Virus record (IMG/VR): IMGVR_UViG_2784746744_000001
Location: 1 to 64,000 of that record
Source: a virus
Strand: one strand, 5' to 3'
DNA length: 64,000 bases
In this document: positions 1-64,000 of the stretch, piece by piece
How the letters are laid out: the number at the start of each line of letters is the position of its first letter
Numbering within the stretch: the stretch's first letter is position 1
The notes under the pieces: generated by a model
The model's database searches: none
What the model was told of the DNA's origin: nothing
The model's input: the letters and a program-made list of their open reading frames with translations, nothing else
Position numbers and translations under genes: made by a program

Positions 1-1113
1 TTATTTCTGGGTCTTTGCAGCTTCAAAGGATTCGAGTTTAGCGATGGCTTGCTCCGCCAACGTCGTCTTGCCGCCGAGGTAGTGAGTATCGAGAATCGAT
101 TCTACGTCCTTGAGGCTGTGACCGGTGATAGACGCGATCTGTGCTGTCGAGCACCCGGCAATCGCCAGCCTTGTAACCGCGGTCCCTCGCAGGTCGTGGA
201 ATGTGAGGTCCGCACAGCCAGCCTTGTTTTTTGCTTTCGACCAGCTGGTGTTGAACCCGTCCTTCGTCCAAGGACGCTTGTGTTTCATGCTGGTGAGGAT
301 AACCGGCGAGATGTGAGGCATACCATCCAGCAGCGTCTTCAGCGGTCCGCCGATCGGTATTTTCACACGTGCGCCAGTCTTGCTTTGCTTCACCTTAATC
401 GAGGAGCCGTCGTAATCGCTCCACGGAGCCGTCAGGAGGTCTCCCTTGCGCTGGCCGGTCCATAGAGCCATCACTACCGCTGCTTTGATCTCAGCGGACG
501 CTATGGCAAAAAGCGCCTCAAGCCTGTCGTCAGTCCAGATGTTCTCTGTCCGATCGGCGCTATATAGCCTGCCGCCGCGTTCCGCGAGGTTGATCGTGAT
601 ACGGCCGCGGTCCTTTGCGCACGAGAGGACGCGTGCGAGCACCGACCAGGCCAGATCTGCGGTGCGTGGCCGGTCGGCCATCGTGTCTCGCCATTCCTTG
701 AACTTGCCGCGAGCGCGCTTGTCCTGCAGCATTGGCAACGTCATGTCGCCAAACTCGTCGCGGATCTGGTCCAGGTAGCGATTGTATTCCTTCTGCGTCT
801 TTGGCGCTGTCTTGGTGAAGTCGGCTGACGCCTTGTACTCGGTGATCAGCTTGTTCATGTTTTCGCCGGGCTCCACGAAGCGATCTTTCGTCGCTTCAAC
901 GAAAGCACGCATGAGAAGCGGATCACCCGGCTGCAGAGGCCGACCAGCCTTGTCCTTGAGGAGTGGGCCGCCACGCCAAGCATAGCAGTAGGTGATGATC
1001 TTACCGCTTGCGAGGCGCTTTTTTACCGTCGCCAGTCCCTTGAGCTTTTCTCGCGTCACGTTCGCGCTCCCATTTGTCGAACTCATCTTCGACGTTGTCG
1101 TTCGCAGCCACAA
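1..1113 (-). CDS. int: tyrosine-type phage integrase
   Basis: 370-aa ORF. C-terminal catalytic region with HDLRGT...H..Y pattern (R-H-R-Y family). Start may be a downstream Met because of the overlap with the Xis-like gene. Confidence 0.9.
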   Translation of the reverse strand: MWLRTTTSKMSSTNGSANVTREKLKGLATVKKRLASGKIITYCYAWRGGPLLKDKAGRPLQPGDPLLMRAFVEATKDRFVEPGENMNKLITEYKASADFTKTAPKTQKEYNRYLDQIRDEFGDMTLPMLQDKRARGKFKEWRDTMADRPRTADLAWSVLARVLSCAKDRGRITINLAERGGRLYSADRTENIWTDDRLEALFAIASAEIKAAVVMALWTGQRKGDLLTAPWSDYDGSSIKVKQSKTGARVKIPIGGPLKTLLDGMPHISPVILTSMKHKRPWTKDGFNTSWSKAKNKAGCADLTFHDLRGTAVTRLAIAGCSTAQIASITGHSLKDVESILDTHYLGGKTTLAEQAIAKLESFEAAKTQK

Positions 1114-1297
1114 GGCCGCTTATCTCGTCCAGCTTCGCGTCGATCGCTCTTCTGTCCCATTTGCGCGTGCCGGGCACAGCCGGCGGCATTTTGTGGGTGG
1201 CCACCCAAAGAGAGAACGTAGACTCGCCGATCCCCAGATAGGCAGCGGCTTCGCGGCGGCCCACGAGGCGAGGGGAGTTGTCGTTGGCGGCGGTCAC
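1001..1297 (-). CDS. AlpA/excisionase-like HTH DNA-binding protein. Carries two AANDN motifs
   Basis: 98 aa. REAAAYLGIGESTFSLWV helix-turn-helix typical of the AlpA/Xis family. Adjacent to the integrase. Confidence 0.7.
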   Translation of the reverse strand: MTAANDNSPRLVGRREAAAYLGIGESTFSLWVATHKMPPAVPGTRKWDRRAIDAKLDEISGLVAANDNVEDEFDKWERERDARKAQGTGDGKKAPRKR

Positions 1298-2724
1298 GGC
1301 CCCAGCTCCCTCGTCTGCGGGGATGGGGCTTCCGAATTGCTATAATGCCAGTCTCGAAACTTCTGTGAAGCTGGCTTAGACTGCCGATTGCGGTATCTTG
1401 CTACGGCTATGGAAAGATGATGGGCAACGAGCGAATGAGTGAGAAAGAATGCTGGTTTTGCAAGAATACTATTCCCGAAAGTGACAAAGGTGCTGTGCAC
1501 ATGCATGTCAGAAATCTCTGGTCTGCTGGAAGGCGTCAGCCTTCTCAGGAGTTTTTTGCACACGCCGAATGCGCGAGCGAACACCTGAGCGTTGGCTACA
1601 AGTTCGATCCCGCCGATCTGCTCAGCTCGTAGTAGGCAGTGAGCGACGCTCGTTTGCGGGGATGGGCCCGCCTTGAAGCGCCCGTAGCCGCTGCAATCGG
1701 GGCAGTTACTTTCGCAATCCTCGATCTCTTCCGTCGTTTTGGCTGAAATGTAGCGGTCCCAATCCTTGATCAGGTTGCCGGTCCCTGAGCATCGGTCGCA
1801 TGGAATGTCGCCATCCGCGCAACCAATCAAGTCCACATGGTTTTCGGGCGCGGGTATTGAAGCAACATCGAGAGACTCTATTTCTCGTGAGCCATGTACT
1901 GTGTTCCGCCGAAGGCCTGCGCCTGGGCTGACCGGTGCGGGCCCTCCTTTCAATTCGCCATTTCGAGCCGCTTCATGACTACTAATGCCGACTGGGTGCG
2001 TTACAGCGCTGTTGAGGAAACCGCGAGCGGATGGAGCGTTATCGAAAACGCCACCGGATTGGCCTTCCTTATCGAGGGTGTGCCGATGGTCTTGCTGCGG
2101 AAAGACGTCGCTTTCGCTCTGGCGCGAACGCTCAACGAAATCGCGACCAAAGGAATAACTGTCCATTGATGCTTCCTGCGGCAGCGATTTCCCGCTCTGA
2201 GTGCTGCCGAGCTTATTAACATCTGCTGATATGTAGTGATCGGAAGGGCGATCCGTTAAAGACGCGCCGTCGCAAGCGCTTTTGGCATCTGCGTCCTCGG
2301 AAGGTCGGCGCACCCCTATTGCTGGCCTTCCATCCACCTGATGCTCGGGTGGAACCATAACTCCCTGAGAGCCTTGTAGAGCGGGCTCGTACCTGCTCAT
2401 CGAGTCTAGAGGCTGGTCGCTGCCCCCGCGATCAGCCTTTGATGCGGCCATAGGTGTCTGGGGTGCGGGTGTCATCCAGTCAGCTTTTTGGCACAATCCA
2501 GCAAATTCGTCGCGATCTTGAAAGCCCACGCAATTGCCAACGGCTAAGCTCGGGTCTCCTCCTGGCTTTGCAATCGGGAGGTCGGACGCATGTTCCCCGA
2601 ATTTCGAGATAGGGGTGGCAAACGTCTGGGCTGTCGCCTCGACTTTGGAAATAGAGGCGGCAGCCAGATCACTATCAGCTGAAGCAGGAGCGGCCGAAGC
2701 CGCCCCCTTGATATCCGCGCGCAT
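1294..2724 (-). CDS. hypothetical protein with two DnaJ-type CxxCxGxG zinc-finger motifs (possibly over-extended ORF)
   Basis: 476-aa ORF. CDRCSGTGN and CPDCSGYGR motifs. The N-terminal part is low-complexity, so the real start may be internal. An AT-richer plus-strand ORF at 1417-1632 competes. Confidence 0.4.
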   Translation of the reverse strand: MRADIKGAASAAPASADSDLAAASISKVEATAQTFATPISKFGEHASDLPIAKPGGDPSLAVGNCVGFQDRDEFAGLCQKADWMTPAPQTPMAASKADRGGSDQPLDSMSRYEPALQGSQGVMVPPEHQVDGRPAIGVRRPSEDADAKSACDGASLTDRPSDHYISADVNKLGSTQSGKSLPQEASMDSYSFGRDFVERSRQSESDVFPQQDHRHTLDKEGQSGGVFDNAPSARGFLNSAVTHPVGISSHEAARNGELKGGPAPVSPGAGLRRNTVHGSREIESLDVASIPAPENHVDLIGCADGDIPCDRCSGTGNLIKDWDRYISAKTTEEIEDCESNCPDCSGYGRFKAGPSPQTSVAHCLLRAEQIGGIELVANAQVFARAFGVCKKLLRRLTPSSRPEISDMHVHSTFVTFGNSILAKPAFFLTHSLVAHHLSIAVARYRNRQSKPASQKFRDWHYSNSEAPSPQTRELGP

Positions 2725-2996
2725 CAGGCTGCCCGCCGGCGCTGCTGATGGCCGTTGTCGTTTGCCGCACGCGGTGCGACTGTGCCGCTGGCAACGCGCA
2801 GCGCGCAGGCAATCACCCGGTGGCGGCTACCACGACGGCGTGGCGCCTCATGCCATTTGGCGACCTGTGCAAGCACGGCCGGCGTGTTGGTGTCAGGGGA
2901 AAGGTTGGCGATGACCTGCAGGGTGTCTTCCTGCGTGGTCGGAGTGAAGTCGTTGTGGAACTGCTGGGCAAGCTTCTTCGCTTCATGCTGTCTCAT
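2724..2996 (-). CDS. hypothetical small protein (C-terminal AANDN motif)
   Basis: 90 aa. Stop overlaps the start of the downstream gene. Contains PRAANDNG. Confidence 0.4.
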   Translation of the reverse strand: MRQHEAKKLAQQFHNDFTPTTQEDTLQVIANLSPDTNTPAVLAQVAKWHEAPRRRGSRHRVIACALRVASGTVAPRAANDNGHQQRRRAA

Positions 2997-3032
2997 GATG
3001 GTCTCCTTCTGGTGGTGGTTGGTCGGTGGTGG

Positions 3033-3200
3033 TTAGATTTTCGCGAGTTCCATCGCGAGGTCCCATTCGGCCAGCTGGAAGCCGATCGCAAACGCGAGAG
3101 CGACCACGACGAGGGCGAACGTGATCGCTTGCGAAATGTCGCGGTGAGTTTCAAGCTGGATTTTCTGGATTGGGGTGATGTGGATGTGACCGCGCTTCAT
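3033..3200 (-). CDS. small membrane protein (about 55 aa)
   Basis: Internal Met of ORF 3033-3524 preceded by GGAGGA. ATGA overlap with the upstream small gene. One predicted TM helix. Confidence 0.35.
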   Translation of the reverse strand: MKRGHIHITPIQKIQLETHRDISQAITFALVVVALAFAIGFQLAEWDLAMELAKI

Positions 3201-3375
3201 GCTGCGGTCCTCCAGTGGGTGGGCTCGTAGTAGACGTACGTCGAGCCGTCGGGGACGAACCACAAATTTCCATTGCGCTTGAGCTTCTGCTCGTTGCGAG
3301 CGCCAGCTGCGTCGTCGATTTTCGTGTCGACAACCAGCCCAACCGGCGGAAGTGCCTCGGTGAGTTTCTTCCACA
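3197..3375 (-). CDS. hypothetical small protein (about 59 aa, coordinates approximate)
   Basis: Minus-strand ORF MWKKLTEALPPVG... Translationally coupled (ATGA) to the flanking small genes and missed by the 60-aa ORF cut-off. Confidence 0.35.
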
Positions 3376-3564
3376 TCAGACGGAGTTCCGCTGGTTTGCG
3401 CGGGCCTTGTCACGGCGCTTGCCGGACGGGCGACCATGGCGCTTAGCCCTGTGGTCAGGCCGGGCCATAGGCTCGGCAGAAGATGCAGCATTGCGGGAAG
3501 GGTAGTAGTCACCTGCCTCGTCATACAGTTCGACGAGGCAAGGTCTTCTGCTTGAAAGTGGCAT
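3376..3564 (-). CDS. hypothetical basic small protein (62 aa)
   Basis: Start is preceded by the phage-typical CACCACCAGAGGAGA leader motif. Lys/Arg-rich C-terminus. Confidence 0.45.
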   Translation of the reverse strand: MPLSSRRPCLVELYDEAGDYYPSRNAASSAEPMARPDHRAKRHGRPSGKRRDKARANQRNSV

Positions 3565-3645
3565 GAGAGCCGTCTCCTCTGGTGGTGTACACCGCATTGG
3601 TGGTGCGGTGAGAGGAGAATGCTTTAATCCAAACGTGGAGTCAAT

Positions 3646-3658
3646 ATCCAAATTGGAT
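3646..3658. promoter_or_regulatory. operator-like palindrome ATCCAAATTGGAT (type A), downstream of repressor 1
   Basis: 11-bp odd palindrome TCCAA-A-TTGGA. Same element is repeated in the divergent promoter region at 4419-4475. Confidence 0.5.
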
Positions 3659-3662
3659 CAAT

Positions 3663-4388
3663 TTAGTATTTTCCTGATAGAACGATTGGATGGACGCTTA
3701 CGACGTCCTCGCGAGCGAATCGTATTTCGCCTTCTGGATTATATTGACGCAGGACCAAGTCGGAACCCGCCCAGCCCACGAACTCCTTCACATAACCGAG
3801 CGGAGGAAGATCCTCTGAGGCTGGCCTTATCTGCACGATGACGTCGTCGCCTCGACGAGATGGCTTGGTGGGATGAACGTACACGGTTTCGCCAGCCTTG
3901 TAGCGAGGCCACATCGACTCGCCGTCAATGTAGACTGCGTAGGCGTTCGGCACGTTTTGCAGTGAGGGTGGGCAGGCGACATAATCGAGAACGTGGCCAT
4001 TGAAGCTATACTCGCCGCCTTCTCCGCCGACGGCCTCGCCCAATACGGGAAGCATCATTTCCAAGCGATTCGTGGGAATGTGCCCCATAATTCGAGCGTC
4101 AGGAGCGCCCGCGCCTGTGGACGTACCGTTGGTTGGAACCCTGCTAGGCACTGCGAAGAATTTTCCGGCAGCGCTCTCCCCACTCGCTTCCTTCATCAGC
4201 TGTCGCATCTCGTCTTCAGCAATGCCTAGGAGGGCAGCCAGTTCACGCCATTTGCGCGGCGACGATGTGTTTCCGCGGAAGATCTCGGAGATGGCTTGAG
4301 GAGTCATTTCCAGCCTGTCTGCGATCTCCACCTGGCTAATATTTAATTCTTTAGCTCGGGCGACGAGCAGGTCAGACAGCTGGGACAC
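3663..4388 (-). CDS. cI/LexA-like phage repressor (HTH_XRE plus S24 peptidase domain)
   Basis: N-terminal HTH (LNISQVEIADRLEMTPQAISEIFRG). C-terminal LexA-like domain with G-E-S-M Ser and K-A-G-E Lys dyad context. Confidence 0.85.
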   Translation of the reverse strand: MSQLSDLLVARAKELNISQVEIADRLEMTPQAISEIFRGNTSSPRKWRELAALLGIAEDEMRQLMKEASGESAAGKFFAVPSRVPTNGTSTGAGAPDARIMGHIPTNRLEMMLPVLGEAVGGEGGEYSFNGHVLDYVACPPSLQNVPNAYAVYIDGESMWPRYKAGETVYVHPTKPSRRGDDVIVQIRPASEDLPPLGYVKEFVGWAGSDLVLRQYNPEGEIRFAREDVVSVHPIVLSGKY

Positions 4389-4418
4389 GTTTTTTTATCT
4401 CCGTTTTTCAACGTCTTA

Positions 4419-4475
4419 CCATTTTGGATATAAAAAAGCAAATCAAGCAATTGACTCCAAATCCAAATTGGATAT
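4419..4475. promoter_or_regulatory. divergent promoter/operator region with one full and two half copies of the TCCAAATTGGA palindrome
   Basis: Full site at 4462-4472. Half-sites TTGGATA at 4424-4430 and TCCAAAT at 4455-4461. Sits immediately upstream of the repressor 1 start. Confidence 0.5.
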
Positions 4476-4779
4476 TGATTGCGCTGTCACCAGATGGCGG
4501 GGGCCTGACGGAGACGAAACAACATGGCGGAAAACACACAATCCTGCACAAGAAGAAGAGCGAAGCTCCACGGTACTGACAGAAGTGGCTTAACGCGGGA
4601 GCGTGGGCCACCAAGAAGAAGCCAACCGGGCATCCCGACCCAAGCGGGATAAGACCCTAAGACGCGGCCAAACAAATTTAGGAGGTTCATTTGATACAGG
4701 AAAATAGCGGCAGAAGAATAGTTGAAAAACAGGGGGGTCGGAGAAGAGCCGACCCGCAGGCCAAGCCACCTTAAAAGCA

Positions 4780-4812
4780 AGCCCGCATGACGCGGGCTTT
4801 TCCTTTTTTTGA
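4780..4812 (+). terminator. rho-independent terminator (GC hairpin plus T-run)
   Basis: aagcccgcatgacgcgggctt followed by ttcctttttttg. Also sits just 3-prime of the minus-strand gene 4847-5635. Confidence 0.55.
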
Positions 4813-4846
4813 GGGCACCAGTTTGGCAATGCAACCCTGCAGTCCG

Positions 4847-5635
4847 TCACTCCAAGCTCACCAGATAGTAGTAGTCGCTCTCACGCTCTTCGATCGTGTA
4901 GGTGATGCCGACGGTGGCGTTTGCATTCGTTAGAACGGAAGCTGAGCATGTCGTCAGCTTGCCTGATTGGGAAACTGTCGAAATGTTAGTGACGTCTTTG
5001 ACGCCAACCTTCAGAAGATTCAGCGGAATGTCTGGGAAGATTGCCTTGACCTGCGCGACACTCAACGACGAGTCGCACGTAGGTGTCGCAAGCCCCAGAT
5101 ATGGCCTCGTGAAGCCTGCGGATGCAAATATCGAGAAAACGACCGAAGCCACCCACGCCAGCATTGTGTATTGCTTCATGCGGAGCCGGCGATTTCGAAT
5201 GAAGATATACAGCGGAGCGAGAAGTAGAGCTCCGAAGAATGGTGTCGCTTCTTTGCGCCGTCCACTTGCCCGCACGGCTTTCTCGTCAAGCGCCGCCAAC
5301 ACTCCGTTTGCCGCTGCGTATGCGAGGAAGATAGCCGGAGTTGTCACTCCGCCATATGATTGCGTAAGTACCGCCTCGATCGCCCAGCCGATTGCCGGTA
5401 CCGTAGCGAGTGTCCAAATCCAGAAACTGTTGATCTCTGATATCGGCAGAGGCGGTGGCGAGCCATCATCTCGCAAGTCATCGACCTCGGCGAACCTGCG
5501 CCAGGTGCTGCCGAGAGATCCGGTCCACACCAGCGTGTCGCTGTTGATGGCGCCGCTTTTGAATTTCGAGATTAATTCGTCGCGAGAGACCGGGCCGAAA
5601 CGCCCGCCATTGTCGCTGTAATGCCAGTCAGTCAT
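4847..5635 (-). CDS. membrane protein with N-terminal GYF_2/DUF4339-like domain
   Basis: 262 aa. N-terminal WHYSDNGGRFGPVSRDEL...DTLVW motif, then multiple TM helices and a C-terminal extracytoplasmic domain. Confidence 0.6.
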   Translation of the reverse strand: MTDWHYSDNGGRFGPVSRDELISKFKSGAINSDTLVWTGSLGSTWRRFAEVDDLRDDGSPPPLPISEINSFWIWTLATVPAIGWAIEAVLTQSYGGVTTPAIFLAYAAANGVLAALDEKAVRASGRRKEATPFFGALLLAPLYIFIRNRRLRMKQYTMLAWVASVVFSIFASAGFTRPYLGLATPTCDSSLSVAQVKAIFPDIPLNLLKVGVKDVTNISTVSQSGKLTTCSASVLTNANATVGITYTIEERESDYYYLVSLE

Positions 5636-5878
5636 CGATGCCCCTCAGATCCCATGAGGAGAATAGCACGATGGATGAGTTCTGGAAGTTGCATGGGCGA
5701 AACGCTGACAAGAAAGAATGCTTACAGACAGCAAGTCGACCCTAAGGCCGACACCACTCGCTTAGCGACTTGCGTCTGAAGTTCGTACTAGACCGAGGAG
5801 GAGACCTGCTTCGTGGGCGTGGCTTTACTCAAGGTCGTTCCATATCGACACCACATCGACAAAAGGCTTGGAACATAT

Positions 5879-5894
5879 TTTGGCAAATTTGTCA
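5879..5894. promoter_or_regulatory. operator-like palindrome TTGGCAAATTTGTCAA (type B) 3-prime of repressor 2
   Basis: Near-perfect 16-bp inverted repeat around ACAAATTTGT. Confidence 0.45.
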
Positions 5895-5903
5895 ACAATC
5901 GGA

Positions 5904-6509
5904 TCACACGCGCTCGGCGAGCACGATGACATGCACCGCGGTAAGATCGCTGACAGTGACTGGATCGCCGGCATAGCGGCTAAGGCGCGCCGTTTCGCCA
6001 AGCTCTTCGAGGCGGCCAATCCATGCCAGTCCACCACGGCTGTGAGCAATCACGTCGTTGCCAGGCTTCGGCCAGACGGTAGGGTCAAGCCACACCTTGC
6101 AGCCGACCTTGAAGACCGGCTCCATCAGCTTAGTGTCAACGATCACTGCGTAGCGGCCATCGGGAACCGCCTTGCGCGTCGAATCAAATTTGAACTTGCC
6201 GTCCTTTCGGTCGGAAACACGACCGTAGGTGCTTGCTTTCGCAAAGGCGGTGAGGGGAGCGATCTTCCCGTCAACCGCGGCATGGCGTGCCTCCTCCACG
6301 AACTCGGCAAGTTTTTCCTCGGAGATGTTGAGGAAGGAAGCCAGCTTTGGGCGGGGAAGGCGAGGCAGGCTGTAGCGCTTCCACGTGCTGAAAGTCTGCT
6401 GCTGCTCGCCCAGTTCGCCGGCCGTTTCTCGGTCGGTCAGATTGCGCTCTCTTTGCTTATCGATAAGCATCTGCGCGAAGCGGGATTTCTTCTCAGGCAT
6501 TCGGTTCAC
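5904..6509 (-). CDS. second HTH_XRE/S24-like repressor (LexA-like C-terminal domain without an obvious catalytic Ser)
   Basis: 201 aa. N-terminal HTH. C-terminal beta-rich LexA/UmuD-like fold motifs (VIVDTKLMEP...GNDVIAH...WIGRL). Confidence 0.75.
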   Translation of the reverse strand: MNRMPEKKSRFAQMLIDKQRERNLTDRETAGELGEQQQTFSTWKRYSLPRLPRPKLASFLNISEEKLAEFVEEARHAAVDGKIAPLTAFAKASTYGRVSDRKDGKFKFDSTRKAVPDGRYAVIVDTKLMEPVFKVGCKVWLDPTVWPKPGNDVIAHSRGGLAWIGRLEELGETARLSRYAGDPVTVSDLTAVHVIVLAERV

Positions 6510-6510
6510 C

Positions 6511-6526
6511 TTGACAAATTTGTAAA
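6511..6526. promoter_or_regulatory. conserved 16-mer TTGACAAATTTGTAAA (type B operator, overlapping promoter elements) in the repressor 2 / Cro-like switch region
   Basis: Identical 16-mer recurs at 18782-18797 and 62635-62650. Contains the perfect 10-bp palindrome ACAAATTTGT. A minus-strand TATAAT lies at 6530-6535. Confidence 0.55.
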
Positions 6527-6608
6527 ATAATTATAGGGTGCAAACGTAAATTTCAAGTATCCGCAAGCCGACCAAGCTTCGGTGCTTCTTCATCACAAGA
6601 GGAGAGAC

Positions 6609-6917
6609 ATGACAAAAATCACCAGCGATCAGCTGGCGAAAATGCACGACCGTCGCCTGAGAGGCGAAAGCTGTGTCGATATCGCCAGATCCTTCGGTCT
6701 TAACGAGATGACCGTCTACCAGCGTCTTCGCCGCGAGTTCGGCCTTGATGTCTACAAATTCCCTCCGCCTGTTGCTGCCAACGACAACGTGCCAGGCCGA
6801 GTTCGTAAAATGACTGCACACAACGGCGGATGCTCGACACTGAGCGGCAAGATGCCGGTCACTCTGGTTCGTATCCCGACCCTTGACGGTCCGGCGCCGA
6901 CGCAGGTGGCAGCATGA
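6609..6917 (+). CDS. Cro/CII-like HTH regulator (sigma70 region-4-like HTH). Contains AANDN
   Basis: Start MTKIT preceded by AAGAGGAGAGAC. HTH motif CVDIARSFGLNEMTVYQRLR. Confidence 0.55.
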   Translation: MTKITSDQLAKMHDRRLRGESCVDIARSFGLNEMTVYQRLRREFGLDVYKFPPPVAANDNVPGRVRKMTAHNGGCSTLSGKMPVTLVRIPTLDGPAPTQVAA

Positions 6918-7198
6918 GCCAGTGCGATTGCGAGACTTTTGACGCCGGTGACTGGGTCGAATGCCAGCTTGATACCGACCTTTTTGGTATCGTCGTCGGT
7001 GATGCTGATTTCGGTCGCATCGTGAGCGTACAGCTCGCCGGCTCCCTCGAAATCCGTCCATTCTTCGCCGTCACACTGCGCCACGTCGCTCCCAAGGAGC
7101 CGCCGGCTGTCGAGAACGACGACACCAACGTCATCCACGTGGACTTCACCAAGCCGCGTGCGCTGGATGCCAACACCACCACAGAAGGAGCTGCGTAA
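6914..7198 (+). CDS. hypothetical protein
   Basis: 94-aa ORF, ATGA-coupled to the upstream gene. Confidence 0.4.
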   Translation: MSQCDCETFDAGDWVECQLDTDLFGIVVGDADFGRIVSVQLAGSLEIRPFFAVTLRHVAPKEPPAVENDDTNVIHVDFTKPRALDANTTTEGAA

Positions 7199-7199
7199 C

Positions 7200-8399
7200 A
7201 TGGGGAAGTTTGAAAAAGGTCAGTACGTCCGCAGAACCAAGGGCAGTTCGCTGCACACTGCTGCTGGGATCCATGAGGCCGGTTTTGTCGGTCAGGTTTC
7301 TGCAGTCGAGATTTCGACCTGCGGCGCAGAGCTGCTCTTCACGAACGGCCAGCGCGGCATCGCCGACAAGTATGAGCCGTGGGTGCCAAAGGTCGGTGAT
7401 CGGGTGACCACCAATATGACCACACGCGTCAATATCGAGCGGCATTGGAACCATCATTTCCGACGTTCCGAAGGCGATATCATCAATGGTGCACTTGTTG
7501 TGACCAGTGTTTCGGAAAAAAACACCGGCAGCAATATCGGCCTTAGCAACAAGGAAGGCCGCAGCTTCTTCTTCATGCCCGAATCGACACTGCGACCTGC
7601 CGATCCGGCTCCCGCCGCCCTCACCATCGAAGCCGGCAAGTTCTACAAGACGCGCGATGGCCGGAAGGTCGGGCCGATTGTGAAGGCGCAATGGGGCTAC
7701 GGACCAGATTGGCTGTGGTCGGTTGAGCATCCGTTCGTCGCCTCCTGCGGCAAGGCGTGGCGCGCAGATGGCACCTTCTCGACAGTAGCTGGCCGCTCGG
7801 ATGAGGCTGACCTCGTTGCCGAATGGGTCGACGAGCCGGCCAGCAATGACAACGGCGGCATCGCCAGTCTGATTGGCAAGTCCGTCACGGTTCAGATCAC
7901 GAAGCCGAAGTTCGAAGTCGGCGATCGCGTGAATAAAACGGACTGGCAGAGTTACAGCCCGAAGGGATATCTCGTGACACAAATCACGTCGGACAGGCTT
8001 TGGCTGGATCCCGGCAATGGGATGGCGCCGGTCAGCTACAAACTGCCGGATGAGGAATTCTGGTTAGTTACAACGAAGCCTGCCACCACCCCCGCCATCG
8101 TCGCCCTCATCGAAAACGGCCAGCCTAAGCCGTCGTCCACCCCGCACGTCCATGCCGACGAAGCCAAGGCTGGCAAGGAAGCGGCCCGTCTTGCCGGTGT
8201 CTACAAGGGCAAGGAGTTCGGCGTCTTCGTCCTGACCTCGAGTGCCCAGCAGGCCGCGCCGGTCTACAAGCACGAATGGCAGCGCCTGGCTGCCAATGGC
8301 AACAAGATCGGCGCCATCAAGGAACTGCGGGCCGCCAACGACCTGACGCTCAAGGGCGCCAAGGATGCCGTCGAGCACTGGCTCGCAACGGCCGCCTAA
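7200..8399 (+). CDS. hypothetical protein with C-terminal ribosomal L7/L12-CTD-like segment. Contains ASNDN
   Basis: 400 aa. C-terminal KIGAIKELRAANDLTLKGAKDAVE resembles the L7/L12 C-terminal domain motif. Confidence 0.5.
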   Translation: MGKFEKGQYVRRTKGSSLHTAAGIHEAGFVGQVSAVEISTCGAELLFTNGQRGIADKYEPWVPKVGDRVTTNMTTRVNIERHWNHHFRRSEGDIINGALVVTSVSEKNTGSNIGLSNKEGRSFFFMPESTLRPADPAPAALTIEAGKFYKTRDGRKVGPIVKAQWGYGPDWLWSVEHPFVASCGKAWRADGTFSTVAGRSDEADLVAEWVDEPASNDNGGIASLIGKSVTVQITKPKFEVGDRVNKTDWQSYSPKGYLVTQITSDRLWLDPGNGMAPVSYKLPDEEFWLVTTKPATTPAIVALIENGQPKPSSTPHVHADEAKAGKEAARLAGVYKGKEFGVFVLTSSAQQAAPVYKHEWQRLAANGNKIGAIKELRAANDLTLKGAKDAVEHWLATAA

Positions 8400-8463
8400 C
8401 CACTCCACCACCATCACCACAGCACGGCCGTGCGGCTAACCACCGCACGGCGAGAGGAGACCT

Positions 8464-8667
8464 ATGTCCAGACATCGCTCGACGACCAATCCCTACGCGA
8501 CCAGCCTGACCCGAACCGGCAAGCTGGATATGACCAACCGCAAGCCGTACCGTACGGCTGCCCAGCAGGCCGACGCCCGCTCGACGGCTGTGAAGGTGAA
8601 CGGCACTTTCGTGTCGAACGCACCGGTCAGCTACCACCGCTCGCCGAAAAAGCAGGTGGCCGCATGA
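8464..8667 (+). CDS. hypothetical small basic protein
   Basis: 67 aa. Strong leader GAGAGGAGACCT before the ATG. Confidence 0.5.
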   Translation: MSRHRSTTNPYATSLTRTGKLDMTNRKPYRTAAQQADARSTAVKVNGTFVSNAPVSYHRSPKKQVAA

Positions 8668-8906
8668 GCAACGTTTTCAGCAAGCTCGCCGCGCGCGAAT
8701 ACGTCAACGACACCAAGCTCGGTCTGCCATCGACCGACCGCGCGCACTTCGACCGCCGCAAGCACCTGATGTCCGTCCTTGCCGGTGGCAAAGGCTGGCG
8801 CGTCCCGTCCAAGGAACCGGCTCGTCGCGCTGATGGCACCACGCGAGGCGAACGCAAGCGCGCGCTGCGCGAGCGCACTTTCGCTCATCTCCGGGTGGCA
8901 GCATGA
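8664..8906 (+). CDS. hypothetical protein (80 aa)
   Basis: Internal Met of ORF 8430-8906. ATGA overlap with the preceding gene. Confidence 0.45.
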   Translation: MSNVFSKLAAREYVNDTKLGLPSTDRAHFDRRKHLMSVLAGGKGWRVPSKEPARRADGTTRGERKRALRERTFAHLRVAA

Positions 8907-9082
8907 CCAAGTCACCTTGGGGCGGTCCGCCCGTCACCGGCACGCCGCTCGATTACGTGCCGATCAGCGCGCCGCTCGGGGCCGGCATCGACATCCCTGA
9001 CCGACCTTCGCGTCTCGTAGGCTACTACCTCGTCTTCGGCGCCCTGATCATCGGCGTCCTGCTCGGTGCGGTGCTGGTCTGA
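8903..9082 (+). CDS. small membrane peptide (59 aa)
   Basis: ATGA-coupled. C-terminal TM helix YYLVFGALIIGVLLGAVLV. Followed by two more tiny hydrophobic ORFs (about 26 and 37 aa) up to 9276. Confidence 0.35.
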   Translation: MTKSPWGGPPVTGTPLDYVPISAPLGAGIDIPDRPSRLVGYYLVFGALIIGVLLGAVLV

Positions 9083-9276
9083 TGGGATCGCCGTTTAGCT
9101 GGATGCCCACCATCATGATTGTCGGCATCTTCGTGCTGTCGATCTGGCTTTTCGGAGGCTGAAATGGCGGCACTCGCAATCATCGGAGGAGGCGTCATCG
9201 CCTTCTTCCTGGCCTTGGGCGTGGCCACCTACTTCGCCCCGAAATCTACCACCACCACAAAGAGGAGACAGAAATA

Positions 9277-10128
9277 ATGGGTCGCATTTTTGCAGGCATC
9301 CTTGGCTTTTTCGTATTCATCGCCGCGTCGAGCGTTGTGTTCGGCAGCTGGTACACGATCGACGAGGGCGAACGCGGTGTCCTAACCCGCAACGGCGCAG
9401 TCGTAGGAACGGCCACACCTGGCCTCGGATTCAAGATGCCGATCATGGACGGTGTCGAGAAGATCACTGTGCGAACGGAGATCATCCAATTCGACAAGCT
9501 CGGCGCCTACAGCCGTGACCAGCAGTCGGCCGAGATGCGGGTGTCGGTGAACTACCGAATCCTGCCGGACGCCGTGAAGGACGTTTACTCGAACTACGGC
9601 TCTGCTGACGGTATCGCTGCCCGCCTTATCCAGCCGCGCATCTTCGAAACCCTGAAGACAGTATTTGGCCAATTCACCGCTGTGTCTGCCATTCAGGAGC
9701 GCGAGAAACTGAACACAATGGTGCGTGACGCCATCGCCAAGTCCGTCGGCGGCCCGATTGTCATCGAAGGTGTCCAGATCGAAAACATCGATTTCTCCGA
9801 TGCCTACGAGGCCAGCATCGAGCAGCGCATGCTTGCCGAGGTCGAGGTGCAGAAGCTCCGCCAGAACGCCGAGCGCGAGAAAGTGCAGGGCGAAATCACG
9901 GTGACGCAGGCCAACGCAAAGGCCGACGCTGTTCGAGCTGCTGCATCAGCTGAGGCTGAAGCCATCCGGATCCGAGGTGAAGCTGAAGCATCCGCCATCA
10001 AGTCTCGCGGCGCGGCCCTCCGTGACAATCCCGGCCTTGTCGACCTGACGGCAGTCGAAAAGTGGAAGGGCGACCTGCCATCCACGATGGTACCGGGCTC
10101 CGCTCTGCCGTTCGTCGGCATCAAGTAA
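9277..10128 (+). CDS. SPFH/band-7 (stomatin/prohibitin/HflK-C-like) membrane protein
   Basis: 283 aa. N-terminal TM helix, SPFH core, C-terminal coiled coil rich in A/E/R. Confidence 0.8.
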   Translation: MGRIFAGILGFFVFIAASSVVFGSWYTIDEGERGVLTRNGAVVGTATPGLGFKMPIMDGVEKITVRTEIIQFDKLGAYSRDQQSAEMRVSVNYRILPDAVKDVYSNYGSADGIAARLIQPRIFETLKTVFGQFTAVSAIQEREKLNTMVRDAIAKSVGGPIVIEGVQIENIDFSDAYEASIEQRMLAEVEVQKLRQNAEREKVQGEITVTQANAKADAVRAAASAEAEAIRIRGEAEASAIKSRGAALRDNPGLVDLTAVEKWKGDLPSTMVPGSALPFVGIK

Positions 10129-10185
10129 CCACCACTGCGGCTGGCCACCACCAGCCGCAACCATTCCCACCACAGAGGAGAAACC

Positions 10186-10959
10186 ATGGCTATTTCCCTT
10201 GGTAGCTTGAACAGCACCAGAAACAATAAGCCTCCGATCGGCGTCATCTATGGCGTCCACGGCGTCGGCAAGACCGCATTGGCGGCCGAGTTTCCCGATC
10301 CGTACTACCTCCCCACCATGGGCGAGGAGCCGCCGGACGACATCGATATGCCGTCGCCGGGCACCGCTGAGAGCCTTGAAGACATCCTCGATGTCATTGG
10401 CTGGCTTCTCACCGAGGAGCACGACCGAAAGACCTTCATCCTCGACAGCGTTGATGGCGCCGAGAGCCTGGTCTGGAAAGCGACTTGCGCGCGCCTTGGC
10501 CTCAACAGCATCGAGGATGCGGGTTTCGGTAAGGGTTATGTCGAGGCGGACACCGAGTGGCGCGAGCTTCTCGCCGGTCTGCAGGCGCTGCGAGACGCAG
10601 GCATCGCCGTCGTGCTCATTGCTCACACTGAGATCACGCGGTTCGACAGCCCGACCAGCGATCCGTTCTCGCGCTACGGCATCAAACTCCACAAGCGCGC
10701 TTCGGCGCTCGTGCAGGAATGCGCCCAGTTCGTCGGCTTCATCAACTACCGCCATACGCTGAAAGAGAAGGAGGTCGGCTTCAACAAGAAGGTCTCGCAC
10801 GCCGAAGGCAGTGGCGAGCGTCAGATCCACCTCGAGGAGCGTCCCGGCTTTCTCGCCAAGTCGCGGTACGGCACGCCGGCAGCCATCACTTTCAAGAAGG
10901 GCAAGGGCTGGGAGGAGCTGGCCAAATACATGCCTGAGCCGCTCGGGAAGGCCGCCTGA
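10186..10959 (+). CDS. Sak4-like AAA_24 RecA-fold ATPase (phage ssDNA annealing/recombination)
   Basis: Walker A GVHGVGKT. Typical Sak4 length of 257 aa. Followed by DUF669. Confidence 0.75.
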   Translation: MAISLGSLNSTRNNKPPIGVIYGVHGVGKTALAAEFPDPYYLPTMGEEPPDDIDMPSPGTAESLEDILDVIGWLLTEEHDRKTFILDSVDGAESLVWKATCARLGLNSIEDAGFGKGYVEADTEWRELLAGLQALRDAGIAVVLIAHTEITRFDSPTSDPFSRYGIKLHKRASALVQECAQFVGFINYRHTLKEKEVGFNKKVSHAEGSGERQIHLEERPGFLAKSRYGTPAAITFKKGKGWEELAKYMPEPLGKAA

Positions 10960-11123
10960 TGTTCAGCGGTGGCAACTGGTTCGCCTGGTTCCCGGTACTT
11001 GTCCGCACATCTCGCGGCAAGCGTTGGGCCTGGCTTGAGAACGTCTGGCGCGAACGCGTCGTCAGCCAACACGGCAGCGGTCCATACCGCTACTACGCCT
11101 AACCACACAGAGGAGATATTGCG

Positions 11124-11339
11124 ATGGCAATTTTCAAGTCGGATTCGCTCGACGGCATCCTGAACACCTTCAACAAAACGATCACGCGCCTCGATGCCTT
11201 CTCGGCTAAGCGCCAGCAGGATGCCGACGCAGCGGCCACCCTCATCAAGCAGAAGCAGGACGAACAGAAGGCAGCTCTCGACGACGTCACCAAGTCGGCC
11301 GCCGTTCGCTCGAAGATCAGTGACCTGATCGCCGCCTAA
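11124..11339 (+). CDS. hypothetical protein
   Basis: 71 aa. Leader ACACAGAGGAGA. Confidence 0.45.
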   Translation: MAIFKSDSLDGILNTFNKTITRLDAFSAKRQQDADAAATLIKQKQDEQKAALDDVTKSAAVRSKISDLIAA

Positions 11340-11375
11340 CCACCGCCTACCAGACACCACACAAGGAGACCACGC

Positions 11376-11963
11376 ATGGCCAAGATTGGCGTAAGAGTTG
11401 AAGCCACCGAAGAGAACACGCAGCAGCGCGATTTCTCGAACCTTCCAAACGGCGACTATCAGCTGGAAATCAGCGCCTCCGAGATCAAGGAGAAGAACGA
11501 GAACACCCGCGACCACAGCATCAACCTCAGCGTGACGATTGACGTCCTCGCGCCGGAGGAGCTCAAAGGCCGCAAGATTTTCTCGAACTACAACCTGCAG
11601 CATCCGAATTCGCAGGTGCAGGAAATCGGACAGCGTCAGTTTGCCTGCCTCCTTCGCTCGCTCGGCATGCAGGACGCGCCGGAGGATTCCGACGAGTTGC
11701 ACTTCATCTCGTTCTTCGCCCGTATCGGCATGGGTAAGGACAGCAAGGAAAAGAACGCCGACGGCTCGCCGAAGTACGCCGCGCGCAACGAGTTGAAGAA
11801 ATACTTCTATCCGGATGAAGGCAACTTGCCGGAGCCGAAGGTGGACGCCGGTCCCGTCGCGGCAAACGACAATCGTCGCGCGCCTGCCGCATCCAACGAC
11901 AATCGTCAGCCGCCGCAGGCCGACGCCAAGCCGGCCGCCCGTCGTCCTTGGGGCAACAAGTAA
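11376..11963 (+). CDS. DUF669-family phage protein (SSB-like partner of Sak4). C-terminal tail has two ANDN motifs
   Basis: N-terminal MAKIGVRVEATEENTQ...NGDYQLEI is typical of DUF669. Confidence 0.6.
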   Translation: MAKIGVRVEATEENTQQRDFSNLPNGDYQLEISASEIKEKNENTRDHSINLSVTIDVLAPEELKGRKIFSNYNLQHPNSQVQEIGQRQFACLLRSLGMQDAPEDSDELHFISFFARIGMGKDSKEKNADGSPKYAARNELKKYFYPDEGNLPEPKVDAGPVAANDNRRAPAASNDNRQPPQADAKPAARRPWGNK

Positions 11964-12065
11964 CCACCGAATAGCGGGTCGCGACCAACGGCCCGCTACC
12001 GACACAGATGACCCGCCGCGCGGCTCACCACCGTGCGGCAATCACCACATCCAGAGGAGACCACC

Positions 12066-13124
12066 ATGCAGCTGAAAACCAGCCGCACCGAGCTCGCGCG
12101 CGTCGTTGGCGCCGTTGGCAAGGTCATCGAATCCAGAACAACCATCCCAATCTTGTCCAATATCCTGCTAGAAGCCGAGGGCGACCGCCTTCGCCTTACC
12201 GGCACGGATCTCGACATCCAAGCGACGGCCAGCGCTGAGGCTACCATCGCCGAACCTGGCCGTGTCACGGTCAGCGCCAAGTTGCTCGGCGATATCGTCC
12301 GTAAGGCCGGCGCTGATGACATTTCGCTCGATCTGAAGGATGGTCGTCTGACCGTCAAGTCGGGACGATCGCGCTTTACGCTCGAAACTTTGCCGGCATC
12401 GGACTATCCGGATCTCGCGGTCGGCACGTACTCTGCCGAATTCGAGATCGACCTCGCTGCGCTGTTCGCACCTGTGTCGTTCGCGATCTCGACAGAGGAG
12501 ACCCGCTATTACCTGAACGGTGCGTTCTTCCACAGTGAGGAGGGCGCGCGCTCAGTAGCCGTGGCAACTGACGGGCATCGCCTCGCGCGCAACCGCGGCC
12601 CCGAACTGCCCGCTTTCGCCGGGATCATTGTTCCTCGAAAAACAGTCGGCTTGCTGCCGAAGGGTTCGGCTAAGGTATCGGTCTCAGACACGAAGATCCG
12701 CATCGAATCGGCAGGATTCTTGATGGTCTCGAAACTGATCGACGGCACGTTCCCCGACTATCGCCGCGTCATCCCTCAGAACAACGACAAGACCATCGTG
12801 GTGGATCGTGATGAAATGATGCGGGCATCTGACCGCGTCGTCACTGTCAGCAGCGAGCGTGGCCGAGCTGTAAAGCTTAGCGTTGCGCCAGGTTCGATCG
12901 CTCTTGCCGCACGCTCTGACGCAGGCGCCGCAGAGGACGAGGTAGCAGCTGAATATAGCGGCGAGCCTTTCGTCATCGGCTTCAACAGCCAGTACGTTCG
13001 TGACCTGTTCAATGTGCTGCCCGCCGGACCAGTCACAATCAACGCTGCCGACGGCGGCTCACCTGCGATCATCACCGGTGGGCTTGATGGCTGGGACGGC
13101 GTCTTGATGCCCATGCGCGTCTGA
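12066..13124 (+). CDS. dnaN: DNA polymerase III beta sliding clamp (DnaN-like), phage-encoded
   Basis: 352 aa. Three-domain clamp signature (MQLKTSRTEL...ILSNILLEAEG...LRLTGTDLD). Leader CAGAGGAGACCACC. Confidence 0.85.
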   Translation: MQLKTSRTELARVVGAVGKVIESRTTIPILSNILLEAEGDRLRLTGTDLDIQATASAEATIAEPGRVTVSAKLLGDIVRKAGADDISLDLKDGRLTVKSGRSRFTLETLPASDYPDLAVGTYSAEFEIDLAALFAPVSFAISTEETRYYLNGAFFHSEEGARSVAVATDGHRLARNRGPELPAFAGIIVPRKTVGLLPKGSAKVSVSDTKIRIESAGFLMVSKLIDGTFPDYRRVIPQNNDKTIVVDRDEMMRASDRVVTVSSERGRAVKLSVAPGSIALAARSDAGAAEDEVAAEYSGEPFVIGFNSQYVRDLFNVLPAGPVTINAADGGSPAIITGGLDGWDGVLMPMRV

Positions 13125-13438
13125 TGGCAACCATCGAGCAGGAAGGCGGGCTGTGGCGGCCCGCCAACGCAACTGAAGGCCATAATTTCGAGAATAACTG
13201 GTGTCGTCACTGCGCGAATCGCGATGGCGCTGGGGATTGGGAAGATGAGTTTGGCAGTCACGTCGATGGCTCATGTCCGATCGCCGAAGCGATGTTCTGG
13301 TCGCCCCAGTTTCAGCCGGACGAACTCGTGATTCGACATGGCCAGCCTTGGTGCTTGGCATTTCGGCAGGATCCGAAGGTGCCAGCGCGGTGCCTTTTCA
13401 CGGAGGAGATGCCGTTTGGCCCCACTACCCAAATCTGA
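13124..13438 (+). CDS. hypothetical Cys/His-rich protein
   Basis: 104 aa. ATGA-coupled to dnaN. Confidence 0.45.
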   Translation: MATIEQEGGLWRPANATEGHNFENNWCRHCANRDGAGDWEDEFGSHVDGSCPIAEAMFWSPQFQPDELVIRHGQPWCLAFRQDPKVPARCLFTEEMPFGPTTQI

Positions 13439-14351
13439 ATCCAGCACAGTTCGCGCCATATACGCCGCCTATGAGGCTGCCGCGAGCTCGTGGGACAGCC
13501 TCGGCATTTCGGTTGGCGAGGCAAACGCACCTTGCGATCGACAGCTTTGGTATGCGTTTCGCTGGGCATCGCCGCTGGAAAAGCACCACGGCCGCCAGCT
13601 GCGCCTTTTCGCCACTGGTAACATCGAGGAAGACAGGCTCGTGGCCGACCTCGAAGCGATCGGCGTGGACGTCTATGGCCAGCAGGATCGGATTCGTCTG
13701 GTTGGAAGCCATGTCCGTGGCAAGTGCGACGGCAAGGCCATGGGGATAGTCGAAGCGCCGAAGACCGAGCACTTGCTGGAGTTCAAGTCGAGCAACACGA
13801 AGGGCATGAAGCTAATCGTAAAGGAAGGCTGCGAGAAAGCGAAACCGCTCCACTACGGCCAGTGTCAGCTGGGTATGCACGCTTTCGGCCTGTCACGATG
13901 CCTGTATCTCGTCAGCTGCAAGGATGACGATACGCTCTATGCCGAGCGCCTAGTCTACGATCCAGAGTTTTGCATGCGGCTGCTGGCACGCCTTGAGCGG
14001 ATCATCAACGCGCCTGAGCCGCCGTCACGCATCAGCGAAGACCCAGAGTGGTTCGAATGCTTGTTTTGCAAGCACAAGCCAGTCTGCAAGCAGTCGGCGT
14101 GGCCACGCGTGACCTGCCGATCATGTATCCACTCGACGCCTGAGATGGGCGGCGATGGCCACTGGTCATGCGCTCGGTGGGCAAAGCCGATCTCGTTCGA
14201 TGAACAAAAAGAGGGATGCCCTACGCACCTCACCATTCCAGCCTTAGTGCCGGGAGAGCAGATCGACGTCGACGAAGAGGCCGAGACCATCACCTATCGC
14301 CTTACCAACGGCGATCTTTGGACTGACGGCGCCACCAACGCCGCAGCCTGA
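13416..14351 (+). CDS. PD-(D/E)xK nuclease, Cas4/RecB-like with C-terminal Cys cluster (TTG start inferred)
   Basis: D...EFK motif (GIVEAPKTEHLLEFKSS). C-terminal CKHKPVC...C...C cluster. GGAGGAGA 5 nt before the TTG. Confidence 0.6.
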   Translation: MAPLPKSESSTVRAIYAAYEAAASSWDSLGISVGEANAPCDRQLWYAFRWASPLEKHHGRQLRLFATGNIEEDRLVADLEAIGVDVYGQQDRIRLVGSHVRGKCDGKAMGIVEAPKTEHLLEFKSSNTKGMKLIVKEGCEKAKPLHYGQCQLGMHAFGLSRCLYLVSCKDDDTLYAERLVYDPEFCMRLLARLERIINAPEPPSRISEDPEWFECLFCKHKPVCKQSAWPRVTCRSCIHSTPEMGGDGHWSCARWAKPISFDEQKEGCPTHLTIPALVPGEQIDVDEEAETITYRLTNGDLWTDGATNAAA

Positions 14352-14373
14352 CACCACCACAGAGGAGACCACC

Positions 14374-14931
14374 ATGACCCCGGCGAACGATAACCGCCCT
14401 ACACCAAAAAGGCCGGCCGGCTTCGACGCCGCGCTCGAATCCTACCTGCCTTCGCTCCGGAAGCAGGCAAACTATATGGCCGGCACACGTGAGGACGGCG
14501 AAGTCCTCCTGCATGAGACCGTCCTGCGGATGCTCCGCTGCGCCGATAACTGCCGCGTGGAGACGTTCAAAACCTGGGCGCAGTACAAGCTGCTCAACAC
14601 CCACAGTGGCATGAGGGCGGCAGCCCGCAGCCAGTGCCGGTTCGCGCCGACGACGTCACTTACTCCTGCCAACGATAACGACCCGGACGAATTCGCTCGC
14701 ACGATCTCCCAGATGCGGACGGCTGCGACGCAGGAAGCGGATGCTGACTTTGCGGATGCGCTCCGGGTTCTCGGCACCATCAAGGACGGTGACTTGCTTC
14801 TCCGTCGCGCGATGGGTTTTGAGCTCAAGGTCATCGGCGACGAGCTCGGCGTGAGCAAGGAGCGCGTCCGCCAGCGTGAAGAGGCCGCAAGAACGGCGTT
14901 CTGCGCAGCGATGCAGCGGAGTGTCGCCTGA
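14374..14931 (+). CDS. ECF-type sigma-70 family sigma factor (regions 2 and 4). Two ANDN motifs
   Basis: Region 2-like LLHETVLRMLR. Region 4 HTH LKVIGDELGVSKERVRQ. Confidence 0.65.
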   Translation: MTPANDNRPTPKRPAGFDAALESYLPSLRKQANYMAGTREDGEVLLHETVLRMLRCADNCRVETFKTWAQYKLLNTHSGMRAAARSQCRFAPTTSLTPANDNDPDEFARTISQMRTAATQEADADFADALRVLGTIKDGDLLLRRAMGFELKVIGDELGVSKERVRQREEAARTAFCAAMQRSVA

Positions 14932-16721
14932 TGGGTCTTCGATACTATCAGGAAGATGCTGTTGCAGCACTGTTCGATTATTGGGGCGAGGAGGCGGGCA
15001 ATCCGTTGATCGATCTCGCGACCGGCACCGGCAAATCCATGGTCATGGCCACGGTTATCCGCCAGCTTGTCGAAGGCTGGCCGGACATGCGCATCATGGT
15101 CGTGACGCACGTAGCGGAATTGATCGAACAGAACTTCCTCGAACTGCTCAGCGTCTGGAATCAGGCGCCGGCAGGTATCTTCTCGGCCGGCCTCAATCGC
15201 CGTGATGCTCGCAGCCAGATCATCTTCGCCGGCATTCAGACCGTCTGGAACAAGGCCGACCTGATCTGTGGCGCGCGCGTCGTCAATGGTGAGAAGGTTT
15301 ATGACCGACCTATCGACGTCGTTCTTGTCGATGAGTGCCATCTGATTCCGAAAAACAGCGACACTCAATACGGCCAATTCTTCCGCGTCGTGCGCGAGGT
15401 GAATCCGGATCTCAAGATAGTCGGGCTTACCGCGACGCCGTTTCGCCTAGATAGCGGTCGCCTCGATGAGGGCGAGGACCGGATGTTCGACCGCGTGGTC
15501 TACACCTATGGTATCGCCGACGGGGTACGCGACGGCTATCTCGCCCCGCTGTCGTCGAAGCACACCGCCACGGAACTGAGCATGAAGGGCGTGGGCCGTC
15601 TGGGCGCGGACTATAAGCAGTCGGCCATGCAGGCGGCCGTGGATAAGCCGGACGTCACGCAGGCGGCCGTTGACGAGATCGTAGCGAAGGGCGCGGACAA
15701 ACGTTCCTGGCTTTGCTTCTGCTCTGGCGTCGAGCATGCTGAGCACGTTCGCGACGAGATCCGGTCACGCGGAATCAGTTGCGAAATGATCACCGGCGAC
15801 ACGCCCAAGGAAGAGCGCCGGCGCATCATCGAAGACTTCAAGGCCTTCCGGATCCGCGCGTTGACGAACAATTCGGTTTTGACGACCGGCTTCAATCACA
15901 AGGGCGTCGATCTCATCGCGGCTTTGCGGCCGACGCTGTCCGCATCCCTTTACCTGCAGATGATGGGGCGAGGGACGCGCGTGCTCTATGCGCCGGGTAT
16001 GTCGCTGGAAACGCCGGACGAGCGCCGCGCTGCAATTGCCGCTGGTCCGAAGCCATCCTGCTTGGTGCTCGACTTCGCCGGTCTCGTAGACAAGCACGGA
16101 CCAGTGGACATGGTGCAGCCGAAGGAGCCGGGCAGCGGTGATGGCGAAGCGCCGATGAAGATTTGCCCGGTCGATCGTCAGGACAAGAACGACAACTATG
16201 GGTGCGGTGAGAAGCTGCATGCATCGGCGCGGGTCTGCTCATGCTGCGATTATGAGTTCGACATCGACGATAGCCCAAAGATCGCCGGCACAGCTGCCGA
16301 CGTTCCGATCATGACGATGGCTGAGCCGGAATCGCGCAACGTCACCAGTCGCACGTTCCGATTCCATGAAGGGAAGGGCGATAAGCCACCGTCAGTGAAG
16401 GTTACCTTCATGTCTGGCATGACGGCCATCAATGAGTGGCTATGCCCCCAGCATTCCGGTTTTGCAAAGACGAAGGCGGATCGTTTCTGGCTGGCGCACG
16501 GTGGCAACCGGCCTTTCCCACGCGAAGTGATGGAGTGGCTAGAAAGGCAGAGCGAGCTGAAGGAAACAGTGGAGATCACCGTCCAGCCGCGCGGAAAATA
16601 CTGGGATGTGGTCGGGCATGTCGTCGGAGATTATGCAGCGGCAAACGACAACGATGAGCCGCCGGCTAACGATAATCGGCCGGCTTGGACGGACGAATTG
16701 GAGGACGGGATTCCGTTTTGA
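14931..16721 (+). CDS. SF2 DEAD/DEAH-box DNA helicase (res-subunit-like) with C-terminal zinc ribbon. C-terminal ANDN x2
   Basis: Motif I TGTGKS. Motif II VLVDECH. Motif III LTATP. Cys cluster near the C-terminus. Confidence 0.8.
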   Translation: MGLRYYQEDAVAALFDYWGEEAGNPLIDLATGTGKSMVMATVIRQLVEGWPDMRIMVVTHVAELIEQNFLELLSVWNQAPAGIFSAGLNRRDARSQIIFAGIQTVWNKADLICGARVVNGEKVYDRPIDVVLVDECHLIPKNSDTQYGQFFRVVREVNPDLKIVGLTATPFRLDSGRLDEGEDRMFDRVVYTYGIADGVRDGYLAPLSSKHTATELSMKGVGRLGADYKQSAMQAAVDKPDVTQAAVDEIVAKGADKRSWLCFCSGVEHAEHVRDEIRSRGISCEMITGDTPKEERRRIIEDFKAFRIRALTNNSVLTTGFNHKGVDLIAALRPTLSASLYLQMMGRGTRVLYAPGMSLETPDERRAAIAAGPKPSCLVLDFAGLVDKHGPVDMVQPKEPGSGDGEAPMKICPVDRQDKNDNYGCGEKLHASARVCSCCDYEFDIDDSPKIAGTAADVPIMTMAEPESRNVTSRTFRFHEGKGDKPPSVKVTFMSGMTAINEWLCPQHSGFAKTKADRFWLAHGGNRPFPREVMEWLERQSELKETVEITVQPRGKYWDVVGHVVGDYAAANDNDEPPANDNRPAWTDELEDGIPF

Positions 16722-16735
16722 GAGGTTACCAGCGA

Positions 16736-17401
16736 CTAACTCTTCGTTTTTATCCCTTTCTCAAGCTTGTGCTCCAGGCCTCGCATGATCGATGTGCTCA
16801 TGGCTGAAAAAGCTCCCACGGGAGAAAGCTCACGCTTTTTCAGATTCCGGTAAATCGCTTTGCGCGTAGCCATGGGTATCGTCTTGTCGGCTAGTTGTTG
16901 GAAAATGAGTAGTATTTTTTCAGCGTGCTCTGTCCTCATCTCTATTAAATCCGGTCTGTTAAGACCGATAATTTCGATCGTGGACAAGCCTGGAATGGAG
17001 CCGCAATGCCCCGCGACAGGCCCAGCAAAGACAATGTGGTCATCGGGGTCGGTGATGTAGGGATCAATTATTTGGGCGGCGGTAGGATCATCGTTCGATT
17101 TGTTTTGATTACATAATTCGCACGCCAGCGTCAGGTTGTCCCATTTGAAAGTCTTCTTAGGATCTAGTGACTTCGGATAGATATGCTCGACATCACCATG
17201 ATGCACATGTTTGAGTTTAGCTTCGCAATAGGCGCACTTGCCATTTGTCTCAAGGGTTAGGACGCGCTTTATGTCGACGTGTCGATATTTGCTCTTGAGA
17301 CCATCGTTTGCGTTCTTACCTGCAGCAAGGAGATCTGCCAGCCAGGCAGCGCCATTCGTTACAAGCACAGTTGGCTCGGTTAACTTAGAGAGCTTTATCA
17401 T
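16736..17401 (-). CDS. HNH endonuclease, PtuB-like (Septu-like defence partner)
   Basis: CAYCE...HHGDVEHIYP...N...CELCN HNH motif. 4-nt overlap with the upstream ATPase. AT-richer than the surrounding genes. Confidence 0.7.
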   Translation of the reverse strand: MIKLSKLTEPTVLVTNGAAWLADLLAAGKNANDGLKSKYRHVDIKRVLTLETNGKCAYCEAKLKHVHHGDVEHIYPKSLDPKKTFKWDNLTLACELCNQNKSNDDPTAAQIIDPYITDPDDHIVFAGPVAGHCGSIPGLSTIEIIGLNRPDLIEMRTEHAEKILLIFQQLADKTIPMATRKAIYRNLKKRELSPVGAFSAMSTSIMRGLEHKLEKGIKTKS

Positions 17402-18648
17402 CTGTTTGCAGCCATTCTCGCGAGCGTTTCTGCGAAGTAATCATCCAGCCCAAGCTGTGTCAGTTGCGAGCGCATTTGCTCAATATTGCCCTCAGTCAAG
17501 TTGTTGATATCGAACGCCTTTGATACCTTATAGAGCTCCTCTTCTGCCCAGATCGGCATCGTTACCGGCACTCCAAGTACCTCGCGCAAGACGTCGCCTG
17601 CAGAACCAGACTTCGAATCTTTGGTCAACGCTACGGAATAAACCGATCCGCCTGAGGGTAAAATGTTGTTCGCGCTCTTATATCTCAAGGCGTATATCGA
17701 CGAATCGCGAACAGACGAAACGACAAAAGGACTGTGGGTGGCGACGATGAATTGCCCACTTGGAAACGCTTGCAGCAGATTTCCCATAAGTGTGCGTTGC
17801 ATAGAAGGGTGTAGGTGATTTTCTGGCTCGTCGATTAAGCAAACAAAATTCGTTCTTTTCCGTGAATATAAGAAAACCTGCCAGGCCAAGTCCAATATGG
17901 AGTGAAGTCCGCCCGATGCACCGTCTATAGGGAAGTCACCTGTGTCAGTAACAATGACTACATCAGGAACTCTAATGCTAAGTGTCCTGAAACCTAGGCT
18001 CTGAGGAAGAAGCTTGCCCAGAACATCCTTGAACGCTTCGTAGTCGGCCTCGATCTGAACGTTACGAGGAATGTTGGGGTTTCCTACCCCAAATGTCGCC
18101 ATTGATATCAGCGCCTCTTTCATCCGAAAGGCCGGCGAGGAGGCCGTGTAACTATTCGCGATCTTGTGCTTTATCTCCTCATCGTAGAGCGTGTACGCCT
18201 GCTCTGCAGACATAGGATTGCTCCTTATGACATCCACGGCTTGGTATGTTGGGATAAACCTGTGAGACGCGATGTACAGGCCGTCCAGAACTTGCGACCC
18301 TCGAGTATGATGCAAGTTATATGCCCCAGAGTCAGTGCCCAGAGCGTGTAATCCTGATTTTGTGCCGTCTGAGAACGTCACCATCCCAATGCGGTTTTGC
18401 TCGTCCATAGCGCGCTGGCCTTGCCTTTTGTCGCGATCGTTCGCGACGTATCGCACGGTACCATCGTCGTCGATGTGCGGCGTCGCCACCAGCAATTGAT
18501 TGAAGCCAAACATCATGCCCAAGGTCTTCAGGATGGTGCTTTTACCCGAACCATTTGCGCCGGCGATTACGGTGAGGCGAGGATGGAAATCAATGTTGAT
18601 GGAGGCGTATTGCCGCCAATTCTCAATCTCAAGGTTATTAAAAATCAC
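17398..18648 (-). CDS. ABC/OLD-type AAA_15/21 ATPase, PtuA-like (Septu-like defence)
   Basis: N-terminal Walker A GANGSGKST. Walker B FVCLIDEPENHLHP. 416 aa. Operon with the HNH gene. Confidence 0.7.
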   Translation of the reverse strand: MIFNNLEIENWRQYASINIDFHPRLTVIAGANGSGKSTILKTLGMMFGFNQLLVATPHIDDDGTVRYVANDRDKRQGQRAMDEQNRIGMVTFSDGTKSGLHALGTDSGAYNLHHTRGSQVLDGLYIASHRFIPTYQAVDVIRSNPMSAEQAYTLYDEEIKHKIANSYTASSPAFRMKEALISMATFGVGNPNIPRNVQIEADYEAFKDVLGKLLPQSLGFRTLSIRVPDVVIVTDTGDFPIDGASGGLHSILDLAWQVFLYSRKRTNFVCLIDEPENHLHPSMQRTLMGNLLQAFPSGQFIVATHSPFVVSSVRDSSIYALRYKSANNILPSGGSVYSVALTKDSKSGSAGDVLREVLGVPVTMPIWAEEELYKVSKAFDINNLTEGNIEQMRSQLTQLGLDDYFAETLARMAANR

Positions 18649-18781
18649 TTTTACACTCCGCGTTTAGAAGATGCTTATACCACGAGGAGATGCGTAGCTA
18701 GATCAAGTATTTGACGGATTGCTCGCTACGTCGCGACCGAAACCAGATAACACGAGTATCGACTTTGAAATGCGCAATAAG

Positions 18782-18797
18782 TTGACAAATTTGTAAA
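18782..18797. promoter_or_regulatory. copy of the 16-mer TTGACAAATTTGTAAA (type B operator/promoter) upstream of the HNH-AP2 gene
   Basis: Exact repeat of 6511-6526. Confidence 0.5.
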
Positions 18798-18859
18798 AAT
18801 AAGCATGATGCAATAACCATGCGCCGACCAAGCGCGACACCACGCCACAAGAGGAGACG

Positions 18860-19411
18860 ATGATGAAGGATGCCCATAGCCTTCAGTACCTGAAAGAATG
18901 CTTGAGATACAATCCAGAGACAGGCGCGCTCCACTGGCGAGAAGATCGTCCCAAACATCACTTCGACTTATCAAGAACACGCAATCGGTGGATTGGGCGT
19001 TTTGGTGGAAAGCAGATCACCTGCGTCGCGGAAAGCGGCTACATCGTGTTCAACTTGCGTGGCGTTGTCTACCTCGCTCATCGCGTAATCTTTGCGATGG
19101 AGAACAACATCGAGATGGCAGAACTGCCTGAGCAGATCGACCACAAAGACACGGTTCGCACCAACAACCGCCGAAGCAATTTGCGAGCGGCAGACGTTGT
19201 TAAAAACGCGCATAACATGTCCGTTCGTCGTGATAGCGCCTCCGGATACAAGGGCGTCACATGGGGCAAGCAGCGTCAAAAATGGCGAGCCACGATCCAG
19301 ATCGATGGAAAACAGAAGCATCTCGGATTCTATGAGGATCCGGCAGAAGCTCATGCCGCCTACATCAAGGCAGCAAATGAGAATTTCGGTCAGTTCGCGA
19401 GGGCAGCATGA
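18860..19411 (+). CDS. HNH homing endonuclease with AP2 DNA-binding domain
   Basis: HNH_3 motif YLAHRV...IDHKD...N. AP2 domain SGYKGVTWGKQRQKWRATIQ...FYEDPAEAHAAY. Confidence 0.7.
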   Translation: MMKDAHSLQYLKECLRYNPETGALHWREDRPKHHFDLSRTRNRWIGRFGGKQITCVAESGYIVFNLRGVVYLAHRVIFAMENNIEMAELPEQIDHKDTVRTNNRRSNLRAADVVKNAHNMSVRRDSASGYKGVTWGKQRQKWRATIQIDGKQKHLGFYEDPAEAHAAYIKAANENFGQFARAA

Positions 19412-20139
19412 TTAGTGAGTTCAATCCCGCTGAAATCGCTGGTGCCGGCCACAACCAAGATCCATTCGAGGCCCTCAAGCGGGAACTCGACGATCTCTAC
19501 GATGAGGCGAAAAACTTTTGTGACGGCGAGCCGATCGGATCGGAAGATATGGCGGAGGCCATTACCGAGTTGCACGACCGCATCCACGAATGCGGCACGC
19601 GTGCTGAGGCTCTCCGCGTTGCAGAGAAGAAGCCTCTGGACGAAAAGGTAGCGGCGATCCAGGCGAAATTCCATCCGCTGATCGGCAACACCAAGACAGG
19701 TAAGGGCAAGGTCGTGCTCGGCAAGGATGCTTGCCAATCCCTCCTCACGCCGTGGCGCAAGAGGGTTGCCGACGACAAGGCGGCAGAGGCTGCTGCGAAG
19801 GCCGCCGAGGCGGCCGCTGCCACAAAGGCCGCTGAAGAGGCGATACGATCTTCGTCCGGCAATCTCGGCGCCCGTGAATATGCCGAAGAACTGTTGGCCG
19901 ACGCGAAAAAGATGGAGCGCGGCGCCAAGCGTGCGGACAAGGCGGCAACCACTGGGACCGGCCTTCGTACTGTGTGGAACGTGAACATCTCAGACGAGAC
20001 GAAGGCGCTCGACTGGGCGTTTGAACACGCGCCGGGCGAGTTCATGGCGATGGCGCTTTCGCTGGCCGAGGAACAGGTTCGCAAGGGTGTGCGCTCGATC
20101 GAGGGGTTCTCGATCGTCGAAGACAAGGTAGCTCGTTAG
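19408..20139 (+). CDS. hypothetical protein with Ala/Glu/Lys-rich coiled-coil centre
   Basis: 243 aa, ATGA-coupled. Confidence 0.5.
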   Translation: MISEFNPAEIAGAGHNQDPFEALKRELDDLYDEAKNFCDGEPIGSEDMAEAITELHDRIHECGTRAEALRVAEKKPLDEKVAAIQAKFHPLIGNTKTGKGKVVLGKDACQSLLTPWRKRVADDKAAEAAAKAAEAAAATKAAEEAIRSSSGNLGAREYAEELLADAKKMERGAKRADKAATTGTGLRTVWNVNISDETKALDWAFEHAPGEFMAMALSLAEEQVRKGVRSIEGFSIVEDKVAR

Positions 20140-20357
20140 TGCGTGGGTGGTGGCGCGAGGTCGAACTCGTCCTTGAGCGGACGCGCCACCTCTTCGACCT
20201 GTCGAAGTAGTGAGATGCTGTTCTGATGATGGCCGATCGCAATGCCCCATCCGCCGCTACGCAGCGCACAAACGGTTAGCTCCGGGCAATCCCAGTCGGC
20301 TGCATAGCGGTCGACGATCATGCGCTGCAATTCTTCGGCGGTTCTCGTTGGCTTTTG
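20136..20357 (-). CDS. hypothetical small protein on the opposite strand
   Basis: Start MQKPT preceded by GGGAGG. Confidence 0.4.
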   Translation of the reverse strand, partial: QKPTRTAEELQRMIVDRYAADWDCPELTVCALRSGGWGIAIGHHQNSISLLRQVEEVARPLKDEFDLAPPPTH

Positions 20358-20436
20358 CATCGTGGCCTCCCGACCCAGCAATACGACACCACCCAACGCT
20401 CAACCAACGCGCTGGTTTCACCACAGAGGAGAGAAT

Positions 20437-21762
20437 ATGACGAGCACGACGATGCACGACGGAAGAGTCGTGCTGCATCAGGCCGACTGCCGCGACGCCT
20501 TGCGCAGTTTGGGCGACAACTCGATCGACAGTGTGGTCACAGACCCGCCGTATGCGTTGGTGTCGATCCAGAAACGCTTCGGAAAACCGGGCGCGGCGCC
20601 GGCCAAGGACGTTTATGGTCGCGGCGCGGCTGGGTTCATGGGCAAGCAGTGGGACACAGGTGAAGTCGCGTTTAGCGATGAGTTCTGGGTGGAAGTGTTG
20701 CGCGTTCTTAAACCGGGCGGCCATGTGGCAGCCTTTGGGGGCACACGTACCTATCATCGGATGGCCGTAGCAATCGAAGATGCGGGCTTCGAGATACGTG
20801 ACCAGCTTGGCTGGGTTTATGGATCGGGTTTCCCAAAATCACATAATCAGACCGGTGATTGGGAGGGTTGGGGCACTGCGCTCAAGCCAGCATGGGAACC
20901 AATCTGCCTCGCGCGAAAGCCTCTGGCCGGTACCGTGGCGGCAAACCTTGAGGAGTGGGGCGTCGGTGCGATCAATGTTGATAAGTGCCGCGTTGCGACG
21001 GAAGAAGCGTTGAGCGCCGGTGCCGGAAAGTTGTGGTCGTACTACCGTGAAGGCGAGGCAAGTGCAGACCGCAGATACAATGACGTGGGTGGCACTAGCT
21101 TCTCATTGAAGCCTGGTACTAGAGGCGGTGATCCTGCCGGCCGATGGCCAGCAAACATCCTGCACGACGGCAGCGACGAGGTACGCTCTGCTTTCCCAGA
21201 TGCGAAGGGTCAGCAGGGAGACCTGAACGGTCAGTCGAAAGACCGCAAGAGCAAAGGTATCTTTGGCGATATGCCTGCCGCTCGGCAGGCGTTGGCTCGC
21301 GTGGAGGCCGACACCTCAGCCGCGCGGTTCTTCTACTGCGCAAAGGCAAGTCGGGCCGATCGGGACGCCGGCCTTGAGCACCTGCCGAAGAAAACAGGCG
21401 GCATGGTTTCAAACACCTCGGGCCAACACATCACCCGACGTGATGCCGAATATAAGCCGGAGCCTCGAGCAAATACACATCCGACCGTCAAACCGATCAC
21501 CCTTATGCAGTGGCTCTGCCGCCTCATCACGCCGCCCAATGGTGTAGTTCTCGACCCTTTCATGGGCTCCGGATCGACGGGTAAAGCGGCTGTCCTTGAA
21601 GGTTTTCGGTTCGTGGGATGCGAGCGCGAGGAAGAATACATGCCGATTGCGTCATCTCGTATCGCGTGGGCAATCGGCGCAGCGGACAAATCGGAGCAAG
21701 CCCCAGTGATACGCGTCGCCAATGACAATCGGGAAGGTGATCTGTTCGGGGTGGCAGCATGA
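20437..21762 (+). CDS. DNA N6-adenine/N4-cytosine methyltransferase (beta-class, DPPY motif first). C-terminal ANDN-x-EGDLF tail
   Basis: DPPY at the N-terminus. AdoMet motif FMGSGSTG near the C-terminus. CcrM-like architecture. Confidence 0.85.
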   Translation: MTSTTMHDGRVVLHQADCRDALRSLGDNSIDSVVTDPPYALVSIQKRFGKPGAAPAKDVYGRGAAGFMGKQWDTGEVAFSDEFWVEVLRVLKPGGHVAAFGGTRTYHRMAVAIEDAGFEIRDQLGWVYGSGFPKSHNQTGDWEGWGTALKPAWEPICLARKPLAGTVAANLEEWGVGAINVDKCRVATEEALSAGAGKLWSYYREGEASADRRYNDVGGTSFSLKPGTRGGDPAGRWPANILHDGSDEVRSAFPDAKGQQGDLNGQSKDRKSKGIFGDMPAARQALARVEADTSAARFFYCAKASRADRDAGLEHLPKKTGGMVSNTSGQHITRRDAEYKPEPRANTHPTVKPITLMQWLCRLITPPNGVVLDPFMGSGSTGKAAVLEGFRFVGCEREEEYMPIASSRIAWAIGAADKSEQAPVIRVANDNREGDLFGVAA

Positions 21763-21989
21763 GCCCGGCCGAGATGGAGGCCGCTTGCAAAGACAGCCTT
21801 GCGGGTGCTGTTGAGTTTGGCCTGCCTGAGAACAGGGCTTGCGTGAACCTCGTCACGCCGCCAGGTTTCAAGCCGCCGCAGGGTTTCCCACGTGGGTACC
21901 TGCTGCAGGTGAAGGAAGACGGCCGGCGCATCAAGAGTTACCCGGCGCTGCGTGTGCTGGCATGGATCAGGAAGGCGGCGGCAGCATGA
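21759..21989 (+). CDS. hypothetical protein
   Basis: 76 aa, ATGA-coupled on both sides. Confidence 0.4.
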   Translation: MSPAEMEAACKDSLAGAVEFGLPENRACVNLVTPPGFKPPQGFPRGYLLQVKEDGRRIKSYPALRVLAWIRKAAAA

Positions 21990-22327
21990 CCTTTCATCCC
22001 ACCATGGTCGGCGGCGCGCCTGCTGTCTGCAACTGCTGCGGCCGCGCTGCCACGGGCGTCGGCATCGGCGATGCGAAGGAGCCACGATTCCTTTGTCAGG
22101 AGTGCGTGCTTATCCTCGAACAGATCAAGCGTGTTCGCAGGTTCGATCCTTACGAGCTTGAGGCACGCCTTGGCGGCATGGAAGCCGCTGGGCCGCTGGT
22201 CGATGAGTTCGGCAGTGACCTTGCTGAATGGAGCGAGGAGCAGGTGCTCATTTTCTGCGGCGCGATCTGGAAGGGCTGCGCTGACAAGTTGAGGGAAGTT
22301 ATCCGCGCCGGCCAACCACCATTCTAA
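21986..22327 (+). CDS. hypothetical zinc-ribbon protein (CxxC...CxxC)
   Basis: 113 aa. CNCCGRA...CQEC motifs. Confidence 0.4.
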   Translation: MTFHPTMVGGAPAVCNCCGRAATGVGIGDAKEPRFLCQECVLILEQIKRVRRFDPYELEARLGGMEAAGPLVDEFGSDLAEWSEEQVLIFCGAIWKGCADKLREVIRAGQPPF

Positions 22328-22384
22328 CCGACGACGCCACCAACGTCTCGGCACCACAACACACCACATCCAGAGGAGACTACC

Positions 22385-24433
22385 ATGACGCTACATTTCG
22401 CGCCGGATCCCGCACCCCCGCTCATCATCGACAGCTTCGCCGGCGGCGGCGGAGCATCAACCGGTATCGAGCTCGCGCTCGGTCGATCGCCGGACATTGC
22501 CGTGAACCACAATCCGGCGGCACTGGCGCTTCACGCTGCCAACCACCCCGATACGCTCCACCTGTCGGAGAACGTCTACAAGGTGGATCCGCTCGACTAC
22601 CTGCGCCGCAGACACGTTGGCCTCGCTTGGTTCTCGCCTGACTGCAAGCACTTCTCGAAGGCAAAGGGCGGCAAGCCGGTGGAGCGCAATATCCGCGACC
22701 TGTGCTGGATCATTCCCGGCTGGATCGAACGCATCCAGAAGAGCGGCGGCAAGGTCGACGTCGTCATCATGGAAAACGTCGAGGAGTTCAAGGATTACGG
22801 CCCACTGATGCAGACCGAGCGCGGCCTCATGCCTGACCCGGCACGCAAGGGCGAGACGTTCAAGGACTGGTGCAAGAAGCTACGCAAACTCGGTGGAAAG
22901 ATTGAGTTCCGCGAGCTCCGCGCCTGCGACTACGGCGCGCCGACGATCCGAAAGCGGCTCTTCGTCATCGTCCGCTTCGACGGCAAGCCAATCGTGTGGC
23001 CGGAGCCTACCCATGGCAAGCCAACGGATGCAGATGTCATCGCCGGCCGCAAGCTGGCATGGCGGACGGCCGCCGAGTGCATCGACTGGAGCCTGCCTTG
23101 CCCGTCGATCTTTGATACGTCGGAGCAGGTGATTGCTCGCCATAGTCTTCGCGCCGTACGTCCGCTGGCTGACGCCACCATGTCGCGTGTTGCACGCGGG
23201 ATGAAGCGGTACGTGCTGGATGCGGAGCGGCCGTTTTTGGTGTCGGTCGGCTGCAACACTGGCGAAGAGCGACGCGCATCCGACGGCTGGAAGCAACGCC
23301 ACGACGTAGCTGGCACGACCGCGCCACACCTGTCGGCTTTTTATGGTGAGGGTAAGGGCGGCAATGATCGCGCAGCGCCTGCGGACGAGCCTGTCCGTGT
23401 AATCTCGACGGCCAACCGGCATGCGCTCATCGCGCCCAACCTTATGAGCCTCAAGGGTAGCGCCCGGCGGGACAGCGCGGCGAACGATCCGCATCCAACC
23501 GTTCTGGCTGGCGGTGGTCACTCTGCAGTCATCGCTCCCGTTCTCAGCTATGCACAGCAGGGCGGCGCCAATCGGTCCGTAGAGGATCCGCACCACACCA
23601 TCTGCGCCAGCCTGAAGGATCAGAACGCGGTCATCATCCCGACGCTTGTTGGTTGCGGTGGCAGGGCCGGACAGTCACGCCCTCGCGGCTGTGACGAGCC
23701 GACCGCGACTATCACAGCGAAAGCGGACGGCTGCGTATCTATGGCGTTCATCGCGCAGCACAACAACGACAACCGTCGCATCGGCGGCGTGAACCCGGGC
23801 CGTGACGCCGGAGAACCCATGTCAACCGTCACAGCCACCGGTGCCCAGCAGGGCGTTGTCTCGGCGTTCGTTTCGCGTCAGTTCGGCGCTTCGATTGGAC
23901 ATGGCATTGAGGAGCCGTCGGCGACAATCACGGCAGGCGTCAACAAGTCGGCTCTCGTGGCGCCGTACCTGCAGGCCTACTATGGCACCGGCGACGGAGG
24001 TGAGGAGAACCAGCCAGCGCGGACCATCACCACGAAGGACCGTCACGGCCACGTCGAAGCCGCCCTGCAGGTTCCGCCCTTCACAGCGGAGCAGGAGGAT
24101 CGCGCCCGCGAAGTGGCAAACTTCATGCGCGAGCACGGCTTCTGGGACGATCGCGAGTTCGTCACGTTGTCGATCGGTGCCGACACGTTCGTCATCGTCG
24201 ATATCGGCATGCGCATGCTGACGCCCCGCGAGCTCTACAACGCGCAGGGATTCCCGTCGGACTATCGCATCGACGAGGATGCCGACGGCAACGCGTTCCC
24301 GAAGTCGGTTCAGGTCAGCTGCGTCGGCAACTCGGTCTCGCCGCCGGTGGCGCGTGCGCTGGTAGCGGCCAACTGCGAACACTTGGCTGCGGCGAATGAC
24401 AATGTCAGCGATGTGTCTCTTCGCGCCGCTTGA
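22385..24433 (+). CDS. DNA cytosine-5 methyltransferase with expanded variable region of about 7 tandem TRD-like repeats (multispecific-type architecture). C-terminal AANDN
   Basis: Motif I FAGGGG. PC motif SPDCKHFS. ENV. Motif VIII RKRLF. Motif IX LTPREL..QGFP. Motif X GNSVSP. 682 aa. Confidence 0.85.
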   Translation: MTLHFAPDPAPPLIIDSFAGGGGASTGIELALGRSPDIAVNHNPAALALHAANHPDTLHLSENVYKVDPLDYLRRRHVGLAWFSPDCKHFSKAKGGKPVERNIRDLCWIIPGWIERIQKSGGKVDVVIMENVEEFKDYGPLMQTERGLMPDPARKGETFKDWCKKLRKLGGKIEFRELRACDYGAPTIRKRLFVIVRFDGKPIVWPEPTHGKPTDADVIAGRKLAWRTAAECIDWSLPCPSIFDTSEQVIARHSLRAVRPLADATMSRVARGMKRYVLDAERPFLVSVGCNTGEERRASDGWKQRHDVAGTTAPHLSAFYGEGKGGNDRAAPADEPVRVISTANRHALIAPNLMSLKGSARRDSAANDPHPTVLAGGGHSAVIAPVLSYAQQGGANRSVEDPHHTICASLKDQNAVIIPTLVGCGGRAGQSRPRGCDEPTATITAKADGCVSMAFIAQHNNDNRRIGGVNPGRDAGEPMSTVTATGAQQGVVSAFVSRQFGASIGHGIEEPSATITAGVNKSALVAPYLQAYYGTGDGGEENQPARTITTKDRHGHVEAALQVPPFTAEQEDRAREVANFMREHGFWDDREFVTLSIGADTFVIVDIGMRMLTPRELYNAQGFPSDYRIDEDADGNAFPKSVQVSCVGNSVSPPVARALVAANCEHLAAANDNVSDVSLRAA

Positions 24434-24593
24434 TATCCAGATAGTTGAGCAGGTCGACCAGATCGTCGGCCTGCTCCATGTCCAGACCGTCTTGGAGAAC
24501 GCCTTTCACCTTCGCCGGTAGGCCAGTGAAGATGTCGAAGACCGTCCACGAACCATCATTCTCTTTGCGCATGTCATAGCGGTTCTTATGCAT
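24405..24593 (-). CDS. hypothetical small protein (62 aa) on the opposite strand
   Basis: Start MHKN preceded by GGAGG. Confidence 0.4.
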   Translation of the reverse strand: MHKNRYDMRKENDGSWTVFDIFTGLPAKVKGVLQDGLDMEQADDLVDLLNYLDIKRREETHR

Positions 24594-24614
24594 GCCGGTA
24601 CCTCCGGAGGGGTT

Positions 24615-26852
24615 ATGCCTGAACATAGCACATCGCTGCAGCCGCTTGAACTAGCGCAGCACTACACCAACGACTTCGGCTGGCCGGTTTTTCCGTGCCG
24701 GTCATCGTCTGTTGAGACGCACGATAGCACCACCGGCGAAATCATCACGCTTGGGGAAAAAACGCCTTTCACGACGAACGGCTTCAAGGGAGCAACGCAG
24801 TTTGCGCGTAACATCGCGAGATGGTGGGAAGACTGGCCGGATGCTGCGGTCGGCCTGCCGACTGGTACGAGAACAGGTTTCTTCGTTCTCGACATCGACA
24901 ACAAACCAGGCGGCGCCAATGGATTCGACTGGCTAGACGACATGGAAGCGGAGCACGGCCCGCTGCCAGACACCGCGCGCGTGACCAGCCCCAACGGCGG
25001 GCTGCACATCTATTTCAACTACGTCGCGGGCACTCGCAACCGCGGCGCTCTCGGTGCTGGCGTCGACATCCGGTCTGAGGGCGGCTACGTCCTCGCAGCT
25101 GGCAGCACAATGTCCAATGGTAGGCAGTACAGCTGGGTCGGAGACACGCGGGAGATTGCGGACGCGCCTGGCTGGCTGCTGGATCTGCTGTTGCCAAAGT
25201 CCGCCCCGACGCACAGCCATTATTCGGCATCGTCCTCAACGAATAACGCTTATGTTGATGCGGCGGTCGACCAAGAGCTTGCTGACCTTGCAAGCGCGCC
25301 AATGGGCAACCGTAACAACATGCTCAACGACACCGCTTTCGCGCTTGGCACGTTCGTCGGCGCGGGCGTCCTGTCCGAAGCGTCAGCAAGGGCGCAGCTG
25401 CAGGACGTCGCTCGCGGCTGGGGGAGGGACTGGACACGGTGCGTCAAAACGATCGAAAACGGTCTCAAGGCGGGCATCTTGCAGCCGCGTCATATTCCAG
25501 AGCCCCAGCAGGACAACACTCGGCTGGTCGACATGACCCGCATGATCCAGCGAGGGCTGGAGAAGGCGCGTGCCAAGGAGGCTGCCGTTGATGCGGACGC
25601 AGTGAGCGAGCCAGCAGCAGCAGCCGACAAGGAGCCCGAAGCCAAACCCCTTGAGCAAGAAAACACCGTGCCAACTGCCAGCAACGACAACCAGCCTCAG
25701 CAGCCTGTTGGCAGCATTGTCGCCACCGCCTTCAAGTGGATCGACCCATCCACGCTGCCCCGGCGCGAGTTTGCCTATGGCACGCACTTCATCCGGAAGT
25801 ACGTCTCGGTCACTGTCAGCCCGGGCGGCCTTGGCAAGACGTCAGCCAGCATCGCAGAATCATTGGCCATGGTCTCGGGCAGGGCATTGCTTGGCGTTAA
25901 GCCGCCACAGCGCCTGCGGACGTGGATATTCAACGCCGAAGATCCGCGCGACGAGTTGGAGCGGCGCATCATGGCGGCTTGCATCCATTACAATCTCAAG
26001 CCGGAAGACCTTGAGGGGCATCTGTTTCTCGACAGCGGCCGTGAGCAGGAGCTTGTCGTCGCCATCGAAGACAAGAAGGCCGGCGTTCGCATCCAGCAGC
26101 CGATCGTAGAAGCGGTGGTTGAGCAGATTGAGCGGTATGGCATCGATGTCATGATCGTGGACCCGTTCGTCTCGACCCACGGCGTCAACGAAAACGACAA
26201 CGGCGCCATCGACAAGGTCGCTAAACTCTGGGCGCAGATTGCCGATTACACGAACTGCAGCATCGACATCGTCCATCACCTGCGAAAGGTGGCGGACCGT
26301 GAGGCTACGGTCGAAGACGCACGAGGCGCTGTATCGCTGATCGGCGCGGCTCGCTCGGTGCGCGTGCTCAATCGGATGTCGGAAGAGCAGGCTGCAGAGG
26401 CTGGCGTGCCTTCTGCTGAGCGGTTCGGCTATTTCTACACGACCTATGGCAAGTCCAACCTGACGCCGCTGTCGCATCGTGCCGAGTGGCGGCACCTGGC
26501 GAGCGTGCCTTTGGGTAACGGGCGAGGGATGACCAAGCCGCAGGACTTTGCGCCGGTGGTGACGGAATGGAGGTGGCCCAGTGCAGAAGAGGTCGCTGGC
26601 GGCATCAGCGACGAGCAGCGGGCGGCGATCGTCACGGCCGTCGCCAACGCCGACTACAAGAAGTCGCCTAAGGCGAAGAACTGGGTAGGGGTAGCCGTGG
26701 CGTTCTCGCTTGGGTTGGACCTGGAGGACGAGCCCTCGAAGAAGCGTGTCAGCGGTCTTGTGCGCGCGCTCATCAAGGAAGGCGCTTTAGTCGAGAAGGA
26801 GGAGCGTGACCCGATCAGGCGGGAGACGGCAGTGTTTGTGCGGGCGGCTTAG
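24615..26852 (+). CDS. primase-helicase (bifunctional Prim-Pol N-terminal domain plus PriCT plus AAA_25/RepA-like P-loop domain). Linker has ASNDN
   Basis: Prim-Pol motifs (FVLDIDNK). PriCT-like NMLNDTAFALG. Walker A SPGGLGKTS. Confidence 0.8.
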   Translation: MPEHSTSLQPLELAQHYTNDFGWPVFPCRSSSVETHDSTTGEIITLGEKTPFTTNGFKGATQFARNIARWWEDWPDAAVGLPTGTRTGFFVLDIDNKPGGANGFDWLDDMEAEHGPLPDTARVTSPNGGLHIYFNYVAGTRNRGALGAGVDIRSEGGYVLAAGSTMSNGRQYSWVGDTREIADAPGWLLDLLLPKSAPTHSHYSASSSTNNAYVDAAVDQELADLASAPMGNRNNMLNDTAFALGTFVGAGVLSEASARAQLQDVARGWGRDWTRCVKTIENGLKAGILQPRHIPEPQQDNTRLVDMTRMIQRGLEKARAKEAAVDADAVSEPAAAADKEPEAKPLEQENTVPTASNDNQPQQPVGSIVATAFKWIDPSTLPRREFAYGTHFIRKYVSVTVSPGGLGKTSASIAESLAMVSGRALLGVKPPQRLRTWIFNAEDPRDELERRIMAACIHYNLKPEDLEGHLFLDSGREQELVVAIEDKKAGVRIQQPIVEAVVEQIERYGIDVMIVDPFVSTHGVNENDNGAIDKVAKLWAQIADYTNCSIDIVHHLRKVADREATVEDARGAVSLIGAARSVRVLNRMSEEQAAEAGVPSAERFGYFYTTYGKSNLTPLSHRAEWRHLASVPLGNGRGMTKPQDFAPVVTEWRWPSAEEVAGGISDEQRAAIVTAVANADYKKSPKAKNWVGVAVAFSLGLDLEDEPSKKRVSGLVRALIKEGALVEKEERDPIRRETAVFVRAA

Positions 26853-26918
26853 AGGGATGGCCGTCGCGGAAACGAGCACTATGTGGTGATAGTGAACATC
26901 CGGAGAGAGGACATTTCC

Positions 26919-27077
26919 ATGAAGAAAACTTTGACCACTTTGCTCGCGATGACTTTCGTCGCAGCAGCCTTGGCGTCGTGCGGCAACACAATTCGCGGCA
27001 TGGGGCAGGACACTGCAAATACCGTTGACGCTACTCAGAGTGCTGGCAGGCGCGTCGACCGCGCAGCAAGCTACTAA
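26919..27077 (+). CDS. entericidin EcnA/B-family small lipoprotein
   Basis: Lipobox LASC, then GNTIRGMGQDTANTVD typical of entericidins. Terminator follows at 27104-27140. Confidence 0.6.
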   Translation: MKKTLTTLLAMTFVAAALASCGNTIRGMGQDTANTVDATQSAGRRVDRAASY

Positions 27078-27103
27078 GCCAGAAGCGAAACCATTTCTAT
27101 ACG

Positions 27104-27140
27104 AGGCCGGGCGAGCGATCGTGCCGGCCTTTTTTATGGC
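27104..27140 (+). terminator. rho-independent terminator
   Basis: GGCCGGGCGAGCGATCGTGCCGGCC followed by TTTTTT. Confidence 0.55.
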
Positions 27141-27181
27141 GTGTAGAACTGCTCCATACGCATGACCTGGCATTTTACCTC

Positions 27182-27331
27182 GGTCTCAACGCGGCGCTTT
27201 TCGACGACGACCTCGATGTCATCGCCGGCCAGCGTGACCAGCTCGAGGGCAAGATCCAAAGGCGTTACGGTTATGAAAAAGACCGGACCAAGAAAGACGT
27301 TGACGACTGGTATGGCCGACAGACTTGGTAA
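27182..27331 (+). pseudogene. CsbD-family general stress protein remnant (C-terminal half only, no start codon in frame)
   Basis: Frame-2 translation ...DDDLDVIAGQRDQLEGKIQRRYGYEKDRTKKDVDDW matches the CsbD C-terminal consensus. The N-terminal half is unrelated and no ATG/GTG/TTG is available. Confidence 0.4.
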
Positions 27332-27375
27332 AGATGAACCCCGCTTCGGCGGGATTTTTCTTTGCCATTTTGTGG

Positions 27376-27400
27376 GGAACCAATATCGCTCGACCTCGTT
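27376..27400 (+). promoter_or_regulatory. EcfG-type general-stress promoter GGAAC-N16-CGTT upstream of the PRC-barrel gene
   Basis: GGAAC at 27376-27380, 16-nt spacer, CGTT at 27397-27400. About 50 nt upstream of the start codon. Confidence 0.5.
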
Positions 27401-27451
27401 ATCTGGCCGACACGAAACGTCGTGATAACAGATGCATACGAGGAAATACTC

Positions 27452-27928
27452 ATGAAGAACATGATTGCCGCCGCCATGACCGTAGCGATGATGGGCACGG
27501 CTGCCTATGCGCAGCAGCCTGCTGCACCGGCAGCCCCCGCTGCTGAGCAGCCGGCCGCATCTGGTGCCGACGCAACTATGGTTGGTCCCGGCCTCACTAT
27601 GGGTAAGGCAGCAACCATGCCGCTCAAGTATGTTGAGATCAAGGACACGGATCTCGTGACCTCCAAGCTGGTCGGCATGAACATTTACAACAAGGAAAAT
27701 GAGGAAGTCGGTGAAATTTCCGACGTTGTGATCGGCAATGGCAAGTCGGTCATCGGCGTGATCGCGAGCGTTGGCGGTTTCCTCGGTCTCGGCAGCAGCT
27801 ACGTCGTTATCGATCCGGCGTCCATGGCTATCGCTGACGACAACGGCACCTGGAAAGCCTATGTTGACACGAACAAGGAGGCCCTGACCGCGGCGCCGAA
27901 GTTCGATTACGACAAGATGAAGAAGTAA
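27452..27928 (+). CDS. secreted PRC-barrel domain protein
   Basis: Signal peptide MKNMIAAAMTVAMMGTAAYA. PRC-barrel core (VGMNIYNKENEEVGEISDVVI). Confidence 0.65.
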   Translation: MKNMIAAAMTVAMMGTAAYAQQPAAPAAPAAEQPAASGADATMVGPGLTMGKAATMPLKYVEIKDTDLVTSKLVGMNIYNKENEEVGEISDVVIGNGKSVIGVIASVGGFLGLGSSYVVIDPASMAIADDNGTWKAYVDTNKEALTAAPKFDYDKMKK

Positions 27929-28070
27929 GATTCTTATGTGTCGCTTTTGTCCGCTACCACGGATGTACTGGAGCGGATAGAGGCGACATCGAGGGCCAAG
28001 CGCGGAAACGTCGCGGCCCTTTTGCCACATGATTTCGTTAGACGGCTCGAATGTCACTGGTGCGAAATGA

Positions 28071-28303
28071 CAAAATTCCACTTTCAGGTACGGAATTCAG
28101 ACGGATCGTTGGGAGAAGTCTTCGAAGCGGATTTTGAATCATCTGCGGAGGCGAGATCAGAAGCAGTGCGAGCCGCTCGGGAGATGGTGTCCGACGGGCT
28201 TTGGCACGGACAACCTCTCGCCAACGAGACATTCGAAATTGTCTCCGAAAACGGCGAGATAATCGAAGCCGTACCGTTTCAGTCAGTGGTCAATTTCGAC
28301 TGA
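28071..28303 (+). CDS. DUF6894-like small protein
   Basis: MTKFHFQVRNSDGS...D.E..E..SAEAR.EA...ARE matches the DUF6894 pattern. Start inferred at the internal Met. Confidence 0.45.
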
Positions 28304-28662
28304 TCGATTGCTGCGGCAAGCGCACTGGCCAGATGTTCGCGTGACGACGGCTTTCCCAACCATGGGAAGTCGGCGAAGAACGTGCCATGATAGTCGGGAT
28401 CGAAACTCGTTCCTGAGTGAATGACAGTTGGTACGCCTAAGCTTCGAAGCGCACCCGCAACTGGCTCACAGTTTCTGCCGCGCACGTGGAAGTCAATGAC
28501 AGCAGCGTCCGGCTTATCCCTACTCAGATAATCCAAGGCCTCACTAACGCTCGGAACGACCGCGACGCGAGCGAAACCTAAGTCTAAAAGCATAGCTTCT
28601 ACGTCGAGTGCGATCAGCATTTCGTCGTCGAGAACGAGCGCGGTCTTGTTTTGTTCTTTCAT
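28279..28662 (-). CDS. single-domain response-regulator receiver (CheY-like) protein
   Basis: DD...D phospho-acceptor pattern (VLDDEMLIALDVEAML...AAVIDFHV). Start MKEQNK preceded by AAAGAGGG. Confidence 0.7.
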   Translation of the reverse strand: MKEQNKTALVLDDEMLIALDVEAMLLDLGFARVAVVPSVSEALDYLSRDKPDAAVIDFHVRGRNCEPVAGALRSLGVPTVIHSGTSFDPDYHGTFFADFPWLGKPSSREHLASALAAAIDQSKLTTD

Positions 28663-29080
28663 GGCCCTCTTTAACACGCCCGATTCAAGCCGCTATATAA
28701 AATGTTAAATCTCGGCATGGTACGGGTTGAATCTCGCGCTCCCCGCGAACCAGCTCGCCATATGCTGAATCACAGCCATATCCCCCCAACACAACCCCTG
28801 ATACCGCCCAGTAGCACGTTTTCATAACCGTGCATTATCCGTGCACGAGTGGGCGGAAACACCTGCACAACGCTGCCCGGTTAGTGCACGTTTAGTAGGG
28901 TATATATTTATATATACCCCTACACGTGCAACCGTGCAGGGCGGTGTGCTGCGCGCACGGTGCCCCGTAGGGTATTTTTAGAAGAACTGGGCGGGCAGGG
29001 CGCACGTTTGAAAATACAACCTGCGCCTTGAATGGCTGCCTCGCTCTCCGGATAAATCCTCCATCAAGACAGGAGGCATC

Positions 29081-29539
29081 ATGGCAAAGGCGACACAGCA
29101 GACAGTTCGCATCAACGGTGCTCGCACGATCATCCGCACCTCTGCAACCGGCAAGATTACAACCAAACCAGCGCCGCCGAAGGAATGGGAGTTGCAGGCT
29201 GCTCAGGTTCGAGCTTTCCGCGCCATGCCGGCCTACGGCAAGCGGTTCCTGCTGGCTGGTGACCAGAACGCTGCCAAGCGCGGTCCGCGCGCCCAGCAGG
29301 AAGCAATCGCAGCCGGCATGACGCCAGGCGAAGCTGACCTCCGTATTTATCTAGCGGGCGGCCAGATCCGGATGATTGAGAACAAGGTTGGTAAAGGCCG
29401 GCTGTCTACCGCCCAGAGGGATCGGCATGCGGCGCTGGCCCGGCTTGGTCATGATGTGACCGTCGTCTCCGCGACCACACCAGCGGATGCGGCCAGCCAG
29501 GCGGTCGAGCTAGTACAAGGCTGGCTAGCTGTTGCCTGA
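29081..29539 (+). CDS. VRR-NUC domain nuclease
   Basis: GMTPGEADLRIYLAGGQIRMIENKVGKGRLSTAQ...LGHDVTVV matches the VRR-NUC core. Confidence 0.7.
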   Translation: MAKATQQTVRINGARTIIRTSATGKITTKPAPPKEWELQAAQVRAFRAMPAYGKRFLLAGDQNAAKRGPRAQQEAIAAGMTPGEADLRIYLAGGQIRMIENKVGKGRLSTAQRDRHAALARLGHDVTVVSATTPADAASQAVELVQGWLAVA

Positions 29540-29710
29540 TGCATCGCGCCACTCGGCGCGCTCAGCCTGCCGGTTGCGCCATTGCTCACGTTTGGCTTCA
29601 CGGTCTCGGCAGATTGAATGTTCGTCGTCGTTCCAGCCTTTGGCGAACCAGATGCCCAAGCCGGCAAGGATAACGACCACAAAGCCGCTCATAAGAAACG
29701 AAGCAACCAT
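29525..29710 (-). CDS. small membrane protein (61 aa)
   Basis: AGGAGGATGTT before the ATG. N-terminal TM helix. Confidence 0.45.
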   Translation of the reverse strand: MVASFLMSGFVVVILAGLGIWFAKGWNDDEHSICRDREAKREQWRNRQAERAEWRDASGNS

Positions 29711-29766
29711 AACATCCTCCTGAACAGGTCAGTCTATAACAACTGATCACAATCCAAGAGGTTCCG

Positions 29767-29952
29767 TCATGGGGTGTGGTGGATTGAGCCGGTCATCACC
29801 TGATCAACGCCGTCTAATCGGCTCATTGCGAGAGATGCTCCGAACATCAGGATGGCGATGATCGGTACGGCGAAGAGAACAATCGATCCAGGCACACGCA
29901 CGGCAAACTCCAAACAGATAGCGGCTACGAAGCCACAAATGCCCGCAGGCAT
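29767..29952 (-). CDS. small membrane protein (61 aa, two TM helices)
   Basis: ORF only, weak RBS. Confidence 0.3.
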   Translation of the reverse strand: MPAGICGFVAAICLEFAVRVPGSIVLFAVPIIAILMFGASLAMSRLDGVDQVMTGSIHHTP

Positions 29953-29968
29953 TTAACGACAAGTTAAC
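29953..29968. promoter_or_regulatory. consensus CtrA-box-like motif TTAA-N7-TTAAC
   Basis: TTAACGACAAGTTAAC 45 nt upstream of the 30012 gene. A second GTTAAC lies at 29986. Confidence 0.4.
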
Positions 29969-30011
29969 TGATGGCGTTTGCGCACAGTTAACCACCACAG
30001 GAGGACACCAC

Positions 30012-30932
30012 ATGGCCCGACATGGATCACTTGCCGAGCAGCTTGGCGGCTTTCGCATCTTCGCTACTGCGCCCGATCATGAACCAGACCCACTCCAGAC
30101 GACATGGACTACCACCGCGGCGAATGACAACAATCCAGAGGACGTCGAGGAGCTCAAGCACGATCGCAAGCGGTTGGTGACGCCGTCTGTCCAGGAAATC
30201 ATGAAGAACGTCGCCACCGGCGAGTTGGAGCGCAACCAGTCTGGGCAGATCACCAAGATCGGCCGCCTAAAGTTCAGCGATGGCACACAGACAGAAAAAG
30301 CCTTCCGGTTCACGATTGACGGCAAGCTTGAGGAATATTCAGCCAGGATGACGACTGGCGCGATGTTGGGATGTCGCGACAAGGTGGACACTGCGCTTGG
30401 CGGCGAAATCAACCCGCAGGAGATCACAGACAGCAACAACTACTTCGCTGCCATGCTCGACACCAAGAAGCCTCGTTACGTCACTGGGCGACGCCACAAG
30501 GGACCACGCGTCAAGCTGACCCATGACGAGGCAAAGGCTGAACTGGCGGCCGCCTATGCAAACACCGATATGGCAAAGGTGACGTTCACCCGATACCCCG
30601 ACGGTCTGCCGTGTGGATCTCAGCGAGTAGCAGACAGCTTTCTTGGAATGCAAAAGACCACATGTGCCGGCGGCGGCTCGGTCATGTGGCAGGACATCGT
30701 TTCGCAGAGAGAAGATCGGCGCGAATGGCTTGAGGCCAAGGACGGCATGGCCGAACACCACTTCAAAACGTTGACAGATGCCGCCAAGGCGGGAAGCCTG
30801 AAACAGCTGGGTCAGGCGCGAGGGTACAGCGGACAGTACGCGATCGAGGCAGGTCGCCGGCTTCTAGTGGCAGCCAACGATAACTTCGAGCAGGCGCTCG
30901 AATTGGCTCGATCCGCAAAAAGTTCAACATAG
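30012..30932 (+). CDS. hypothetical phage protein. AANDN motif near both termini
   Basis: 306 aa. Leader ACCACCACAGGAGGACACCAC. Confidence 0.55.
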   Translation: MARHGSLAEQLGGFRIFATAPDHEPDPLQTTWTTTAANDNNPEDVEELKHDRKRLVTPSVQEIMKNVATGELERNQSGQITKIGRLKFSDGTQTEKAFRFTIDGKLEEYSARMTTGAMLGCRDKVDTALGGEINPQEITDSNNYFAAMLDTKKPRYVTGRRHKGPRVKLTHDEAKAELAAAYANTDMAKVTFTRYPDGLPCGSQRVADSFLGMQKTTCAGGGSVMWQDIVSQREDRREWLEAKDGMAEHHFKTLTDAAKAGSLKQLGQARGYSGQYAIEAGRRLLVAANDNFEQALELARSAKSST

Positions 30933-31081
30933 CGTCTGACTTTCTGCAATCTCGGAGAGAGTAAGGTGAAGGGGTAGCGCAACAGAGTTGCGAGCCCCAA
31001 ACCACTCCGTGCGCTATGCGACGGACCCATCGCCATGCTGCATTCGTTGCAGCCTCTGAGCTTTGGGTAACTATTAGCCGA

Positions 31082-31156
31082 TCAGCGGAAACCGAAGAAG
31101 CTGAGTACGGCGAGAATGATGACGACGGCGCCTACGAGCCAAACGATGCTGTTCAT
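31082..31156 (-). CDS. 24-aa hydrophobic peptide (MNSIVWLVGAVVIILAVLSFFGFR), possible small membrane protein / type-I-toxin-like
   Basis: AAGGA 7 nt before the ATG. Single TM helix. Antisense to a plus-strand ORF. Confidence 0.3.
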   Translation of the reverse strand: MNSIVWLVGAVVIILAVLSFFGFR

Positions 31157-31550
31157 TTCGGTGTCCTTTTTGAATGTGAACTTGTGACGGATCACAATGC
31201 CTCATGGCCCCGTGAGTTCCATGCGCTGTCATCGAAATCAGCCTGCCATGTCGAGCCGCATGGCGGACCATGGCGGCACCCATGAGCATCCTAGTCCTCT
31301 GTGTCTTTGATTGTGCCGGATACATGCCGTCACCATTGCGGGCATATGCCTAACGTCACGAATTAACGTGAGGGCGCTGCTGACGAGTAGTGGCTGGATG
31401 CACCCATACGGCCATTCACCGATAGATGCTTGCGGCTTGGACGCGGCATTCGGTTGGCCTCCTTAATCCCCACGTCGACCTCTCCTCCGTCGTGTGGTGA
31501 TCCCTGCGGCTGGCTCGCTTCGGCTTGAGCCGGCCGCTTTCGGTTTTTTC

Positions 31551-31627
31551 CGCAGAGTAGAGCAGCCAGGTAGCTTGTCAGGTTCATACCCTGAAGGTCG
31601 CGGGTTCAAATCCCGCCTCTGCAACCA
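31551..31627 (+). tRNA. tRNA-Met (CAT), initiator-like (C1-A72 mismatch)
   Basis: Cloverleaf folded by hand. Anticodon loop TTCATAC. T-arm GCGGGTTCAAATCCCGC. 3-prime CCA. High similarity to bacterial tRNA-fMet. Confidence 0.75.
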
Positions 31628-31635
31628 ACTCCCAT

Positions 31636-31711
31636 GCGCGTCTGGCCGAGTGGTTCAGGCAACGGTCTCCAAAACCGTCTAGGTCGGTTCGATTCCGGCG
31701 GCGCTGCGCCA
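31636..31711 (+). tRNA. tRNA-like sequence, possibly tRNA-Trp (CCA anticodon), with imperfect acceptor stem (possible pseudo-tRNA or att remnant)
   Basis: D-arm GCCGAGTGGTTCAGGC. Anticodon arm ACGGT-CTCCAAA-ACCGT. T-arm GTCGGTTCGATTCCGGC. Acceptor pairing only 5 of 7 and no clean CCA register. Confidence 0.35.
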
Positions 31712-31727
31712 ATCACCGAGAAAACCA

Positions 31728-32363
31728 ATGATCGTCATGACAGTCGTCGGCAGTGGCATGGCCCAGCTTGAAGAAGCGACGATCGTTCTCGGCACACAGG
31801 GACGCGCACGACGCGCTTATTCCCGCGCTATCAACCACACCGGCGATATTGTCCGAAACGAAGCAGGCAGCGCGCTGTCCGCCCAGACGGGTCTTCCAAA
31901 CCGTACAGGCAAGAAGGCTTATCGGATATCCGGCGAGCGTGCTAAGCCAGACACGCTGACGTATGTGGTCAACGGGCAGGGCGGCGATATCGCGCTCAAG
32001 TACTTCAAGGCACGAGAGACCAAGAAGGGCGTCAGCGCCGCGCCTCGTAATGCGAGGCGTGTGTTCGCGTCTACCTTCATGAAGGCTGGATGGTGGCCCA
32101 AGCGAGTTGGCAAGCCCAATTGGAATAAGCAGGTCTTCATCCGTCAGGGCGATGGATACAAGTACAACATCTCGAAGAACAATCCATTCAATGCCAAGCG
32201 CGAGCGCATGAAGACCAACTTCCGCAAAGTGAAGTCAGGCGTCTTCGTCCCGCAGGAGATGGTCCAAGGCCTTGCTGCCGAGGCGTGGAGGAAGGGTGCG
32301 CAGCGCCTTCAACCCCGCGTCGAGCACGAAGTCAGGGCAATGACCAAAGGGATCGTCAGTTAA
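31728..32363 (+). CDS. hypothetical phage protein (basic, possible virion morphogenesis protein)
   Basis: 211 aa, upstream of the packaging genes. No confident family. Confidence 0.45.
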   Translation: MIVMTVVGSGMAQLEEATIVLGTQGRARRAYSRAINHTGDIVRNEAGSALSAQTGLPNRTGKKAYRISGERAKPDTLTYVVNGQGGDIALKYFKARETKKGVSAAPRNARRVFASTFMKAGWWPKRVGKPNWNKQVFIRQGDGYKYNISKNNPFNAKRERMKTNFRKVKSGVFVPQEMVQGLAAEAWRKGAQRLQPRVEHEVRAMTKGIVS

Positions 32364-32414
32364 TGCATTGGATGAAAATAATCGCACAAAATACTGTTTT
32401 CATGCACTTTTATG

Positions 32415-32444
32415 TTGACAGATGTATCGCGCTCGTGGTATCAT
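32415..32444 (+). promoter_or_regulatory. strong sigma70-type promoter TTGACA-N18-TGgTATCAT (extended -10) for the packaging/head operon
   Basis: Near-consensus hexamers with TG extension. Followed by a 160-nt GC-rich structured leader to the TerS start. Confidence 0.55.
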
Positions 32445-32611
32445 GGTGAGGCCACCGGTGGGCACCCCCTCCATTGGGTCCCTCTGACCCTCTGCCGGGC
32501 CTATGCGGGCGGGAAGGCCCGGGCTTGAACTAGGTCCGAAAATTTCCAGAACCGCTTTCCTACTTGTCTAGTCGGCCCGTCTCCCCCGTAGGGGGAGGTT
32601 GAGCCGCAACC

Positions 32612-33163
32612 ATGAAAGTGTTGCCGGCGATGTCCAAAGGTAAGGAAGTCAGCCAGGCCGAACTTTCCGACATCATCGGCAAATCGCAGGTCACGCTTCG
32701 TGCGTGGGAGCGAGAAGGCATGCCGGTACTGTCGAAGGCAGGCAAAGGCAGAGCATCGACCTACAACACGGTCGAGGTGATCGAATGGATGGAAGCCCGG
32801 CTGATATCCAAGTTTGCGGCCAGCAAGGAAGACGACACCGATGTCGTTTCCGAGGATGAGGGGCGCCGCCGCAAGATCGTAGCTGAGGCCAAGCTGGCCG
32901 AATTGAAACTTGCTGTCGAGAGCGGGGAGCTTGTCGAGATCGAGGCCGTAGGGGTCGAGGTCGATACTGTGTTGAGCAGCGTGCGAGCGCGGCTCTTGGC
33001 AATACCCGGAACGCTGGCACTGACGCTGACAAACGAACCGGACCCGTCCGTCGTTCGTGATCGCGTCTTTGACGAGATTTCGGGGGCACTGAATGAGCTA
33101 TCAGCCGCTGATCTCGGCAGGCCGAGCGAAGCTACAGGCGCGCCTGAGGCAATCGAGGCTTAA
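32612..33163 (+). CDS. terminase small subunit (HTH DNA-binding)
   Basis: N-terminal HTH (VSQAELSDIIGKSQVTLRAWEREGMP). Position immediately before TerL. C-terminal coiled coil. Confidence 0.6.
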   Translation: MKVLPAMSKGKEVSQAELSDIIGKSQVTLRAWEREGMPVLSKAGKGRASTYNTVEVIEWMEARLISKFAASKEDDTDVVSEDEGRRRKIVAEAKLAELKLAVESGELVEIEAVGVEVDTVLSSVRARLLAIPGTLALTLTNEPDPSVVRDRVFDEISGALNELSAADLGRPSEATGAPEAIEA

Positions 33164-35219
33164 AGGCCTCACGCCTCCGCCCAAGCTCAATCTCGTTGAA
33201 TGGGCCGACACCTATCGCTTTCTGAGCCCAGAGGCTTCGTCCTCACCGGGCCGCTGGCGCACTTCGAATGTCGAGGTAGCGCGCGGCCCGATGCTGGCGG
33301 CCACGGATCCTCGCATCCACACTGTCACCATCATGTGCTGCACGCAGCTCATGAAGACGGAGCTCATTAACAACGTCGCCGCCTTCTACATCCATCAGGA
33401 TCCGGCGCCGATCATTCTGATTCAGCCGACTACAAAGCTCGGCGAAAGCTGGTCTAAGGACCGCTTCGATAAGCTTCGTCGTGATACGCCGGTTATTCGG
33501 GAACGCGTCCGCGAGGCTCGCTCGAAGGACAGTGGCACGACGATCCTGCACAAGGACTTCGACGGCGGCCACCTGACCATCGTCGGTGCCAACAGCCCGG
33601 TAGATCTGGCCTCGCGCCCGATCCGCGTCGTGCTCGCTGACGAAATCGACAAGTACCCGGCCAGCGCTGGCAAGGAAGGCGATCCGCTTTCACTTGCTGA
33701 GGAACGCGCTGCATCATTTTGGAATCGCAAGTTCATTAGAGCTTGCTCTCCGACCATCGCCGGCAACTCAAAAATCGAATCCGAATATGAGGCGTCCGAT
33801 CAGCGGAAGCCTTTCCTGCCTTGCCCTCACTGCGAGGCGCTGCAGGTCTTGGAATTCGAGCGAGTGCGCTGGGATAAGTCGGTCGACGGCCAGCATCTGC
33901 CGGCCACGGCGCGATATCATTGCGTCGAATGTGATGAGCCTTGGGACGAGACGGCACGCCAGCGAATGCTGCGCACGCCCAACTCGATCGTCTGGCGCCA
34001 GACCGCAACATTCATGTGCTGCGGCGATGAGCAGTCTCCATCCAAGTGGGATGACGACGGCCACTCGCTCTGCACTCACTGCAATAAGCGATCGGCCTTT
34101 GACGGGCATGCTGGCTTCTGGGCATCAAAGCTATATTCGCCTTGGGGCGGGCTGGACGATGTCGCGCGCAAGTGGCTGAAGGCTACGGCGTCCAAGAGCA
34201 GCGAACTGCTCAAGACGTTCTTCAACACTCAGCTCGGCAAGCCTTTCCAGATCACCGGTGACGCACCGGAATGGCGCAAGCTCTATGACCGGCGTGACCA
34301 CCATCACCTCGGTATCATACCGAAAGGTGCTGTGTTCCTCACGGCCGGCATCGACGTCCAGCGCGATCGTGTCGAAATGCATATCTGGGGCTGGGGTCGC
34401 GGTTTAGAATCGTGGCTCGTTGATGTTCTCGTCTTTGAGGGTGTGACCGCCGATATCGGCCATCAGGTCTGGAAGGATCTGGCGACCGCACTCAAGCGGA
34501 CATGGCCACATGCCGGCGGTGCCCACCTGCCAATCATGCGCGCGGCGATCGACACCGGTGACGGACTGACGACTTCGGTTGTCTACGAATGGTGCCGGCT
34601 TCAGGGCCGTGGCCAGGTTGTTGCCATCAAGGGCGACCGCGAAAAGCTCAATGCTGTTTCGCCGGTCGACGGCCCTAAATGGATGGACGTCAAGGTTAGT
34701 GGCAAGAAGATCAAACGCGGTCTGGCCCTCTACATGGTCTCCGGCCCGTTCTTCAAGCAGGAGCTTTACCGCTACCTGCGGCTCGACAAACCCACTGATG
34801 AGGATCTGGCCGTCGGCGTCTGCTTCCCAGACGGCTACGTCCATATTCCTCAGGGCGCGACGGGCGAATGGGTCGAACAGCTCGTCGCTGAGCAGTTGGT
34901 CACTGAGAAAAACAAGATCACAGGCTTCGGCAAACTGAGGTGGGTCAAGACCCGCGAGCGAAACGAAGCGCTCGACTGCCGCGTCTATGCGCGCTCGATG
35001 GTCTGGTTGCTCGGTGCGGATCGCTGGTCGAATGCCCAGTGGTACAAACTGGAGGTTCAATGCGGCGGCTCTGATGAGCCCCCCGAAAGGCCGGCAATCA
35101 TCGCCGCGCCGGTGCCTCAGGCCAAGTCCGAAGATCCACCGCCACCACCACCCGCAAACGACAACCCTGCACCTCCTACGGCAAAGAAGCCGAAGAAGGC
35201 CGCATCATCATGGCTTTAG
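33093..35219 (+). CDS. terminase large subunit (lambda GpA-like). C-terminal PPPANDNPAPP tail
   Basis: 708 aa. GpA-family N-terminal and ATPase/nuclease regions. Start may be slightly downstream (71-nt overlap with TerS). Confidence 0.85.
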   Translation: MSYQPLISAGRAKLQARLRQSRLKGLTPPPKLNLVEWADTYRFLSPEASSSPGRWRTSNVEVARGPMLAATDPRIHTVTIMCCTQLMKTELINNVAAFYIHQDPAPIILIQPTTKLGESWSKDRFDKLRRDTPVIRERVREARSKDSGTTILHKDFDGGHLTIVGANSPVDLASRPIRVVLADEIDKYPASAGKEGDPLSLAEERAASFWNRKFIRACSPTIAGNSKIESEYEASDQRKPFLPCPHCEALQVLEFERVRWDKSVDGQHLPATARYHCVECDEPWDETARQRMLRTPNSIVWRQTATFMCCGDEQSPSKWDDDGHSLCTHCNKRSAFDGHAGFWASKLYSPWGGLDDVARKWLKATASKSSELLKTFFNTQLGKPFQITGDAPEWRKLYDRRDHHHLGIIPKGAVFLTAGIDVQRDRVEMHIWGWGRGLESWLVDVLVFEGVTADIGHQVWKDLATALKRTWPHAGGAHLPIMRAAIDTGDGLTTSVVYEWCRLQGRGQVVAIKGDREKLNAVSPVDGPKWMDVKVSGKKIKRGLALYMVSGPFFKQELYRYLRLDKPTDEDLAVGVCFPDGYVHIPQGATGEWVEQLVAEQLVTEKNKITGFGKLRWVKTRERNEALDCRVYARSMVWLLGADRWSNAQWYKLEVQCGGSDEPPERPAIIAAPVPQAKSEDPPPPPPANDNPAPPTAKKPKKAASSWL

Positions 35220-35228
35220 GAGGCAATC

Positions 35229-35420
35229 ATGGCTGACAATTCTGCACAGATTGCCGCCCTTAGAGAGGCTATCTCGCAGGGTGCTCGCCGCGTTGTATTT
35301 CGTGACGGCGGCACCCACCGCGAGGTGGAGTATCCATCGATGAAGGAATTGCGGGACACGCTCGAGTGGCTTGAGGCCCAGCAGTCTCGGAAGTCGCGCA
35401 TCACGCTGGCGGCATTCTGA
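35229..35420 (+). CDS. head-tail joining protein, lambda gpW-like
   Basis: 63 aa. Position between TerL and the portal. AGGAGG RBS. Confidence 0.55.
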   Translation: MADNSAQIAALREAISQGARRVVFRDGGTHREVEYPSMKELRDTLEWLEAQQSRKSRITLAAF

Positions 35421-35421
35421 A

Positions 35422-36942
35422 ATCATGGGATCAGCAAATCTGCTTGACCGCGCCATTGCGGTAGTGGCGCCGCGCGCGGCTGCGCGTCGTGTCGCTGCCC
35501 GTAGGGCGTTCGATGTCATGTCGCGAGGCTACGACGGTGCTAACCGTGACCGCCTTCGCAATAGCTGGCGCTCGCACAACACGAGCGCAGATGCTGAGAT
35601 CAGCGCCGCCGGCTCGCTTCTGCGAGACCGTATGCGCGATCTCGTCCGAAACAATCCATATGCGGCCAATGCTATGGCCGTCCTCGTCACCCACGCCGTC
35701 GGCGCTGGTATTGTGCCGCGGTCGAAAGACAAGAAGGTCAACAAGCTCTTTGCGGACTGGATGAAGCAATGCGATGCCGACGGTCATCTCGACTTCCATG
35801 GCATCGTTTCGCTTGCTACCCGCGAGATGCTGGAATCCGGCACAGGCATGGTTCGCCGCCGCCGGCGTCTAGCCGAGGACGGCTTGGCCGTCCCGCTTCA
35901 ACTCCAGGTCCTCGAAGTCGATCACCTCGACGCTACAAGGCACGGCGATTTGGCCAATGGCCGGCGAGCTTCTTACGGTATCGAGTACAATGGGATCGGC
36001 AAGACGACGGCCTATTGGCTGTTTCCTAACCACCCCGGCAGCTCGGCGCTGACATCAACGACCTCGTTGTCGTCGGTATCGGTACCTGCCGAGGATATCG
36101 TCTTCGGCTTCAAGAAGCTTCGGGCAGGGCAGTCGCAGGGTGTTCCGTGGGGGCATGCGGCCGTCACGTCGCTTTACGACATGGCCGGCTACGAGCAGTC
36201 AGAGTTGGTCCGCAAGCGCCTTGAGGCCTGCATGGTTGGCGTTGTCACCGGTGGTGATGATGAGGGCGGTGTTGGCCTGCCGATGGGCGATGACGACGTT
36301 CCGGGCGTTTATAACGCCGACGGAGAGATCGTTGAGAAATTCGCGCCGGGCATGCTTTACCATGCTCGTGGTGGCAAGGACATCAAGTTCACCCAGCCGG
36401 CGAACACAGCGAACTACGACTCGTACAAGACCTCTATGCTTCACACGATCGCCGTTGGCTTTCATGTGCCGCACGCTTTCCTTTCCGGTCGGTTGGATAA
36501 GGTCAACTATTCGTCGAGCAAGATCGGCCTCGAGACCTACAAGAAGATCATCGATGACCTGCAATGGCAGGTGATCATTCCAATGATCTGCCAGCCTCTC
36601 TGGGACTGGTTCTGTGAGGCAGCATTCTTTGCTGGCAAGATCCGGACGCGCAAGGTCGCCGTCGAATGGTCTCCGCCACGCTTCCCGAGTGCCGACGAAG
36701 CCAAGGATGTCGCAGCACGTGTTGCCGCCGTTCGTTCTGGTCTGCTCAATCCATTGGTAGCTATCGCCGAGACTGGTTTCACGCCGGAGGAGGTCATCGC
36801 TGGCTATGTCGAGTGGAACGCCTTGCTGGACGACAACAAGCTGATCTTTGATTCCGACCCGCGGCGAATGTCACAGGCCGGCCAGACACAGCAGGACGCA
36901 GAGGCCGACAAGGCTGACGCCTCCAATGAGGACACCTCATGA
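35422..36942 (+). CDS. portal protein (lambda gpB-like)
   Basis: About 507 aa. Typical lambda-family portal position and size. Confidence 0.8.
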   Translation: MMGSANLLDRAIAVVAPRAAARRVAARRAFDVMSRGYDGANRDRLRNSWRSHNTSADAEISAAGSLLRDRMRDLVRNNPYAANAMAVLVTHAVGAGIVPRSKDKKVNKLFADWMKQCDADGHLDFHGIVSLATREMLESGTGMVRRRRRLAEDGLAVPLQLQVLEVDHLDATRHGDLANGRRASYGIEYNGIGKTTAYWLFPNHPGSSALTSTTSLSSVSVPAEDIVFGFKKLRAGQSQGVPWGHAAVTSLYDMAGYEQSELVRKRLEACMVGVVTGGDDEGGVGLPMGDDDVPGVYNADGEIVEKFAPGMLYHARGGKDIKFTQPANTANYDSYKTSMLHTIAVGFHVPHAFLSGRLDKVNYSSSKIGLETYKKIIDDLQWQVIIPMICQPLWDWFCEAAFFAGKIRTRKVAVEWSPPRFPSADEAKDVAARVAAVRSGLLNPLVAIAETGFTPEEVIAGYVEWNALLDDNKLIFDSDPRRMSQAGQTQQDAEADKADASNEDTS

Positions 36943-37571
36943 CAGACAAACATGTGAACCTGCCGAAGTTCGGCAGGAACGCCGAGGTGCGTTCTGCGTC
37001 GTTCGACGAAGCGGACAACACCATCGAGGTCATCTGGACGACTGGCGCCGCTGTGCGCCGGTGGTCTTGGCGATCGGAGCGCTACTATTCGGAAGTTCTG
37101 GAGGTTACGCCGCAGGCGATCCGGCTAGACCGACTGAATGCAGGCGCGCCCTTCCTTGATACCCACGACGACTGGTCTCTCCGATCGGTTATCGGATCCG
37201 TTGTTCCCGGCTCGGCCAAGATCGAAGGCGGCAAGGGCTATGCCCGCGTCAAGCTTTCGCGTGCTTCCGAAGACACGGCGATCGTGGACAAGATCAAGGA
37301 CGGCATCATCCGGAACATCAGCGTCGGCTACGCCATCCACAAGGTCGTCAAAACCGACACGGACGGCGACGGCACCGACGAAGAATGGCGCGTCGTTGAC
37401 TGGGAGCCGCTTGAAATCAGCGCTGTTCCAGTTCCAGCGGACGCCGGCTCTCAGATCCGCAAAGACGAGCAGAAGCTCATCCCCTGCGAATTTGTAGGCG
37501 AACAGGCCACCGGCCGAAACGAAGCTCGCCGAATTCGCATGGCGATGCGTCACCGTCAGTCCGTGGCTTAA
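36939..37571 (+). CDS. prohead protease (HK97/S78-like)
   Basis: 210 aa, ATGA-coupled to the portal, precedes the capsid gene. Confidence 0.55.
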   Translation: MTDKHVNLPKFGRNAEVRSASFDEADNTIEVIWTTGAAVRRWSWRSERYYSEVLEVTPQAIRLDRLNAGAPFLDTHDDWSLRSVIGSVVPGSAKIEGGKGYARVKLSRASEDTAIVDKIKDGIIRNISVGYAIHKVVKTDTDGDGTDEEWRVVDWEPLEISAVPVPADAGSQIRKDEQKLIPCEFVGEQATGRNEARRIRMAMRHRQSVA

Positions 37572-37600
37572 AGCACGGCCCACTTTTTAAGGAATACCAT

Positions 37601-39157
37601 ATGACACTTCGTGAGAAGCTGGCCCTGCTGGAAAAGCGCGCCGCTGACAAGCTTGCCGAAATCAAGGACGACACCGCAGCCGACGCTGCCCGCACGATCG
37701 AAAAGGATCATGAAGGCATCCTGGCAGAGATTGCGGAAGTGCGGAAGCAGATTGCAGCCGCTGATGCCGCTGAAGATGCTACCCGCGCTGCACCTCGTCA
37801 GGACCAGACCCAGCCGGTCGACGTCGATGCCGCCATCCGCAAGGCCCTCGACACCGAACACAAGCGAGCGTCCGAAATCCGCACGCTCGCGAAAGAAGCT
37901 GGTGAGGCCGAGCTTGGCGACGAGCATATCGACAAGCGCTCGAGCGTCGAGAATTTCCGATCTGCACTTCTGGAAAAGATGATGAAGCGCGAAGCACCAG
38001 CCACCGACAATCGCAGCCCGGCCAGCGTCGGCGAAGAGCACCACGAGAAGCGCGCCTCTGCTATGCGCGAAGCGCTCGCACACCGCGCCGACCCATCCAA
38101 GCCTCTGGGCGACGGCGGCCGCGAATATCGTGGTTTCTCGCTGATGGATATGGCTCGTGAGTCACTCGAAACCCGAGGCGTCAAGACGCGCGGCATGTCT
38201 CGCGATGAAATCGCTGGTGCAGCTCTTGCTCAGCGTTCGGGCTACGGTTCGACGTCCGACTTCCCGATTATCCTCGGCAATGTGGTCAATACGACCCTGC
38301 GCGCTGGTTATGAGGCTGCCGGTCAGACTTTCCGTCCGCTGATCCGCGAGACGACCGTCGCCGACTTCAAGGCCATCAACCGCGCCCAGCTTGGTGAAGG
38401 CCCGGCCTTCGACAAGGTCAGCGAGTCTGGCGAATTCAAGCGCGGCACGGTCGCTGAAGGCAAAGAATCCTACAAGATTGCGACCTTCGGTAAGGTGATC
38501 GCCATCACCCGTCAGGTCATCATCAACGATGACATGAACGCATTCAGCCGCATCCCGCAGCTGATGGGCGGCGCCGCTGCTCAGCTGGAAAGCGATCTCG
38601 TCTGGGCTCAGATCCTGAGCAACCCGACAATGGGTGACGGCCAAACGCTCTTCTCCGCACCACACAAGAACGTGCTGACCGCCGCCGCTTTCGGCGTTGC
38701 CTCGCTGGGCAAGGGTCGCGCGCAGATGGCGAAGCAGGTCGGCCTCGACGGCAAGACGGTTCTCAACATCCGTCCGCAGTTCCTCGTGGTTCCGGTCGAA
38801 CTCGAAACGACTGCCGAGCAGGTGCTGAAGTCCACGTTCTTCGCGGATGACGCCTCCAAGGTTGCCACGGAATCGATGCGCAAGCTGCAGATCATTGCTG
38901 AGGCACGCCTCGACAACGGTATCAGCAACCCCGCTGCTGTTTCCACAGCAATCGCCGGTTCGACGACTGCCTGGTATCTCGCTGCTTCGCCCGCACAGGT
39001 GGACACGGTTGAGCTCGCTTACCTCGAAGGCAATCGCGGCGTCTATATCGAAACCCGTCAGGGCTTCGACGTCGATGGTCTCGAAGTCAAGGCTCGCCTC
39101 GATGTTGGCGCCAAGGCCATGGACCACCGCGGCCTCGCCAAGAACGCCGGCGCCTAA
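37601..39157 (+). CDS. major capsid protein with N-terminal coiled-coil scaffold-like domain (HK97 fold family)
   Basis: 518 aa. N-terminal K/E/A-rich coiled coil, then capsid-like domain. Confidence 0.75.
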   Translation: MTLREKLALLEKRAADKLAEIKDDTAADAARTIEKDHEGILAEIAEVRKQIAAADAAEDATRAAPRQDQTQPVDVDAAIRKALDTEHKRASEIRTLAKEAGEAELGDEHIDKRSSVENFRSALLEKMMKREAPATDNRSPASVGEEHHEKRASAMREALAHRADPSKPLGDGGREYRGFSLMDMARESLETRGVKTRGMSRDEIAGAALAQRSGYGSTSDFPIILGNVVNTTLRAGYEAAGQTFRPLIRETTVADFKAINRAQLGEGPAFDKVSESGEFKRGTVAEGKESYKIATFGKVIAITRQVIINDDMNAFSRIPQLMGGAAAQLESDLVWAQILSNPTMGDGQTLFSAPHKNVLTAAAFGVASLGKGRAQMAKQVGLDGKTVLNIRPQFLVVPVELETTAEQVLKSTFFADDASKVATESMRKLQIIAEARLDNGISNPAAVSTAIAGSTTAWYLAASPAQVDTVELAYLEGNRGVYIETRQGFDVDGLEVKARLDVGAKAMDHRGLAKNAGA

Positions 39158-39205
39158 TCTTCAAAGGGCGGCTTCGCGCCGCCCGACATCCTCTCGGAGA
39201 AACTG

Positions 39206-39532
39206 ATGAAGAATTATATCCAGCCGGGCAACACTGTCACGGTAACCGCTCCCTACGACGTTGTGTCTGGCGGCGGCGTTCTTGTCGGCACTATTTTCGG
39301 TGTCGCCGCAACGTCGGCAAAGGCAGGAGAAACCGTCGAGATCAAACTCAACGGCGTGTACGAGCTCGGCAAGACGTCCGCTCAGGCGTGGACGTTCGGT
39401 GCGCTCGCTTACTGGGATGACACCAATAAGGCTGTCACCACGACCGCTTCGGGCAACACGCTTATCGGCAAGACGCTTGCTGTTGCGGCTAACCCGAGCG
39501 CCACCGGCATCGTCCGACTGTCGGCCTCGTAA
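39206..39532 (+). CDS. DUF2190-like head decoration/cement protein
   Basis: 108 aa, Gly/Thr/Ala-rich beta protein immediately after the capsid. Confidence 0.5.
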   Translation: MKNYIQPGNTVTVTAPYDVVSGGGVLVGTIFGVAATSAKAGETVEIKLNGVYELGKTSAQAWTFGALAYWDDTNKAVTTTASGNTLIGKTLAVAANPSATGIVRLSAS

Positions 39533-39894
39533 TGGTCAACTGGCGCGCCTTGGAGGCGGGGGTGGATCGCAAGATGGCGTCCACCTTCGGCGAAGAGGTG
39601 CGTCTGGCCTTCAAGAATAGCGGAGTGGCCGACACCGGCCGCCCCGACATCGATATCCGGGGCATCCTCTATACGGCTGGCACTATCCCTGCGTCGCTTG
39701 GACCGGGCTTCACCACGATGGTGTCTGCGGGCCAAGGGGTATTGGTTATAGACCGGTCGACCTATGCCGGTCCGGACATCTTCCAGAAAGACAAGGTTCG
39801 CGCCACTGAGCGCGCCGGTCAGCCTTGGTGGGAAGTCGCCGATGTGACGACCCGGCACTCGAATCTGATCGTGCTGACGCTTACGCAAAAATGA
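39532..39894 (+). CDS. head-tail connector/adaptor protein
   Basis: Position and size (120 aa). Confidence 0.4.
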
Positions 39895-39904
39895 GGAGGG
39901 CGGC

Positions 39905-40699
39905 ATGTCGCTAGTTCGTATTGCCGCTCGCATCGCAGCCGTTCAGGCGCTCAAGGGCCGGACATCAGTCGGCGACAACGTTCTCGACAGCGAGATAGGT
40001 GCGCTCGACTTAGACGGTGATGGCAATCTTCGCAGCACGAAACCGAAGCCGTTCATCTCGGTCTACACAGATGAAGCTCGCGCAGATGACAATCAGCTAC
40101 GAGCATGGGTCGGCAATGGCCGAACAGAATTTCTCTTTGAAGCCGGCGTCACAGCTGCGCATGCGGAGACCGATACGGAGACGGGCGACAGCCTGCTCTA
40201 TCCTGGCGTCCCAGATACGGATGCCGCTTTTGAATTCCACTTGGACCTGATTGCGCGCCAGATCGGCGACGCCTTGTCAGATCCCGAGAACGAATGGGCG
40301 GAGATCTTCCGCAAGTTCATCAAAACGATTTCGCGCATCGAGCGGTCCCGCACGAGCAGCGGCGCCAAGGACGGCATCCGTCTGGCTGCCCATCAGGTCA
40401 AAGTCACGGTCGAGTTGGTATCAGATCCCCCAAAGGGAGAGCCGCTGAGCGCTCGAGGACCAATGGCGATGTTTTTCGCAAAAGCTGCGGGGCTGCCAGG
40501 ACTATCCGGACGCATCGCGCTTATGCAGGAGCAGCTGGTTGGCACGCCACTGGAGTGGGAAGCGGCGATGCGCCGTTTCGGTATCGCCCACAGCGAGGCT
40601 GACTCGTTGCTGATCACGCCGGTGACGGGTGCCGAGAGCGGCTTGCCTATCGTTGCCGTGAACGCACAGCCAGCACAGATCGCAGGAGGCCCGGCATGA
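39905..40699 (+). CDS. hypothetical head/tail completion protein
   Basis: 264 aa, between the connector and baseplate genes. Confidence 0.4.
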
Positions 40700-41145
40700 T
40701 TCCATCGAATTTGCCAGATCAGGTTTCCGACCTTTACTTTCGGATTGCCGAGATCGAAAGACGCGCGCGCAATCGAAAGCGCAAAGGCACAGTGGCCGAG
40801 GTGGGCACTGGTGAAAACGCCGGCAAGTATCGCGCCCAGCTTTCCGACCAGAAAGGCAGGCCGTTCCTAACGGGTTGGCTTAAGACGCGTCAGCTCGGCG
40901 CCGGTGGCGTCAAGATAGATATCATGCTGACCAAGGGTGAGCAGGTAGATATCATTTCTGAAAGTGGCGACCTGACAGACGCTCAGATCGATTTCTCGAC
41001 GTACAGCGACGATAATAAGCGTGAGAATGACAACACGCCGCTACACATCAAGATCGGTGAGACCGTCCTTGCGGTCTCCGGTGATGGCGTCACCATCAAG
41101 GCCGGTACAGCCACCTTCACTGCCGATAGCGGCCACCTTGCCTGA
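40696..41145 (+). CDS. baseplate spike/assembly protein V (gpV-like)
   Basis: 149 aa, precedes the PAAR gene, beta-rich C-terminus. Confidence 0.55.
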
Positions 41146-41402
41146 TGCCACGCATTGCACGGCTGGGTGACAGCGGGACGCATGGCGGCTCGATCATCAG
41201 CGCTGCGTCTAAATGGAAATGTGAAGGCGCGCTGATTGCTCGCAGAGGCGACCTCTACGCCTGCCCAATCCACGGAACAAACCCGATCGTCGGCGGCTCG
41301 TCGAAATGGAAATGCGAAGACGCCGAGATCGCCCGACACGGTGACGCGACGGCGTGCGGCGCATCGATCATTTCTGGCGCCTCCAAGTGGGAGTGCGACT
41401 GA
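41145..41402 (+). CDS. PAAR-repeat spike-tip protein
   Basis: Three PAAR-like repeats (ARLGD...HGGS, ARRGD...CPIHG, ARHGD...CGAS). Confidence 0.7.
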   Translation: MPRIARLGDSGTHGGSIISAASKWKCEGALIARRGDLYACPIHGTNPIVGGSSKWKCEDAEIARHGDATACGASIISGASKWECD

Positions 41403-41776
41403 TGTCCGATTCAGCCGGCGTGAACGTCGGAAATGGCAATCGGCTGACAAACTGGCAGCACGTCCAGCAGTCGATCCACAAGATCCTCACGACCCGGCTC
41501 AATACGCGTGTCATGCGCCGAGATTTCGGGTCGGAACTTCCTGACCTGATCGACGCCAAGATGATTGGTCGAAACGTCCTCGCCGTCTACTCGGCGGCCG
41601 CGACGGCGATCATACGGTGGGAGCCTCGCTATCGGGTGAGGGCGGCCCGCGTCACCAACCTGACGGCAGACGGCCAGGTCACCCTTGAGCTCTTCGGACT
41701 CTATTACCCGCGCGGGCATCTGAACGACTATTCGATTGTCGAGGATGCAAGCACGCGCATAATCTTTGAGGTGTGA
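41402..41776 (+). CDS. GPW/gp25-family baseplate wedge protein
   Basis: IHKILTTRLNTRVMRRDFGSELPDLID matches gp25/GPW lysozyme-like family. Confidence 0.7.
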   Translation: MSDSAGVNVGNGNRLTNWQHVQQSIHKILTTRLNTRVMRRDFGSELPDLIDAKMIGRNVLAVYSAAATAIIRWEPRYRVRAARVTNLTADGQVTLELFGLYYPRGHLNDYSIVEDASTRIIFEV

Positions 41777-42666
41777 CCTTGGCGTCTACTGCGATTGACC
41801 TCGCCTCCCTGCCGGCACCCACCATTGTCGAAACTCTGAATTTCGAGACGATCCTCAGCGAGAGGAAGGCGTCATTCCAGTCGCTGTGGCAGGCCGTTCG
41901 AGCATCGAATCCTGATCTCAATCTTCCTGAATATGACGTCTCAATGTTGGAGACGGACCCGGTCGTCGTCCTTCTTGAGGAGGAGAGCTACCGCGAGATC
42001 ATCATGCGCGCCCGCGTCAACGCCGCGGCGCGCTCGAACTTTCTAGCCTTCGCAACCGGCGCTGAGCTCGAGCACCTCGCTGGGTTCTACGACGTAATCC
42101 GAATGGTTGGCGAACTTGACGATCGCCTACGTGAACGCGTCGTGCTTGCCATACAGGGCAGGAGCCCAGGTGGCACGAAGGAACGCTACAAGTTCATAGC
42201 GATGACCGCGTCTATCGAGGTTGAAGGCGTAGAGGTGTATCGCGCTGGCAAGTCTCCGGTCGTTCATGTCGCTATCTTCTCAACGGCGGCTGACGGGATA
42301 GCTTCGACTGCTCTTCTCGCCACGGTCACTGCGACTTTGCAGTCCTCGGACGTGATCATGGTCAATGACACGATTTCGGTGGAATCAGCTGTCCGCATCG
42401 TCGTCGATATCGAGGCAGACTACTTCCTCGATCCGAGCGCTCCGCTTTCGACAAACCTGACTATGGAACAGAACCTTCGCGACACTTGGGCTGCCGTACA
42501 GGCGCTTGGTCGCGATCTTCCGACCAGCTGGTGGGTCTCGAAGTTGATGGTTTCCGGGGTCCAGTCAGTGATTCCGCTCGTACCGATCGAAACTCAAGTT
42601 GCTCCCGACTACGCAGCGATTTCGCTCGGGACGGTGAAGCTCAATTACAAGGGTAGGGCGTTCTAG
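41773..42666 (+). CDS. baseplate J-like protein (GTG start)
   Basis: 297 aa. Gene order W-J-I. Overlapping stops and starts. Confidence 0.65.
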   Translation: MTLASTAIDLASLPAPTIVETLNFETILSERKASFQSLWQAVRASNPDLNLPEYDVSMLETDPVVVLLEEESYREIIMRARVNAAARSNFLAFATGAELEHLAGFYDVIRMVGELDDRLRERVVLAIQGRSPGGTKERYKFIAMTASIEVEGVEVYRAGKSPVVHVAIFSTAADGIASTALLATVTATLQSSDVIMVNDTISVESAVRIVVDIEADYFLDPSAPLSTNLTMEQNLRDTWAAVQALGRDLPTSWWVSKLMVSGVQSVIPLVPIETQVAPDYAAISLGTVKLNYKGRAF

Positions 42667-43790
42667 TGGCAGAATCGTTGCTCCCGCCGTCGGGCACTGG
42701 TCTCTTCGAAAAGACGTTCGAAGCTTCCGCGTTCCCACGGTGGGACAGCTTCGACGTATCCGCCGATTTCATTCGTGGCTTGAAGTACAGTCCCGACATA
42801 CCGGCCAGCTTTAAACCGTTCATCATCTACGAATACGGGCTGGATGTGCTTCGGCCGTTCGTTCCAAACCTCGACGATCTGGTTGACGAGGCGGTTCGCT
42901 GGCAGAGACTTCGCGGAACACCCCGTTCCATTGAGATCGCCTTGGGGTGGATCGGCTATAGCGCCACCATCGTGCAGCAGTCGCCCACCCGTAATTGGTG
43001 GAACAGCTTCCAGCTCTACTTCTCCGACCTTCCTCGCTACGACTTCCCCGATCTCGTGCAGATCGAGGGCGTCGTCGACCTCTCTGTGCCGGCGCGATCG
43101 ATGTTCCGGCGCGGGGTACATGGGTATGACGTCACCGCACTGGTGGAAGACAGCGGTCGCCTCGACGGGTCGCTGCTCGATTTCGAGAGCGGCACGACCT
43201 ACGCCGACGGCGATACCATCTGGTCTTTCGGTCGCCTGACGGAAATCGAGCACGTCCTCGAAGAGGGCGAGGGCATCGCGATCGGTAACTGGCTTGCCCA
43301 GACCGGAGACGGCGGCATTCCGTGGGTCTCGATGACCTATCCATGGGTCACTGCGCAATTCCAGTGGGCGCTCAATCCTGAGGCTCAGCGTCGCGTCTTG
43401 TTGGCGTCGTTCTTCAGGGAATATCCATCAGTCTACATGGAATTCATCGGAGACGATGACGTCACCATTGGCTACCGGAAGTGCAAGGTCGCGCAGGTGA
43501 GAGCCATCGCGGGCGGAGACTACATCTACGGCGGCGCGCGCTATGCACCGATGACATCCGGCGACGCTGTCTACATTGAGGCTCGAACGGGCTTCAACGA
43601 CGTAGACGCATCGAGAGCGACAAAGGTTCGCCTCGTATCGAGAGCGGTTCTCGCGCCTGGCATTCCAGCCGGACGGCTGTGGCTAGAGCCCGGCGACATC
43701 GTGTCCGGCCCGACATTCTCCGAAACACCATTCGACTTATCGATGCGCTTAACGGTGCGTGATCAGGTCAAGATACTCCTGAGGTTTTGA
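42666..43790 (+). CDS. tail protein I-like baseplate component (GTG start)
   Basis: 374 aa. Position after J. Confidence 0.5.
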   Translation: MAESLLPPSGTGLFEKTFEASAFPRWDSFDVSADFIRGLKYSPDIPASFKPFIIYEYGLDVLRPFVPNLDDLVDEAVRWQRLRGTPRSIEIALGWIGYSATIVQQSPTRNWWNSFQLYFSDLPRYDFPDLVQIEGVVDLSVPARSMFRRGVHGYDVTALVEDSGRLDGSLLDFESGTTYADGDTIWSFGRLTEIEHVLEEGEGIAIGNWLAQTGDGGIPWVSMTYPWVTAQFQWALNPEAQRRVLLASFFREYPSVYMEFIGDDDVTIGYRKCKVAQVRAIAGGDYIYGGARYAPMTSGDAVYIEARTGFNDVDASRATKVRLVSRAVLAPGIPAGRLWLEPGDIVSGPTFSETPFDLSMRLTVRDQVKILLRF

Positions 43791-46700
43791 TGGCTTACGA
43801 ACACAAGTCCGGGCTGGCCTACACGTTCGACCGTGCAGAGGGCCATCCGGAGCAGCAGGGCGTCGTTTTCGGAGGCAAGGACCGCATTATCCAGGCGGCC
43901 GAACTGAACGAAGTCCAGACCATTGCACGCAATCGTCAGACCCGCCTGAGCCGCCTTGTTGCTTCCGACGGTGACCGCGTGGATCGTGCTGACGCCATTG
44001 TCGACATTGAGGCGAAGACCGTTCGGCTGACCGCCGGCATGATCTACGTTCAGGGCGACGTGATGTCGGTGGCTGAGGCGCTTCTCGCCGACGTGCCGAT
44101 GACAGGTCGAATCCAGCTCGGCGTTCGGCTTGGTACGACCTACCTCACGGCAGAAACCAATCCTGAACTGATGGGGCTGGTCCCCGGTTCGCTTGCTGAG
44201 CTTGAACCTGGCGCTGCCCGCGAGGTAGCGACGATCACATGGGCGCGCGGCGACATCGATGCGCCCGGCGACTTCTATGCCGTTTACACGCTGCAGGACG
44301 GCACCATCCTCGATCAGACGTCTCCGTCGATCTTGGAGCCGGCCATGCAGGCGTTGGCCATCTATGACCGGCCCAACGGCAACTATATCGTCTCCGGTTG
44401 CCGAGTGACCGCCGTTGGCCTCAACGCTGGCGCTCGTGTGTTCTCGATCGAGCAAGGCGAGTTCAACGTCTACGGTTTCAAGCGGACCCGCTTTGCCTCG
44501 CTTCGCTTCGAACAGGAAGAAGATTGGGACGAAGGCGCGGTTGTTGGAGAAACCCACACCTACGCCGACACGGCTGGTTCCTATGCCTTCCCGGTCGCGG
44601 AATCGCCGATTGGCGTCATCAACAGCATCCTGCTGACCAAACAGAAGACGGTCACCATCACCAGAGGCAGCATTGCCAACGGTGCCGATGCTCTGCCTGA
44701 CACGTCGGTCATCTCGGTCTCGTCTGTTGTTCAGGGTGGCACGACGTTCGCCAGCCCAGCCTCGTACAATCTGGTCAACAACACCATCGATTGGGCGCCC
44801 GGCGGGGCAGAGCCGACGACAGGATCCTCGTACAACGTGACATATCGCTATCGCGCGGCCGTCACGGCTACGAGCTTCACGGACACGACCATCACGGTTT
44901 CCGGCGGTGTGACTGGCGGCGACGTCATCGTCAGCTATACGCGCAAGCTGCCGCGGATCGACCGCATCGGCCTTCTTCAGGATGGCTCGCCGGTCTACCT
45001 CATGGGCCAGTCGGCCCGTAGCAATCCGCAGGCTCCGGGCGTTCCTGAGACGGTCCTGAACCTCTGCACGGTCTCAAACGACTGGATGACCGCGCCGACC
45101 ATCGTGAATGATGGCACGCGATCCCTGACGATTCAGGAGCAGTGGAAGTACAACAACCGGCTGTTTGACCTCGAATACCTCATCATGAGGGAACGAGGCC
45201 GGCATGCGATCGACAGCAAAGAGCCTGTCGCCAAGAAGGGCGTCTTCGTCGATCCTCTTCTGGACGACACCTACCGCGATCTCGGGTCGGCAGGCGCGCA
45301 GTCCGGCGCCATTGGCAACGGGTTTATGCAGCTCGCGATCCGCCCGACGTTCTTCTATGGCAACATCACCGACCCGATCACGCTCGATTATGTCGAGGAG
45401 GTCATCGTCACGCAGGACCTCAAGACGTTCTGCGAGAAGATCAACCCATACGCCAATTTCAACCCGCTTCCGGGCGCTCTGCGTCTCAGTCCGTCGGTTG
45501 ATTTTTGGACGGTATCGCAGACGACTTGGCTTTCCGAGCAAACTTTGGAGTTCAACCAAGGCGTCCGGACTGACGGCGGCCCGCTGCAGACCACATCCTC
45601 TGAAAATCAGGTTGTGGATCAGCGAACTGAACAGGCGGCGTTCCTGCGCCCGATCTCGGTGAGCTTCACGCTTTCTGGCTTCGGCGCTGGCGAAATTCTG
45701 AAGTCGCTAACCTTCGACGGCATCAGCGTAAAACCTCCTGGCACGCAGACCGCGAATGCCAACGGAGAGATCAGCGGGACGTTCACTATCCCCCCGACCG
45801 TTCCTGCTGGCACGAAGGTTGTCGCGGCAGACGGGATGGGCGGCACTCAGGCCACCAACATGTTTGTCGGGCAGGGCACGGTCCTAACCGACGTGATGCG
45901 CCGGGTCACCACCGTCCAGAACTGGTCAAGGCCGGTCGTTACGGAGGTTGTTCAGAATGCATCCTTAGGTTGGTTCTCAGGTGGCTCTGGCAACGATGGC
46001 TTTGATCAAAGCGATGGCGGTGGAGCTGATCCACAGGCACAGTACTTTGGCCTTAGTCAGGCGCGTCAGATCATCGGCGTTGATTTCCACATGTGCGCCT
46101 TCGGCGATCTGACGAAGCATATCCTCGTCGATCAGGTCACCACCGAAAACGGTTACCCGACGGCTGAAATCAGAGCGGAAGCAGTTGTACAGGTTGGTGC
46201 TGCCGTTCCCGGCTGGCGATCTGCCCGCTATGCGGTTCCGCTGATTACTCTCCCGACCGAAAACCATGCTTTTGTCATCAAGTCCGATGACAACCTGCAC
46301 TCAGTCTCTGGAGCAAAGCTCGGCGGGTTCGATACGGATAGGCAGGAATACGTCTCCAAACATCCGTATGTGACTGGCCCTCGCTTTTCGTCGGTCAACG
46401 CGAAAACGTGGACGGCGCATCAGGACGAGGCGCTGACATTCCGTTTGGTCGCTGCGCGCTACACGCAGACGACAAAGACGGTCAATCTCGGTACCTTCAA
46501 TCTGGTGGATTGCTCTGATCTTCAGGTGCGCTGCGTCGCGGAGCTTCCAAGTTCCGGCTGCTCGGTGGTCTTCGAGGTCCAGCGTTCGAACGGGACGATC
46601 TACAAGCTGCTGCCTTTCCAGGTTCTGCAGCTGACGGAATACGTCACAGACACGGTCCAGTTGCGCGCAGTCCTGACCGGTACGGCGACACTCTCGCCGG

Positions 46701-47038
46701 TGCTTTATGCTCCGGTCGAATTGATCTCGGGTCGCATTGATTCGTCGATGGTCTACATCACCCGCGCATTTGACTTGGGTACTGCCGTCAGACTGACGGA
46801 CTACCTCAAGGCCTATCTGCCGGGCGGCGCGAGCGTCGCGGTGGCCTACTCTATCGACGGCGGAGCGTTTACGAACCTGCCACTCGCGAGCACGGAAGCC
46901 TTGGCCTTCCCGCTCTGGGTCGAGAACAAGTACCAGGTCGCCAGCATCACCGGCCTCAAGGTCCGGCTTCGGATCACCGCGACAGGCGGCCCGTCCGCGC
47001 GCGTCATCCTTGGCGATTTTGGCGCCGGCATCTTCTAA
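43790..47038 (+). CDS. large tail fibre / host-specificity protein (1082 aa)
   Basis: Size, beta-rich Ig-like segments, position in the tail module. Confidence 0.55.
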   Translation: MAYEHKSGLAYTFDRAEGHPEQQGVVFGGKDRIIQAAELNEVQTIARNRQTRLSRLVASDGDRVDRADAIVDIEAKTVRLTAGMIYVQGDVMSVAEALLADVPMTGRIQLGVRLGTTYLTAETNPELMGLVPGSLAELEPGAAREVATITWARGDIDAPGDFYAVYTLQDGTILDQTSPSILEPAMQALAIYDRPNGNYIVSGCRVTAVGLNAGARVFSIEQGEFNVYGFKRTRFASLRFEQEEDWDEGAVVGETHTYADTAGSYAFPVAESPIGVINSILLTKQKTVTITRGSIANGADALPDTSVISVSSVVQGGTTFASPASYNLVNNTIDWAPGGAEPTTGSSYNVTYRYRAAVTATSFTDTTITVSGGVTGGDVIVSYTRKLPRIDRIGLLQDGSPVYLMGQSARSNPQAPGVPETVLNLCTVSNDWMTAPTIVNDGTRSLTIQEQWKYNNRLFDLEYLIMRERGRHAIDSKEPVAKKGVFVDPLLDDTYRDLGSAGAQSGAIGNGFMQLAIRPTFFYGNITDPITLDYVEEVIVTQDLKTFCEKINPYANFNPLPGALRLSPSVDFWTVSQTTWLSEQTLEFNQGVRTDGGPLQTTSSENQVVDQRTEQAAFLRPISVSFTLSGFGAGEILKSLTFDGISVKPPGTQTANANGEISGTFTIPPTVPAGTKVVAADGMGGTQATNMFVGQGTVLTDVMRRVTTVQNWSRPVVTEVVQNASLGWFSGGSGNDGFDQSDGGGADPQAQYFGLSQARQIIGVDFHMCAFGDLTKHILVDQVTTENGYPTAEIRAEAVVQVGAAVPGWRSARYAVPLITLPTENHAFVIKSDDNLHSVSGAKLGGFDTDRQEYVSKHPYVTGPRFSSVNAKTWTAHQDEALTFRLVAARYTQTTKTVNLGTFNLVDCSDLQVRCVAELPSSGCSVVFEVQRSNGTIYKLLPFQVLQLTEYVTDTVQLRAVLTGTATLSPVLYAPVELISGRIDSSMVYITRAFDLGTAVRLTDYLKAYLPGGASVAVAYSIDGGAFTNLPLASTEALAFPLWVENKYQVASITGLKVRLRITATGGPSARVILGDFGAGIF

Positions 47039-47049
47039 GGAATCCATGA

Positions 47050-48447
47050 ATGGCAACGACGCCTAACGTCGGGCTCGATCTTCCGGTTGATACCGCGAAC
47101 ATCGATACCGAGATCTATCGCCTTCTTTCCAACCTGCAGCTCCTCGATACCACTATCGGGGCGTTGCAGACGTTGGCGGCTGGTAAGGCACCGATCATTC
47201 ATGCCCATGAGTTGTCGGACATCACCGGTCTGGTGACGGCCCTTAATAACAAGATGGCCGCCAGCAAGACGTTTGCCTTGGCTGACCTCACGGACACCCG
47301 CAACATCGCGGGTGCTCCGGCGGGTTACATTCTGGTGAAGCAGTCCGACGGCAAGGTTGAACCTGTTTCGGCTCCATCAGTGTTCGGCACCTTCCTGCTG
47401 CGTATTGATTCCGCTCAGGCATTGACGGAAGCGCAGAAGTCTCAGGTCATTGAGAACATCTTCACTGGACTGACTGTAGCGCAGAAGGGCCAAGCCATCG
47501 CCAACATCGGCGGCGGCGTTCTTGCTGGACATCGAAACAAGCTCATCAACGGCAATTTCAACATCGCACAGCGAGGGACAACATTCGCTCAAGCGGCTGC
47601 GGTTAGGTACGCAGTTGATAGGTGGCGTCTGGCGGCATCAAATGGCGCTACAATAGGCATGTCGCGCATGCTTTACCCGAAGGATATTCCTTCAATACCC
47701 GAGGACACCGAAGCCTATGGCCGCTTTGATTTCACGCAAAGTGCTGACGCCTCGCATGTAACTTTTGTGGATCAGGCGATTGAAGATGTTGGAACGCTTG
47801 CAGGAAAACGAGCCACTCTGACATTCAATGCGGCTGGGAACGTAAGCCTCATTGGCGTCGTGCTTATCCAGATTTTTGGCGCAGGCGGCTCCCCACTTGT
47901 AAATATCGGGGCTCGCCAGCAAGCGATTTCTGCAATCAACACGAAATACTCGTTGCTATTCGACATCCCGTCTGTCGCTGGAAAAACGATTGGCTCTGGA
48001 AGCTGTTTGATTGTCCGTTTCATCTTTTCGAGTGGCGCGAATTATGATGCGGCGGGCGGGAAGATTGTGCCTCAAACGGGCAATGTGAACCTAACCCGTG
48101 CCTCTCTTGTCGAAGGTGATGCTTCTAAGGAAGATGATCCATTCTCTCCGCGCCATATCCAACAGGAATTGGAGCTGTGCAAACGATACTACCAGATCAC
48201 GCCGCCGATAGGCCTAAGCGGACCGACCATCGCCGGTTATGGTAATTCCATCGTCGTTCCCTTTTCCCCTGAAATGCGCGCGCAGCCGACCATAGTTGTC
48301 TTCGCTTCGGGAACGGCATCAGGAAGCATGACCACTGGCGGTGTGGACGCACCCCAAAAAACTAGCATTCGGTACATTGCAGGAAATAGCGGAACAGGCG
48401 GCGGAGTTATTTACGGTGACCGTTTTGCCGCAGACGCGGAGATTTGA
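47050..48447 (+). CDS. tail fibre protein
   Basis: 465 aa. N-terminal conserved fibre-attachment region, then a lower-GC variable C-terminus. Confidence 0.6.
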   Translation: MATTPNVGLDLPVDTANIDTEIYRLLSNLQLLDTTIGALQTLAAGKAPIIHAHELSDITGLVTALNNKMAASKTFALADLTDTRNIAGAPAGYILVKQSDGKVEPVSAPSVFGTFLLRIDSAQALTEAQKSQVIENIFTGLTVAQKGQAIANIGGGVLAGHRNKLINGNFNIAQRGTTFAQAAAVRYAVDRWRLAASNGATIGMSRMLYPKDIPSIPEDTEAYGRFDFTQSADASHVTFVDQAIEDVGTLAGKRATLTFNAAGNVSLIGVVLIQIFGAGGSPLVNIGARQQAISAINTKYSLLFDIPSVAGKTIGSGSCLIVRFIFSSGANYDAAGGKIVPQTGNVNLTRASLVEGDASKEDDPFSPRHIQQELELCKRYYQITPPIGLSGPTIAGYGNSIVVPFSPEMRAQPTIVVFASGTASGSMTTGGVDAPQKTSIRYIAGNSGTGGGVIYGDRFAADAEI

Positions 48448-48448
48448 C

Positions 48449-48976
48449 ATGAACGTTATCGGCTACACCGAAAGCGGTTCAATCCGCGCCATCTTTGATG
48501 GGGACGCAAGTGAGAGCACTGTCCCCGACTACATGGGCAACCGACATCGCCAGATGATCGCGGAGTGGGAAGCGGAGGGGAACACCATCCCGCCATACGC
48601 ACCGCCCGCAATCGATCTCAATGCCTATACGGCAACCAAGCGCTGGGAGCGTGAGGTCGGCGGCATTGTCGTCGGTGGCCTGGATGTCGCTACCGACGAC
48701 CGGTCGAAAATCATGATCTCCGGCGCGCGCATGAAGGCGGACAAAGACACTGCCTTTACCGCGCAGTGGAAATGCCCAGACGGCAGTTTCATCACGCTTG
48801 ATGCCGCGACCATCATCCATGCCAGCGACGCGGTTCTTGACCACGTCAATGACTGCTTCTCTATCGAGGCCGATGTGCTGGCCGCAATCGGTGACGGCTC
48901 GATCTCGACCACGGCAGACGTGGATGCGGCCTTCGCCGCGCAGCTTTCGCCCGAAAGTTTCCAGACCCGCGGTTAA
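48449..48976 (+). CDS. tail fibre assembly chaperone
   Basis: 175 aa immediately downstream of the fibre gene. Confidence 0.5.
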   Translation: MNVIGYTESGSIRAIFDGDASESTVPDYMGNRHRQMIAEWEAEGNTIPPYAPPAIDLNAYTATKRWEREVGGIVVGGLDVATDDRSKIMISGARMKADKDTAFTAQWKCPDGSFITLDAATIIHASDAVLDHVNDCFSIEADVLAAIGDGSISTTADVDAAFAAQLSPESFQTRG

Positions 48977-49021
48977 GCCGCCACCACCAGCAAAACTGAC
49001 ACCACATCAGAGGAGGCCGCA

Positions 49022-50482
49022 TTGGCTGACCTATCGTATTTCCATGGCGTGCAGGTGCTCGAAAGCCCTGACAGCCCGTCGCTTCTGCGCGTCACCAACT
49101 ACGGCATTTCGTTCGTCAATGGCACCGCACCGGGCGCTGACGCTGCGACATTCCCGCTGAACAAGCCGACGCTGATCACGAACCTGTCGCAGGCCGCGCT
49201 GCTCGGCACGCAGGGCACGCTTTACAACGACGTGGTCACCATCTTTGGTGAGGGCGGATCGATTGTCATCGTCAACCGTGTTGAGCACAGCGAAACTGCC
49301 GCAACTCTGCAGGCAAACCTGATCGGTGACGCCGGCCAGCGCACCGGCCTCTACTCGGCACTGCGCGCCAAGGCACTTCTTGGCTATCAGCCGCGCGTGA
49401 TCGTCACCGCCGGCAACACAGGCACGTGGATCGAGGGCGGCCTTCTGTCCGTCGCCATTTCTGGCTCTGGCAGCCTGCTGACCGAGGCGCCGACGGTTGC
49501 CTTCACCGGTGGCGGTTCTGATGCCGGCAAGGTTTTGCCGACCGCTGTTGCGGTGCTCGGTACCGGCGTAAATGCCGGCAAGGTCGTGTCCGTTACGGTT
49601 ACCAGCGCGGGCAAGGGCATGACACAGGCTCCCGTTGTTGCCTTCACCGGTGGCGGCTCTGAGTCTGGCAAGGTGCTCCCGACCGCGACCGCAAACATCG
49701 GCGACGTCGGCAACCCCTTCGTTTCGGCACTTGCGACCATCACGGAGCAGGTTAAGGCTCGTGCCTACATCGCCGGCCCGAACACGACCAACGCCGATGC
49801 CGTGCGCTTCCGCGCTACCATTAACAGCGGTCGTATCCTTCCCATTGACCCGGCTGGCATCAAGAACGTCGATGGCGTGCCTGTTATCGTGCCGATTGCG
49901 CCGGTCTTCGCGGGCATTCGTTCGCGTGTTGTCGGTTCGGCTGAGGGCGTTTCCGGCTCGGTATCGAACAAGGAAATCCGCACGCTGGACGGCGTCGCAC
50001 GCACGATCGCTTATCCGACCGACAGCAACTACCTGAACGACAAGCAGGTCGCGACGGTCATCAATGAGAATGGCCTACGCACTTGGGGCTCGCGCCTCGC
50101 GACATCGGATGCCCTCTGGCAGTTCGATAGCGTCCGCGCCACCGCCGACATGATCAACGAGAGCCTCGAGCAGATCTACTTCAAGTGGGTCGACAAGAAG
50201 TTCACGAAGGCCAACCTGAAGATGATGATCGAGGACGGCAATGCCGCACTGCGCGTCTTCAAGAAGAACGACGACATCCTCGGCGGCAAGGTCTGGCTCT
50301 CCGATATCAACCAGCCCACGGTCAATGCCAACGGCCAGGTCTATCTGAATGTTGAGTTCGAGCCCGTCGGCCTGATGGAGCAGATCAAAATCACCACGCA
50401 TCGCAACATCCTCTACTACCAGATCCTTCTGGATGAGGTTCGTGGCGCGATCGACAACGGCCCGCTCACGCTGGCCGCGTAA
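49022..50482 (+). CDS. contractile tail sheath protein (TTG start)
   Basis: 486 aa. P2 FI-like. Leader CAGAGGAGG. Confidence 0.85.
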   Translation: MADLSYFHGVQVLESPDSPSLLRVTNYGISFVNGTAPGADAATFPLNKPTLITNLSQAALLGTQGTLYNDVVTIFGEGGSIVIVNRVEHSETAATLQANLIGDAGQRTGLYSALRAKALLGYQPRVIVTAGNTGTWIEGGLLSVAISGSGSLLTEAPTVAFTGGGSDAGKVLPTAVAVLGTGVNAGKVVSVTVTSAGKGMTQAPVVAFTGGGSESGKVLPTATANIGDVGNPFVSALATITEQVKARAYIAGPNTTNADAVRFRATINSGRILPIDPAGIKNVDGVPVIVPIAPVFAGIRSRVVGSAEGVSGSVSNKEIRTLDGVARTIAYPTDSNYLNDKQVATVINENGLRTWGSRLATSDALWQFDSVRATADMINESLEQIYFKWVDKKFTKANLKMMIEDGNAALRVFKKNDDILGGKVWLSDINQPTVNANGQVYLNVEFEPVGLMEQIKITTHRNILYYQILLDEVRGAIDNGPLTLAA

Positions 50483-50494
50483 GGAGTTTCCTAA

Positions 50495-51004
50495 ATGGCG
50501 ACAAGTCTTCCGCGCTTCCTGATGCGCGACTGCATGCTGTGGGCTGACAGCGTTTCCCAACTTGGTCAGATCGGCGACATCACGCCGCCGGTCCCGCAGA
50601 TCAAGGTCGAGGAAATGCGCAATGCCGGCATGATCAAGCCGCGCGAGGTGCATATGGGCTACGAGAAGCTGGAATTCAGCTTCAAGATGCCCGGCCTCGA
50701 TCCGCAGATTCTCAAGCTCTTCGGTCTCAAGCCTGGCTCCGAATACCCGTTCATGATCACCGGCGCACTCGTCGACGAGGATGGCACTGACCACTCGGCC
50801 GTCATGACGATCCGTGGCTTCCTGAAGCAGGCCGACCACGGCTCGTGGAAGACCGGCGATCAGGCGGAGAACGACTACACGGTCTCGGTCAACTACTACA
50901 AGCTCGAGATTGACGGCGAGCCGATCTACGAAATGGACGACTTTGACGTCCTGATCGGCGGCGTCAGCCAGGTCAGCGGCCAGCGCAACTCGCTGCTGCT
51001 CTAA
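50495..51004 (+). CDS. tail tube protein (P2 FII-like)
   Basis: 169 aa after the sheath. Terminator-like hairpin follows. Confidence 0.8.
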   Translation: MATSLPRFLMRDCMLWADSVSQLGQIGDITPPVPQIKVEEMRNAGMIKPREVHMGYEKLEFSFKMPGLDPQILKLFGLKPGSEYPFMITGALVDEDGTDHSAVMTIRGFLKQADHGSWKTGDQAENDYTVSVNYYKLEIDGEPIYEMDDFDVLIGGVSQVSGQRNSLLL

Positions 51005-51084
51005 GCCACCCACCATCACCAGCATAGCTAGAAGGGCCGCCTCACCAGCGGCCTTTCGCTTTTCAACACCACTGAGGAGTCCTC

Positions 51085-51342
51085 ATGACCACCATTAAGC
51101 TTTCCACGCCCGTCGAACATTCCGGCGTCACCTATTCCGAAATCTCTTTCGATGAACCGACGGTCGGCGATCTCGCCGCTGCGGATCTCGTGAAGGGCGA
51201 AACGCACCAGATGCTCGCCGTCCTTTCCAGCATGTCAGGCGTGCCGATCCCGGCGCTCAAGAAGATCAAGGCCAAGGAGTTCGCCAAGTTCTCGAAGGCG
51301 ATTGATCTGGGAAACGAGCCGGAGCCCACGACTGGCGAATAG
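51085..51342 (+). CDS. tail assembly chaperone gpE-like. A -1 frameshift at G_GGA_AAC (51309-51315) would extend it to 51467 (E-prime)
   Basis: 85 aa. Canonical slippery heptamer in the zero frame. The -1 frame stays open until the TGA overlapping the tape-measure start. Confidence 0.55.
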   Translation: MTTIKLSTPVEHSGVTYSEISFDEPTVGDLAAADLVKGETHQMLAVLSSMSGVPIPALKKIKAKEFAKFSKAIDLGNEPEPTTGE

Positions 51343-51466
51343 TCGCGGGCTTCGTCGCCAGTGTGCTCCACACACCGCTCGAAGTGATCGAGCGGTGGCC
51401 GCCTGAAAAGGCGTTGGCCTACTTCGACACGGCCACAGAAATCCATAAAGCGACGAGGTCTCTCTG

Positions 51467-53635
51467 ATGGCCGTCCTTCAAAGTCAGCTGCGCCTGTCGC
51501 TGCTGGATCAGGTCTCTGCGCCTATCCGCAAGGTGTCGGGCGCGCTGAGTGGCCTGCAGCGTCAGACGATGGCGTTTACCAATCCGCTCCGTGGTGCCAT
51601 TGGGCAACTCGCTGCATTCGGCGGAGCCTACGTCGGAATCACCGAAGGCCTGAAGGCCACCATCGGCTCGGCAATCACCTTCGAATCCGCATTCGCAGAC
51701 GTCCGAAAGGTTGTCGAGGCATCCGACGAACAGTTCGGCAACATGCGCCGGACCATTCGGCAGATGTCGACCGAAATCCCGATGACCGCCAACGATATCG
51801 CCGCGCTGTTCGCAGCCGCCGGCGAATCTGGCATCGCAACCACCGAGCTAAAAGAATTTTCCGAGATGGCGGCCCGCGTGGGGATTGCCTTCGATATCGG
51901 AGCCGGGCAAGCGGGCGAGACCCTCGCTAAGCTCAAAACCCAGTTGGGCGTGTCGGTGGCTGACGTCGGGTCTCTTGCCGATGCGATCAACCACCTGTCA
52001 AATAACATGGCTTCCAAGGCCAGCGACATCACCGACTTCATGCTGCGCGTCTCGGCGCTCGGCAAAATGGGTGGTTTCACTGCGGAACAGATCGCCGGCA
52101 TTGGCTCAGCTATGATCGCGGCTGGCGCGCCCTCCGAGGTCGCCGGCACCGCGATGCAAAACGTCGTGAAGGCACTGACCCGTGGAAATTTCGCGAAAAA
52201 GGACCAGAGAGACGCCGCCAAGGCGCTCGGCCTCGACCTGCCGCAGATTGCCAAGCAGATGCAGAAGGACGCGCCGAAAGCGCTGAAAACGGTCCTGAAG
52301 GCAATCGCCAAGGCACCGAAAGATCAGCACATTGCGATCCTGTCGCAGTTCTTCGGTGATGAAGCCAAAGCCTTTGCGCCCTTGATCGGAAACGTCGGTC
52401 TGCTGGATCAGGCGCTCGATAGCGTCGCTGACAAGGCGAAATACACCGGCTCGGCGTTCAATGAATTCGTTCAGCGTTCGAGCACAGCTGCGAATGCTGC
52501 CCAGTTGCTTGGAAACAAAATTTCCAATCGGTTCTGGGAAATGGGCGACCGAATGCTGCCTACCATCAAGGAAGGCATCGCCGGCATCAGCGAGGTGATT
52601 GACACGCTCGATTCCCGCGTTTCCATCTTCGACAAGATGGAAACCAGCATCATGGGGTTCGCGCAAGGCCTCGGCTACAACGGAGTAAAGGACGTCATCG
52701 CCGACCTCGGCGACCTGTTGTTCGGCAAAGTTGACGGCACTGCCGGTGATCAACTTGGCCGCCTGTTCATGCAGGCGAAGGAGTGGGGCGCCACGATCCG
52801 CGAGCTTAGTGCAGCGATCAAGGAAAACCCGATCGCTCAGTTCTTCGCTGATCTTGCGCCGTATGGTTTTCAGATCATGGTGTGGGGAGCAGGCATCGCC
52901 TCCCTAGCCGGCACAGTCCGCAAACTTGCAGCTGCAATGATGTTCCTCAGCGGGGCATCAGCGATCATCGGCGCGCTGAAAGCCGCCGGTACGATAGCTG
53001 ATGTTGTTTCTGGCGGAACTATGCCGGGCGGTAAGGGCGGGGGGAAGGCCGGTTCCGCAGGCACTTCTGTGCCCAAGCCAGACACTGGCGTCATGGCTAC
53101 GCTGGCTGCATGGGGTTCATGGGTTAAGGGTGCTGTCGTGGCTGGCGCTCCCGGTCTTATGTCGGAAGCAATGTCCTTCACGCCGGGCGATACTTTCGAA
53201 GATCAGGTGCGACTGCAAAAGCAGCACCGCGAAGACCTTGAGCGGATCACCGGCATCAACAGGGCCGCCCTGACTCAAGGCTGGCAGCGGAACTTCGGTC
53301 AGACCACGCTTCCCGGCGTCGGCGCTCAGCAGGCAATGGACAACGCGCGCGCCTTCGGTCCCGGCGGTCGCACCACAGACCAGCTGCCCGGCAAGACGGC
53401 CGACGATCTCGGCATCGTCAGGACCACGCGCATCGACTCCTCGTCGATCGCGGCAATGATCCAGCCATCTGGCACGCAGGACGTTCGCGTCACCAATCCT
53501 CAGCCGCCGAACGTCACCGTCCACGCGCCAATCAGCATCACAGGCGTCGCGGATCCGCAAGCAGCGGCAAGCTCTGCCGCATCTCAGCTGGGCGAGTCCG
53601 TAAGGGCTGCCGTTGAAAGCGCTGACACCGACTAA
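51467..53635 (+). CDS. tail tape measure protein
   Basis: 722 aa. Ala/Gly-rich, helical repeats. Confidence 0.8.
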   Translation: MAVLQSQLRLSLLDQVSAPIRKVSGALSGLQRQTMAFTNPLRGAIGQLAAFGGAYVGITEGLKATIGSAITFESAFADVRKVVEASDEQFGNMRRTIRQMSTEIPMTANDIAALFAAAGESGIATTELKEFSEMAARVGIAFDIGAGQAGETLAKLKTQLGVSVADVGSLADAINHLSNNMASKASDITDFMLRVSALGKMGGFTAEQIAGIGSAMIAAGAPSEVAGTAMQNVVKALTRGNFAKKDQRDAAKALGLDLPQIAKQMQKDAPKALKTVLKAIAKAPKDQHIAILSQFFGDEAKAFAPLIGNVGLLDQALDSVADKAKYTGSAFNEFVQRSSTAANAAQLLGNKISNRFWEMGDRMLPTIKEGIAGISEVIDTLDSRVSIFDKMETSIMGFAQGLGYNGVKDVIADLGDLLFGKVDGTAGDQLGRLFMQAKEWGATIRELSAAIKENPIAQFFADLAPYGFQIMVWGAGIASLAGTVRKLAAAMMFLSGASAIIGALKAAGTIADVVSGGTMPGGKGGGKAGSAGTSVPKPDTGVMATLAAWGSWVKGAVVAGAPGLMSEAMSFTPGDTFEDQVRLQKQHREDLERITGINRAALTQGWQRNFGQTTLPGVGAQQAMDNARAFGPGGRTTDQLPGKTADDLGIVRTTRIDSSSIAAMIQPSGTQDVRVTNPQPPNVTVHAPISITGVADPQAAASSAASQLGESVRAAVESADTD

Positions 53636-53647
53636 AAGGAGGTCTGC

Positions 53648-54118
53648 ATGGCAGGACCGGTAGCGATGGCTCTAGGGCCATTCGCTTTCGAGGCTATTGG
53701 CTTCGGATACGACGGCGTCTCGCGCAAAGTTCAGACACCATGGGCCGACGTCCAAGTGGCGCAGTCACTGAACCAGCAGCAGTGGACTGGACCGACCTCG
53801 GAAGAGATCACGATCAAGGGCGTGTTGTTTCCTGCGGAATTCGGCGGTCAGAGCTCCTTGTCTGGTATCGTGTCGGCCGCAATGGCCGGCACACCACTGA
53901 TGCTGGTTTCCGGTGACGCTGACGAAGGGCTGATCCACGGCACGTTCACCATCCAGTCGGTGGATGAGGACCGCTCCTCGCACAACAGCAGGGGCACCGC
54001 TCGGCGCAATGCCTACACCATCTCGTTGAAACGGTATGCCGATGGAGACCCGGCCGGCTTCGTGCTGTCCGGTGCCATCGGCTCGATCGTCGCCCCCATT
54101 GTGAACCTGTTTGGATAA
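53648..54118 (+). CDS. tail protein U (P2 gpU-like)
   Basis: 156 aa. Order T-U-X-D. Confidence 0.6.
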   Translation: MAGPVAMALGPFAFEAIGFGYDGVSRKVQTPWADVQVAQSLNQQQWTGPTSEEITIKGVLFPAEFGGQSSLSGIVSAAMAGTPLMLVSGDADEGLIHGTFTIQSVDEDRSSHNSRGTARRNAYTISLKRYADGDPAGFVLSGAIGSIVAPIVNLFG

Positions 54119-54334
54119 ATGATGAGCACGATCGTAACCACGAAACAGGGACAGACCGTCGATTTGGTCTGCCTCCTTCACTATGGCCGCACGGCCGAAG
54201 TCACCGAGATGGTGCTCGCAGCCAATCCGGACATCGCGTCGTTGGGCATCGTCCTGCCGCTAGGCACAAAGGTCGTGATGCCTGCTGCCCCCTTGCGCGA
54301 GACGGCGCCAAAACTCGTCAGTTTGTGGGATTAA
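54119..54334 (+). CDS. tail protein X (P2 gpX-like, LysM-like)
   Basis: 71 aa. Confidence 0.6.
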   Translation: MMSTIVTTKQGQTVDLVCLLHYGRTAEVTEMVLAANPDIASLGIVLPLGTKVVMPAAPLRETAPKLVSLWD

Positions 54335-54336
54335 CT

Positions 54337-55494
54337 ATGCATCCGCTCATTGAGGTGAAAATTGATGGCAACCCAGTTGCCGGCGCTTTTTACGAACGTC
54401 TCGTTTCGATCACTGTCACTGACAAGGAGGGTCTCTCCTCCGATACGATCGACATCGAGCTGAACGACGGGCCGCCTTCTTTTCTTGCGATCCCTCGCAA
54501 AGGGGCGATTATCGACGTGCGCCTTGGATATGGCAAGCTTCGGAGTCTCGGTCAGTACACTGTCGATAAAGTCTCGGCCAAGTGTCTTCCTTATTCGCTT
54601 TCCGTTTCTGGGAAGGCGAGGGACATGCGTAGCGGCAAATTCAAAGAACGGCAGGAACGCCATTGGGACAAGGTGAAAGTCAAGGATCTCGTCAAAGAAT
54701 TGGCGGGGGAGGCCGGACTGGGCGCCTATGTGGACCCTGATATCGGCGAGCACGAATACGACTGGGTCGCTCAGCAGGACGAATCCAACATTCACTTTCT
54801 GCGTCGCCTATCCGACCGTCACAACGCCCTATGCAAGGTTAAGGACGGCCGCTTGCTGTTCTCCGCTAGAGGCTCCGGCAACTCAGCATCCGGCCAGTTT
54901 ATCGGCTCGGTCGTCGTTTCGCCTTCGAAGATTATCCAAGGGACTTGTAGTTTCGAGGCCAACGATCGCACGAAGTATTCGAAGGTCGTCGCCTACTATC
55001 AGGACAACGATAAGGCGCAGCGTGTCGAGATCGAGGCCGACGGTGATGCAGATGGCGATAGCGTCTTCCGCATTCCAGAGCCGTTCGCCAGCGTCAAGGA
55101 AGCAGACAAAGCCGCCCAGTCGAAGGCGAAAGCGCTCAAGCGAGGCGAGGGGGCTGCATCAGTCACCGTGGTCGGTGACACGGCCATCATCGCAGGAGCT
55201 CCGCTACTCTTTGGGGATGTGAGGCCGGGCCTTGATGGCGTGCCTTATGTTATCGACACGGCGACACACACCTATCGAAAAACTGAAGGTTATCGCACGG
55301 CCATCAGTGCGAAGCTGTACGATGGCAAGTCTGGCGGGAGCAAGAAATCGGCCGCTAACGACAACGATCCGGATAGCACGTCGGAGACCAGCAAGTCGGA
55401 AGACAAGGTCGCACCAAATGCGCCAGCAGGAACGCCGGCTACTCCATCGGAATGGACAGGGCAGCGACGTTACGGTCGAACGGACGAGAACTAA
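54337..55494 (+). CDS. late control protein D (P2 gpD-like tail/baseplate hub). C-terminal AANDN tail
   Basis: About 385 aa. N-terminal gpD family motifs. Confidence 0.8.
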   Translation: MHPLIEVKIDGNPVAGAFYERLVSITVTDKEGLSSDTIDIELNDGPPSFLAIPRKGAIIDVRLGYGKLRSLGQYTVDKVSAKCLPYSLSVSGKARDMRSGKFKERQERHWDKVKVKDLVKELAGEAGLGAYVDPDIGEHEYDWVAQQDESNIHFLRRLSDRHNALCKVKDGRLLFSARGSGNSASGQFIGSVVVSPSKIIQGTCSFEANDRTKYSKVVAYYQDNDKAQRVEIEADGDADGDSVFRIPEPFASVKEADKAAQSKAKALKRGEGAASVTVVGDTAIIAGAPLLFGDVRPGLDGVPYVIDTATHTYRKTEGYRTAISAKLYDGKSGGSKKSAANDNDPDSTSETSKSEDKVAPNAPAGTPATPSEWTGQRRYGRTDEN

Positions 55495-55634
55495 CTCGCC
55501 ATCTCATGTCCGACATCATCGTTCGCAGGCTCGTCAAACACCGGCGTTTCCGCCAGCTCGCGTAGCGTAGCGGCAAGTGCGGCCAATTGCTGGGCGATTT
55601 CGATGATCGATAGCGCGGCGAGATCTTCATTCAT
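55491..55634 (-). CDS. hypothetical small acidic protein (47 aa) on the opposite strand
   Basis: AGGAGGACGCT before the ATG. Confidence 0.35.
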   Translation of the reverse strand: MNEDLAALSIIEIAQQLAALAATLRELAETPVFDEPANDDVGHEMAS

Positions 55635-55720
55635 AGCGTCCTCCTGACTCTTCGGCAGGACGCAAAACAATCTGCCGACCGCCAAGATAGGCCGGCTCTC
55701 CCTAAAATCAAAGGGGTATC

Positions 55721-55933
55721 ATGAAACTCCTTCCAGACTGGCGCGCCGTGATCGGTCGCGCTTGGTCGTTGCGGCTTATTGAGATCGCAGCAGCCGCCGA
55801 CATCATCCTGAACGTCGTGCCCTTCGTGTCTGACTGGCTGCCATGGTGGCTCACCATCGCGCTGCTCGCAGCAGCTTGGGGCGCGCGCATTCTTTCCCAG
55901 CCCGAAAAGGAGCCGGCGAATGCCGATCAATAA
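55721..55933 (+). CDS. holin (class II-like, probably a pinholin given the SAR endolysin)
   Basis: 70 aa. Two TM helices. Charged C-terminus. Overlaps the endolysin start. Confidence 0.5.
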   Translation: MKLLPDWRAVIGRAWSLRLIEIAAAADIILNVVPFVSDWLPWWLTIALLAAAWGARILSQPEKEPANADQ

Positions 55934-56495
55934 AATCCTGCCCTCCAAGCGGGCAAAAAGCGCTGTTGCCGCTGTCATGGCTGCGGTCATGGTGGGTACC
56001 GCCTCCCTGCTGCCCAGCGGCACGCCAGCGCCTGTCACCCTCGCGGTCGACCACCTCATCAAGCCGTGGGAAGGCCTGCACACGCGTGCCTACCTTGATA
56101 TCGTGAAGGTCCCAACGATCTGCTACGGCGAGACCAAGGGCGTGAAACTAGGCCAGACAAAGACGGTGGCGCAATGCGAAATCATGCTCATCACCCGCGT
56201 CACCGACGACTATTACCAGCCGCTGACAAAGTGCATCGCAGGATTCACCAAGATGCCGGTGAGCGTGCAGGCGTCCATGATCTCCGGCGCCTACAACTTC
56301 GGCGTCGGCGGAATGTGTGGTTCATCTGCTGCCCGCCTTGCGAGGGCTGGCCAGTATCAAGCCGCATGCGAAGCGCAAACGGCGTGGAACAAGGCCGGCG
56401 GTCGTGTCGTCAATGGTCTCGTCAAGCGCCGCGAAATGGGTGATGCGCAGCGGATCGGCGAAGCTGAGCTGTGCGTCTCTGGTCTGTCGAGATGA
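55920..56495 (+). CDS. GH24 phage lysozyme (endolysin) with N-terminal SAR-type hydrophobic segment
   Basis: YLDIVKVPTICYGETKG catalytic region. N-terminal Ala/Gly-rich weakly hydrophobic stretch AVAAVMAAVMVGTASLL. Confidence 0.8.
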   Translation: MPINKILPSKRAKSAVAAVMAAVMVGTASLLPSGTPAPVTLAVDHLIKPWEGLHTRAYLDIVKVPTICYGETKGVKLGQTKTVAQCEIMLITRVTDDYYQPLTKCIAGFTKMPVSVQASMISGAYNFGVGGMCGSSAARLARAGQYQAACEAQTAWNKAGGRVVNGLVKRREMGDAQRIGEAELCVSGLSR

Positions 56496-56890
56496 TCTTA
56501 GCGTTTGCGAAGCTGCTGGGCGTCGATGCCTGGCTTGTGAAGGTCGGCGCGGTATTGCTCGTCGGCCTATCGCTCATGGCAGGCGCGTGGTGGGTTCACG
56601 GCAGAATCTACGACGACGGTTATCAGACTGCCTCGGCCAAGTACGAGGCACAGATTGCTGCCGACGCGCTCCAGCGAGCCGAGGCGAGCCTGAACGAACA
56701 ACGCAGGCAGGCCATCGCCAACAATGCCGCGAAGCAGCGCGAGGCCGAAGCCATCGCCACCCTTGAGGCTCAGGAAGCCGAGAACCTCGAACTAAGTAGG
56801 AGGCTGGCCAGTGAAGCTCAGCAAGATCCTGATGCTGGCCGCCCTAGCCTTGGGGCTGGCAGCGTGCAGCGTATCAACCAAGTCCGCTAG
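56492..56890 (+). CDS. i-spanin (Rz-like)
   Basis: N-terminal TM helix, then coiled coil (AEASLNEQRRQAIANNAAKQREAEAIATLEAQEAENLEL). Confidence 0.6.
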   Translation: MILAFAKLLGVDAWLVKVGAVLLVGLSLMAGAWWVHGRIYDDGYQTASAKYEAQIAADALQRAEASLNEQRRQAIANNAAKQREAEAIATLEAQEAENLELSRRLASEAQQDPDAGRPSLGAGSVQRINQVR

Positions 56891-57110
56891 CATCGTGCCA
56901 CCGGCGCCACCGGTGATCGCGCGACCAGACAGCAGCTTACTGAAGGTCTGCGGCCTGCCTGTCGATGTCGGCAAAGGCGCACTCAGTCAGGCGCAAGTCG
57001 AGGATCTGTGGATCTCGGACCGGGCTGCACTATTGGCCTGCTACCGGCGCCACACGGCGCTCCGCAATTTCATCATAGACCGCGATAACGCATTGAGAGG
57101 TAGCCAGTGA
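56811..57110 (+). CDS. o-spanin lipoprotein (Rz1-like), embedded in the +1 frame of the Rz 3-prime end (GTG start)
   Basis: Lipobox LAAC. Pro-rich. Overlaps Rz by 80 nt. Confidence 0.6.
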   Translation: MKLSKILMLAALALGLAACSVSTKSASIVPPAPPVIARPDSSLLKVCGLPVDVGKGALSQAQVEDLWISDRAALLACYRRHTALRNFIIDRDNALRGSQ

Positions 57111-57448
57111 CCGGCTCTGAAATCATGGCCGTAGTCGGCTTTTTTGTAATGGTGTCCGGTGCCCTTTGGGGCATCTGGTGGCGCATCGAAGGCAGGGTGA
57201 AAGAGGCCAAAGATTCGGCCGTCGGTACCGCTACTGCTGCGCAGGCACTTGCTAACCTTGCTCGCGACGAACTGGCCGCACATCGCCTGCACGTCGCCGA
57301 GACATACATTACCAAGGCTGGCATGCGCGAAACCACCGAGCAGCTCATGGAAGCCATCAGCGGCGTCAAGAGCGCCGTCGACGGCATGACGCTTCGCATC
57401 GACCGGGTGGTCGAAGGCCAGCCTCGTCGATCCACTACTCGTACTTAA
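57107..57448 (+). CDS. small membrane protein (DUF2730-like)
   Basis: N-terminal TM helix plus coiled coil. Confidence 0.45.
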   Translation: MTGSEIMAVVGFFVMVSGALWGIWWRIEGRVKEAKDSAVGTATAAQALANLARDELAAHRLHVAETYITKAGMRETTEQLMEAISGVKSAVDGMTLRIDRVVEGQPRRSTTRT

Positions 57449-57460
57449 GGAAGCTGAAGC

Positions 57461-57778
57461 ATGGCTTTTTCAGGCGTTCACGTAGTGTGCGCATATGCCG
57501 GTTCTCTGGCATTCCAGCGCGCCCCCACACAGCCGATCATCGGCAAGGTCAATTGGTCTGAATCGATATCCTCCGGTTCCATGACCACTAACTCCGCTCC
57601 CGGCCTTCACGGCGCTGCCGGGCAGCCTATCTTCCGCATTCGCTCCTCTGCGGAGGTGTGGGTGTCGGTCGGACCTCAACCGGACCCGGTCGGCGGCAAG
57701 CGGTTCATCGTTCCTGCTGGTGTTGACTACGACGTTTACGTCGATGTTGGTGACCGCCTTGCTTGGACGTCCGCCTGA
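57461..57778 (+). CDS. hypothetical protein
   Basis: 105 aa. AGGAAG RBS. Confidence 0.4.
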   Translation: MAFSGVHVVCAYAGSLAFQRAPTQPIIGKVNWSESISSGSMTTNSAPGLHGAAGQPIFRIRSSAEVWVSVGPQPDPVGGKRFIVPAGVDYDVYVDVGDRLAWTSA

Positions 57779-59097
57779 TGAGTGGCTTACGAGGGCTGGG
57801 CGGTGGTCCCAGAGCACTGACTGATCGCAACGTCAGGATGAGCGGCGCGGAGGCAGTCAACAAGCTGCTCCGCGCGTTCCGCAAGGCAGAAGACAACAAC
57901 CCTTACCAGTTGCCGGAGATGGCGACCCCGCCAACGGTTGCTGTATCAGCGACGACCGACGCCGCCCTTGCCGCATCTATCCCGCTCGCTACGGCTAACG
58001 CTCTGACCGCGGCAGCAGCAAAGGTGGCTTGGTATGGCGGCGTTCCTGCCGTTATCGCGAACACCTTCGTGGGCATGCCGGTGGTTAGTAACTTGCCGGC
58101 CAACGGCAACCTTGCTTCGCTTGCTAATGCCAATGTGAGCGCCGACCTGTCGATGTATAATCACGCGGCCGAAATTATGACCGACGCGGACACCGTTGAA
58201 TTCTCGATCTATTGCCGAACCGATCGGAAGGTCATGTTCCAGGTCGACGGACAATATGTCAGCAAGGCCGGCCATGTCGGCGTTACGGCGAGCAACAGCT
58301 ACAACTTTTTCAAGTTGACGTTCACGAGCAAACGGCCCCGCCGAATCCGCATTCTCATGTCGAACATGTCGGAAGCCGCTAGTTCTCCCACCATGCTCTC
58401 GGCGGTTCGATTATCTGCGCTGTCGGCATTCTGGAAGCCGGATCAGTCCGGAGTGCTACGCCTTGGTTGCTACACTGACAGCTACGGCATGGGCGGCGGG
58501 ACTCAAACCAATTGGGATACTCCGAACGCCGCTTTCACCACGCTCGCTGGTGAACTGCTGGGCATGCGAGATGTTCGCCAGTTGTCGCAGTTCGGTACTG
58601 GATACATCGCTACAGGTTCTGGTCGGTCGAAGCTGCTCGCGCAGATCCCCCGATCCATCTCGCAGCAGGGGCCTTGGGACCTCATACTTGTCGCTCACGG
58701 CTATAACGATGCCGCGCAAGCGCCAGCCACTGTTCAGGCAGAAGCTCTTGCAGCTCTGCGACTGATCCGCGAGGGTGCGCCGAACGTGCCGATCGTCGTG
58801 GTCGGCCCATGGGGAGGCAGGACGGGGCCTAGCGCGGCAGTTGTTGGTGTCGAGAACGCTATCAGTTCTGCGGTCACTGCCTTGGCAGATCCGCTCTGCA
58901 GGTTTGCGCCGAACAGTACGGCCGCGCAGCCCTTCCTTTTTGGGACGGGCTACCAAGGCGCGACCAATGCCAGCGGCAACAGCGACGTCTACATCGGCAC
59001 CGACGGCACGCATTTCACGCCGATCGTCGGCCATGAATATGGCGCATACCGCGTTGCGACTGCAGTGCGAGATGCTGTTGAGGCTATGTTGAAGTAA
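57763..59097 (+). CDS. SGNH/GDSL-family hydrolase with N-terminal beta-rich domain (likely polysaccharide esterase / receptor-modifying enzyme)
   Basis: Block I CYTDSYG (Ser nucleophile). Block III HGYNDA. Block V DGTHF. Confidence 0.7.
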   Translation: MDVRLMSGLRGLGGGPRALTDRNVRMSGAEAVNKLLRAFRKAEDNNPYQLPEMATPPTVAVSATTDAALAASIPLATANALTAAAAKVAWYGGVPAVIANTFVGMPVVSNLPANGNLASLANANVSADLSMYNHAAEIMTDADTVEFSIYCRTDRKVMFQVDGQYVSKAGHVGVTASNSYNFFKLTFTSKRPRRIRILMSNMSEAASSPTMLSAVRLSALSAFWKPDQSGVLRLGCYTDSYGMGGGTQTNWDTPNAAFTTLAGELLGMRDVRQLSQFGTGYIATGSGRSKLLAQIPRSISQQGPWDLILVAHGYNDAAQAPATVQAEALAALRLIREGAPNVPIVVVGPWGGRTGPSAAVVGVENAISSAVTALADPLCRFAPNSTAAQPFLFGTGYQGATNASGNSDVYIGTDGTHFTPIVGHEYGAYRVATAVRDAVEAMLK

Positions 59098-59152
59098 GGG
59101 ATTCCCTCGCGGAATCTCCCGGTGTATGCTGCTAGACAGCGGACCAAGTTTG

Positions 59153-59190
59153 AACGCCCTCTGCCTATCGGTGGAGGGCGTTTTTTTTAT
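59153..59190 (+). terminator. rho-independent terminator
   Basis: AACGCCCTC stem, loop, GAGGGCGTT, then T8. Confidence 0.65.
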
Positions 59191-59285
59191 TTCAGTTGAT
59201 GCGCGCCGCCACCTGGTCCGAAATATTGAGTGGACAACCCTAATTTTGCATGCTTACTTTAGACTTCACGCATATCCAGTCTGTG

Positions 59286-59320
59286 CCCGCCGCCTTGACC
59301 AGGTGGCGGGCTTTTTTTGG
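59286..59320 (+). terminator. rho-independent terminator-like hairpin, part of a repeated element
   Basis: CCCGCCGCC...GGTGGCGGG then T7. A related copy is at 59616-59670. Confidence 0.55.
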
Positions 59321-60050
59321 CATGCGAGCCATTCGGTGACTCTCAGCAGTAATTTTCGCTGTCGCTATCCATCCAAGTGACGGCCTTCGCCCGCTTGAGT
59401 AACCGTAGAGCGGACTCGGCAAGGCGTAGGCTTTGAGCCTTGCTTGCAAGCGGTTCCAGCTTTTTTCGAGATCTGGAGCTTATGCGCTCCGACCTTACCG
59501 AATTCACGCGCTTTCGCTTCATGTCAGCCTCCAGCAATACACGCAGCATTGTGCTTTCGCAGTCTGAATTCAACTCTAAGGCCGCTATATCGTTAAGCGG
59601 TAAGGTTAGCGCGAAAGCATATCCAGCATGTGCCAGCTGCCACCACCATGTGGCGGGATTTTTTCGCGTTCAGGTCTGTCGGGATAGCAAGGGCCGGTTA
59701 ATCTGTGGGAAAACAGCGGGGGCAGACTTGAACGATAACAATCCAGTCGAAGTTTCAAAGCCTACGACGAAACGTAAACCACCAATCTGGCCTTGGGTTG
59801 CGGTGCTGATACTCGTCATCGTCGGCATATTGGTCCACCGCGAACTGACGTTGATGTTTGACGACCTGCAGCGAACAGGCCGAGACTTCATTCAACTATT
59901 CGAGTGGCTGCTGTCACTGGTGGATGGCTAAGCTGCTACGCGAAGCGATCAGGCACACCCGGCTTTCAATCCTCCAGCTATATCGATTGGAACTAATCAA
60001 GTTTCGTCTTGTTGGACATTCGCATCAACAAAAAACAAGAGGAACACCCA

Positions 60051-60389
60051 ATGATCAAGATTCTCACAGTCGCCGCTCTCTCTCTCGGCCTTGCAACGTC
60101 CGCAATGGCTCAGGCATCTGGCGGCTCTTCCGGCACAGGTGGCGACAATGGTGCAGGTTCCGGTAGCTCTAGCGGCGCGAGCGGTTCAAACTCCGGCTCG
60201 ACTGGCACTGGTGGCGGTAACAACGGCGGGGCGTCGACCGGCGCATCAGGCGGCAAGGCTAGCGACGCGCCGGGTAGCTCGCAGTCGAACTGCGGCGCTC
60301 CCGGCGGGACTCAGGGCGCAGCCCAGTCCGGCACGACTTCTTCCGGCTCCACAAATCCAGGAGCAGGCGCTGCCGGCACATCGTGCTGA
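60051..60389 (+). CDS. secreted Gly/Ser-rich low-complexity protein
   Basis: Signal peptide MIKILTVAALSLGLATSAMA. RBS AAGAGGAAC. Terminator at 60404-60445. Confidence 0.55.
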   Translation: MIKILTVAALSLGLATSAMAQASGGSSGTGGDNGAGSGSSSGASGSNSGSTGTGGGNNGGASTGASGGKASDAPGSSQSNCGAPGGTQGAAQSGTTSSGSTNPGAGAAGTSC

Positions 60390-60403
60390 CACCCCGTAAG
60401 TAA

Positions 60404-60445
60404 GGAAGCGCCTCCTGCCCGCCGGCAGGGGGCGTTTTTTCGTTT
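60404..60445 (+). terminator. rho-independent terminator (bidirectional)
   Basis: GCGCCTCCTGCCCGCCGGCAGGGGGCGTTTTTTCGTTTTT. Confidence 0.6.
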
Positions 60446-60817
60446 TTACTGCGGAAAATCTTTCGACGCCTTCGCTGTTGCTAACGTCTTGCCGACTGCA
60501 TCAAGAGCTTTGACCGTAAAGCGGTAAGTGTGACGCATTGGCGGGCAGGGGCCGCTATAACGAAACGCGCCGTACGGAAGCGATTGCTGGCCTTTGTAAT
60601 CAACCTTGCCACCGCCGTGGTTGTAACTCATCGCGTCCATATCAACCATTTTGATGTCGAGCTTCACTGTCCCAGCCGGAACGCCTGACAGAGAGATTGG
60701 AGGGGATTTGGAGTCGAAGCATTTTTTTGTCGGACCCCATTCAACGGAGGCCTTCATATCGGCAAGGGCCACGGTGGTGAGTGACAATGAAAACAATACG
60801 GTAAGGGCGATTCTCAT
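60446..60817 (-). CDS. YbhB/YbcL-family PEBP (phosphatidylethanolamine-binding / Raf kinase inhibitor-like) protein, secreted
   Basis: Signal peptide, then PEBP motifs (YRFTVKALD, HGGG). Confidence 0.7.
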   Translation of the reverse strand: MRIALTVLFSLSLTTVALADMKASVEWGPTKKCFDSKSPPISLSGVPAGTVKLDIKMVDMDAMSYNHGGGKVDYKGQQSLPYGAFRYSGPCPPMRHTYRFTVKALDAVGKTLATAKASKDFPQ

Positions 60818-60906
60818 GTGGATCTCGTATGTTGTTGGCAGCGCCACTTTATGGAGTGCATTCCAACTCACAAGTGTGTTTTCTCGTTTCACCCAATAAA
60901 GGTGTG

Positions 60907-61173
60907 TCAAGGTAGGCCGATGCTATCCGCAAGCTCTGCTGCCTCGTTCCGCACGGTACCGCGTTTGTAAGGATAGTGCTCATAGCACCACCATTTTGGT
61001 TCATCGTGCCCATGGCGAAAGCCCCAGCCTCCCCACTTGCCGCAGCCTTCCACGATGCAGAAGTGAATATACGGTCCGGCCCCGTCCAATTGGGCTGTAC
61101 GGCTTTCGTCGCTCATTTTTTTGCCTCGATGAGTATGTTGGCTTTCAGTAGACAAGGGAAGCGAGCTTCGCAT
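60907..61173 (-). CDS. hypothetical Cys/Trp-rich small protein
   Basis: 88-aa ORF downstream of the imuA-like gene. Confidence 0.3.
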   Translation of the reverse strand: MRSSLPLSTESQHTHRGKKMSDESRTAQLDGAGPYIHFCIVEGCGKWGGWGFRHGHDEPKWWCYEHYPYKRGTVRNEAAELADSIGLP

Positions 61174-61415
61174 TGATCGGTTCCGCGACGGTCGCAGCCG
61201 ATAGCCATTATTCGGCGAAGCTCGACGAACTCCGTCTCGGCACCAAGCTTCTTAACCAGCTGTTTTCGATCATAGACGCCGTGGCGGTCGCACCGGTGGC
61301 AAACCATTTCGATCTTGTCGCCGCGGAAGTCGCGCAGTTTGGGAAGGCTCACAGCGCCACCCTCCATGGGTCTTCTTGTTCTTCGATAGATGTCATGTGG
61401 CCTGTTGCGTTGCAC
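61113..61415 (-). CDS. hypothetical Cys-rich small protein (CHRCDRHG motif)
   Basis: 100-aa ORF. Overlaps both neighbours. Confidence 0.3.
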   Translation of the reverse strand: MQRNRPHDIYRRTRRPMEGGAVSLPKLRDFRGDKIEMVCHRCDRHGVYDRKQLVKKLGAETEFVELRRIMAIGCDRRGTDQCEARFPCLLKANILIEAKK

Positions 61416-62080
61416 GCGTTTACCTCAACGTCAAAACTCTCAGCTGCGCGAACACGCATGAGCTCTAGAAACCAGCGGGGCCGACCAATGCCGGGAACGG
61501 GTAGGGGTTCAGAAGGAAGGGGTGACACCCGCCATCTCGTCATCGAGGCGGTCGGGCTTCCGAAGTCTGTGGCTTCTTGCTGGCGCCGCCACCGACGAAT
61601 GATAAGCCCGGTTGCTCCAGACTGCTCTGCGGCGAGTTGGAAGCGTCGGCTGGCGACCATCGGCAGGCGCACCAGTTCAGCGACAACAACTGCTACGCCG
61701 CGATACCGCAGGCCTTCCTCGGCGCATTCAATCACGCCTTCTTCATCTTTGGATTCGACGAAAATCACGCGGTCCATGCTGAGGCCGACCTGCACCAAGG
61801 ATGGCGCGAAAAGATCGGTGCGAGTTAGACACCATATCACCGGGCCGGGTATCCGCGCTGCTATCCCTGCCGTAAACAGCGCCGACACTGCCCCGCACAC
61901 TACATCGGTTCCGCCGCCCGCAATCTCGTGCGTCGCTCCGAGCGCCAATCCGCCGCCAGGCAACCGGCTATCAATTTCGGGCACTCCGAAAGGGACCGTT
62001 TGGCGCTGACGCACAGCTCCGCCGGCGATCTGGTCGATGCGCTCCTGTAGATCTGCGATGACGGTGCGATTAATTCTCAT
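61349..62080 (-). CDS. imuA: ImuA-like SOS mutagenesis protein (RecA/SulA-fold)
   Basis: N-terminal ...IDSRLPGGGLALGATHEIAGGG... matches the ImuA consensus. SOS box directly upstream. Confidence 0.7.
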   Translation of the reverse strand: MRINRTVIADLQERIDQIAGGAVRQRQTVPFGVPEIDSRLPGGGLALGATHEIAGGGTDVVCGAVSALFTAGIAARIPGPVIWCLTRTDLFAPSLVQVGLSMDRVIFVESKDEEGVIECAEEGLRYRGVAVVVAELVRLPMVASRRFQLAAEQSGATGLIIRRWRRQQEATDFGSPTASMTRWRVSPLPSEPLPVPGIGRPRWFLELMRVRAAESFDVEVNACNATGHMTSIEEQEDPWRVAL

Positions 62081-62099
62081 GATCTCACAATAGGCTTTT

Positions 62100-62114
62100 G
62101 TTCCTATTATGTTC
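62100..62114. promoter_or_regulatory. alphaproteobacterial LexA (SOS) box GTTC-N7-GTTC
   Basis: GTTCCTATTATGTTC about 20 nt upstream of the imuA-like start codon. Confidence 0.65.
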
Positions 62115-62237
62115 TCATTGATAGTGGAGTCAACGGCCTGTTCGCGGTGACCGCGTAGCCAACTGAAACTGCTAATTTATATGTTCAGAATGGGCTGTGG
62201 TTACGCAGTGGATAAACCATTTTTGCCAAGGCTGGCT

Positions 62238-62609
62238 TTAAACGCACAAAGCCCCGCGCATGTCGGTACGCGGGGCAATGGCGCGGCCAGCTGACGCATC
62301 GTCAAGATCAACCGGCGCGATTTCAAAACCGTGATCACCGAAATACGTTCCGAGATTATTTAACTTTTGCTTCAGGCGATTCACCGTCTCTAAGATTTGC
62401 CTGAGTTCCTCGTCTGTGCCCATGCCGAGTGCCAAATTTTCTGCGACCTCGACAACAGCTGCCAGGGTTTCGGCCTCTGTCCAGCCGGCTTTCATCGCGT
62501 CGGCAATAAGCTCCTGCAACTGCCCTTCGATCGCCTCCTCACATTCGATGAAGCGGTCGGAAGAATTCGCGCGGGGTTTATCCATGCCGCCCAACGAACT
62601 CAACCGCAA
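62238..62609 (-). CDS. hypothetical acidic protein
   Basis: 123-aa ORF. Divergent from the protease gene across the operator. Confidence 0.4.
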   Translation of the reverse strand: MRLSSLGGMDKPRANSSDRFIECEEAIEGQLQELIADAMKAGWTEAETLAAVVEVAENLALGMGTDEELRQILETVNRLKQKLNNLGTYFGDHGFEIAPVDLDDASAGRAIAPRTDMRGALCV

Positions 62610-62634
62610 GCAGTTCCCCTCAGTATCACAAATC

Positions 62635-62650
62635 TTGACAAATTTGTAAA
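62635..62650. promoter_or_regulatory. third copy of TTGACAAATTTGTAAA (type B operator/promoter)
   Basis: Exact 16-mer repeat. Confidence 0.5.
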
Positions 62651-62710
62651 TCTATTGTAGTGGTAGTTCATGGCCTCACCAGCCAAATTCACCACACAGA
62701 GGAGGCCGTC

Positions 62711-63367
62711 ATGACCAGATTCAGACGCATTGCGTTCGCATCCGTCGCTGTATTACTCAGCGGTATCGCCTACTTTGCCGCCCCTACAGTAGCGGCCTAC
62801 ACCGAAAAGTTCACTGCCGCGCCGGTTACAGCCGCCGCGACGGTCAAAGTCGTCACAAAGACCGGCCACGGTTCGGGTGTGCACATCGGCACAGGATTTG
62901 TTCTGACTGCTGCGCACGTCGCCCGCGACGTGAAGTCGGTGCAATTGGTGACGAAGGACGGTCAGTCACGCCAAGCCGACGTCCTGTGGATCAACGATGA
63001 ATACGACATTGCGCTGCTGCGCACGTCGCCCGCGACGTTGCCTGCCGCTCACCTGGACTGCGGTCGTATGGATGTCGGGGCGGTCATCGAGGCCATGGGC
63101 AATCCTCTGGTCGTCGATTTTGTCTCGGCCTACGGCAAGATTGCCGGCGACCCTCGGAAGCAGGGTCCTTGGAAGTCGGTCTACGTCACAGACATCACGA
63201 CCGTGAAGGGTATGAGCGGTGGCCCGGTATTCTCGTCATCTGGCGATGTCGTCGGCATCACCGTCGGTCTGCTGTCTGACGCTACAGGGCTGATCCCGAT
63301 CGGCGTGCGATTTGGCTTCGTCGTGCCGTCGTCCGATGTTTGCGCGCTGTTGGGGCGGGTGTCTTGA
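62711..63367 (+). CDS. trypsin-like S1 serine protease, secreted
   Basis: His motif LTAAHV. Ser motif GMSGGPV. Signal peptide. Leader CACACAGAGGAGG. Confidence 0.7.
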   Translation: MTRFRRIAFASVAVLLSGIAYFAAPTVAAYTEKFTAAPVTAAATVKVVTKTGHGSGVHIGTGFVLTAAHVARDVKSVQLVTKDGQSRQADVLWINDEYDIALLRTSPATLPAAHLDCGRMDVGAVIEAMGNPLVVDFVSAYGKIAGDPRKQGPWKSVYVTDITTVKGMSGGPVFSSSGDVVGITVGLLSDATGLIPIGVRFGFVVPSSDVCALLGRVS

Positions 63368-63630
63368 GGGCGCTTTTCGGGGTTCGCCTTCATGCTGGCG
63401 AGCCGGAATTGCCCACCAAACTTCGAGCTTACACAGGCAGTTTGCTATCCAAAAACGCAGGTGGCGAAGCACTCAACAACTACACCGATCATGCGCTGGC
63501 TCGCTGGTACGGGGTGTCGTTCAAACTCAGGTGGTTTGCCGGCCTTTGGATATTCGGGAGCACCACCTACCCATCTGAGCGCGGACCACTTCCGCGATAA
63601 CCACCACACCATCACAAAGAGGAGACTTCC

Positions 63631-63942
63631 ATGTCCGACCCAATCGTCGTCGATATCGGCGCCGCAATGCAGATGCTCGAGGCCAATCCGGAATTGGCGC
63701 GTAAAATGAACGAGCTCGTGCTCGGTCCAGTGATTGCCGAGCAGCTGGCTTCCCGTGAGGAGCTGATCAATACGCTGGGAGAGGCGCTGACCTTATCGCT
63801 CGACAACATGCAGGCGGCATCAGACCTGTTCGAGGATGGCCACAACGGAGAGGCGTGGGAATACGTCTCATCCGCCCAGCTGGCCACGAAGAAGGCTGTC
63901 GCCGAGTTTCGCGAGTATGCTGGCCAGCAGGAGGTTGCATGA
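63631..63942 (+). CDS. hypothetical acidic helical protein
   Basis: 103 aa. Leader TAACCACCACACCATCACAAAGAGGAGAC. Confidence 0.45.
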   Translation: MSDPIVVDIGAAMQMLEANPELARKMNELVLGPVIAEQLASREELINTLGEALTLSLDNMQAASDLFEDGHNGEAWEYVSSAQLATKKAVAEFREYAGQQEVA

Positions 63943-64000
63943 AACCGTTGCCTAAACCAACGATTCAGCTCCCCAGCGAGGCGAAAAACCCACGCGCCGA

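Follow-up and report, generated by a model that had tools for sequence, protein, structure and literature searches.

Why should a single tetrapeptide recur in the tails and linkers of phage proteins that belong to unrelated families? The window analysed here (the 64,000 nucleotides at positions 1 to 64,000 of IMG/VR record IMGVR_UViG_2784746744_000001) had yielded, in a sequence-only reading, the claim that [A/S]NDN is present in at least 13 such proteins. Our counts agree, with 18 sites in the same 13 proteins, where that reading had placed them, against 0.24 expected (Poisson P ~1e-27). Across 5000 within-protein shuffles of the gene set (78 proteins, 19,092 aa) the mean was 0.24 and the maximum 3, so that the frequency exceeds composition-matched expectation. 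ANDN, with 15 copies where 0.15 would be expected, is the top tetrapeptide of the window proteome, and the 10 copies of AANDN compare with an expectation of 0.02. The sites are listed below; three of the proteins end in complete 14-15-residue look-alikes of the tmRNA (ssrA) tag (AANDN or VANDN, 9-10 residues, then AA at the C-terminus).

1277-1288, minus strand: Xis-like HTH protein (ORF 1001-1297), AANDN at residues 3-7 (VTAANDNSP), N-terminal to HTH_17 (residues 16-54)
1094-1105, minus strand: same Xis-like protein, second site (VAANDNVEDEF), C-terminal to the HTH
2724-2768, minus strand: ORF 2724-2996, C-terminal complete tag look-alike AANDNGHQQRRRAA, with nine residues after NDN, matching the Caulobacter and Agrobacterium tags
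6777-6788, plus strand: Cro-like regulator (6582-6917), VAANDNVP, after the HTH
6909-6917, plus strand: C-terminus of the Cro-like regulator, TQVAA
7842-7853, plus strand: protein 7158-8399, ASNDN; the protein ends in LATAA
11862-11903, plus strand: DUF669 protein (11376-11963), tandem AANDN-x5-ASNDN in the C-terminal tail; the domain covers residues 14-124
14383-14394, plus strand: sigma-70-like factor (14374-14931), N-terminal MTPANDNRP
14668-14679, plus strand: second site in the sigma-70-like factor, PANDNDPDEF, in the linker from region 2 to region 4
16641-16676, plus strand: SF2 helicase (14931-16721), tandem AANDN-DEP-PANDN in a predicted disordered C-terminal tail that finishes with an SSB-like tip, EDGIPF
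21715-21762, plus strand: N6/N4 DNA methyltransferase (20320-21762), ending in the complete tag look-alike VANDNREGDLFGVAA
24389-24433, plus strand: C5 DNA methyltransferase (22385-24433), ending in the complete tag look-alike AANDNVSDVSLRAA, with a near-identical counterpart in IMG/VR locus L022
25680-25691, plus strand: primase-helicase (24588-26852), ASNDN in the Prim-Pol / AAA_25 linker; the protein ends in FVRAA
30120-30131, plus strand: protein 30012-30932, first site, AANDNNPEDVEEL, near the N-terminus
30873-30884, plus strand: protein 30012-30932, second site, VAANDNFEQALE, 15 residues before the C-terminus
35154-35165, plus strand: large terminase TerL (33093-35219), PPPANDNPAPP in the C-terminal tail; the alignment with homologues from other phages is limited to residues 18-657
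55354-55365, plus strand: gpD-like baseplate protein (54325-55494), SAANDNDPDS in the C-terminal tail

By Pfam coordinates, each site falls in a tail at one or other terminus or in a linker between domains, which bears out the proposed siting outside conserved domains. The nucleotide word AAYGAYAAY is found 23 times in the window, and all 23 copies are read in frame on the coding strand; no copy is out of frame or antisense. The motif is written with all four Ala codons, with AGC and TCC for Ser, and with AAC/AAT and GAC/GAT, roughly in genome proportions. Comparison of orthologues shows that the motif is kept while its flanks diverge; the ASNDN of protein 7158-8399, for instance, holds its position in four orthologues despite diverging surroundings. 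Selection on the motif acts at the level of the peptide, and the behaviour is that of a short linear motif for docking or degradation. This much of the earlier interpretation stands, a degradation tag having been among its options, but the partners that it favoured find no support; among them, the SPFH protein and the protease have nothing in the present results that points to them. The AlphaFold2 model of the SF2 helicase has a mean pLDDT of 85.6, with values below 50 in the tail that carries both motifs (residues 568-584); that tail is predicted to be disordered, and hence accessible.

The sequence-only reading knew of no described motif of this kind, but (A)ANDN matches exactly the five residues that open the ssrA tag of alpha-proteobacteria (ANDNNAKEYALAA in A. 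tumefaciens, AANDNFAEEFAVAA in Caulobacter), and the corresponding segment in E. coli binds SspB. Tags predicted from the tmRNA genes that ARAGORN called in IMG/VR loci consist of ANDN plus 9 residues; no tmRNA gene was found in the window itself. The wider consensus, drawn from 80 instances in the window and its relatives, is [A/P]-A-N-D-N-x-P. Its specificity starts exactly at position -2 (A in 45/80, P in 25/80), which is the position of the Ala added by tmRNA itself. NDN is followed by at most 14 residues in 18 instances; 11 of these belong to proteins ending in -AA, and the commonest spacing is 9-10 residues. The E. coli tag is modular, AANDENY binding SspB and ALAA binding ClpX; there, SspB tethering drives degradation even when the ClpX motif is weak or absent, and AANDENY alone gives SspB binding without degradation.

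The -AA ends are a second signal, absent from the earlier reading. They close 13 of the 78 window proteins, where about 1 would be expected from composition or about 4 from an empirical background of 5.4%. Their distribution is strongly biased, with 12 of 29 early proteins (genes at 2724-26852) against 1 of 31 late ones (early bias, P = 1.3e-8 against the 5.4% background). Besides the motif carriers noted above, the following proteins have such ends.

7190-7198, plus strand: ORF 6914-7198, which lacks ANDN, -AA end
8898-8906, plus strand: ORF 8430-8906, -VAA end
10951-10959, plus strand: AAA_24 (Sak4-like) protein 10186-10959, -KAA end
11331-11339, plus strand: ORF 11124-11339, -IAA end
14343-14351, plus strand: Cas4-type exonuclease-like protein 13338-14351, -AAA end
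19403-19411, plus strand: HNH/AP2 protein 18860-19411, -RAA end
50474-50482, plus strand: late protein 49022-50482, -LAA end, the sole late gene with -AA

Related Rhizobium and Agrobacterium prophages, of the kind in which the sequence-only reading had proposed to look for the motif, show the two signals. Prophages L001-L005 carry 5-12 [AS]NDN each, with -AA ends on 5-12 of their 17-32 proteins; the model phage 16-3 carries 15 against 0.10 expected, with -AA on 16 of 63 proteins and an Xis that starts MRVAANDN; and the metagenomic prophage L016 has both. Complete tag look-alikes are many more in these relatives than in the window. The Cro-like regulator ends in VAA in 6/6 orthologues, the one in L004 bearing a full tag (VAANDNRLPEMAVAA), and homologues of the AAA_24 protein in IMG/VR and L016 end in full AANDN...AA tags. 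Tails of helicase homologues hold NDN in 99 of 120 cases and are otherwise hypervariable. No [AS]NDN occurs in Rhizobium phage RHph_X2_26 (lytic-type, with a homologous replication module; -AA on 4/93 proteins), in Rhodobacter phage RcKemmy (3/50), or in the 50 kb examined of Agrobacterium plasmid pAtC58 (3/43). The related Labrenzia prophage L017 has -AA ends and 0 NDN, which indicates that the two signals can uncouple. Scanning IMG/VR for AANDN-x7-AA-TGA returned 112 stretches, against 0 for the permuted AADNN-x7-AA-TGA; about 82 of them end long ORFs, forming 33 clusters, and the loci so identified contain 195 [AP]ANDN and 0 permuted words.

Mimicry of the host ssrA tag that delivers early phage proteins to SspB-ClpXP is the reading we consider probable, if some way from assured. 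The motif would copy the part of the tag that binds the adaptor, its N-terminal half. Trans-translation in Rhizobiaceae appends A-ANDNNAKEYALAA; in the phage, the early proteins have [A/P]-A-N-D-N encoded in their disordered tails and linkers, and many of them finish with the -AA-COOH that forms the half engaged by ClpX. Host adaptor SspB-alpha may bind AANDN and so tether the protein to ClpX. A complete tail (AANDN, about 9 residues, AA-COOH) would then be degraded as ssrA-tagged proteins are, and separated or partial signals might lead to slower degradation, to degradation only when SspB is available, or to remodelling by ClpX. What the sequences show directly is the tag identity, the spacing, the enrichment, the conservation across relatives, a helicase tail predicted as disordered and a bias towards early over late proteins. 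Binding by SspB and degradation by ClpXP are inferred, the SspB assignment being extrapolated from E. coli and from the titles and citations of papers; a phmmer search with E. coli SspB gave no match to the Caulobacter SspB structure, and a literature search for SspB-alpha in Rhizobiaceae found none.

That about a third of the early proteins of a Rhizobium-type prophage copy one or both halves of the tag suggests that host SspB-ClpXP times or limits phage proteins. If so, short lifetimes are predicted for early proteins and those of regulation, replication and DNA modification (Xis, Cro, the sigma factor, the methyltransferases, the helicase and the primase), and stability for virion proteins. 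Degradation is less obvious for the seven of 13 carriers without an -AA end, namely the Xis-like protein, DUF669, the sigma factor, the helicase, protein 30012-30932, TerL and gpD. The presence of the motif on TerL and the baseplate protein, and of a full tag on an IMG/VR portal protein, is odd for stable proteins and counts against degradation. The uncoupling of the two signals in L017 also weighs against this reading.

Those seven carriers lend themselves to an alternative that we regard as unlikely but worth weighing, in which ANDN tails occupy SspB and -AA ends load ClpXP, so that other substrates are degraded more slowly (proteolytic queueing). Particular phage or host proteins might be stabilised, or ClpXP-dependent cell-cycle control of the alpha-proteobacterial host disturbed. 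Binding of AANDENY to SspB without degradation in E. coli fits such a decoy, as do the tandem copies on abundant replication proteins and the reported ClpXP control of the S. meliloti cell cycle (PMC11929396). However, full tags that keep the native spacing are frequent and have the look of degradation signals, the clustering of both signals on early proteins suits turnover, and one dedicated inhibitor would titrate SspB more cheaply than motifs on 13 proteins.

Somewhat less credible still is a motif that ties its carriers to the phage beta sliding clamp, a partner suggested earlier, or to another lineage-specific phage protein. Most carriers act on DNA, and clamp and motif occur together in the window, L001-L005, phage 16-3 and L016 and are both missing from RHph_X2_26 and RcKemmy. 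The feature is also lineage-restricted, which would equally suit a phage-encoded partner and counts against host mimicry. The clamp is nevertheless an unlikely receptor because the Labrenzia prophage has a clamp and no motif. ANDN is polar, unlike the hydrophobic QL[SD]LF-type clamp motif, and the methyltransferase tails already hold separate (Q)ADLF clamp-like motifs adjoining ANDN. Cro, the sigma factor, gpD and a portal protein are among the carriers, and no window protein is common to all ANDN-positive relatives yet missing from both ANDN-negative ones. Such docking would leave the tag identity, the 9-residue spacing to AA-COOH and the -AA enrichment unexplained.

We give very little weight to the motif as a covalent site, for example one that a protease of phage or host cleaves, or one of Asn deamidation. 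Asn-rich motifs are chemically labile and these lie in exposed segments predicted to be disordered, but we know of no protease with ANDN specificity, the S24 repressor and S78 prohead protease families presumably cut at different sites, and the tag match and -AA ends would be unaccounted for. Nothing found speaks for chance, biased composition or a word at the DNA level (such as a site for protein binding or methylation); this reading is as good as eliminated, being ruled out by the frame and shuffle tests and further contradicted by synonymous variation that includes both Ser codon types, by retention of the motif amid diverging flanks, and by permuted controls of zero.

Host-tag mimicry, our preferred reading, has partial precedents. 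Like the tmRNA/SspB/ClpXP tag (AANDENYALAA in E. coli), the full phage tails have -AA-COOH, about 9 residues between parts, and modular adaptor and protease halves. Unlike it, the phage signals are encoded in genes and not added by trans-translation, their halves are often apart or alone, and the adaptor half also sits at N-termini or in linkers, often in tandem. That adaptor-binding half is the conspicuous element here, and our literature searches found no prior description of a tag-mimicking motif of this kind in phage proteins. Work by Flynn and colleagues from 2003, with the Mu/lambda literature, reportedly shows that ClpX recognises phage replication and recombination proteins via short terminal peptides. 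For substrates with C-motif-1 and phage clients such as MuA, lambda O and Mu repressor, recognition leads to degradation or remodelling; these are isolated cases without an SspB-type motif, whereas in the window the signal runs across the early proteome and the adaptor site is copied. Eukaryotic viruses likewise mimic host peptides of 4-5 residues, which evolve time and again in the disordered parts of viral proteins from unrelated families and persist as flanks diverge. Here the virus is bacterial, and what is mimicked is a tag for quality control, not a motif for signalling or trafficking. Actinobacteriophages encode C-terminal ssrA-like tags on repressor and integrase, as in mycobacteriophage BPs (repressor gp33 and integrase, integration-dependent immunity), where a host protease sets how much of the protein there is and whether lysis or lysogeny follows. 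An extreme C-terminal degron, removed by integration, is all that the one or two tagged proteins of BPs carry; in the window, where the CI-like repressor and integrase are untagged, the signals extend over 13 motif carriers and the -AA ends of 12 of 29 early proteins.

The tetrapeptide [A/S]NDN is far more frequent in this phage than the composition of its proteins predicts. A six-frame scan of the window recovered 18 sites in 13 proteins, at the positions and in the carriers listed by the sequence-only reading, whereas 5000 within-protein shuffles of the 78-protein set (19,092 aa) gave an expectation of 0.24 ± 0.50 and a maximum of 3. ANDN has the highest count of any tetrapeptide in the proteome (15 versus 0.15 expected), AANDN occurs 10 times where 0.02 are expected, and no tripeptide is more over-represented than NDN (18-fold). 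The sequence-only reading had also argued that selection acts on the peptide and not on a DNA word, and that the motif lies outside conserved domains; both claims held. All 23 instances of the DNA word AAYGAYAAY lie in the coding frame of the coding strand, with none out of frame or antisense, and the motif is written with four alanine codons, AGC or TCC for serine, and both AAC/AAT and GAC/GAT, near genomic proportions. Because the word occurs only in frame and its codons vary, the signal resides in the peptide, and the frame, strand and codon tests rule out a DNA-level element. By Pfam coordinates every site falls in a terminal tail or linker and none within a Pfam domain. For the helicase, the carrier whose accessibility was assessed by structure prediction (AlphaFold2, 72 homologues, mean pLDDT 85.6), residues 568-584, which hold both motifs, have pLDDT below 50, and the tail is predicted to be disordered. 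Gene calls in the window are home-made, and the C-termini and motif frames are independent of start-codon choice.

By sequence, (A)ANDN is how the tmRNA (ssrA) tag of alpha-proteobacteria begins. In Caulobacter the appended tag is AANDNFAEEFAVAA (PMC9393093) and in Agrobacterium tumefaciens it is ANDNNAKEYALAA, whose product carries the tmRNA-borne alanine before it (PMC12493166, Table 1). In the window and its relatives together, 80 instances yield the phage consensus [A/P]-A-N-D-N-x-P, specific from position -2 and variable at position -3. Position -2 is the place of the tmRNA-borne alanine, and sequence comparison matches the N-terminal segment of the host tag, this alanine plus ANDN, with phage AANDN or [A/P]ANDN. 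The tmRNA genes that ARAGORN found in viral contigs, two-piece alpha-type genes included, encode a tag of ANDN plus 9 residues. [quoted passage not shown] SspB tethering alone is enough for degradation of a substrate that has AANDENY twice and lacks ALAA (PMC8512704). Three window proteins end in look-alikes of the full tag, each sequence running to its stop codon:

C5 methyltransferase, full tag look-alike end AANDNVSDVSLRAA, 9 residues after NDN
N6 methyltransferase, full tag look-alike end VANDNREGDLFGVAA, 10 residues after NDN
ORF 2724-2996, full tag look-alike end AANDNGHQQRRRAA, 9 residues after NDN

Host-type tags have 9 residues after NDN, and the full tails of relatives have 6-13, mostly 9-10. 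Related prophages are richer in such look-alikes, for example VAANDNRLPEMAVAA, AANDNSPAGDLLRAA, AANDNIPEISIAAA and PANDNQETPIANAA, all at the stop codon.

The window is a temperate phage genome of 64 kb and 59% G+C, whose gene order is that of phage 16-3, a model temperate phage of Sinorhizobium meliloti. Prophages of Neorhizobium, Endobacterium, Rhizobium, Agrobacterium and Sinorhizobium are most closely related to it; a megablast search of the phage collection gave no match for the window. A minus-strand left arm encodes an integrase, an Xis-like HTH protein and a CI-like HTH+S24 repressor (Pfam). The rightward early operon encodes a Cro-like regulator, an SPFH protein, AAA_24, DUF669, a beta clamp, a Cas4-type exonuclease homologue, a sigma factor, an SF2 helicase, N6 and C5 DNA methyltransferases and a Prim-Pol/AAA_25 primase-helicase. 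Late genes follow, with Nu1/gpA terminase, a lambda-type portal, an S78 protease, and capsid and tail genes. ARAGORN and Rfam searches of the window for a tmRNA gene found none, only two tRNA genes:

31551-31707, tRNA-Met (CAT) and tRNA-Trp (CCA), directly upstream of the packaging genes

The motif sites themselves lie within long ORFs and not in an RNA-encoded tag frame.

The other end of the tag is also over-represented. A C-terminal Ala-Ala (-AA) closes 13 of the 78 window proteins, when about 1.0 is expected from alanine frequency, and it does so in 12 of 29 early genes (2724 to 26852) versus 1 of 31 late proteins. Measured against an empirical background of 5.4% (10/186 proteins from an Agrobacterium plasmid segment and two control phages), the early excess has P = 1.3e-8. 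An aliphatic or other residue precedes these ends (LAA, VAA, RAA), as would fit an ssrA-like ClpX degron (C-motif 1). Six of six Cro-like orthologues end in VAA. We also observed that the Cro-like regulators (window 6582-6917, the related Rhizobium/Agrobacterium prophages L001-L005, and 16-3 p072) share an invariant M-x-x-(H/S)NGGCST-x-SG-x-MPV between ANDN and the VAA end.

Both signals recur across the lineage. The early regions of the five Rhizobium/Agrobacterium prophages hold 5-12 [AS]NDN each, compared with 0.06-0.09 expected, and -AA closes 5-12 of their 17-32 proteins; the metagenomic relative L016 shows the same two signals. In the annotated early half of phage 16-3 there are 15 [AS]NDN (0.10 expected) and -AA closes 16 of 63 proteins; carriers include Xis (beginning MRVAANDN), Cro-like p072, DUF669 p078, the Cas4 exonuclease, both methyltransferases and the helicase. 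Orthologue alignments show that the position of ANDN is kept while the flanks have diverged. Of the best 120 homologues found for the helicase (56-93% identity; Rhizobiaceae, Mesorhizobium, Aureimonas, Xanthobacteraceae and others), 99 have NDN in the last 48 residues, often in two or three copies, and the tail consensus of 72 sequences is ANDNxxxxANDNxxxxxxxxDDxIPF. Related Rhizobiales prophages and homologues from elsewhere were the comparisons that the sequence-only reading had considered informative; the first carry the motif, and terminase and helicase homologues of other hosts align only up to the point where the tails begin. Helicases of Pseudomonas, Variovorax and Alteromonas have no such tail, and that of an E. 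coli Seuratvirus has an acidic VPF tip and no ANDN. Control genomes, a small host-background sample of about 40,000 aa in total, had no [AS]NDN: Rhizobium phage RHph_X2_26, with homologous AAA_24, DUF669, exonuclease, helicase and primase (-AA in 4/93), Rhodobacter phage RcKemmy (3/50), and fifty kb of Agrobacterium plasmid pAtC58 (3/43). RHph_X2_26, RcKemmy and the tail-less homologues rule out the motif being a trait of these protein families or of Rhizobiaceae phages as a whole. A separate case is L017, a Labrenzia sp. prophage (Logan SRR10297987_61) with the same replication module and clamp, in which 8 of 35 proteins end in -AA and NDN is absent; the two halves of tag mimicry can therefore evolve separately.

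The pattern extends through the IMG/VR collection. AANDN-x7-AA-TGA occurs in 112 stretches, and its composition-matched permutation AADNN-x7-AA-TGA in none. Short upstream frames account for 27 matches, with tmRNA genes in 9 of 16 such loci tested (ARAGORN). About 82 matches are the ends of long ORFs in 33 sequence clusters, which include MT-A70 and C5 methyltransferases, AAA_24, HTH regulators, an HNH-like protein and a portal protein. In 80 long-ORF loci (736 kb) there are 195 [AP]ANDN in six frames and 0 permuted words; gene calls in this pool, which is biased upward by one selected match per locus, give 146 [AS]NDN versus 2.0 expected and -AA in 197 of 766 versus 9.8 expected. A gamma/beta-type scan at one spacing and one stop codon (AANDE-x4-AA-TAA) gave 51 matches, nearly all tmRNA genes, and the Seuratvirus helicase lacks AANDE. 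Co-variation with gamma/beta-type tags is rejected on these grounds, and within the reach of that scan protein-encoded mimicry appears specific to the alpha (ANDN) type. Many viral contigs carry one- or two-piece tmRNA genes with ANDN- or ANDE-type tags, phage-encoded or at prophage ends:

L029, L035, L055, L071, L075, L096, L105, L120, L127 and L130-L180, IMG/VR loci with tmRNA genes

In IMG/VR locus L134 the exact E. coli tag AANDENYALAA (13720-13755, minus strand) follows 20 in-frame sense codons that reach the contig edge; it may be an E. coli-type tag encoded within a protein, or else a sequence that was engineered.

Identity with the tag, native spacing, conservation while the flanks diverge, the bias toward early over late genes and recurrence throughout the lineage are all observed. 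We consider it rather probable, from the sequences, that ANDN and -AA mimic the host ssrA tag and serve delivery by an alpha-type SspB to ClpX. The host adaptor would bind AANDN and tether the carrier to ClpX. Proteins with full tails would share the fate of ssrA-tagged ones and be degraded. Clients of a tuned, SspB-dependent or remodelled kind would be the carriers with split signals (Cro-like, 7158-8399, primase) and those with ANDN only (Xis, DUF669, sigma factor, helicase, 30012-30932, TerL, gpD), by analogy with the E. coli substrate that is degraded without ALAA (PMC8512704). Early functions would thereby be transient, the toxicity of methyltransferases, Xis and Cro limited, and virion proteins stable. 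The motifs on TerL, gpD and the IMG/VR portal protein do not fit a simple picture of unstable early proteins.

The adaptor is putative in the host, as suggested by the title of Lessner et al. 2007, who reportedly describe an SspB orthologue for tmRNA-tagged proteins 'from alpha-proteobacteria'. Chien et al. 2007 is said to report the structure of Caulobacter SspB. Our literature search for SspB in Rhizobiales found nothing. Window ORFs showed no phmmer similarity to E. coli SspB, a query that also misses the Caulobacter SspB in the PDB and alpha orthologues, and there was no Pfam match to SspB or Clp among about 40 window proteins scanned.

It is possible, though unlikely, that the tags address the same receptor for another purpose, as decoys or to overload it. 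We give still less credence to the receptor favored by the sequence-only reading, a phage-encoded hub such as the clamp. Clamp and motif do co-occur in most relatives, but the Labrenzia prophage has the clamp without ANDN and no window protein has a matching presence/absence pattern across relatives, which together weaken the clamp as a partner. Beta-clamp-binding motifs are hydrophobic pentapeptides of the QL[SD]LF or QxxLxxF type, whereas ANDN is polar and does not qualify as one. Clamp docking also leaves the match to the ssrA tag unexplained and does not predict the -AA enrichment, which was absent from the sequence-only reading.

Beyond tag mimicry itself, we give equal weight for and against a broader proposal: that a large temperate alpha-proteobacterial phage lineage, 16-3 included, has put both tag halves in a quarter to nearly half of its early proteins, using the host's SspB-ClpXP as a proteome-wide timer by which early functions would be self-clearing and the toxic methyltransferases, Xis and Cro short-lived, and which at high load may also brake the host's ClpXP-dependent cell cycle.

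The ssrA-SspB-ClpXP pathway is among the closest known systems to the phage motif. A further comparison is with actinobacteriophages with integration-dependent immunity, whose repressor and integrase carry ssrA-like C-terminal tags (PMC4557955). Unlike those tags, the conspicuous element here is the adaptor-binding half, found at N-termini, in linkers and in tandem, in 13 proteins, and neither the repressor nor the integrase is tagged. The C-termini are VLSGKY in the CI-like repressor (3663-4388) and AAKTQK in the integrase; immunity of the BPs type, in which integration within the gene removes a tag on the repressor and/or integrase, is rejected. Our literature search, outside most subscription journals, found no link of AANDN in phage proteins, or of phage 16-3, to ssrA, SspB or ClpX. 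If tag mimicry is correct, phages would copy short host recognition peptides proteome-wide, as eukaryotic viruses do, and a simple rule would relate a protein's inbuilt lifetime to whether its gene is early or late. The alpha-proteobacterial SspB adaptor would gain natural clients beyond ssrA-tagged fragments, and the adaptor half alone in linkers and N-termini would be, to our knowledge, its first natural non-ssrA client motif. Rhizobia and Agrobacterium would have ready-made tunable degrons. The proposal is directly testable in tractable systems, phage 16-3 with S. meliloti or Agrobacterium prophages, and AANDN with -AA ends offers an annotation signature for unstable phage proteins and possibly for host range.

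Several genes fall outside this argument. A two-gene Septu anti-phage system (16736-18648, minus strand), a defence locus, is positioned between the helicase and the following early genes:

16736-17401, minus strand, PtuB, HNH protein (PADLOC E = 1e-68)
17398-18648, minus strand, PtuA (PADLOC E = 2.6e-151)

Its GC3 is below that of its neighbours (0.54-0.58) and both ANDN and -AA ends are missing from it, features by which it resembles an inserted moron. Three accessory genes are unusual in a phage:

4847-5635, minus strand, GYF_2-domain protein
27362-27928, plus strand, PRC-barrel protein
28279-28677, minus strand, response-regulator receiver-like protein (weak match)

Beside the repressor, also on the minus strand, lies a second conserved protein (5904-6509) with no Pfam match; its C-terminus, AVHVIVLAERV, is similar to the repressor's SVHPIVLSGKY, and it may be a second S24-like regulator.

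Two tails contain further elements. Between ANDN and the terminal AA, methyltransferase tails have a (Q)ADLF-like stretch (window 21730-21762; L004 about 15064-15111; L005 about 15184-15225 and 15993-16043), in the forms REGDLFGVAA, PIQADLFGEAA, PVQADLFGVAA and RPADLFSEAA, which resembles beta-clamp-binding motifs such as QADMF and QLSLF. Since the phage encodes its own clamp, these tails may join clamp-docking and degradation signals. The helicase C-terminus (16704-16721, ending EDGIPF) is an acidic D-[DE]-[IV]-P-F tip kept in most of the best 120 homologues, and the Seuratvirus homologue ends similarly in DDPDYVPF. The tip resembles that of bacterial SSB (DDDIPF), and may dock on SSB-tail-binding proteins.

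Follow-up and report, generated by a model that had tools for sequence, protein, structure and literature searches.

A putative translation-initiation cassette preceding early genes of a Rhizobium-type prophage and its phage family

Here we report that a recurrent leader motif in 64,000 nucleotides of viral DNA (IMG/VR record IMGVR_UViG_2784746744_000001, positions 1 to 64,000; hereafter the window) may be the most conspicuous part of a translation-initiation cassette peculiar to one phage family and placed 5' of genes, chiefly of the early/replication module, that cannot depend on translational coupling. Judging from sequence and predicted folding, we give this reading about an even chance (roughly 0.5). 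The window is a temperate prophage of Rhizobium type, and its nearest relative is found in Endobacterium cereale. The cassette has three parts, namely a GC hairpin, a 12-14 nt tract of ACCA units depleted of G and T, and the Shine-Dalgarno (SD) sequence (A)GAGGAGA. About 20 genes in the window prophage and hundreds in its relatives start behind it, and it is carried by most of 77 related viral loci as well as by the cultured Rhizobium phage RHph_X2_25; distant relatives that lack the leaders also lack the hairpins.

The first-pass annotation had listed 17 gene starts sharing this motif, and at all 17 it was found directly 5' of the start codon, in four cases as a looser variant (CATCACAAGAGGAGAG at 6609, AACCACCACAGGAGGAC at 30012, CACCACTGAGGAGT at 51085, and 49022 with a TTG start); two sites, 7200(+) and 2996(-), were added. 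The recurrence is far beyond chance: the pattern ACCAC-N0-8-GAGGAG has 16 matches in the window against 0.21 expected from dinucleotide-preserving shuffles, none of 100 of which reaches 16, and CACCACAGAGGAGA with at most two mismatches has 7 matches against 0.48 expected. One of the 16 matches (18679-18689) is no gene start, and another, at 31482-31498 on the minus strand, reads as a candidate sRNA (discussed below) in reverse complement. The motif orientation follows the gene strand in every case, including two minus-strand genes. The statement that TAA is very often followed by CCACC was too strong, as this holds for 6 of 32 TAA and 2 of 35 TGA stops, or an estimated third or so of the cassette sites.

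Cassettes with a hairpin (loops set off by dots) lie at 3562-3610 on the minus strand (CACCGCA.CCACCAA.TGCGGTG at 3590-3610, then TACACCACCAGAGGAGA and ATG at 3564) and, on the plus strand like all sites that follow unless noted, at 10126-10188 (TAACCACCAC, hairpin TGCGGCTGG.CCACCA.CCAGCCGCA at 10136-10159, then ACCATTCCCACCACAGAGGAGAAACC-ATG of an AAA_24 gene), 14327-14376 (CGGCG.CCACCAA.CGCCG at 14327-14343, then CAGCCTGACACCACCACAGAGGAGACCACC-ATG of a phage sigma-factor gene), 22317-22387 (GACG.CCACCAA.CGTC at 22333-22347, whose stem can be lengthened if a bulge is allowed, then GGCACCACAACACACCACATCCAGAGGAGACTACC-ATG of a C5 methylase gene) and 63580-63633 (CGCGGA.CCACT.TCCGCG at 63580-63596, with an atypical 5-nt loop, then ATAACCACCACACCATCACAAAGAGGAGACTTCC-ATG). 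The sliding-clamp DnaN gene has two tandem hairpins within 11972-12068, TAGCGGGTCG.CGACCAA.CGGCCCGCTA (11972-11998) and GCCGCGCGG.CTCACCA.CCGTGCGGC (12015-12039), followed by AATCACCACATCCAGAGGAGACCACC-ATG, and at 8396-8466 the order is reversed, with the tract TAACCACTCCACCACCATCACCACAGCAC preceding a hairpin GCCGTGCGG.CTAACCA.CCGCACGGC (8427-8451) that abuts GAGAGGAGACCT-ATG. Cassettes without a hairpin precede a 90-aa gene at 2994-3036 on the minus strand (TAACCACCACCGACCAACCACCACCAGAAGGAGACCATC-ATG) and an SPFH/Band 7 gene at 9246-9279 (CTACCACCACCACAAAGAGGAGA-N8-ATG); only a weak hairpin accompanies the N6/N4 methylase gene at 20387-20439 (CACCACCCAACGCTCAACCAACGCGCTGGTTTCACCACAGAGGAGAGAAT-ATG). 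A cassette at 11337-11378 (TAACCACCGCCTACCAGACACCACACAAGGAGACCACGC-ATG) serves a DUF669 gene, a cassette tract at 7170-7202 (CCAACACCACCACAGAAGGAGC-N8-ATG) lies within the 3' end of the upstream ORF, a short cassette occupies 11100-11126 (TAACCACACAGAGGAGATATTGCG-ATG), and a short variant precedes the PHROG 36072 gene at 29988-30014 (TTAACCACCACAGGAGGACACCAC-ATG). Late-region cassettes are found ahead of the tail sheath gene at 48977-49024 (GCCGCCACCACCAGCAAAACTGACACCACATCAGAGGAGGCCGCA-TTG) and the tail assembly chaperone gene at 51005-51087 (GCCACCCACCATCACCAGC tract, hairpin GAAGGGCCGC.CTCACCA.GCGGCCTTTC at 51031-51057, then CAACACCACTGAGGAGTCCTC-ATG).

Three sites are promoter-proximal. Downstream of the operator/promoter at 6511-6526 lies a variant at 6567-6611, with hairpin GCCGA.CCAAGCT.TCGGT (6567-6583) or AAGC.CGACCAA.GCTT, then CATCACAAGAGGAGAGAC-ATG; the 18782 promoter is followed by the cassette of an HNH gene at 18820-18862, with hairpin TGCGC.CGACCAA.GCGCG (18820-18836, ~+3 to +19 of the transcript), then ACACCACGCCACAAGAGGAGACG-ATG; and the operator/promoter at 62635-62650 precedes the cassette of a trypsin-like peptidase gene at 62671-62713, with hairpin TGGC.CTCACCA.GCCA (62671-62685), then AATTCACCACACAGAGGAGGCCGTC-ATG. 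The early operator/promoter TTGACAAATTTGTAAA recurs without a single change at 62635, and a contig that extends the right end of the window (L253) has a further perfect cassette at ~6150-6202, which bears out the earlier remark that phage-type genes continue at 62.7 and 63.6 kb.

The cassette marks genes of the early/replication module that come after an intergenic gap, and overlapping genes have another junction, AGGTGGCRGC-ATGA. Ten plus-strand genes between 6.6 and 24.4 kb follow a gap of at least 20 nt, and nine of them carry it (6609 as the variant), the lone exception being a doubtful 37-aa call at 9164; 7200 and 9277 have it despite gaps of at most 1 nt. Overlapping genes in this region are without it, late genes mostly so, and the same gap/overlap/late pattern is seen in RHph_X2_25. 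The major capsid gene (37601), a highly expressed late gene type, has no cassette, which is odd for a pure strength element and counts against that role.

In the 12-14 nt upstream of 439 distinct GAGGAG+ATG sites of the family, A+C makes up ~80-90%, G 3-15% and T 6-13%; no A+C bias was found upstream of host-like GGAG sites. Within the tracts ACCA is 4.25-fold over expectation and CCCC 0.04-fold, and the CCAC/CACC units noticed earlier are more aptly seen as ACCA repeated within a tract free of G and T. The information per position is low (0.3-0.6 bits), and part of the signal may be mere selection against structure. In folding predictions, bases from -20 to +3 are unpaired with a mean probability of 0.58 in cassette genes, as against 0.40-0.44 in the remaining genes of the window and 0.43 in host-like ones (Mann-Whitney p ~1e-4). 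C/A-rich and ACA elements adjoining the SD enhance translation without a need for strict positioning, with S1 as the suspected reader (PMC3879156), and CA-repeat tails act as standby sites (PMC5934652). The predicted openness of cassette starts fits such enhancers and standby sites, and with the ACA/ACCA content it speaks for the translational enhancer suggested in the first-pass annotation. From sequence and predicted folding we infer that the cassette enhances translation. The SD (A)GAGGAG(A) would pair over 6-7 bases with the 3' end of alphaproteobacterial 16S rRNA, which reads ...CCUCCUUUCU. The 12-14 nt upstream, kept nearly free of G and T and composed of ACCA units with ACA adjoining the SD, would keep the ribosome-binding site single-stranded, and the ACCA tract would serve as a landing (standby) site for the 30S subunit, probably via protein S1. 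This proposed role resembles that of the C/A-rich and ACA enhancers of enterobacteria; we know of no documented case of ACCA recognition by S1 or the 30S subunit, least of all in the Rhizobiaceae.

The hairpins combine variable GC stems with a conserved 7-nt loop, CCACCAA, CUACCAA or CUCACCA. Their usual distance upstream of the SD is 9-22 nt (mode 11-17), with a few hairpins as far off as 46 nt and those of one gene lineage at 2-3 nt. Loops of the type CNACCAA/CNNACCA on stems of at least 4 bp occur 9 times on the window plus strand versus 3 times in 500 kb of host-like strands, and in the relatives 109 times on the gene strand versus 14 on the opposite strand. Among the top hairpin loops no 7-mer other than CCACCAA appears, and of the 35 C4A3 permutations it alone is often flanked by a stem (21% versus at most 4% for the others); at orthologous sites the stems are completely different. 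The earlier description of GC hairpins was accurate as to their existence, since those at 8427-8451, 10136-10159 and 11972-11998 were recovered within a few bases, but they are not incidental: no other part of the module is as sequence-specific as the 7-nt loop. When the hairpin is shuffled or deleted in silico, predicted SD accessibility is unaffected (0.546, 0.549 and 0.544), which rules out, at this level, a passive insulator and means that the enhancer model leaves conservation of the hairpin, above all of its loop, unexplained. The specificity of the loop sequence would imply a reader and, as the stems are free to vary, this is probably the same factor that reads the tract, either the 30S platform/S1 or a dedicated protein. 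The hairpin would sit near the assumed 5' edge of the 30S footprint, displaying one more ACCA in its loop, and at the three operator-controlled promoters it would also cap the mRNA 5' end. This choice of reader, like any role of the cassette in RNA stability, is proposed from the patterns described here.

The host background comprised five 50-kb stretches of Rhizobiaceae plasmids/chromids, with ~205 called genes in four replicons, and represents four other Rhizobiaceae rather than the true host chromosome or its highly expressed genes. ACCAC lies within -30 to -1 of 22% of window genes versus 0-3% in these replicons, AGAGGAG precedes 18% of window starts versus 0%, and the full pattern has 1 match in 250 kb; within this plasmid/chromid scope the motif is therefore not the general host SD context, and the phage specificity suspected earlier is upheld. 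It is very improbable that the motif is no more than the usual SD setting of the host or a by-product of the composition of a genome with 59% G+C: its SD core is canonical and its tract has low information per position, but late and overlapping genes of the same phage are also without the cassette, shuffles fall far below the observed count, and ACCA is enriched even against the tract's own composition. We consider it unlikely that the hairpins serve to stabilise RNA ends or to mark processing sites, whether by capping primary or processed mRNAs at the 5' end or by acting as a 3' barrier behind the cistron upstream, with the CA tract incidental. They are positioned between cistrons, fall within about the first 20-40 nt of the transcripts predicted from the 6511, 18782 and 62635 promoters, and in the 8427-type case are retained together with the gene upstream even as relatives differ in the gene that follows. 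A stabiliser, however, requires a stem and not a fixed 7-nt loop, about one third of the cassettes are hairpin-free, and a T-run follows none of 69 family hairpins. In the window, a T-rich tail follows the hairpin at 51031-51057 alone. The stems of 4-10 bp are shorter than expected of RNase III substrates, and RNase E would be expected to prefer an AU-rich single strand, which the tract is not. Equally doubtful is that the hairpins are boxB-like sites whose loop is read on nascent RNA by a phage arginine-rich RNA-binding protein, giving N-type antitermination or control of translation or stability of the downstream gene. A conserved loop on variable stems is the boxB-type signature, and the class-2 cassette loops CU(A/C/U)ACC plus A resemble the phi21 boxB hexaloop CUAACC, which the N peptide binds (PMC12550061, PDB 1NYB), but the commonest loop, CCACCAA, is without the U of the phi21-type turn. 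The hairpin does lie at the extreme 5' end of the three operator-controlled transcripts, and the genes that come next, at 8464-8667 (R+K 12, D+E 2) and 8664-8906 (C-terminus TRGERKRALRERT), encode small orphan proteins of strongly basic character, the hairpin abutting the SD in the 8464 lineage only, a spacing that can be read as a prediction of autoregulation. However, Pfam and PHROG give no match for these candidates, whose occurrence across relatives is not tied to that of the hairpins, no boxA-like element is present, each genome has at least ten hairpin sites rather than one per operon, and the early region shows no excess of canonical terminators (20 versus 19.4 expected).

The suggestion of an sRNA binding site can now be tied to a specific candidate, a conserved phage sRNA at 31405-31549 (+) that bears a CUCCUC loop, adjoins an initiator-type tRNA, has no Rfam entry and would fold into three hairpins. 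The second displays a 9-nt loop, CUCUCCUCC, complementary to the SD GAGGAGA, and the 3' strand of its stem, GUGUGGUG, has complementarity to CACCACAC. As a putative trans-acting partner, this RNA, or an ar14-type one in other subfamilies, might have the cassette as its shared target, its CUCCUC loop pairing with the GAGGAG SD and, in this phage, the adjacent GUGUGGUG with CACCACAC too; cassette genes would then be switched off as a set, for example as the end of the early transcript accumulates. We hold this as a tentative possibility, compatible with the enhancer model, as the two are not mutually exclusive, and GcvB offers a comparable mode, silencing C/A-rich enhancers (PMC3879156). The ~140-nt block is near-invariant in the window, the E. 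cereale prophage and one further locus (L227) while its flanks diverge, and its substitutions all fall in predicted loops/linkers and would all be nonsynonymous in the alternative minus-strand ORF. The fold of its plus strand scores z = -4.08, and a UUCG-capped terminator with a U-run closes it; 14 syntenic loci share the predicted two-hairpin shape, though not the stems, and leave the CUCCUC core unpaired in every case, a further copy is present in RHph_X2_25, and six relatives have bona fide ar14 (RF02344) genes in their early regions. At least 7 contiguous bases complementary to the loop occur at 60% of cassette starts versus 5% of other window starts and 5% of host-like genes, a match that is partly trivial, since an anti-SD loop has complementarity to every strong SD. 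On the other hand, the GUGUGGUG extension belongs only to the window-type sRNA (3 loci), where it is part of a stem, and is not conserved in other versions; the sRNA was found by a reverse-complement search of the motif itself, its minus strand reads as a further cassette followed by GTG and a 36-codon ORF, and its targets could as well be host mRNAs.

The nearest analogue of the cassette is the set of SAS/ESAS repeats of Cluster K mycobacteriophages. Because the sampled Rhizobiaceae plasmid and chromid genes are without it, the cassette looks like a translation signal owned by the phage and common to a large family.

The 64-kb window is almost wholly a temperate phage. Its left end carries an integrase gene (1-1113, minus strand) and an S24/HTH repressor gene (3663-4388, minus strand), and a rightward early/replication module (6.6-27 kb) encodes SPFH, AAA_24 and DUF669 proteins, a DnaN clamp, a Cas4-type exonuclease, a sigma factor, a helicase, two methylases and a primase-polymerase. 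This module is followed by two tRNA genes and then by terminase, portal, capsid, tail sheath, tail assembly chaperone and tape measure genes. Among genomes, the nearest is a prophage of Endobacterium cereale (Rhizobiaceae; terminase identity 94-97%), and 77 related viral loci were retrieved with the AAA_24 protein; loci and contigs compared with the window are numbered with the prefix L. The cultured Rhizobium phage RHph_X2_25, which grows on Sinorhizobium americanum, has the same kind of early module and a different structural module. The last 30 residues (NKIGAIKELRAANDLTLKGAKDAVE) of the 399-aa early protein encoded at 7200-8399 (plus strand) resemble the C-terminal domain of ribosomal protein L7/L12 (Pfam, 21.7 bits, below the cut-off; PDB, E = 0.06), and the RHph_X2_25 homologue is likewise annotated as L7/L12-type; we take the similar stretch to be helices 4-5, the factor-binding part of L12. 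At the right end, a contig (L253, 4358-11626) prolongs the window by about 7.3 kb, where the operon from the promoter at 62635 goes on with about ten small genes and genes for a dGTP_diPhyd_N protein and a SIR2_2 protein, which look like defence cargo; the contig ends in a sequence resembling a tRNA T-arm, which may be the attachment site.

Many gene starts of this phage are preceded by a cassette composed of a GC hairpin, an ACCA-rich tract and a uniform Shine-Dalgarno (SD) sequence, (A)GAGGAG(A), and we conclude that this cassette is real and family-wide. The first-pass annotation had listed 17 starts behind a CACCAC(A)GAGGAGA leader; the motif was found at all 17, as well as at two further starts, 7200 and 2996 (minus strand). 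Within the window, CACCACAGAGGAGA with up to two mismatches has 7 matches (0.48 expected), and ACCAC followed after 0-8 nt by GAGGAG has 16 (0.21 expected), a number reached in none of 100 shuffles; an exact scan of viral contigs with CACCACAGAGGAGA returned mostly single matches and was uninformative. The GC hairpins noted earlier in the spacers were recovered with coordinates differing by a few bases at most, and a further perfect cassette on the contig extending the right end supports the earlier view that phage genes continue rightward. The remark that stops are very often TAA followed by CCACC proved too strong, as this arrangement accompanies only 8 of the 79 stops in the gene map.

The overall consensus is (ACCA)n-ACA-GAGGAGA. 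Across 439 distinct GAGGAG + ATG sites of the family, A+C makes up about 80-90% of the 12-14 nt upstream of the SD, and ACA is the consensus immediately 5' of it (-4 to -2). The tract is not random C/A sequence: relative to its own composition, ACCA is enriched 4.25-fold, CCAC 2.85-fold and CACC 2.4-fold, while CCCC stands at 0.04-fold and ACCC/CCCA at 0.3-fold. Its placement differs between sites, 5' or 3' of the hairpin and at varying distances, which on sequence grounds would fit an activity that tolerates changes of position relative to the SD. The mean predicted unpaired probability from -20 to +3 is 0.58 for cassette genes, versus 0.40-0.44 for other genes of the window and 0.43 for host-like genes (p ~1e-4 for the cassette difference).

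An alternative explanation for such uniformity was the ordinary SD context of the host. We compared the window with five 50-kb segments from pSymB, p42f, pRL12 and pAtC58 (about 205 genes, called as in the window), a sample that represents plasmids and chromids of other Rhizobiaceae rather than the chromosome of the true host. Between -30 and -1, ACCAC precedes 0-3% of the host-sample genes versus 22% of those in the window, and AGAGGAG 0% versus 18%; the full pattern ACCAC-N0-8-GAGGAG occurs once in the 250 kb, and host-like GGAG sites show no base bias upstream. On these gene counts, the full-pattern count and the upstream base composition, the host SD context was rejected as the explanation, as far as this plasmid and chromid sampling goes.

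The hairpin is present upstream of most cassettes and is conserved in its loop, whereas its stems are site-specific. Two classes of 7-nt loop were distinguished, C-N-ACCA-A (CCACCAA, CUACCAA, CGACCAA) and C-U-N-ACCA (CUCACCA, CUAACCA). Nine such hairpins lie on the plus strand of the window and one more precedes a minus-strand gene, versus three in 500 kb of host-like strands, and among the relatives 109 were found on the gene strand versus 14 on the opposite strand. CCACCAA was the only 7-mer to rank among the top loops when hairpin loops were tallied without bias; of the 35 permutations of C4A3 it alone is commonly flanked by a stem (43 of 208 occurrences), versus at most 4% for every other one. 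When the search was anchored on the loop and no pairing was required, 69 of 299 occurrences upstream of an SD and start had a stem of 4-10 bp, with every type of pair represented, the arms accepting GC, CG, AT and TA at every position. In dnaN orthologues the upstream stems are completely different between relatives and the loop is unchanged. The 3' end of the stem mostly lies 9-22 nt from the SD (mode 11-17), with 2-3 nt in one gene lineage.

Two observations concern individual hairpins. That at 8427-8451 is near-identical in orthologues from six relatives (L145-L148, L197 and L200), with its closing pair swapped from G-C to C-G, and each relative has another gene 3' of it; it follows that cassettes are placed at mosaic junctions, where they may act as points of exchange. 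The 10-mer CTGCGGCTGG occurs both in the stem of the 10136 hairpin (10135-10145) and at the start of the terminator of a candidate small RNA described below (31503-31512); we take it to match the sequence just 5' of GGATCACCTCC in the 3'-terminal part of alphaproteobacterial 16S rRNA, a match that by rough estimate is at about chance level in 64 kb.

Use of the cassette follows gene arrangement and phage module. Between 6.6 and 24.4 kb, nine of ten plus-strand genes that follow a gap of at least 20 nt carry it (6609 as a variant), the exception being 9164, a doubtful 37-aa call, and the genes at 7200 and 9277 carry it after a gap of at most 1 nt. All 19 cassette sites are on the gene strand and fifteen are in non-structural regions; the cassettes at 49022 and 51085 belong to the tail module, and that at 30012 is placed where the replication module gives way to the packaging module. 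Late genes are mostly without it, the sheath and tail-chaperone genes excepted, and RHph_X2_25 has the same early/late split. Leaders and hairpins co-occur across the relatives, and neither is found in the most distant ones.

Overlapping starts use a second conserved junction instead of the cassette, (G)AGGTGGCRGC-ATGA, found at 6900-6917, 8650-8667, 8889-8906 and 21745-21762 and at many sites in one relative (L226); this junction gives many upstream proteins a C-terminal -VAA or -AA. At 8655, a local pairing of GGUGG with a CCACC lying 17 nt 5' of it is predicted, as classical translational coupling would require. Pairing over long range between CCACC leaders and the GGUGG of coupled starts further downstream was rejected, since the 8655 SD pairs locally and the other predictions are weak. 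A near-palindromic operator, TTGACAAATTTGTAAA, overlaps -35 boxes at 5880-5895, 6511-6526, 18782-18797 and 62635-62650. The last three copies are exact, and each of these operator/promoters is followed within some 20-40 nt by a hairpin and cassette. Divergent repressor-like genes lie at 5904-6500 and 62238-62609 (both minus strand) and are distinct from the S24 repressor gene at 3663-4388 (minus strand).

The tract and SD together would form a strong initiation site, proof against structure, for genes to which translational coupling is not available, a reading based on the predicted openness of the region, on the known C/A and ACA enhancers (PMC3879156) and on standby tails (PMC5934652). This reading leaves the hairpin unexplained. 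An intrinsic (Rho-independent) terminator was rejected for want of T-runs: none of the 69 family hairpins has five or more T within the next 9 nt, and in the window a T-rich tail follows only the hairpin at 51031-51057. A passive insulator holding the SD open was rejected as well, predicted accessibility being unchanged when the 5' arm is shuffled or the hairpin deleted. A promoter for the phage sigma factor fails on anatomy, because the loop-SD distance ranges from 2 to 46 nt and the start site would fall inside the SD. Promoter-proximal copies could plausibly stabilise RNA ends, but the fixed loop would then be left unexplained. Since the hairpin is loop-specific, a reader is implied, and our best guess is that one factor would read both loop and tract, because the ACCA unit of the tract recurs in the loop. 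When 14 early proteins were profiled phyletically against the numbers of hairpins and leaders, none was found to track the cassette, and Pfam and PHROG searches with the small basic proteins returned nothing.

A rival reading takes the hairpins for boxB-like protein-binding sites; in lambdoid nut sites, the conserved loop of boxB is recognised by an arginine-rich peptide, and boxA lies a few bases 5' of boxB. The phi21 boxB is a short hairpin in which the loop (CUAACC hexaloop; PDB 1NYB, cited in PMC12550061) rather than the stem is conserved; that loop is close to the class-2 loops CUAACCA and CUCACCA, promoter-proximal copies of the cassette hairpin exist, and genes for two strongly basic orphan proteins lie in the neighbourhood. 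However, the main loop, CCACCAA, differs from that of phi21, and unlike lambdoid nut sites, of which an early operon has one, promoter-proximal and 5' of the terminators to be read through, the cassette hairpins are many per operon and always tied to a ribosome-binding site; there are at least 10 in all, mostly between cistrons. They have no boxA, the only YGCTCTTTAA-like match with one mismatch lying away from the hairpins at 28665 (4.6 expected by chance), and no N protein is recognisable by Pfam or PHROG. Terminator-like sites are not enriched in 5.5-25.4 kb, and the candidate proteins show no phyletic correlation. We give a boxB-like role a low probability.

A candidate partner of the SD was found on the plus strand at 31405-31549, where three hairpins are predicted (z = -4.08) and the 3' end is a terminator with a UUCG cap and a U-run. 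The second hairpin shows CUCUCCUCC in its loop, which is complementary to GAGGAGA, and the adjacent GUGUGGUG is complementary to CACCACAC. A block of 140 nt is near-invariant in three phages, with diverging flanks, and its few substitutions all fall in loops or linkers. On the opposite strand, a 36-codon ORF (31363-31473, minus strand) is unlikely to be a real gene, as its three homologues differ by nonsynonymous substitutions only; its C-terminal part is not conserved among them. An exact scan with the core of the small RNA (sRNA) gave one true homologue only, and Rfam gave no match up to an E-value of 10. Aligned with MAFFT and RNAalifold, the hairpin shows weak covariation (3 of 8 pairs), the alignment not being a structural one, and fourteen syntenic loci were compared by per-sequence folding instead: each has an anti-SD hairpin and a terminator, with different stems and CUCCUC always unpaired. 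This two-tier hairpin with its CUCCUC loop and following terminator was located, besides the window, in L120 (~7890-8020), L227 (~5270-5398), L228-L232, L236-L238, L240-L242 and the RHph_X2_25 piece L252 (~4730-4815).

The candidate sRNA is placed between the early and the packaging genes, in most cases beside tRNA genes. In the window these are an initiator-type tRNA-Met (31551-31627, plus strand) with a C1xA72 mismatch, followed by a tRNA-Trp (31636-31707, plus strand). By eye, we take the tRNA-Met to resemble E. coli tRNA-fMet closely; its anticodon stem has two G-C pairs only, plus A29-U41, a variant shared with L236 and L237. In RHph_X2_25 the sRNA lies under the annotated 5' part of an HNH endonuclease gene (L252 4528-5139; MW960032.1 48527-49138), whose first 100 codons cross the sRNA and its terminator; as far as can be judged, this start is annotated about 300 nt too early, and a start at ATGGCCGACCACCGC fits the HNH domain.

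Complementarity to the sRNA loop of at least 7 nt occurs in 60% of cassette start regions versus 5% elsewhere, and on sequence grounds the sRNA could make the cassette a shared off-switch, although any strong SD matches an anti-SD loop and the sRNA site was itself found by searching with the reverse complement of the motif. The nearest known counterparts in design are the ar14/cuckoo sRNAs of alphaproteobacteria (RF02344; PMC4615179), which likewise have a C-rich anti-SD motif in a hairpin loop, a Rho-independent terminator and a Rhizobiales setting; unlike these, which have 2-4 hairpins with CCUCCUCCC loops, the window sRNA has a single anti-SD loop (CUCUCCUCC) and a fixed synteny beside the phage tRNA-fMet and packaging genes. 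True ar14 genes (73-83 bits) occur inside early regions of related phages, all on the minus strand: L158 15854-15976, L176 16644-16767, L179 17020-17144, L183 14145-14263, L184 17367-17487 and L201 17578-17700. The paper on the cuckoo family does not mention phages (PMC4615179).

Among known systems, the closest kind is the SAS/ESAS repeats of Cluster K mycobacteriophages, start-associated repeats known since 2011 without a mechanism (PMC3203893, PMC12699233). SAS is an asymmetric short repeat that includes the SD and lies a few bases 5' of 10-20 starts per genome, with the 13-bp consensus GGGATAGGAGCCC and up to two mismatches; ESAS consists of imperfect 17-bp inverted repeats with conserved arms and a variable spacer (PMC3203893, PMC12699233). 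The cassette likewise has a single orientation, is concentrated in the non-structural half and is conserved across a phage group, and its inverted-repeat partner has a counterpart in ESAS, which precedes about half of the SAS copies. Unlike SAS, it occurs in phages of a different host phylum, its sequence is unrelated to GGGATAGGAGCCC apart from the GGAG core, and its upstream part is a loose ACCA-rich tract rather than a fixed 13-mer; unlike ESAS, its arms vary freely around a conserved 7-nt loop, which points to an RNA loop being read. Because its sequence differs and its pattern of conservation is reversed, the cassette is not a member of SAS/ESAS.

The tract itself recalls the C/A-rich and ACA elements by the SD that are proven translational enhancers in Salmonella, act without strict position and have S1 as suspected reader (PMC3879156), and the CA-repeat tails that serve as standby sites (PMC5934652); examples in enterobacteria are gltI, yifK and dppA (PMC3879156, PMC5934652), and such enhancers can be silenced by a complementary small RNA, GcvB. 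The cassette shares with them a G-poor C/A tract by the SD and an ACA next to it. Unlike these elements of individual host genes, it is uniform and phage-wide, its unit is ACCA rather than ACA or CA, and its enhancing activity is putative; C/A enhancers have not been described with an upstream hairpin whose loop displays the tract unit. We found no description of the cassette in the searchable literature.

Taken together as one system, these elements may constitute the phage family's own translation-initiation regulon, a tentative proposal to which we give a probability of about 0.15. The ACCA units of the tract and the CCACCAA loop would be read by a dedicated factor; the sRNA, as a product of the early transcript's end, would titrate GAGGAG sites through its CUCCUC loop and so shut off the early set jointly; and the phage initiator tRNA encoded beside the sRNA would be the third part. 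If this is true, the hairpin would represent a new class of RNA element recognised through its loop, and no start-associated phage repeat before the cassette would have had a defined partner in trans. In practical terms, the cassette marks gene starts and mosaic junctions and can improve the annotation of Rhizobiaceae prophages, and it may be a source of strong, portable ribosome-binding sites for engineering rhizobia. As an independent alphaproteobacterial case, its anatomy is clearer, with a loop-specific hairpin, an ACCA tract and a uniform SD; together with hundreds of natural variants, the cultured RHph_X2_25 on Sinorhizobium americanum and a candidate partner RNA, this makes the role of start-associated phage repeats directly testable.

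Follow-up and report, generated by a model that had tools for sequence, protein, structure and literature searches.

The 64,000-nucleotide stretch analyzed here (the window) is a Neorhizobium sp. JUb45 prophage of the 16-3-like kind, and the 16-mer that recurs in it appears to be a composite of a sigma-70-type promoter and a 16-bp palindromic operator. The operator is probably the binding site of a second cI-like repressor, fused to the promoter. Our preferred reading, to which we assign a probability of roughly 70%, is that the composite is a promoter/operator module of 16-3-like phages and would be repressed by a dimer of the protein encoded at 5904–6500.

Exact copies of TTGACAAATTTGTAAA lie on the plus strand at 6511–6526, 18782–18797 and 62635–62650; a direct scan thus bears out the recurrence at the latter two positions reported in the initial annotation. 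That annotation had also placed a copy on each side of the repressor gene. The one at 6511–6526 is exact, and the other is a diverged fourth copy, TTGGCAAATTTGTCAA, at 5880–5895 rather than 5879–5894. At up to three mismatches there were eight strand-matches against 0.21 expected, none of 100 shuffles reached eight, and no further copies were found in the window. The shared sequence ends at 16 nt (17 nt in two copies) and the flanks beyond it are unrelated, so the copies are not parts of a duplicated segment, and we rejected a recent duplication or a mobile repeat as the origin of the 16-mer. None of the host-factor boxes considered (CtrA, alpha-LexA, IHF, RirA IRO) fits it, and a literature search with the motif string gave no match in a phage context, the S. 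aureus GraR box being a coincidence.

In the promoter part, TTGACA serves as the −35 hexamer and is followed by a 17-bp spacer and a weak TAnnnT −10. The operator part, TTGACAAA/TTTGTmAA with the core ACAAATTTGT, spans the −35 hexamer together with the ten spacer bases that follow it. Among 73 non-redundant TTGACA-oriented sites, positions 14–16 in the spacer are A/A/A (0.63/0.85/0.77), finishing the palindrome, and an aggregate TAnnnT signal appears at positions 24–29, 17 bp from TTGACA. Position 14 is consistently A instead of C and leaves the palindrome asymmetric, a hint that some directional constraint acts in addition to that of a symmetric dimer. A promoter scan accepted 18782 (TTGACA-16-CATGAT, 10/12) but neither 6511 (TAGGGT) nor 62635 (TAGTGG); the −10 hexamers of all three are weak, and such promoters might depend on activation and not on repression. 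In Agrobacterium-type 3' sites (TACACAAATTTGTGTA or CCTACAAATTTGTGTA), TTGACA is displaced upstream and lies outside the palindrome, and the 5' site can face either way (window type or 16-3 type), its core unchanged. By this pattern, the operator is separable from the promoter.

These features bear on a different reading, in which the 16-mer is a promoter element for RNA polymerase and a phage sigma-like or activator protein, and the palindrome is incidental. The phage does encode sigma-like proteins, among them a sigma-70 region-4 protein at 14374–14931, and the asymmetry at position 14 and the weak −10 hexamers would suit it, as would the strict directionality of the element: all 12 distal sites examined are intergenic and co-oriented with the downstream gene. 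However, the TTGACA-17-TAnnnT arrangement is host sigma-70 geometry, positions 15–16 are conserved as the mirror of positions 1–2, and some 3' sites have the palindrome with no TTGACA inside it. The early operon that includes the gene for this sigma-like protein is itself headed by the module, which also occurs in a satellite-like element; a 14-kb stretch of that element showed none of the 16-3-type early genes tested. We consider the promoter-element reading quite unlikely, and favor an operator bound by the second repressor.

This repressor, of the 16-3 p070 family, is encoded on the minus strand. The initial annotation had described an HTH/S24-like repressor at 5904–6509; the HTH and the S24 fold hold, but the protein has neither a Pfam S24 match nor a catalytic dyad, and its coding sequence is best taken as 5904–6500 (ATG, 198 aa), exactly the extent of the NCBI protein. 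It is 100% identical to that protein, an 'S24 family peptidase' of Neorhizobium sp. JUb45. No Pfam family, including Peptidase_S24 (PF00717), was matched at E ≤ 0.01 by 5904–6509, and the precomputed Pfam field was empty in 21 of 21 homologues; homology was therefore shown by profile–profile comparison and fold search. Hhalign aligned the protein over its full length, HTH_3 domain included, with the C repressor of the window (98.65% probability, E 5e-16), of which it is a paralogue, and it also matched the phrog_4 transcriptional repressor (1.2e-11). Its XRE/434-type HTH matched PDB 2kpj (2.1e-6) and the 434 repressor (0.04) in profile searches, and an AF2 model (pLDDT 81.5) places helices at 7–18, 23–30 and 34–40. 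Foldseek matched the S24 beta-fold of the C-terminal domain to 3bdn (3e-6), LexA, UmuD and the lambda CTD, with TM(target) values of 0.53–0.68.

The catalytic residues, by contrast, are replaced: the Ser of the C repressor (DGESM) stands opposite L or V (DTK[LV]M) and its Lys (YVKEF) opposite G (WIGRL), and both replacements are constant throughout the p070 family alignments. The linker (residues ~75–110, pLDDT 56–69) contains no obvious Ala-Gly or Cys-Gly of the kind that serves as cleavage site. Lacking both the Ser/Lys dyad and a Pfam S24 match, the second repressor is not a self-cleaving cI, and by the same sequence comparison it is probably not RecA-cleavable.

The C-type (immC) repressor itself is encoded at 3663–4388 on the minus strand. 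It matches HTH_3 and Peptidase_S24 in Pfam (1.9e-8 and 9.1e-8), retains the catalytic Ser and Lys (DGESM and VKEF motifs) and is a homologue of the 16-3 c gene. The proposal that this repressor uses a different palindrome was correct: TCCAAATTGGA occurs exactly at 3647–3657 and 4462–4472, and extends to ATCCAAATTGGAT at both places. The left C-type operator (3646–3658) has the OL position of OL1/OL2 in 16-3, and the right one (4461–4473) lies in the spacer of a TTGACT promoter, at the PR position that corresponds to 16-3 OR. Convergent intrinsic terminators at 4735–4809 (4779–4799 plus T-tract on the plus strand, 4755–4735 plus T-tract on the minus strand) part the PR-proximal unit (+) from a leftward RNA/GYF unit (−).

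The 16-3 immC region (C repressor, OL1/2, OR1/2; NC_011103) belongs to the same phage family, and its counterpart here is 3663–4388 with these palindromes. The 16-mer module, in contrast, lies next to p070 and at distal promoters instead of at OL and OR flanking c. Its half-sites, ACAA and TTGT, are identical to those of the annotated 16-3 C operators, but its core, ACAA-AT-TTGT, has N2 spacing and not N4 or N6. The 16-3 C repressor is said, in work by Papp et al. from 2002, to tolerate two spacings, and this would suit a reading in which the C-type repressor, or else a host factor, binds the 16-mer. Against it, the core is the same in phages with unrelated C operators (ATCCAAATTGGAT here, ACAA-N4/N6-TTGT in 16-3, CCTATA-type in TM3), and several motif-bearing loci have no C homologue within the sequence stretch searched. 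A host factor, in turn, leaves unexplained the fixed position of the palindrome on both sides of one phage gene across four host genera (Neorhizobium, Agrobacterium, Sinorhizobium and Pseudohoeflea). We regard binding by either as highly improbable and retain the second repressor as the candidate ligand. The suggestion of two immunity-type regulators thus stands insofar as there are two repressor-type regulators with different operators; the 16-mer module, however, being invariant among relatives with different C operators, is not an immunity-specificity determinant in the usual sense.

Around the second repressor gene, the 5' operator/promoter (6511–6526, plus strand) is a near-palindrome of 16 bp with TTGACA at 6511–6516 as −35 and TAGGGT at 6534–6539. 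The same palindrome extends over the start region predicted for the leftward repressor promoter, whose TATAAT (6535–6530) can, like the plus-strand TTGACA, be read directly from the sequence; an upstream copy under divergent overlapping promoters agrees with the bidirectional switch that had been proposed. The 3' copy (5880–5895, minus strand; TTGACAAATTTGCCAA) lies just beyond the repressor stop. It does flank the gene, as first described, but is not merely a flank: it faces an RNA gene and forms a leftward promoter/operator for that structured RNA. We propose that a dimer of the 5904–6500 protein, which keeps the HTH and the S24-fold dimerization domain while having lost the catalytic Ser and Lys, would most likely bind the operator and occlude RNA polymerase at its own promoter, giving negative autoregulation. 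It would also block the early-right promoter on the divergent side (6511), that of the neighboring structured RNA (5880), and the two distal operons at 18782 and 62635. Its targets would be sigma-70 promoters beyond the reach of the C repressor, whose action is confined to the operators flanking its own gene. The second repressor would presumably be expressed in the lysogen, and we guess that, non-cleavable as it is, it could be relieved on induction by an antirepressor or through interference from the PR unit under C control.

The divergent gene deserves separate consideration. Located at 6609–6917 on the plus strand (starting at 6609, not 6610), it is the first gene of the rightward early operon and encodes a 102-aa protein of the 16-3 p072 family. 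Its earlier description as Cro-like holds for its position; otherwise there is only an HTH_23 match at 2.8e-4, below the Pfam cut-off. Its product might nevertheless bind the module, alone or in competition with the repressor, in a two-protein lambda-like switch. A p072 homologue adjoins the repressor gene in divergent orientation in 75 of 78 loci and could bind the same sites, the protein gives weak HTH_23/HTH_28 signals, and cI and Cro share operators in lambdoid phages. On the other hand, the HTH match remains sub-threshold, and the single operator between the repressor and p072 genes offers no substrate for lambda-style differential occupancy. Moreover, three loci (L200–L202) keep the operator and a p070-type HTH with an AlpA-like gene in place of any detectable p072 homologue. 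Participation of the p072 protein is conceivable but in our view rather doubtful, and repression by the 5904–6500 protein remains our preferred reading. The loci that separate the p072 gene from the repressor number only three and are largely redundant.

Conservation ties the palindrome to the repressor gene. A site with the core palindrome lies within 200 bp upstream of the gene, at the repressor's own promoter as expected for autoregulation, in all 78 loci (repressor identity 31–86%), and within 150 bp past the stop in 66 of them, with more degenerate copies in others. Many of these loci are near-duplicates; dereplication brings them down to ~45 variants of the HTH and 73 separate site contexts. 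The recognition helix, (Q/K)Q(T/A)(F/Y)(S/N)xW(K/L), is near-invariant over the 45 HTH variants, and the core is invariant; neither varies, and their co-occurrence is co-conservation and not covariation. Two further distant homologues of the repressor (29–34% identity) adjoin exact 16-mers, and a single-protein scan of genome contigs gave three loci. Loci L200 and L201 present a natural domain swap, in which the 16-3-type N-terminal HTH is joined to a different C-terminal half and the divergent gene is AlpA-like, with TTTACAAATTTGTCAA still 20 nt upstream. A tblastn search of both detected no cro-like or C homologue, leaving an identical HTH and an identical operator in an otherwise different element. 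A second, non-self-cleaving repressor is common to all phage 16-3-like rhizobial prophages. An exact 16-mer scan of IMG/VR gave 120 matches, of which the 49 in high-GC contigs are informative; the other 71 fall in AT-rich contigs (median GC 0.37) that lack a repressor homologue, and are noise.

Beyond the repressor locus, the core at up to one mismatch occurs four times in the window, nine times in 16-3 and seven times in TM3, compared with about 0.6 in shuffles. The same palindrome heads a post-helicase operon and a protease operon both in 16-3 and in RHph_TM3_3_14B. In the window, the post-helicase operator/promoter (18782–18797, plus strand) heads the HNH-AP2 gene (18860–19411) and three more genes, namely an unknown gene, an N6/N4 methylase and a C5 methylase. 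It is orthologous to the sites at 48798/48949 in 16-3 and at 33316 in TM3, directly behind the helicase. Just before it, a Septu defense cassette (16736–18648) has been inserted, with a PtuA ATPase next to a PtuB HNH nuclease, identified by PADLOC (PtuA 2.6e-151, PtuB 1e-68) and by Pfam (AAA_15/AAA_21 and HNH). The operator/promoter at 62635–62650 (plus strand) heads the trypsin-like protease operon from 62711–63367 onward, its palindrome also contributing the −35 hexamer (TTTACA) of a promoter that points leftward at 62238–62609; the orthologous pre-protease sites are at 21503 in 16-3 (before p036) and at 8484 in TM3 (before EVB67_010). The HNH-AP2 gene and the Septu cassette are insertions, and both distal sites head conserved multi-gene units. 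The idea that the 16-mer specially links the repressor to two accessory genes was thus too narrow for a family-wide module with four to nine copies per genome at orthologous positions.

The 3' operator leads into a further conserved feature. A structured RNA of ~150 nt (5707–5862, minus strand), found behind the 3' operator in nearly every locus, is previously undescribed and would represent a new family of structured RNAs, one strongly supported by covariation. Its 5' part is a hairpin with the loop UGUGGUG followed by the invariant, unpaired GUCUCCUC; its 3' part is a long stem with two small capping hairpins (loops GUGGUG and UUCG/GAAA) and then a U-rich tail. RNAalifold showed compensatory changes in 14 of 17 pairs, with paired cells at 85.8% versus 35–56% in slid controls and a covariation score of 0.504 versus at most 0.144. 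The covariance model (R1) matched once per p070 locus, scoring 113 bits in the window. Rfam returned only two tRNAs over the whole window and nothing relevant in 5600–5950 at E ≤ 10. Folded as a single sequence, the RNA of the window gives an unremarkable structure (z = −0.2) that differs from the consensus outside hairpin 1, so the case for the RNA is one of covariation alone.

The C/U-rich GUCUCCUC is complementary to the phage ribosome-binding consensus GAGGAGAC. Together with the position of the RNA, this conserved anti-Shine-Dalgarno tract suggests a possible regulatory role. In RNA–target duplexes with 19 translation-initiation regions, leaders with CACCAC/GAGGAGAC performed slightly better, at z values of −0.9 to −2.5 that are not decisive. 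That CACCAC...GAGGAGAC would be limited to promoter-proximal leaders was rejected, as it is a general signature of initiation regions (17 of 27 strong sites). AbcR1/2 and NfeR1/ar14 are alpha-rhizobial trans-acting sRNAs with anti-Shine-Dalgarno motifs, and the RNA described here likewise exposes an anti-Shine-Dalgarno-like GUCUCCUC, but it has a long branched 3' stem and no Rfam match at E ≤ 10.

The arrangement partly resembles several known systems. As with cI and Cro at OR of lambda and 434, the gene for a repressor with HTH and S24 fold points away from the early-right operon, the promoters of the two share an overlapping operator, and negative autoregulation is probable. Here, however, there is one intergenic operator instead of three cooperative ones, the Ser/Lys dyad is missing, other promoters, 12 and 56 kb away, have further operators, and a distinct C repressor that is catalytically intact and has operators of its own is located 1.5 kb leftward. 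The closest functional analogy is phage P1, with its C1 repressor, genome-dispersed operators and immI c4 antisense RNA: in both cases one repressor would serve many scattered promoter/operators beside a small structured RNA. P1 operators, however, are asymmetric 17-mers and not palindromes, and the dispersed-operator repressor of 16-3-like phages is extra to a classical C repressor. Repressors of the gp71 type in mycobacteriophages L5 and Bxb1 act at asymmetric stoperators, blocking elongation inside transcription units. They share with the present system a non-cleavable repressor and many short, orientation-biased sites in intergenic gaps, but here a consensus −35 with a −10 spaced at 17 bp makes the sites look like initiation sites. 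Non-cleavable cI-like repressors relieved by antirepressors are represented by the Gifsy phages, 186 Tum and P22 Ant/Mnt immI. They too combine a non-self-cleaving repressor with an SOS-responsive element and two regulatory regions, whereas no antirepressor was identified here and the SOS partner would be the phage C repressor rather than LexA.

Among the temperate phages of rhizobia, 16-3 is the classical model; accounts of its lysogeny control center on immC, immX and avirT, the last being required with avirC for virulence. If our reading is correct, lysogeny needs two repressors: the SOS-sensitive C at PL and PR, and a non-cleavable paralogue that holds down the remaining sigma-70 promoters, among them the ones serving replication/modification genes and the protease operon. 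This would supply a concrete molecular candidate behind old genetic observations. As a lead, we presume that avirT could be an operator-constitutive mutation, for example in the tandem pair before the exonuclease-containing operon at 48.8–48.9 kb. A more speculative extension, which we think unlikely as a whole, is a second silencing layer in which the non-cleavable cI paralogue acts with RNA pairing to CACCAC...GAGGAGAC, combined with cross-silencing and an operator-constitutive avirT. GUCUCCUC and the GUGGUG loops would pair with the initiation signature, switching off lytic transcription and translation jointly. Such a layer would be family-wide in 16-3-like phages and have been overlooked by classical genetics. 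Since phages that are heteroimmune at immC share an identical module, it would cross-silence relatives, and a C-controlled function would have to disarm it.

Were the main reading to hold, the compact operator/repressor pair could serve as a genetic tool in Rhizobiales, and the 16-mer would mark transcription-unit starts for annotating prophages of the 16-3-like group. In the genome record of 16-3, p070 carries the generic label 'helix-turn-helix domain-containing protein', and the annotated share of its nine module sites is 0 of 9.

The 16-mer TTGACAAATTTGTAAA occurs exactly at 6511-6526, 18782-18797 and 62635-62650 of the window, as the initial annotation had stated, and a fourth copy, TTGGCAAATTTGTCAA, which differs from it in two bases, spans 5880-5895, shifted rightward by one base from the position first given. 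With up to three mismatches allowed, matches are confined to these four places, and shuffled sequences gave a mean of 0.21 chance matches, with none of 100 shuffles reaching the observed number. Because sequence identity stops at the 16-mer edge when the flanks of the copies are aligned, a duplicated segment or mobile repeat can be ruled out. The 16-mer differs by one base from a perfect palindrome with the halves TTGACAAA and TTTGTCAA, and its ten central bases, ACAAATTTGT (the core), are perfectly palindromic. We assign a probability of about 70% to the 16-mer serving as operator-promoter for the second repressor, the p070-family protein encoded at 5904-6500 on the minus strand. The earlier report of a second immunity switch was borne out in its sequence observation and supported in part in its interpretation.

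Linkage of the motif to the repressor gene was assessed in 78 loci with repressor-family members (31-86% identity), drawn from Agrobacterium rosae, A. pusense, Pseudohoeflea suaedae and 75 IMG/VR contigs. The core, with at most one mismatch, was found less than 200 bp upstream of the repressor gene in all 78 loci and within 150 bp past its stop in 66, and several of the remaining 12 show more degenerate downstream copies. Two further, more distant repressor homologues adjoin exact 16-mers. High-GC IMG/VR stretches with the exact 16-mer lie on contigs with a detected repressor homologue in 30 of 49 cases; contig names suggest that several of the other 19 derive, as fragments, from the same source genomes.

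Operator and promoter are separable, since the upstream site is found in both orientations, with TTGACA directed toward the cro-position gene (6609-6917, plus strand, p072 family) in the window type and toward the repressor gene in the type of phage 16-3. The same follows from Agrobacterium prophages, where the downstream site reads TACACAAATTTGTGTA or CCTACAAATTTGTGTA and TTGACA is shifted upstream of the palindrome, and from 73 non-redundant TTGACA-oriented sites, where spacer positions 15-16 are AA (85% and 77%), mirroring TT at 1-2, and a TAnnnT signal at positions 24-29 corresponds to a 17-bp spacer. The recognition helix, (Q/K)Q(T/A)(F/Y)(S/N)xW(K/L), is nearly invariant over 45 HTH variants, as is the core. 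Two IMG/VR loci, L200 and L201 (2844154294_000001 and 2597490149_000001, region ~9680-10500), encode a protein that is identical to the N-terminal domain of p070 from 16-3 for at least 54 residues but has a different C-terminal half, and they keep TTTACAAATTTGTCAA 20 nt upstream of the swapped repressor gene; the motif therefore goes with the DNA-binding domain. Next to their repressor genes are a 778-aa primase-like ORF and an AlpA-like gene; neither cro-like nor C homologues were detected in these loci by tblastn. The element is possibly satellite-like, and it is possible that a satellite or unrelated phage has taken over the repressor specificity of a helper.

The second repressor matched no Pfam family and was assigned to phrog_4 ("transcriptional repressor") in PHROGs. 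A 25-member family profile aligned over its full length with the C repressor of the window (hhalign probability 98.65%, E 5e-16), HTH structures of the XRE/434 type match its N-terminal domain, and lambda cI, LexA, UmuD and 186 CI rank highest among structural matches to the AlphaFold2 model (pLDDT 81.5). Where C has its catalytic Ser (DGESM), the aligned profile shows Leu/Val (DTK[LV]M), and where C has its catalytic Lys (YVKEF), it shows Gly (WIGRL); both substitutions are kept across the whole family. Given this alignment, the fold matches and the loss of both catalytic residues, the second repressor is a paralogue of C with an HTH and an S24 fold, which should dimerize and is predicted to be incapable of self-cleavage. 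It would resemble a lambda/434-type repressor in its proposed working, but not in this last respect. The family is small: a search of 1.84 billion representatives gave 17 clusters at E <= 1e-30. Its profile also matches long proteins (300-1000 aa) with 4-10 tandem HTH copies, such as P0037, P0038 and P0040.

The second repressor is 100% identical to a Neorhizobium sp. JUb45 protein encoded on a 1.35-Mb contig, and DNA identity of the region is ~70-72% to phage 16-3, RHph_TM3_3_14B (TM3), RHph_X2_25, NV1.1.1 and AP-16-3; the window is therefore a prophage. Gene order begins with an integrase (1-1113) and leftward genes, followed by the C-type repressor (3663-4388; HTH_3 and Peptidase_S24), the second repressor to its right, and an early-right operon that includes DnaN-like, sigma-like and helicase genes. 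A Septu defence pair (16736-18648; PtuA 17398-18648, 2.6e-151; PtuB 16736-17401, 1e-68) runs on the minus strand, against the early operon, inserted between the phage helicase gene and a conserved post-helicase promoter. Methylases and a primase-polymerase follow, then a Nu1/GpA-type terminase, unannotated ORFs in structural-gene position and, finally, a trypsin-like protease operon at the right end. The terminase genes are closely preceded by two tRNA genes (31551-31624 and 31638-31704, plus strand; Rfam 61.4 and 38.3 bits).

Core sites number four in the window, nine in 16-3 and seven in TM3, against ~0.6 in shuffled genomes. The 16-3 sites, none annotated in its record, comprise an exact 16-mer at 21503 before protease p036, a minus-strand site at 33872 before leftward genes p061/p060, two copies, at 48798 and 48949, separating helicase p088 from p089, 57198 before p104, 57756 before p106, diverged copies flanking p070 (37041 and 37764), and 56255, which has one core mismatch and fits neither promoter orientation. 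TM3 has sites at 8484 before a trypsin-like peptidase, 23043 and 23736 flanking a "putative S24 family peptidase/transcriptional repressor" gene, 33316 immediately after the helicase, 41168 and 41462. By position, the window sites at 62635 and 18782 are orthologous to the pre-protease and post-helicase sites, respectively, of 16-3 and TM3; an HNH-AP2 homing-type endonuclease and the Septu cassette have been inserted around 18782. All 12 distal sites of the three genomes, those away from the repressor gene, are intergenic and oriented like their downstream genes. In 16-3, 48798-48964 carries tandem operator-promoters ahead of an operon with exonuclease p091. Classical 16-3 virulent mutants (avirC plus avirT) reportedly show increased recombination; that avirT is an operator mutation at this tandem pair is pure conjecture.

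The 6511 palindrome supplies the -35 of a predicted rightward promoter (TAGGGT at 6534-6539) and covers the region where a leftward one is predicted to start, whose perfect minus-strand TATAAT (6535-6530) had been noted before. A single dimer there would block both divergent promoters. Promoter scans gave TTGAAA-18-AATTAT at 6556-6527 and TTGACA-16-CATGAT at 18782, and the 62635 palindrome also yields a leftward TTTACA-17-GATACT toward 62238-62609. At the three rightward sites the start codon lies at similar distances, 98, 78 and 76 nt, counted from the motif's first T. A small leader hairpin, GCGCC-GACCAA-GCGC (CCGACCAAGC), lies downstream of several operator-promoters (6567-6583, 18822-18840 and ~21545 in 16-3).

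We propose that a dimer of the second repressor on these 16-bp palindromes would occlude RNA polymerase at sigma-70 promoters beyond the reach of the C repressor, namely those of its own gene, the early-right operon, the structured RNA described below, and the post-helicase and protease operons. Dispersed operators are known from the P1 C1 regulon, which the present arrangement would resemble, and dispersed repressor sites from the L5 stoperators, a less close parallel. In having two repressors, the layout resembles P22 immC/immI and non-cleavable repressors under antirepressor control.

The separate cI-like repressor reported with a second palindrome, TCCAAATTGGA, is indeed present, as is the palindrome (3647-3657 and 4462-4472). 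The 16-3 record annotates OL1/OL2 and OR1/OR2 on either side of the C gene, and the ATCCAAATTGGAT copies of the window occupy the same two positions, so this repressor represents the immC system of 16-3-like phages, with another operator specificity. Relatives with differing C operators have the identical 16-mer module, which is therefore no determinant of immunity specificity; were it expressed in lysogens, any superinfecting relative would come under its action. The PR-proximal unit (4473-4809, plus strand) is only ~330 nt long, with a purine-rich stretch and a 42-codon Arg-rich ORF (4524-4652; compare Arg-rich p069 of 16-3). A strong terminator (4779-4809, plus strand) closes it, and a convergent one (4755-4735, minus strand) closes the leftward unit. 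Candidate products of the unit are an antirepressor, an N-like antiterminator or simply an RNA, and its identity bears on how the second repressor might be relieved.

As a by-product, the analysis yielded a new RNA family. Immediately past the 3' operator, on the repressor strand, all relatives carry a conserved block corresponding to an RNA of ~150 nt (window 5707-5862; locus L004, from 16-3, 4277-4424; locus L002, from TM3, 4193-4344; all minus strand). RNAalifold on 35 sequences gave 17 pairs, 14 with compensatory changes, and G-U pairs identified the transcribed strand. A covariance model with a hand-curated structure of 35 pairs found one match, always in the same position, in nearly every related locus (113 bits in the window, ~107 in 16-3, 124 in TM3), with a tandem second copy in one locus and no match in L200 or L201. 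In the model-fitted alignment, which leans to the model structure, 85.8% of cells were paired versus 35-56% with slid partners; the covariation score was 0.504 versus at most 0.144, with 0 of 500 shuffles as high, for sequences that are related and an alignment that is model-biased. The single-sequence fold of the window RNA is unremarkable, and an Rfam search matched no family. A literature search, with the main 16-3 papers outside its reach, found the motif, p070 function and the RNA nowhere described. The RNA may be transcribed from its own operator-promoter, may form the 3' end of repressor mRNA, or may arise in both ways.

The RNA contains GUCUCCUC as an invariant unpaired tract; this tract and the GUGGUG hairpin loops are complementary to an initiation signature, CACCAC...GAGGAGAC-N4-ATG, of many phage genes, and duplex energies weakly favored pairing. 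The signature comprises at least one CACCAC/CCACCA repeat, then GAGGAGAC, ~4 nt and ATG, as at the window gene starts 9262, 12054, 14362, 18851, 22373, 62699 and 63619; CACCAC occurs 47 times on the plus strand of the window versus 15 on the minus strand. Between the RNA and the leftward terminator lies a GYF_2-domain gene (4847-5635, minus strand; 8.6e-13) with a homologue in only one of the 78 related loci (L128, 86% identical). Hydrophobic stretches noticed by eye make its product a probable membrane protein, and the gene is probably a moron co-transcribed with the new RNA.
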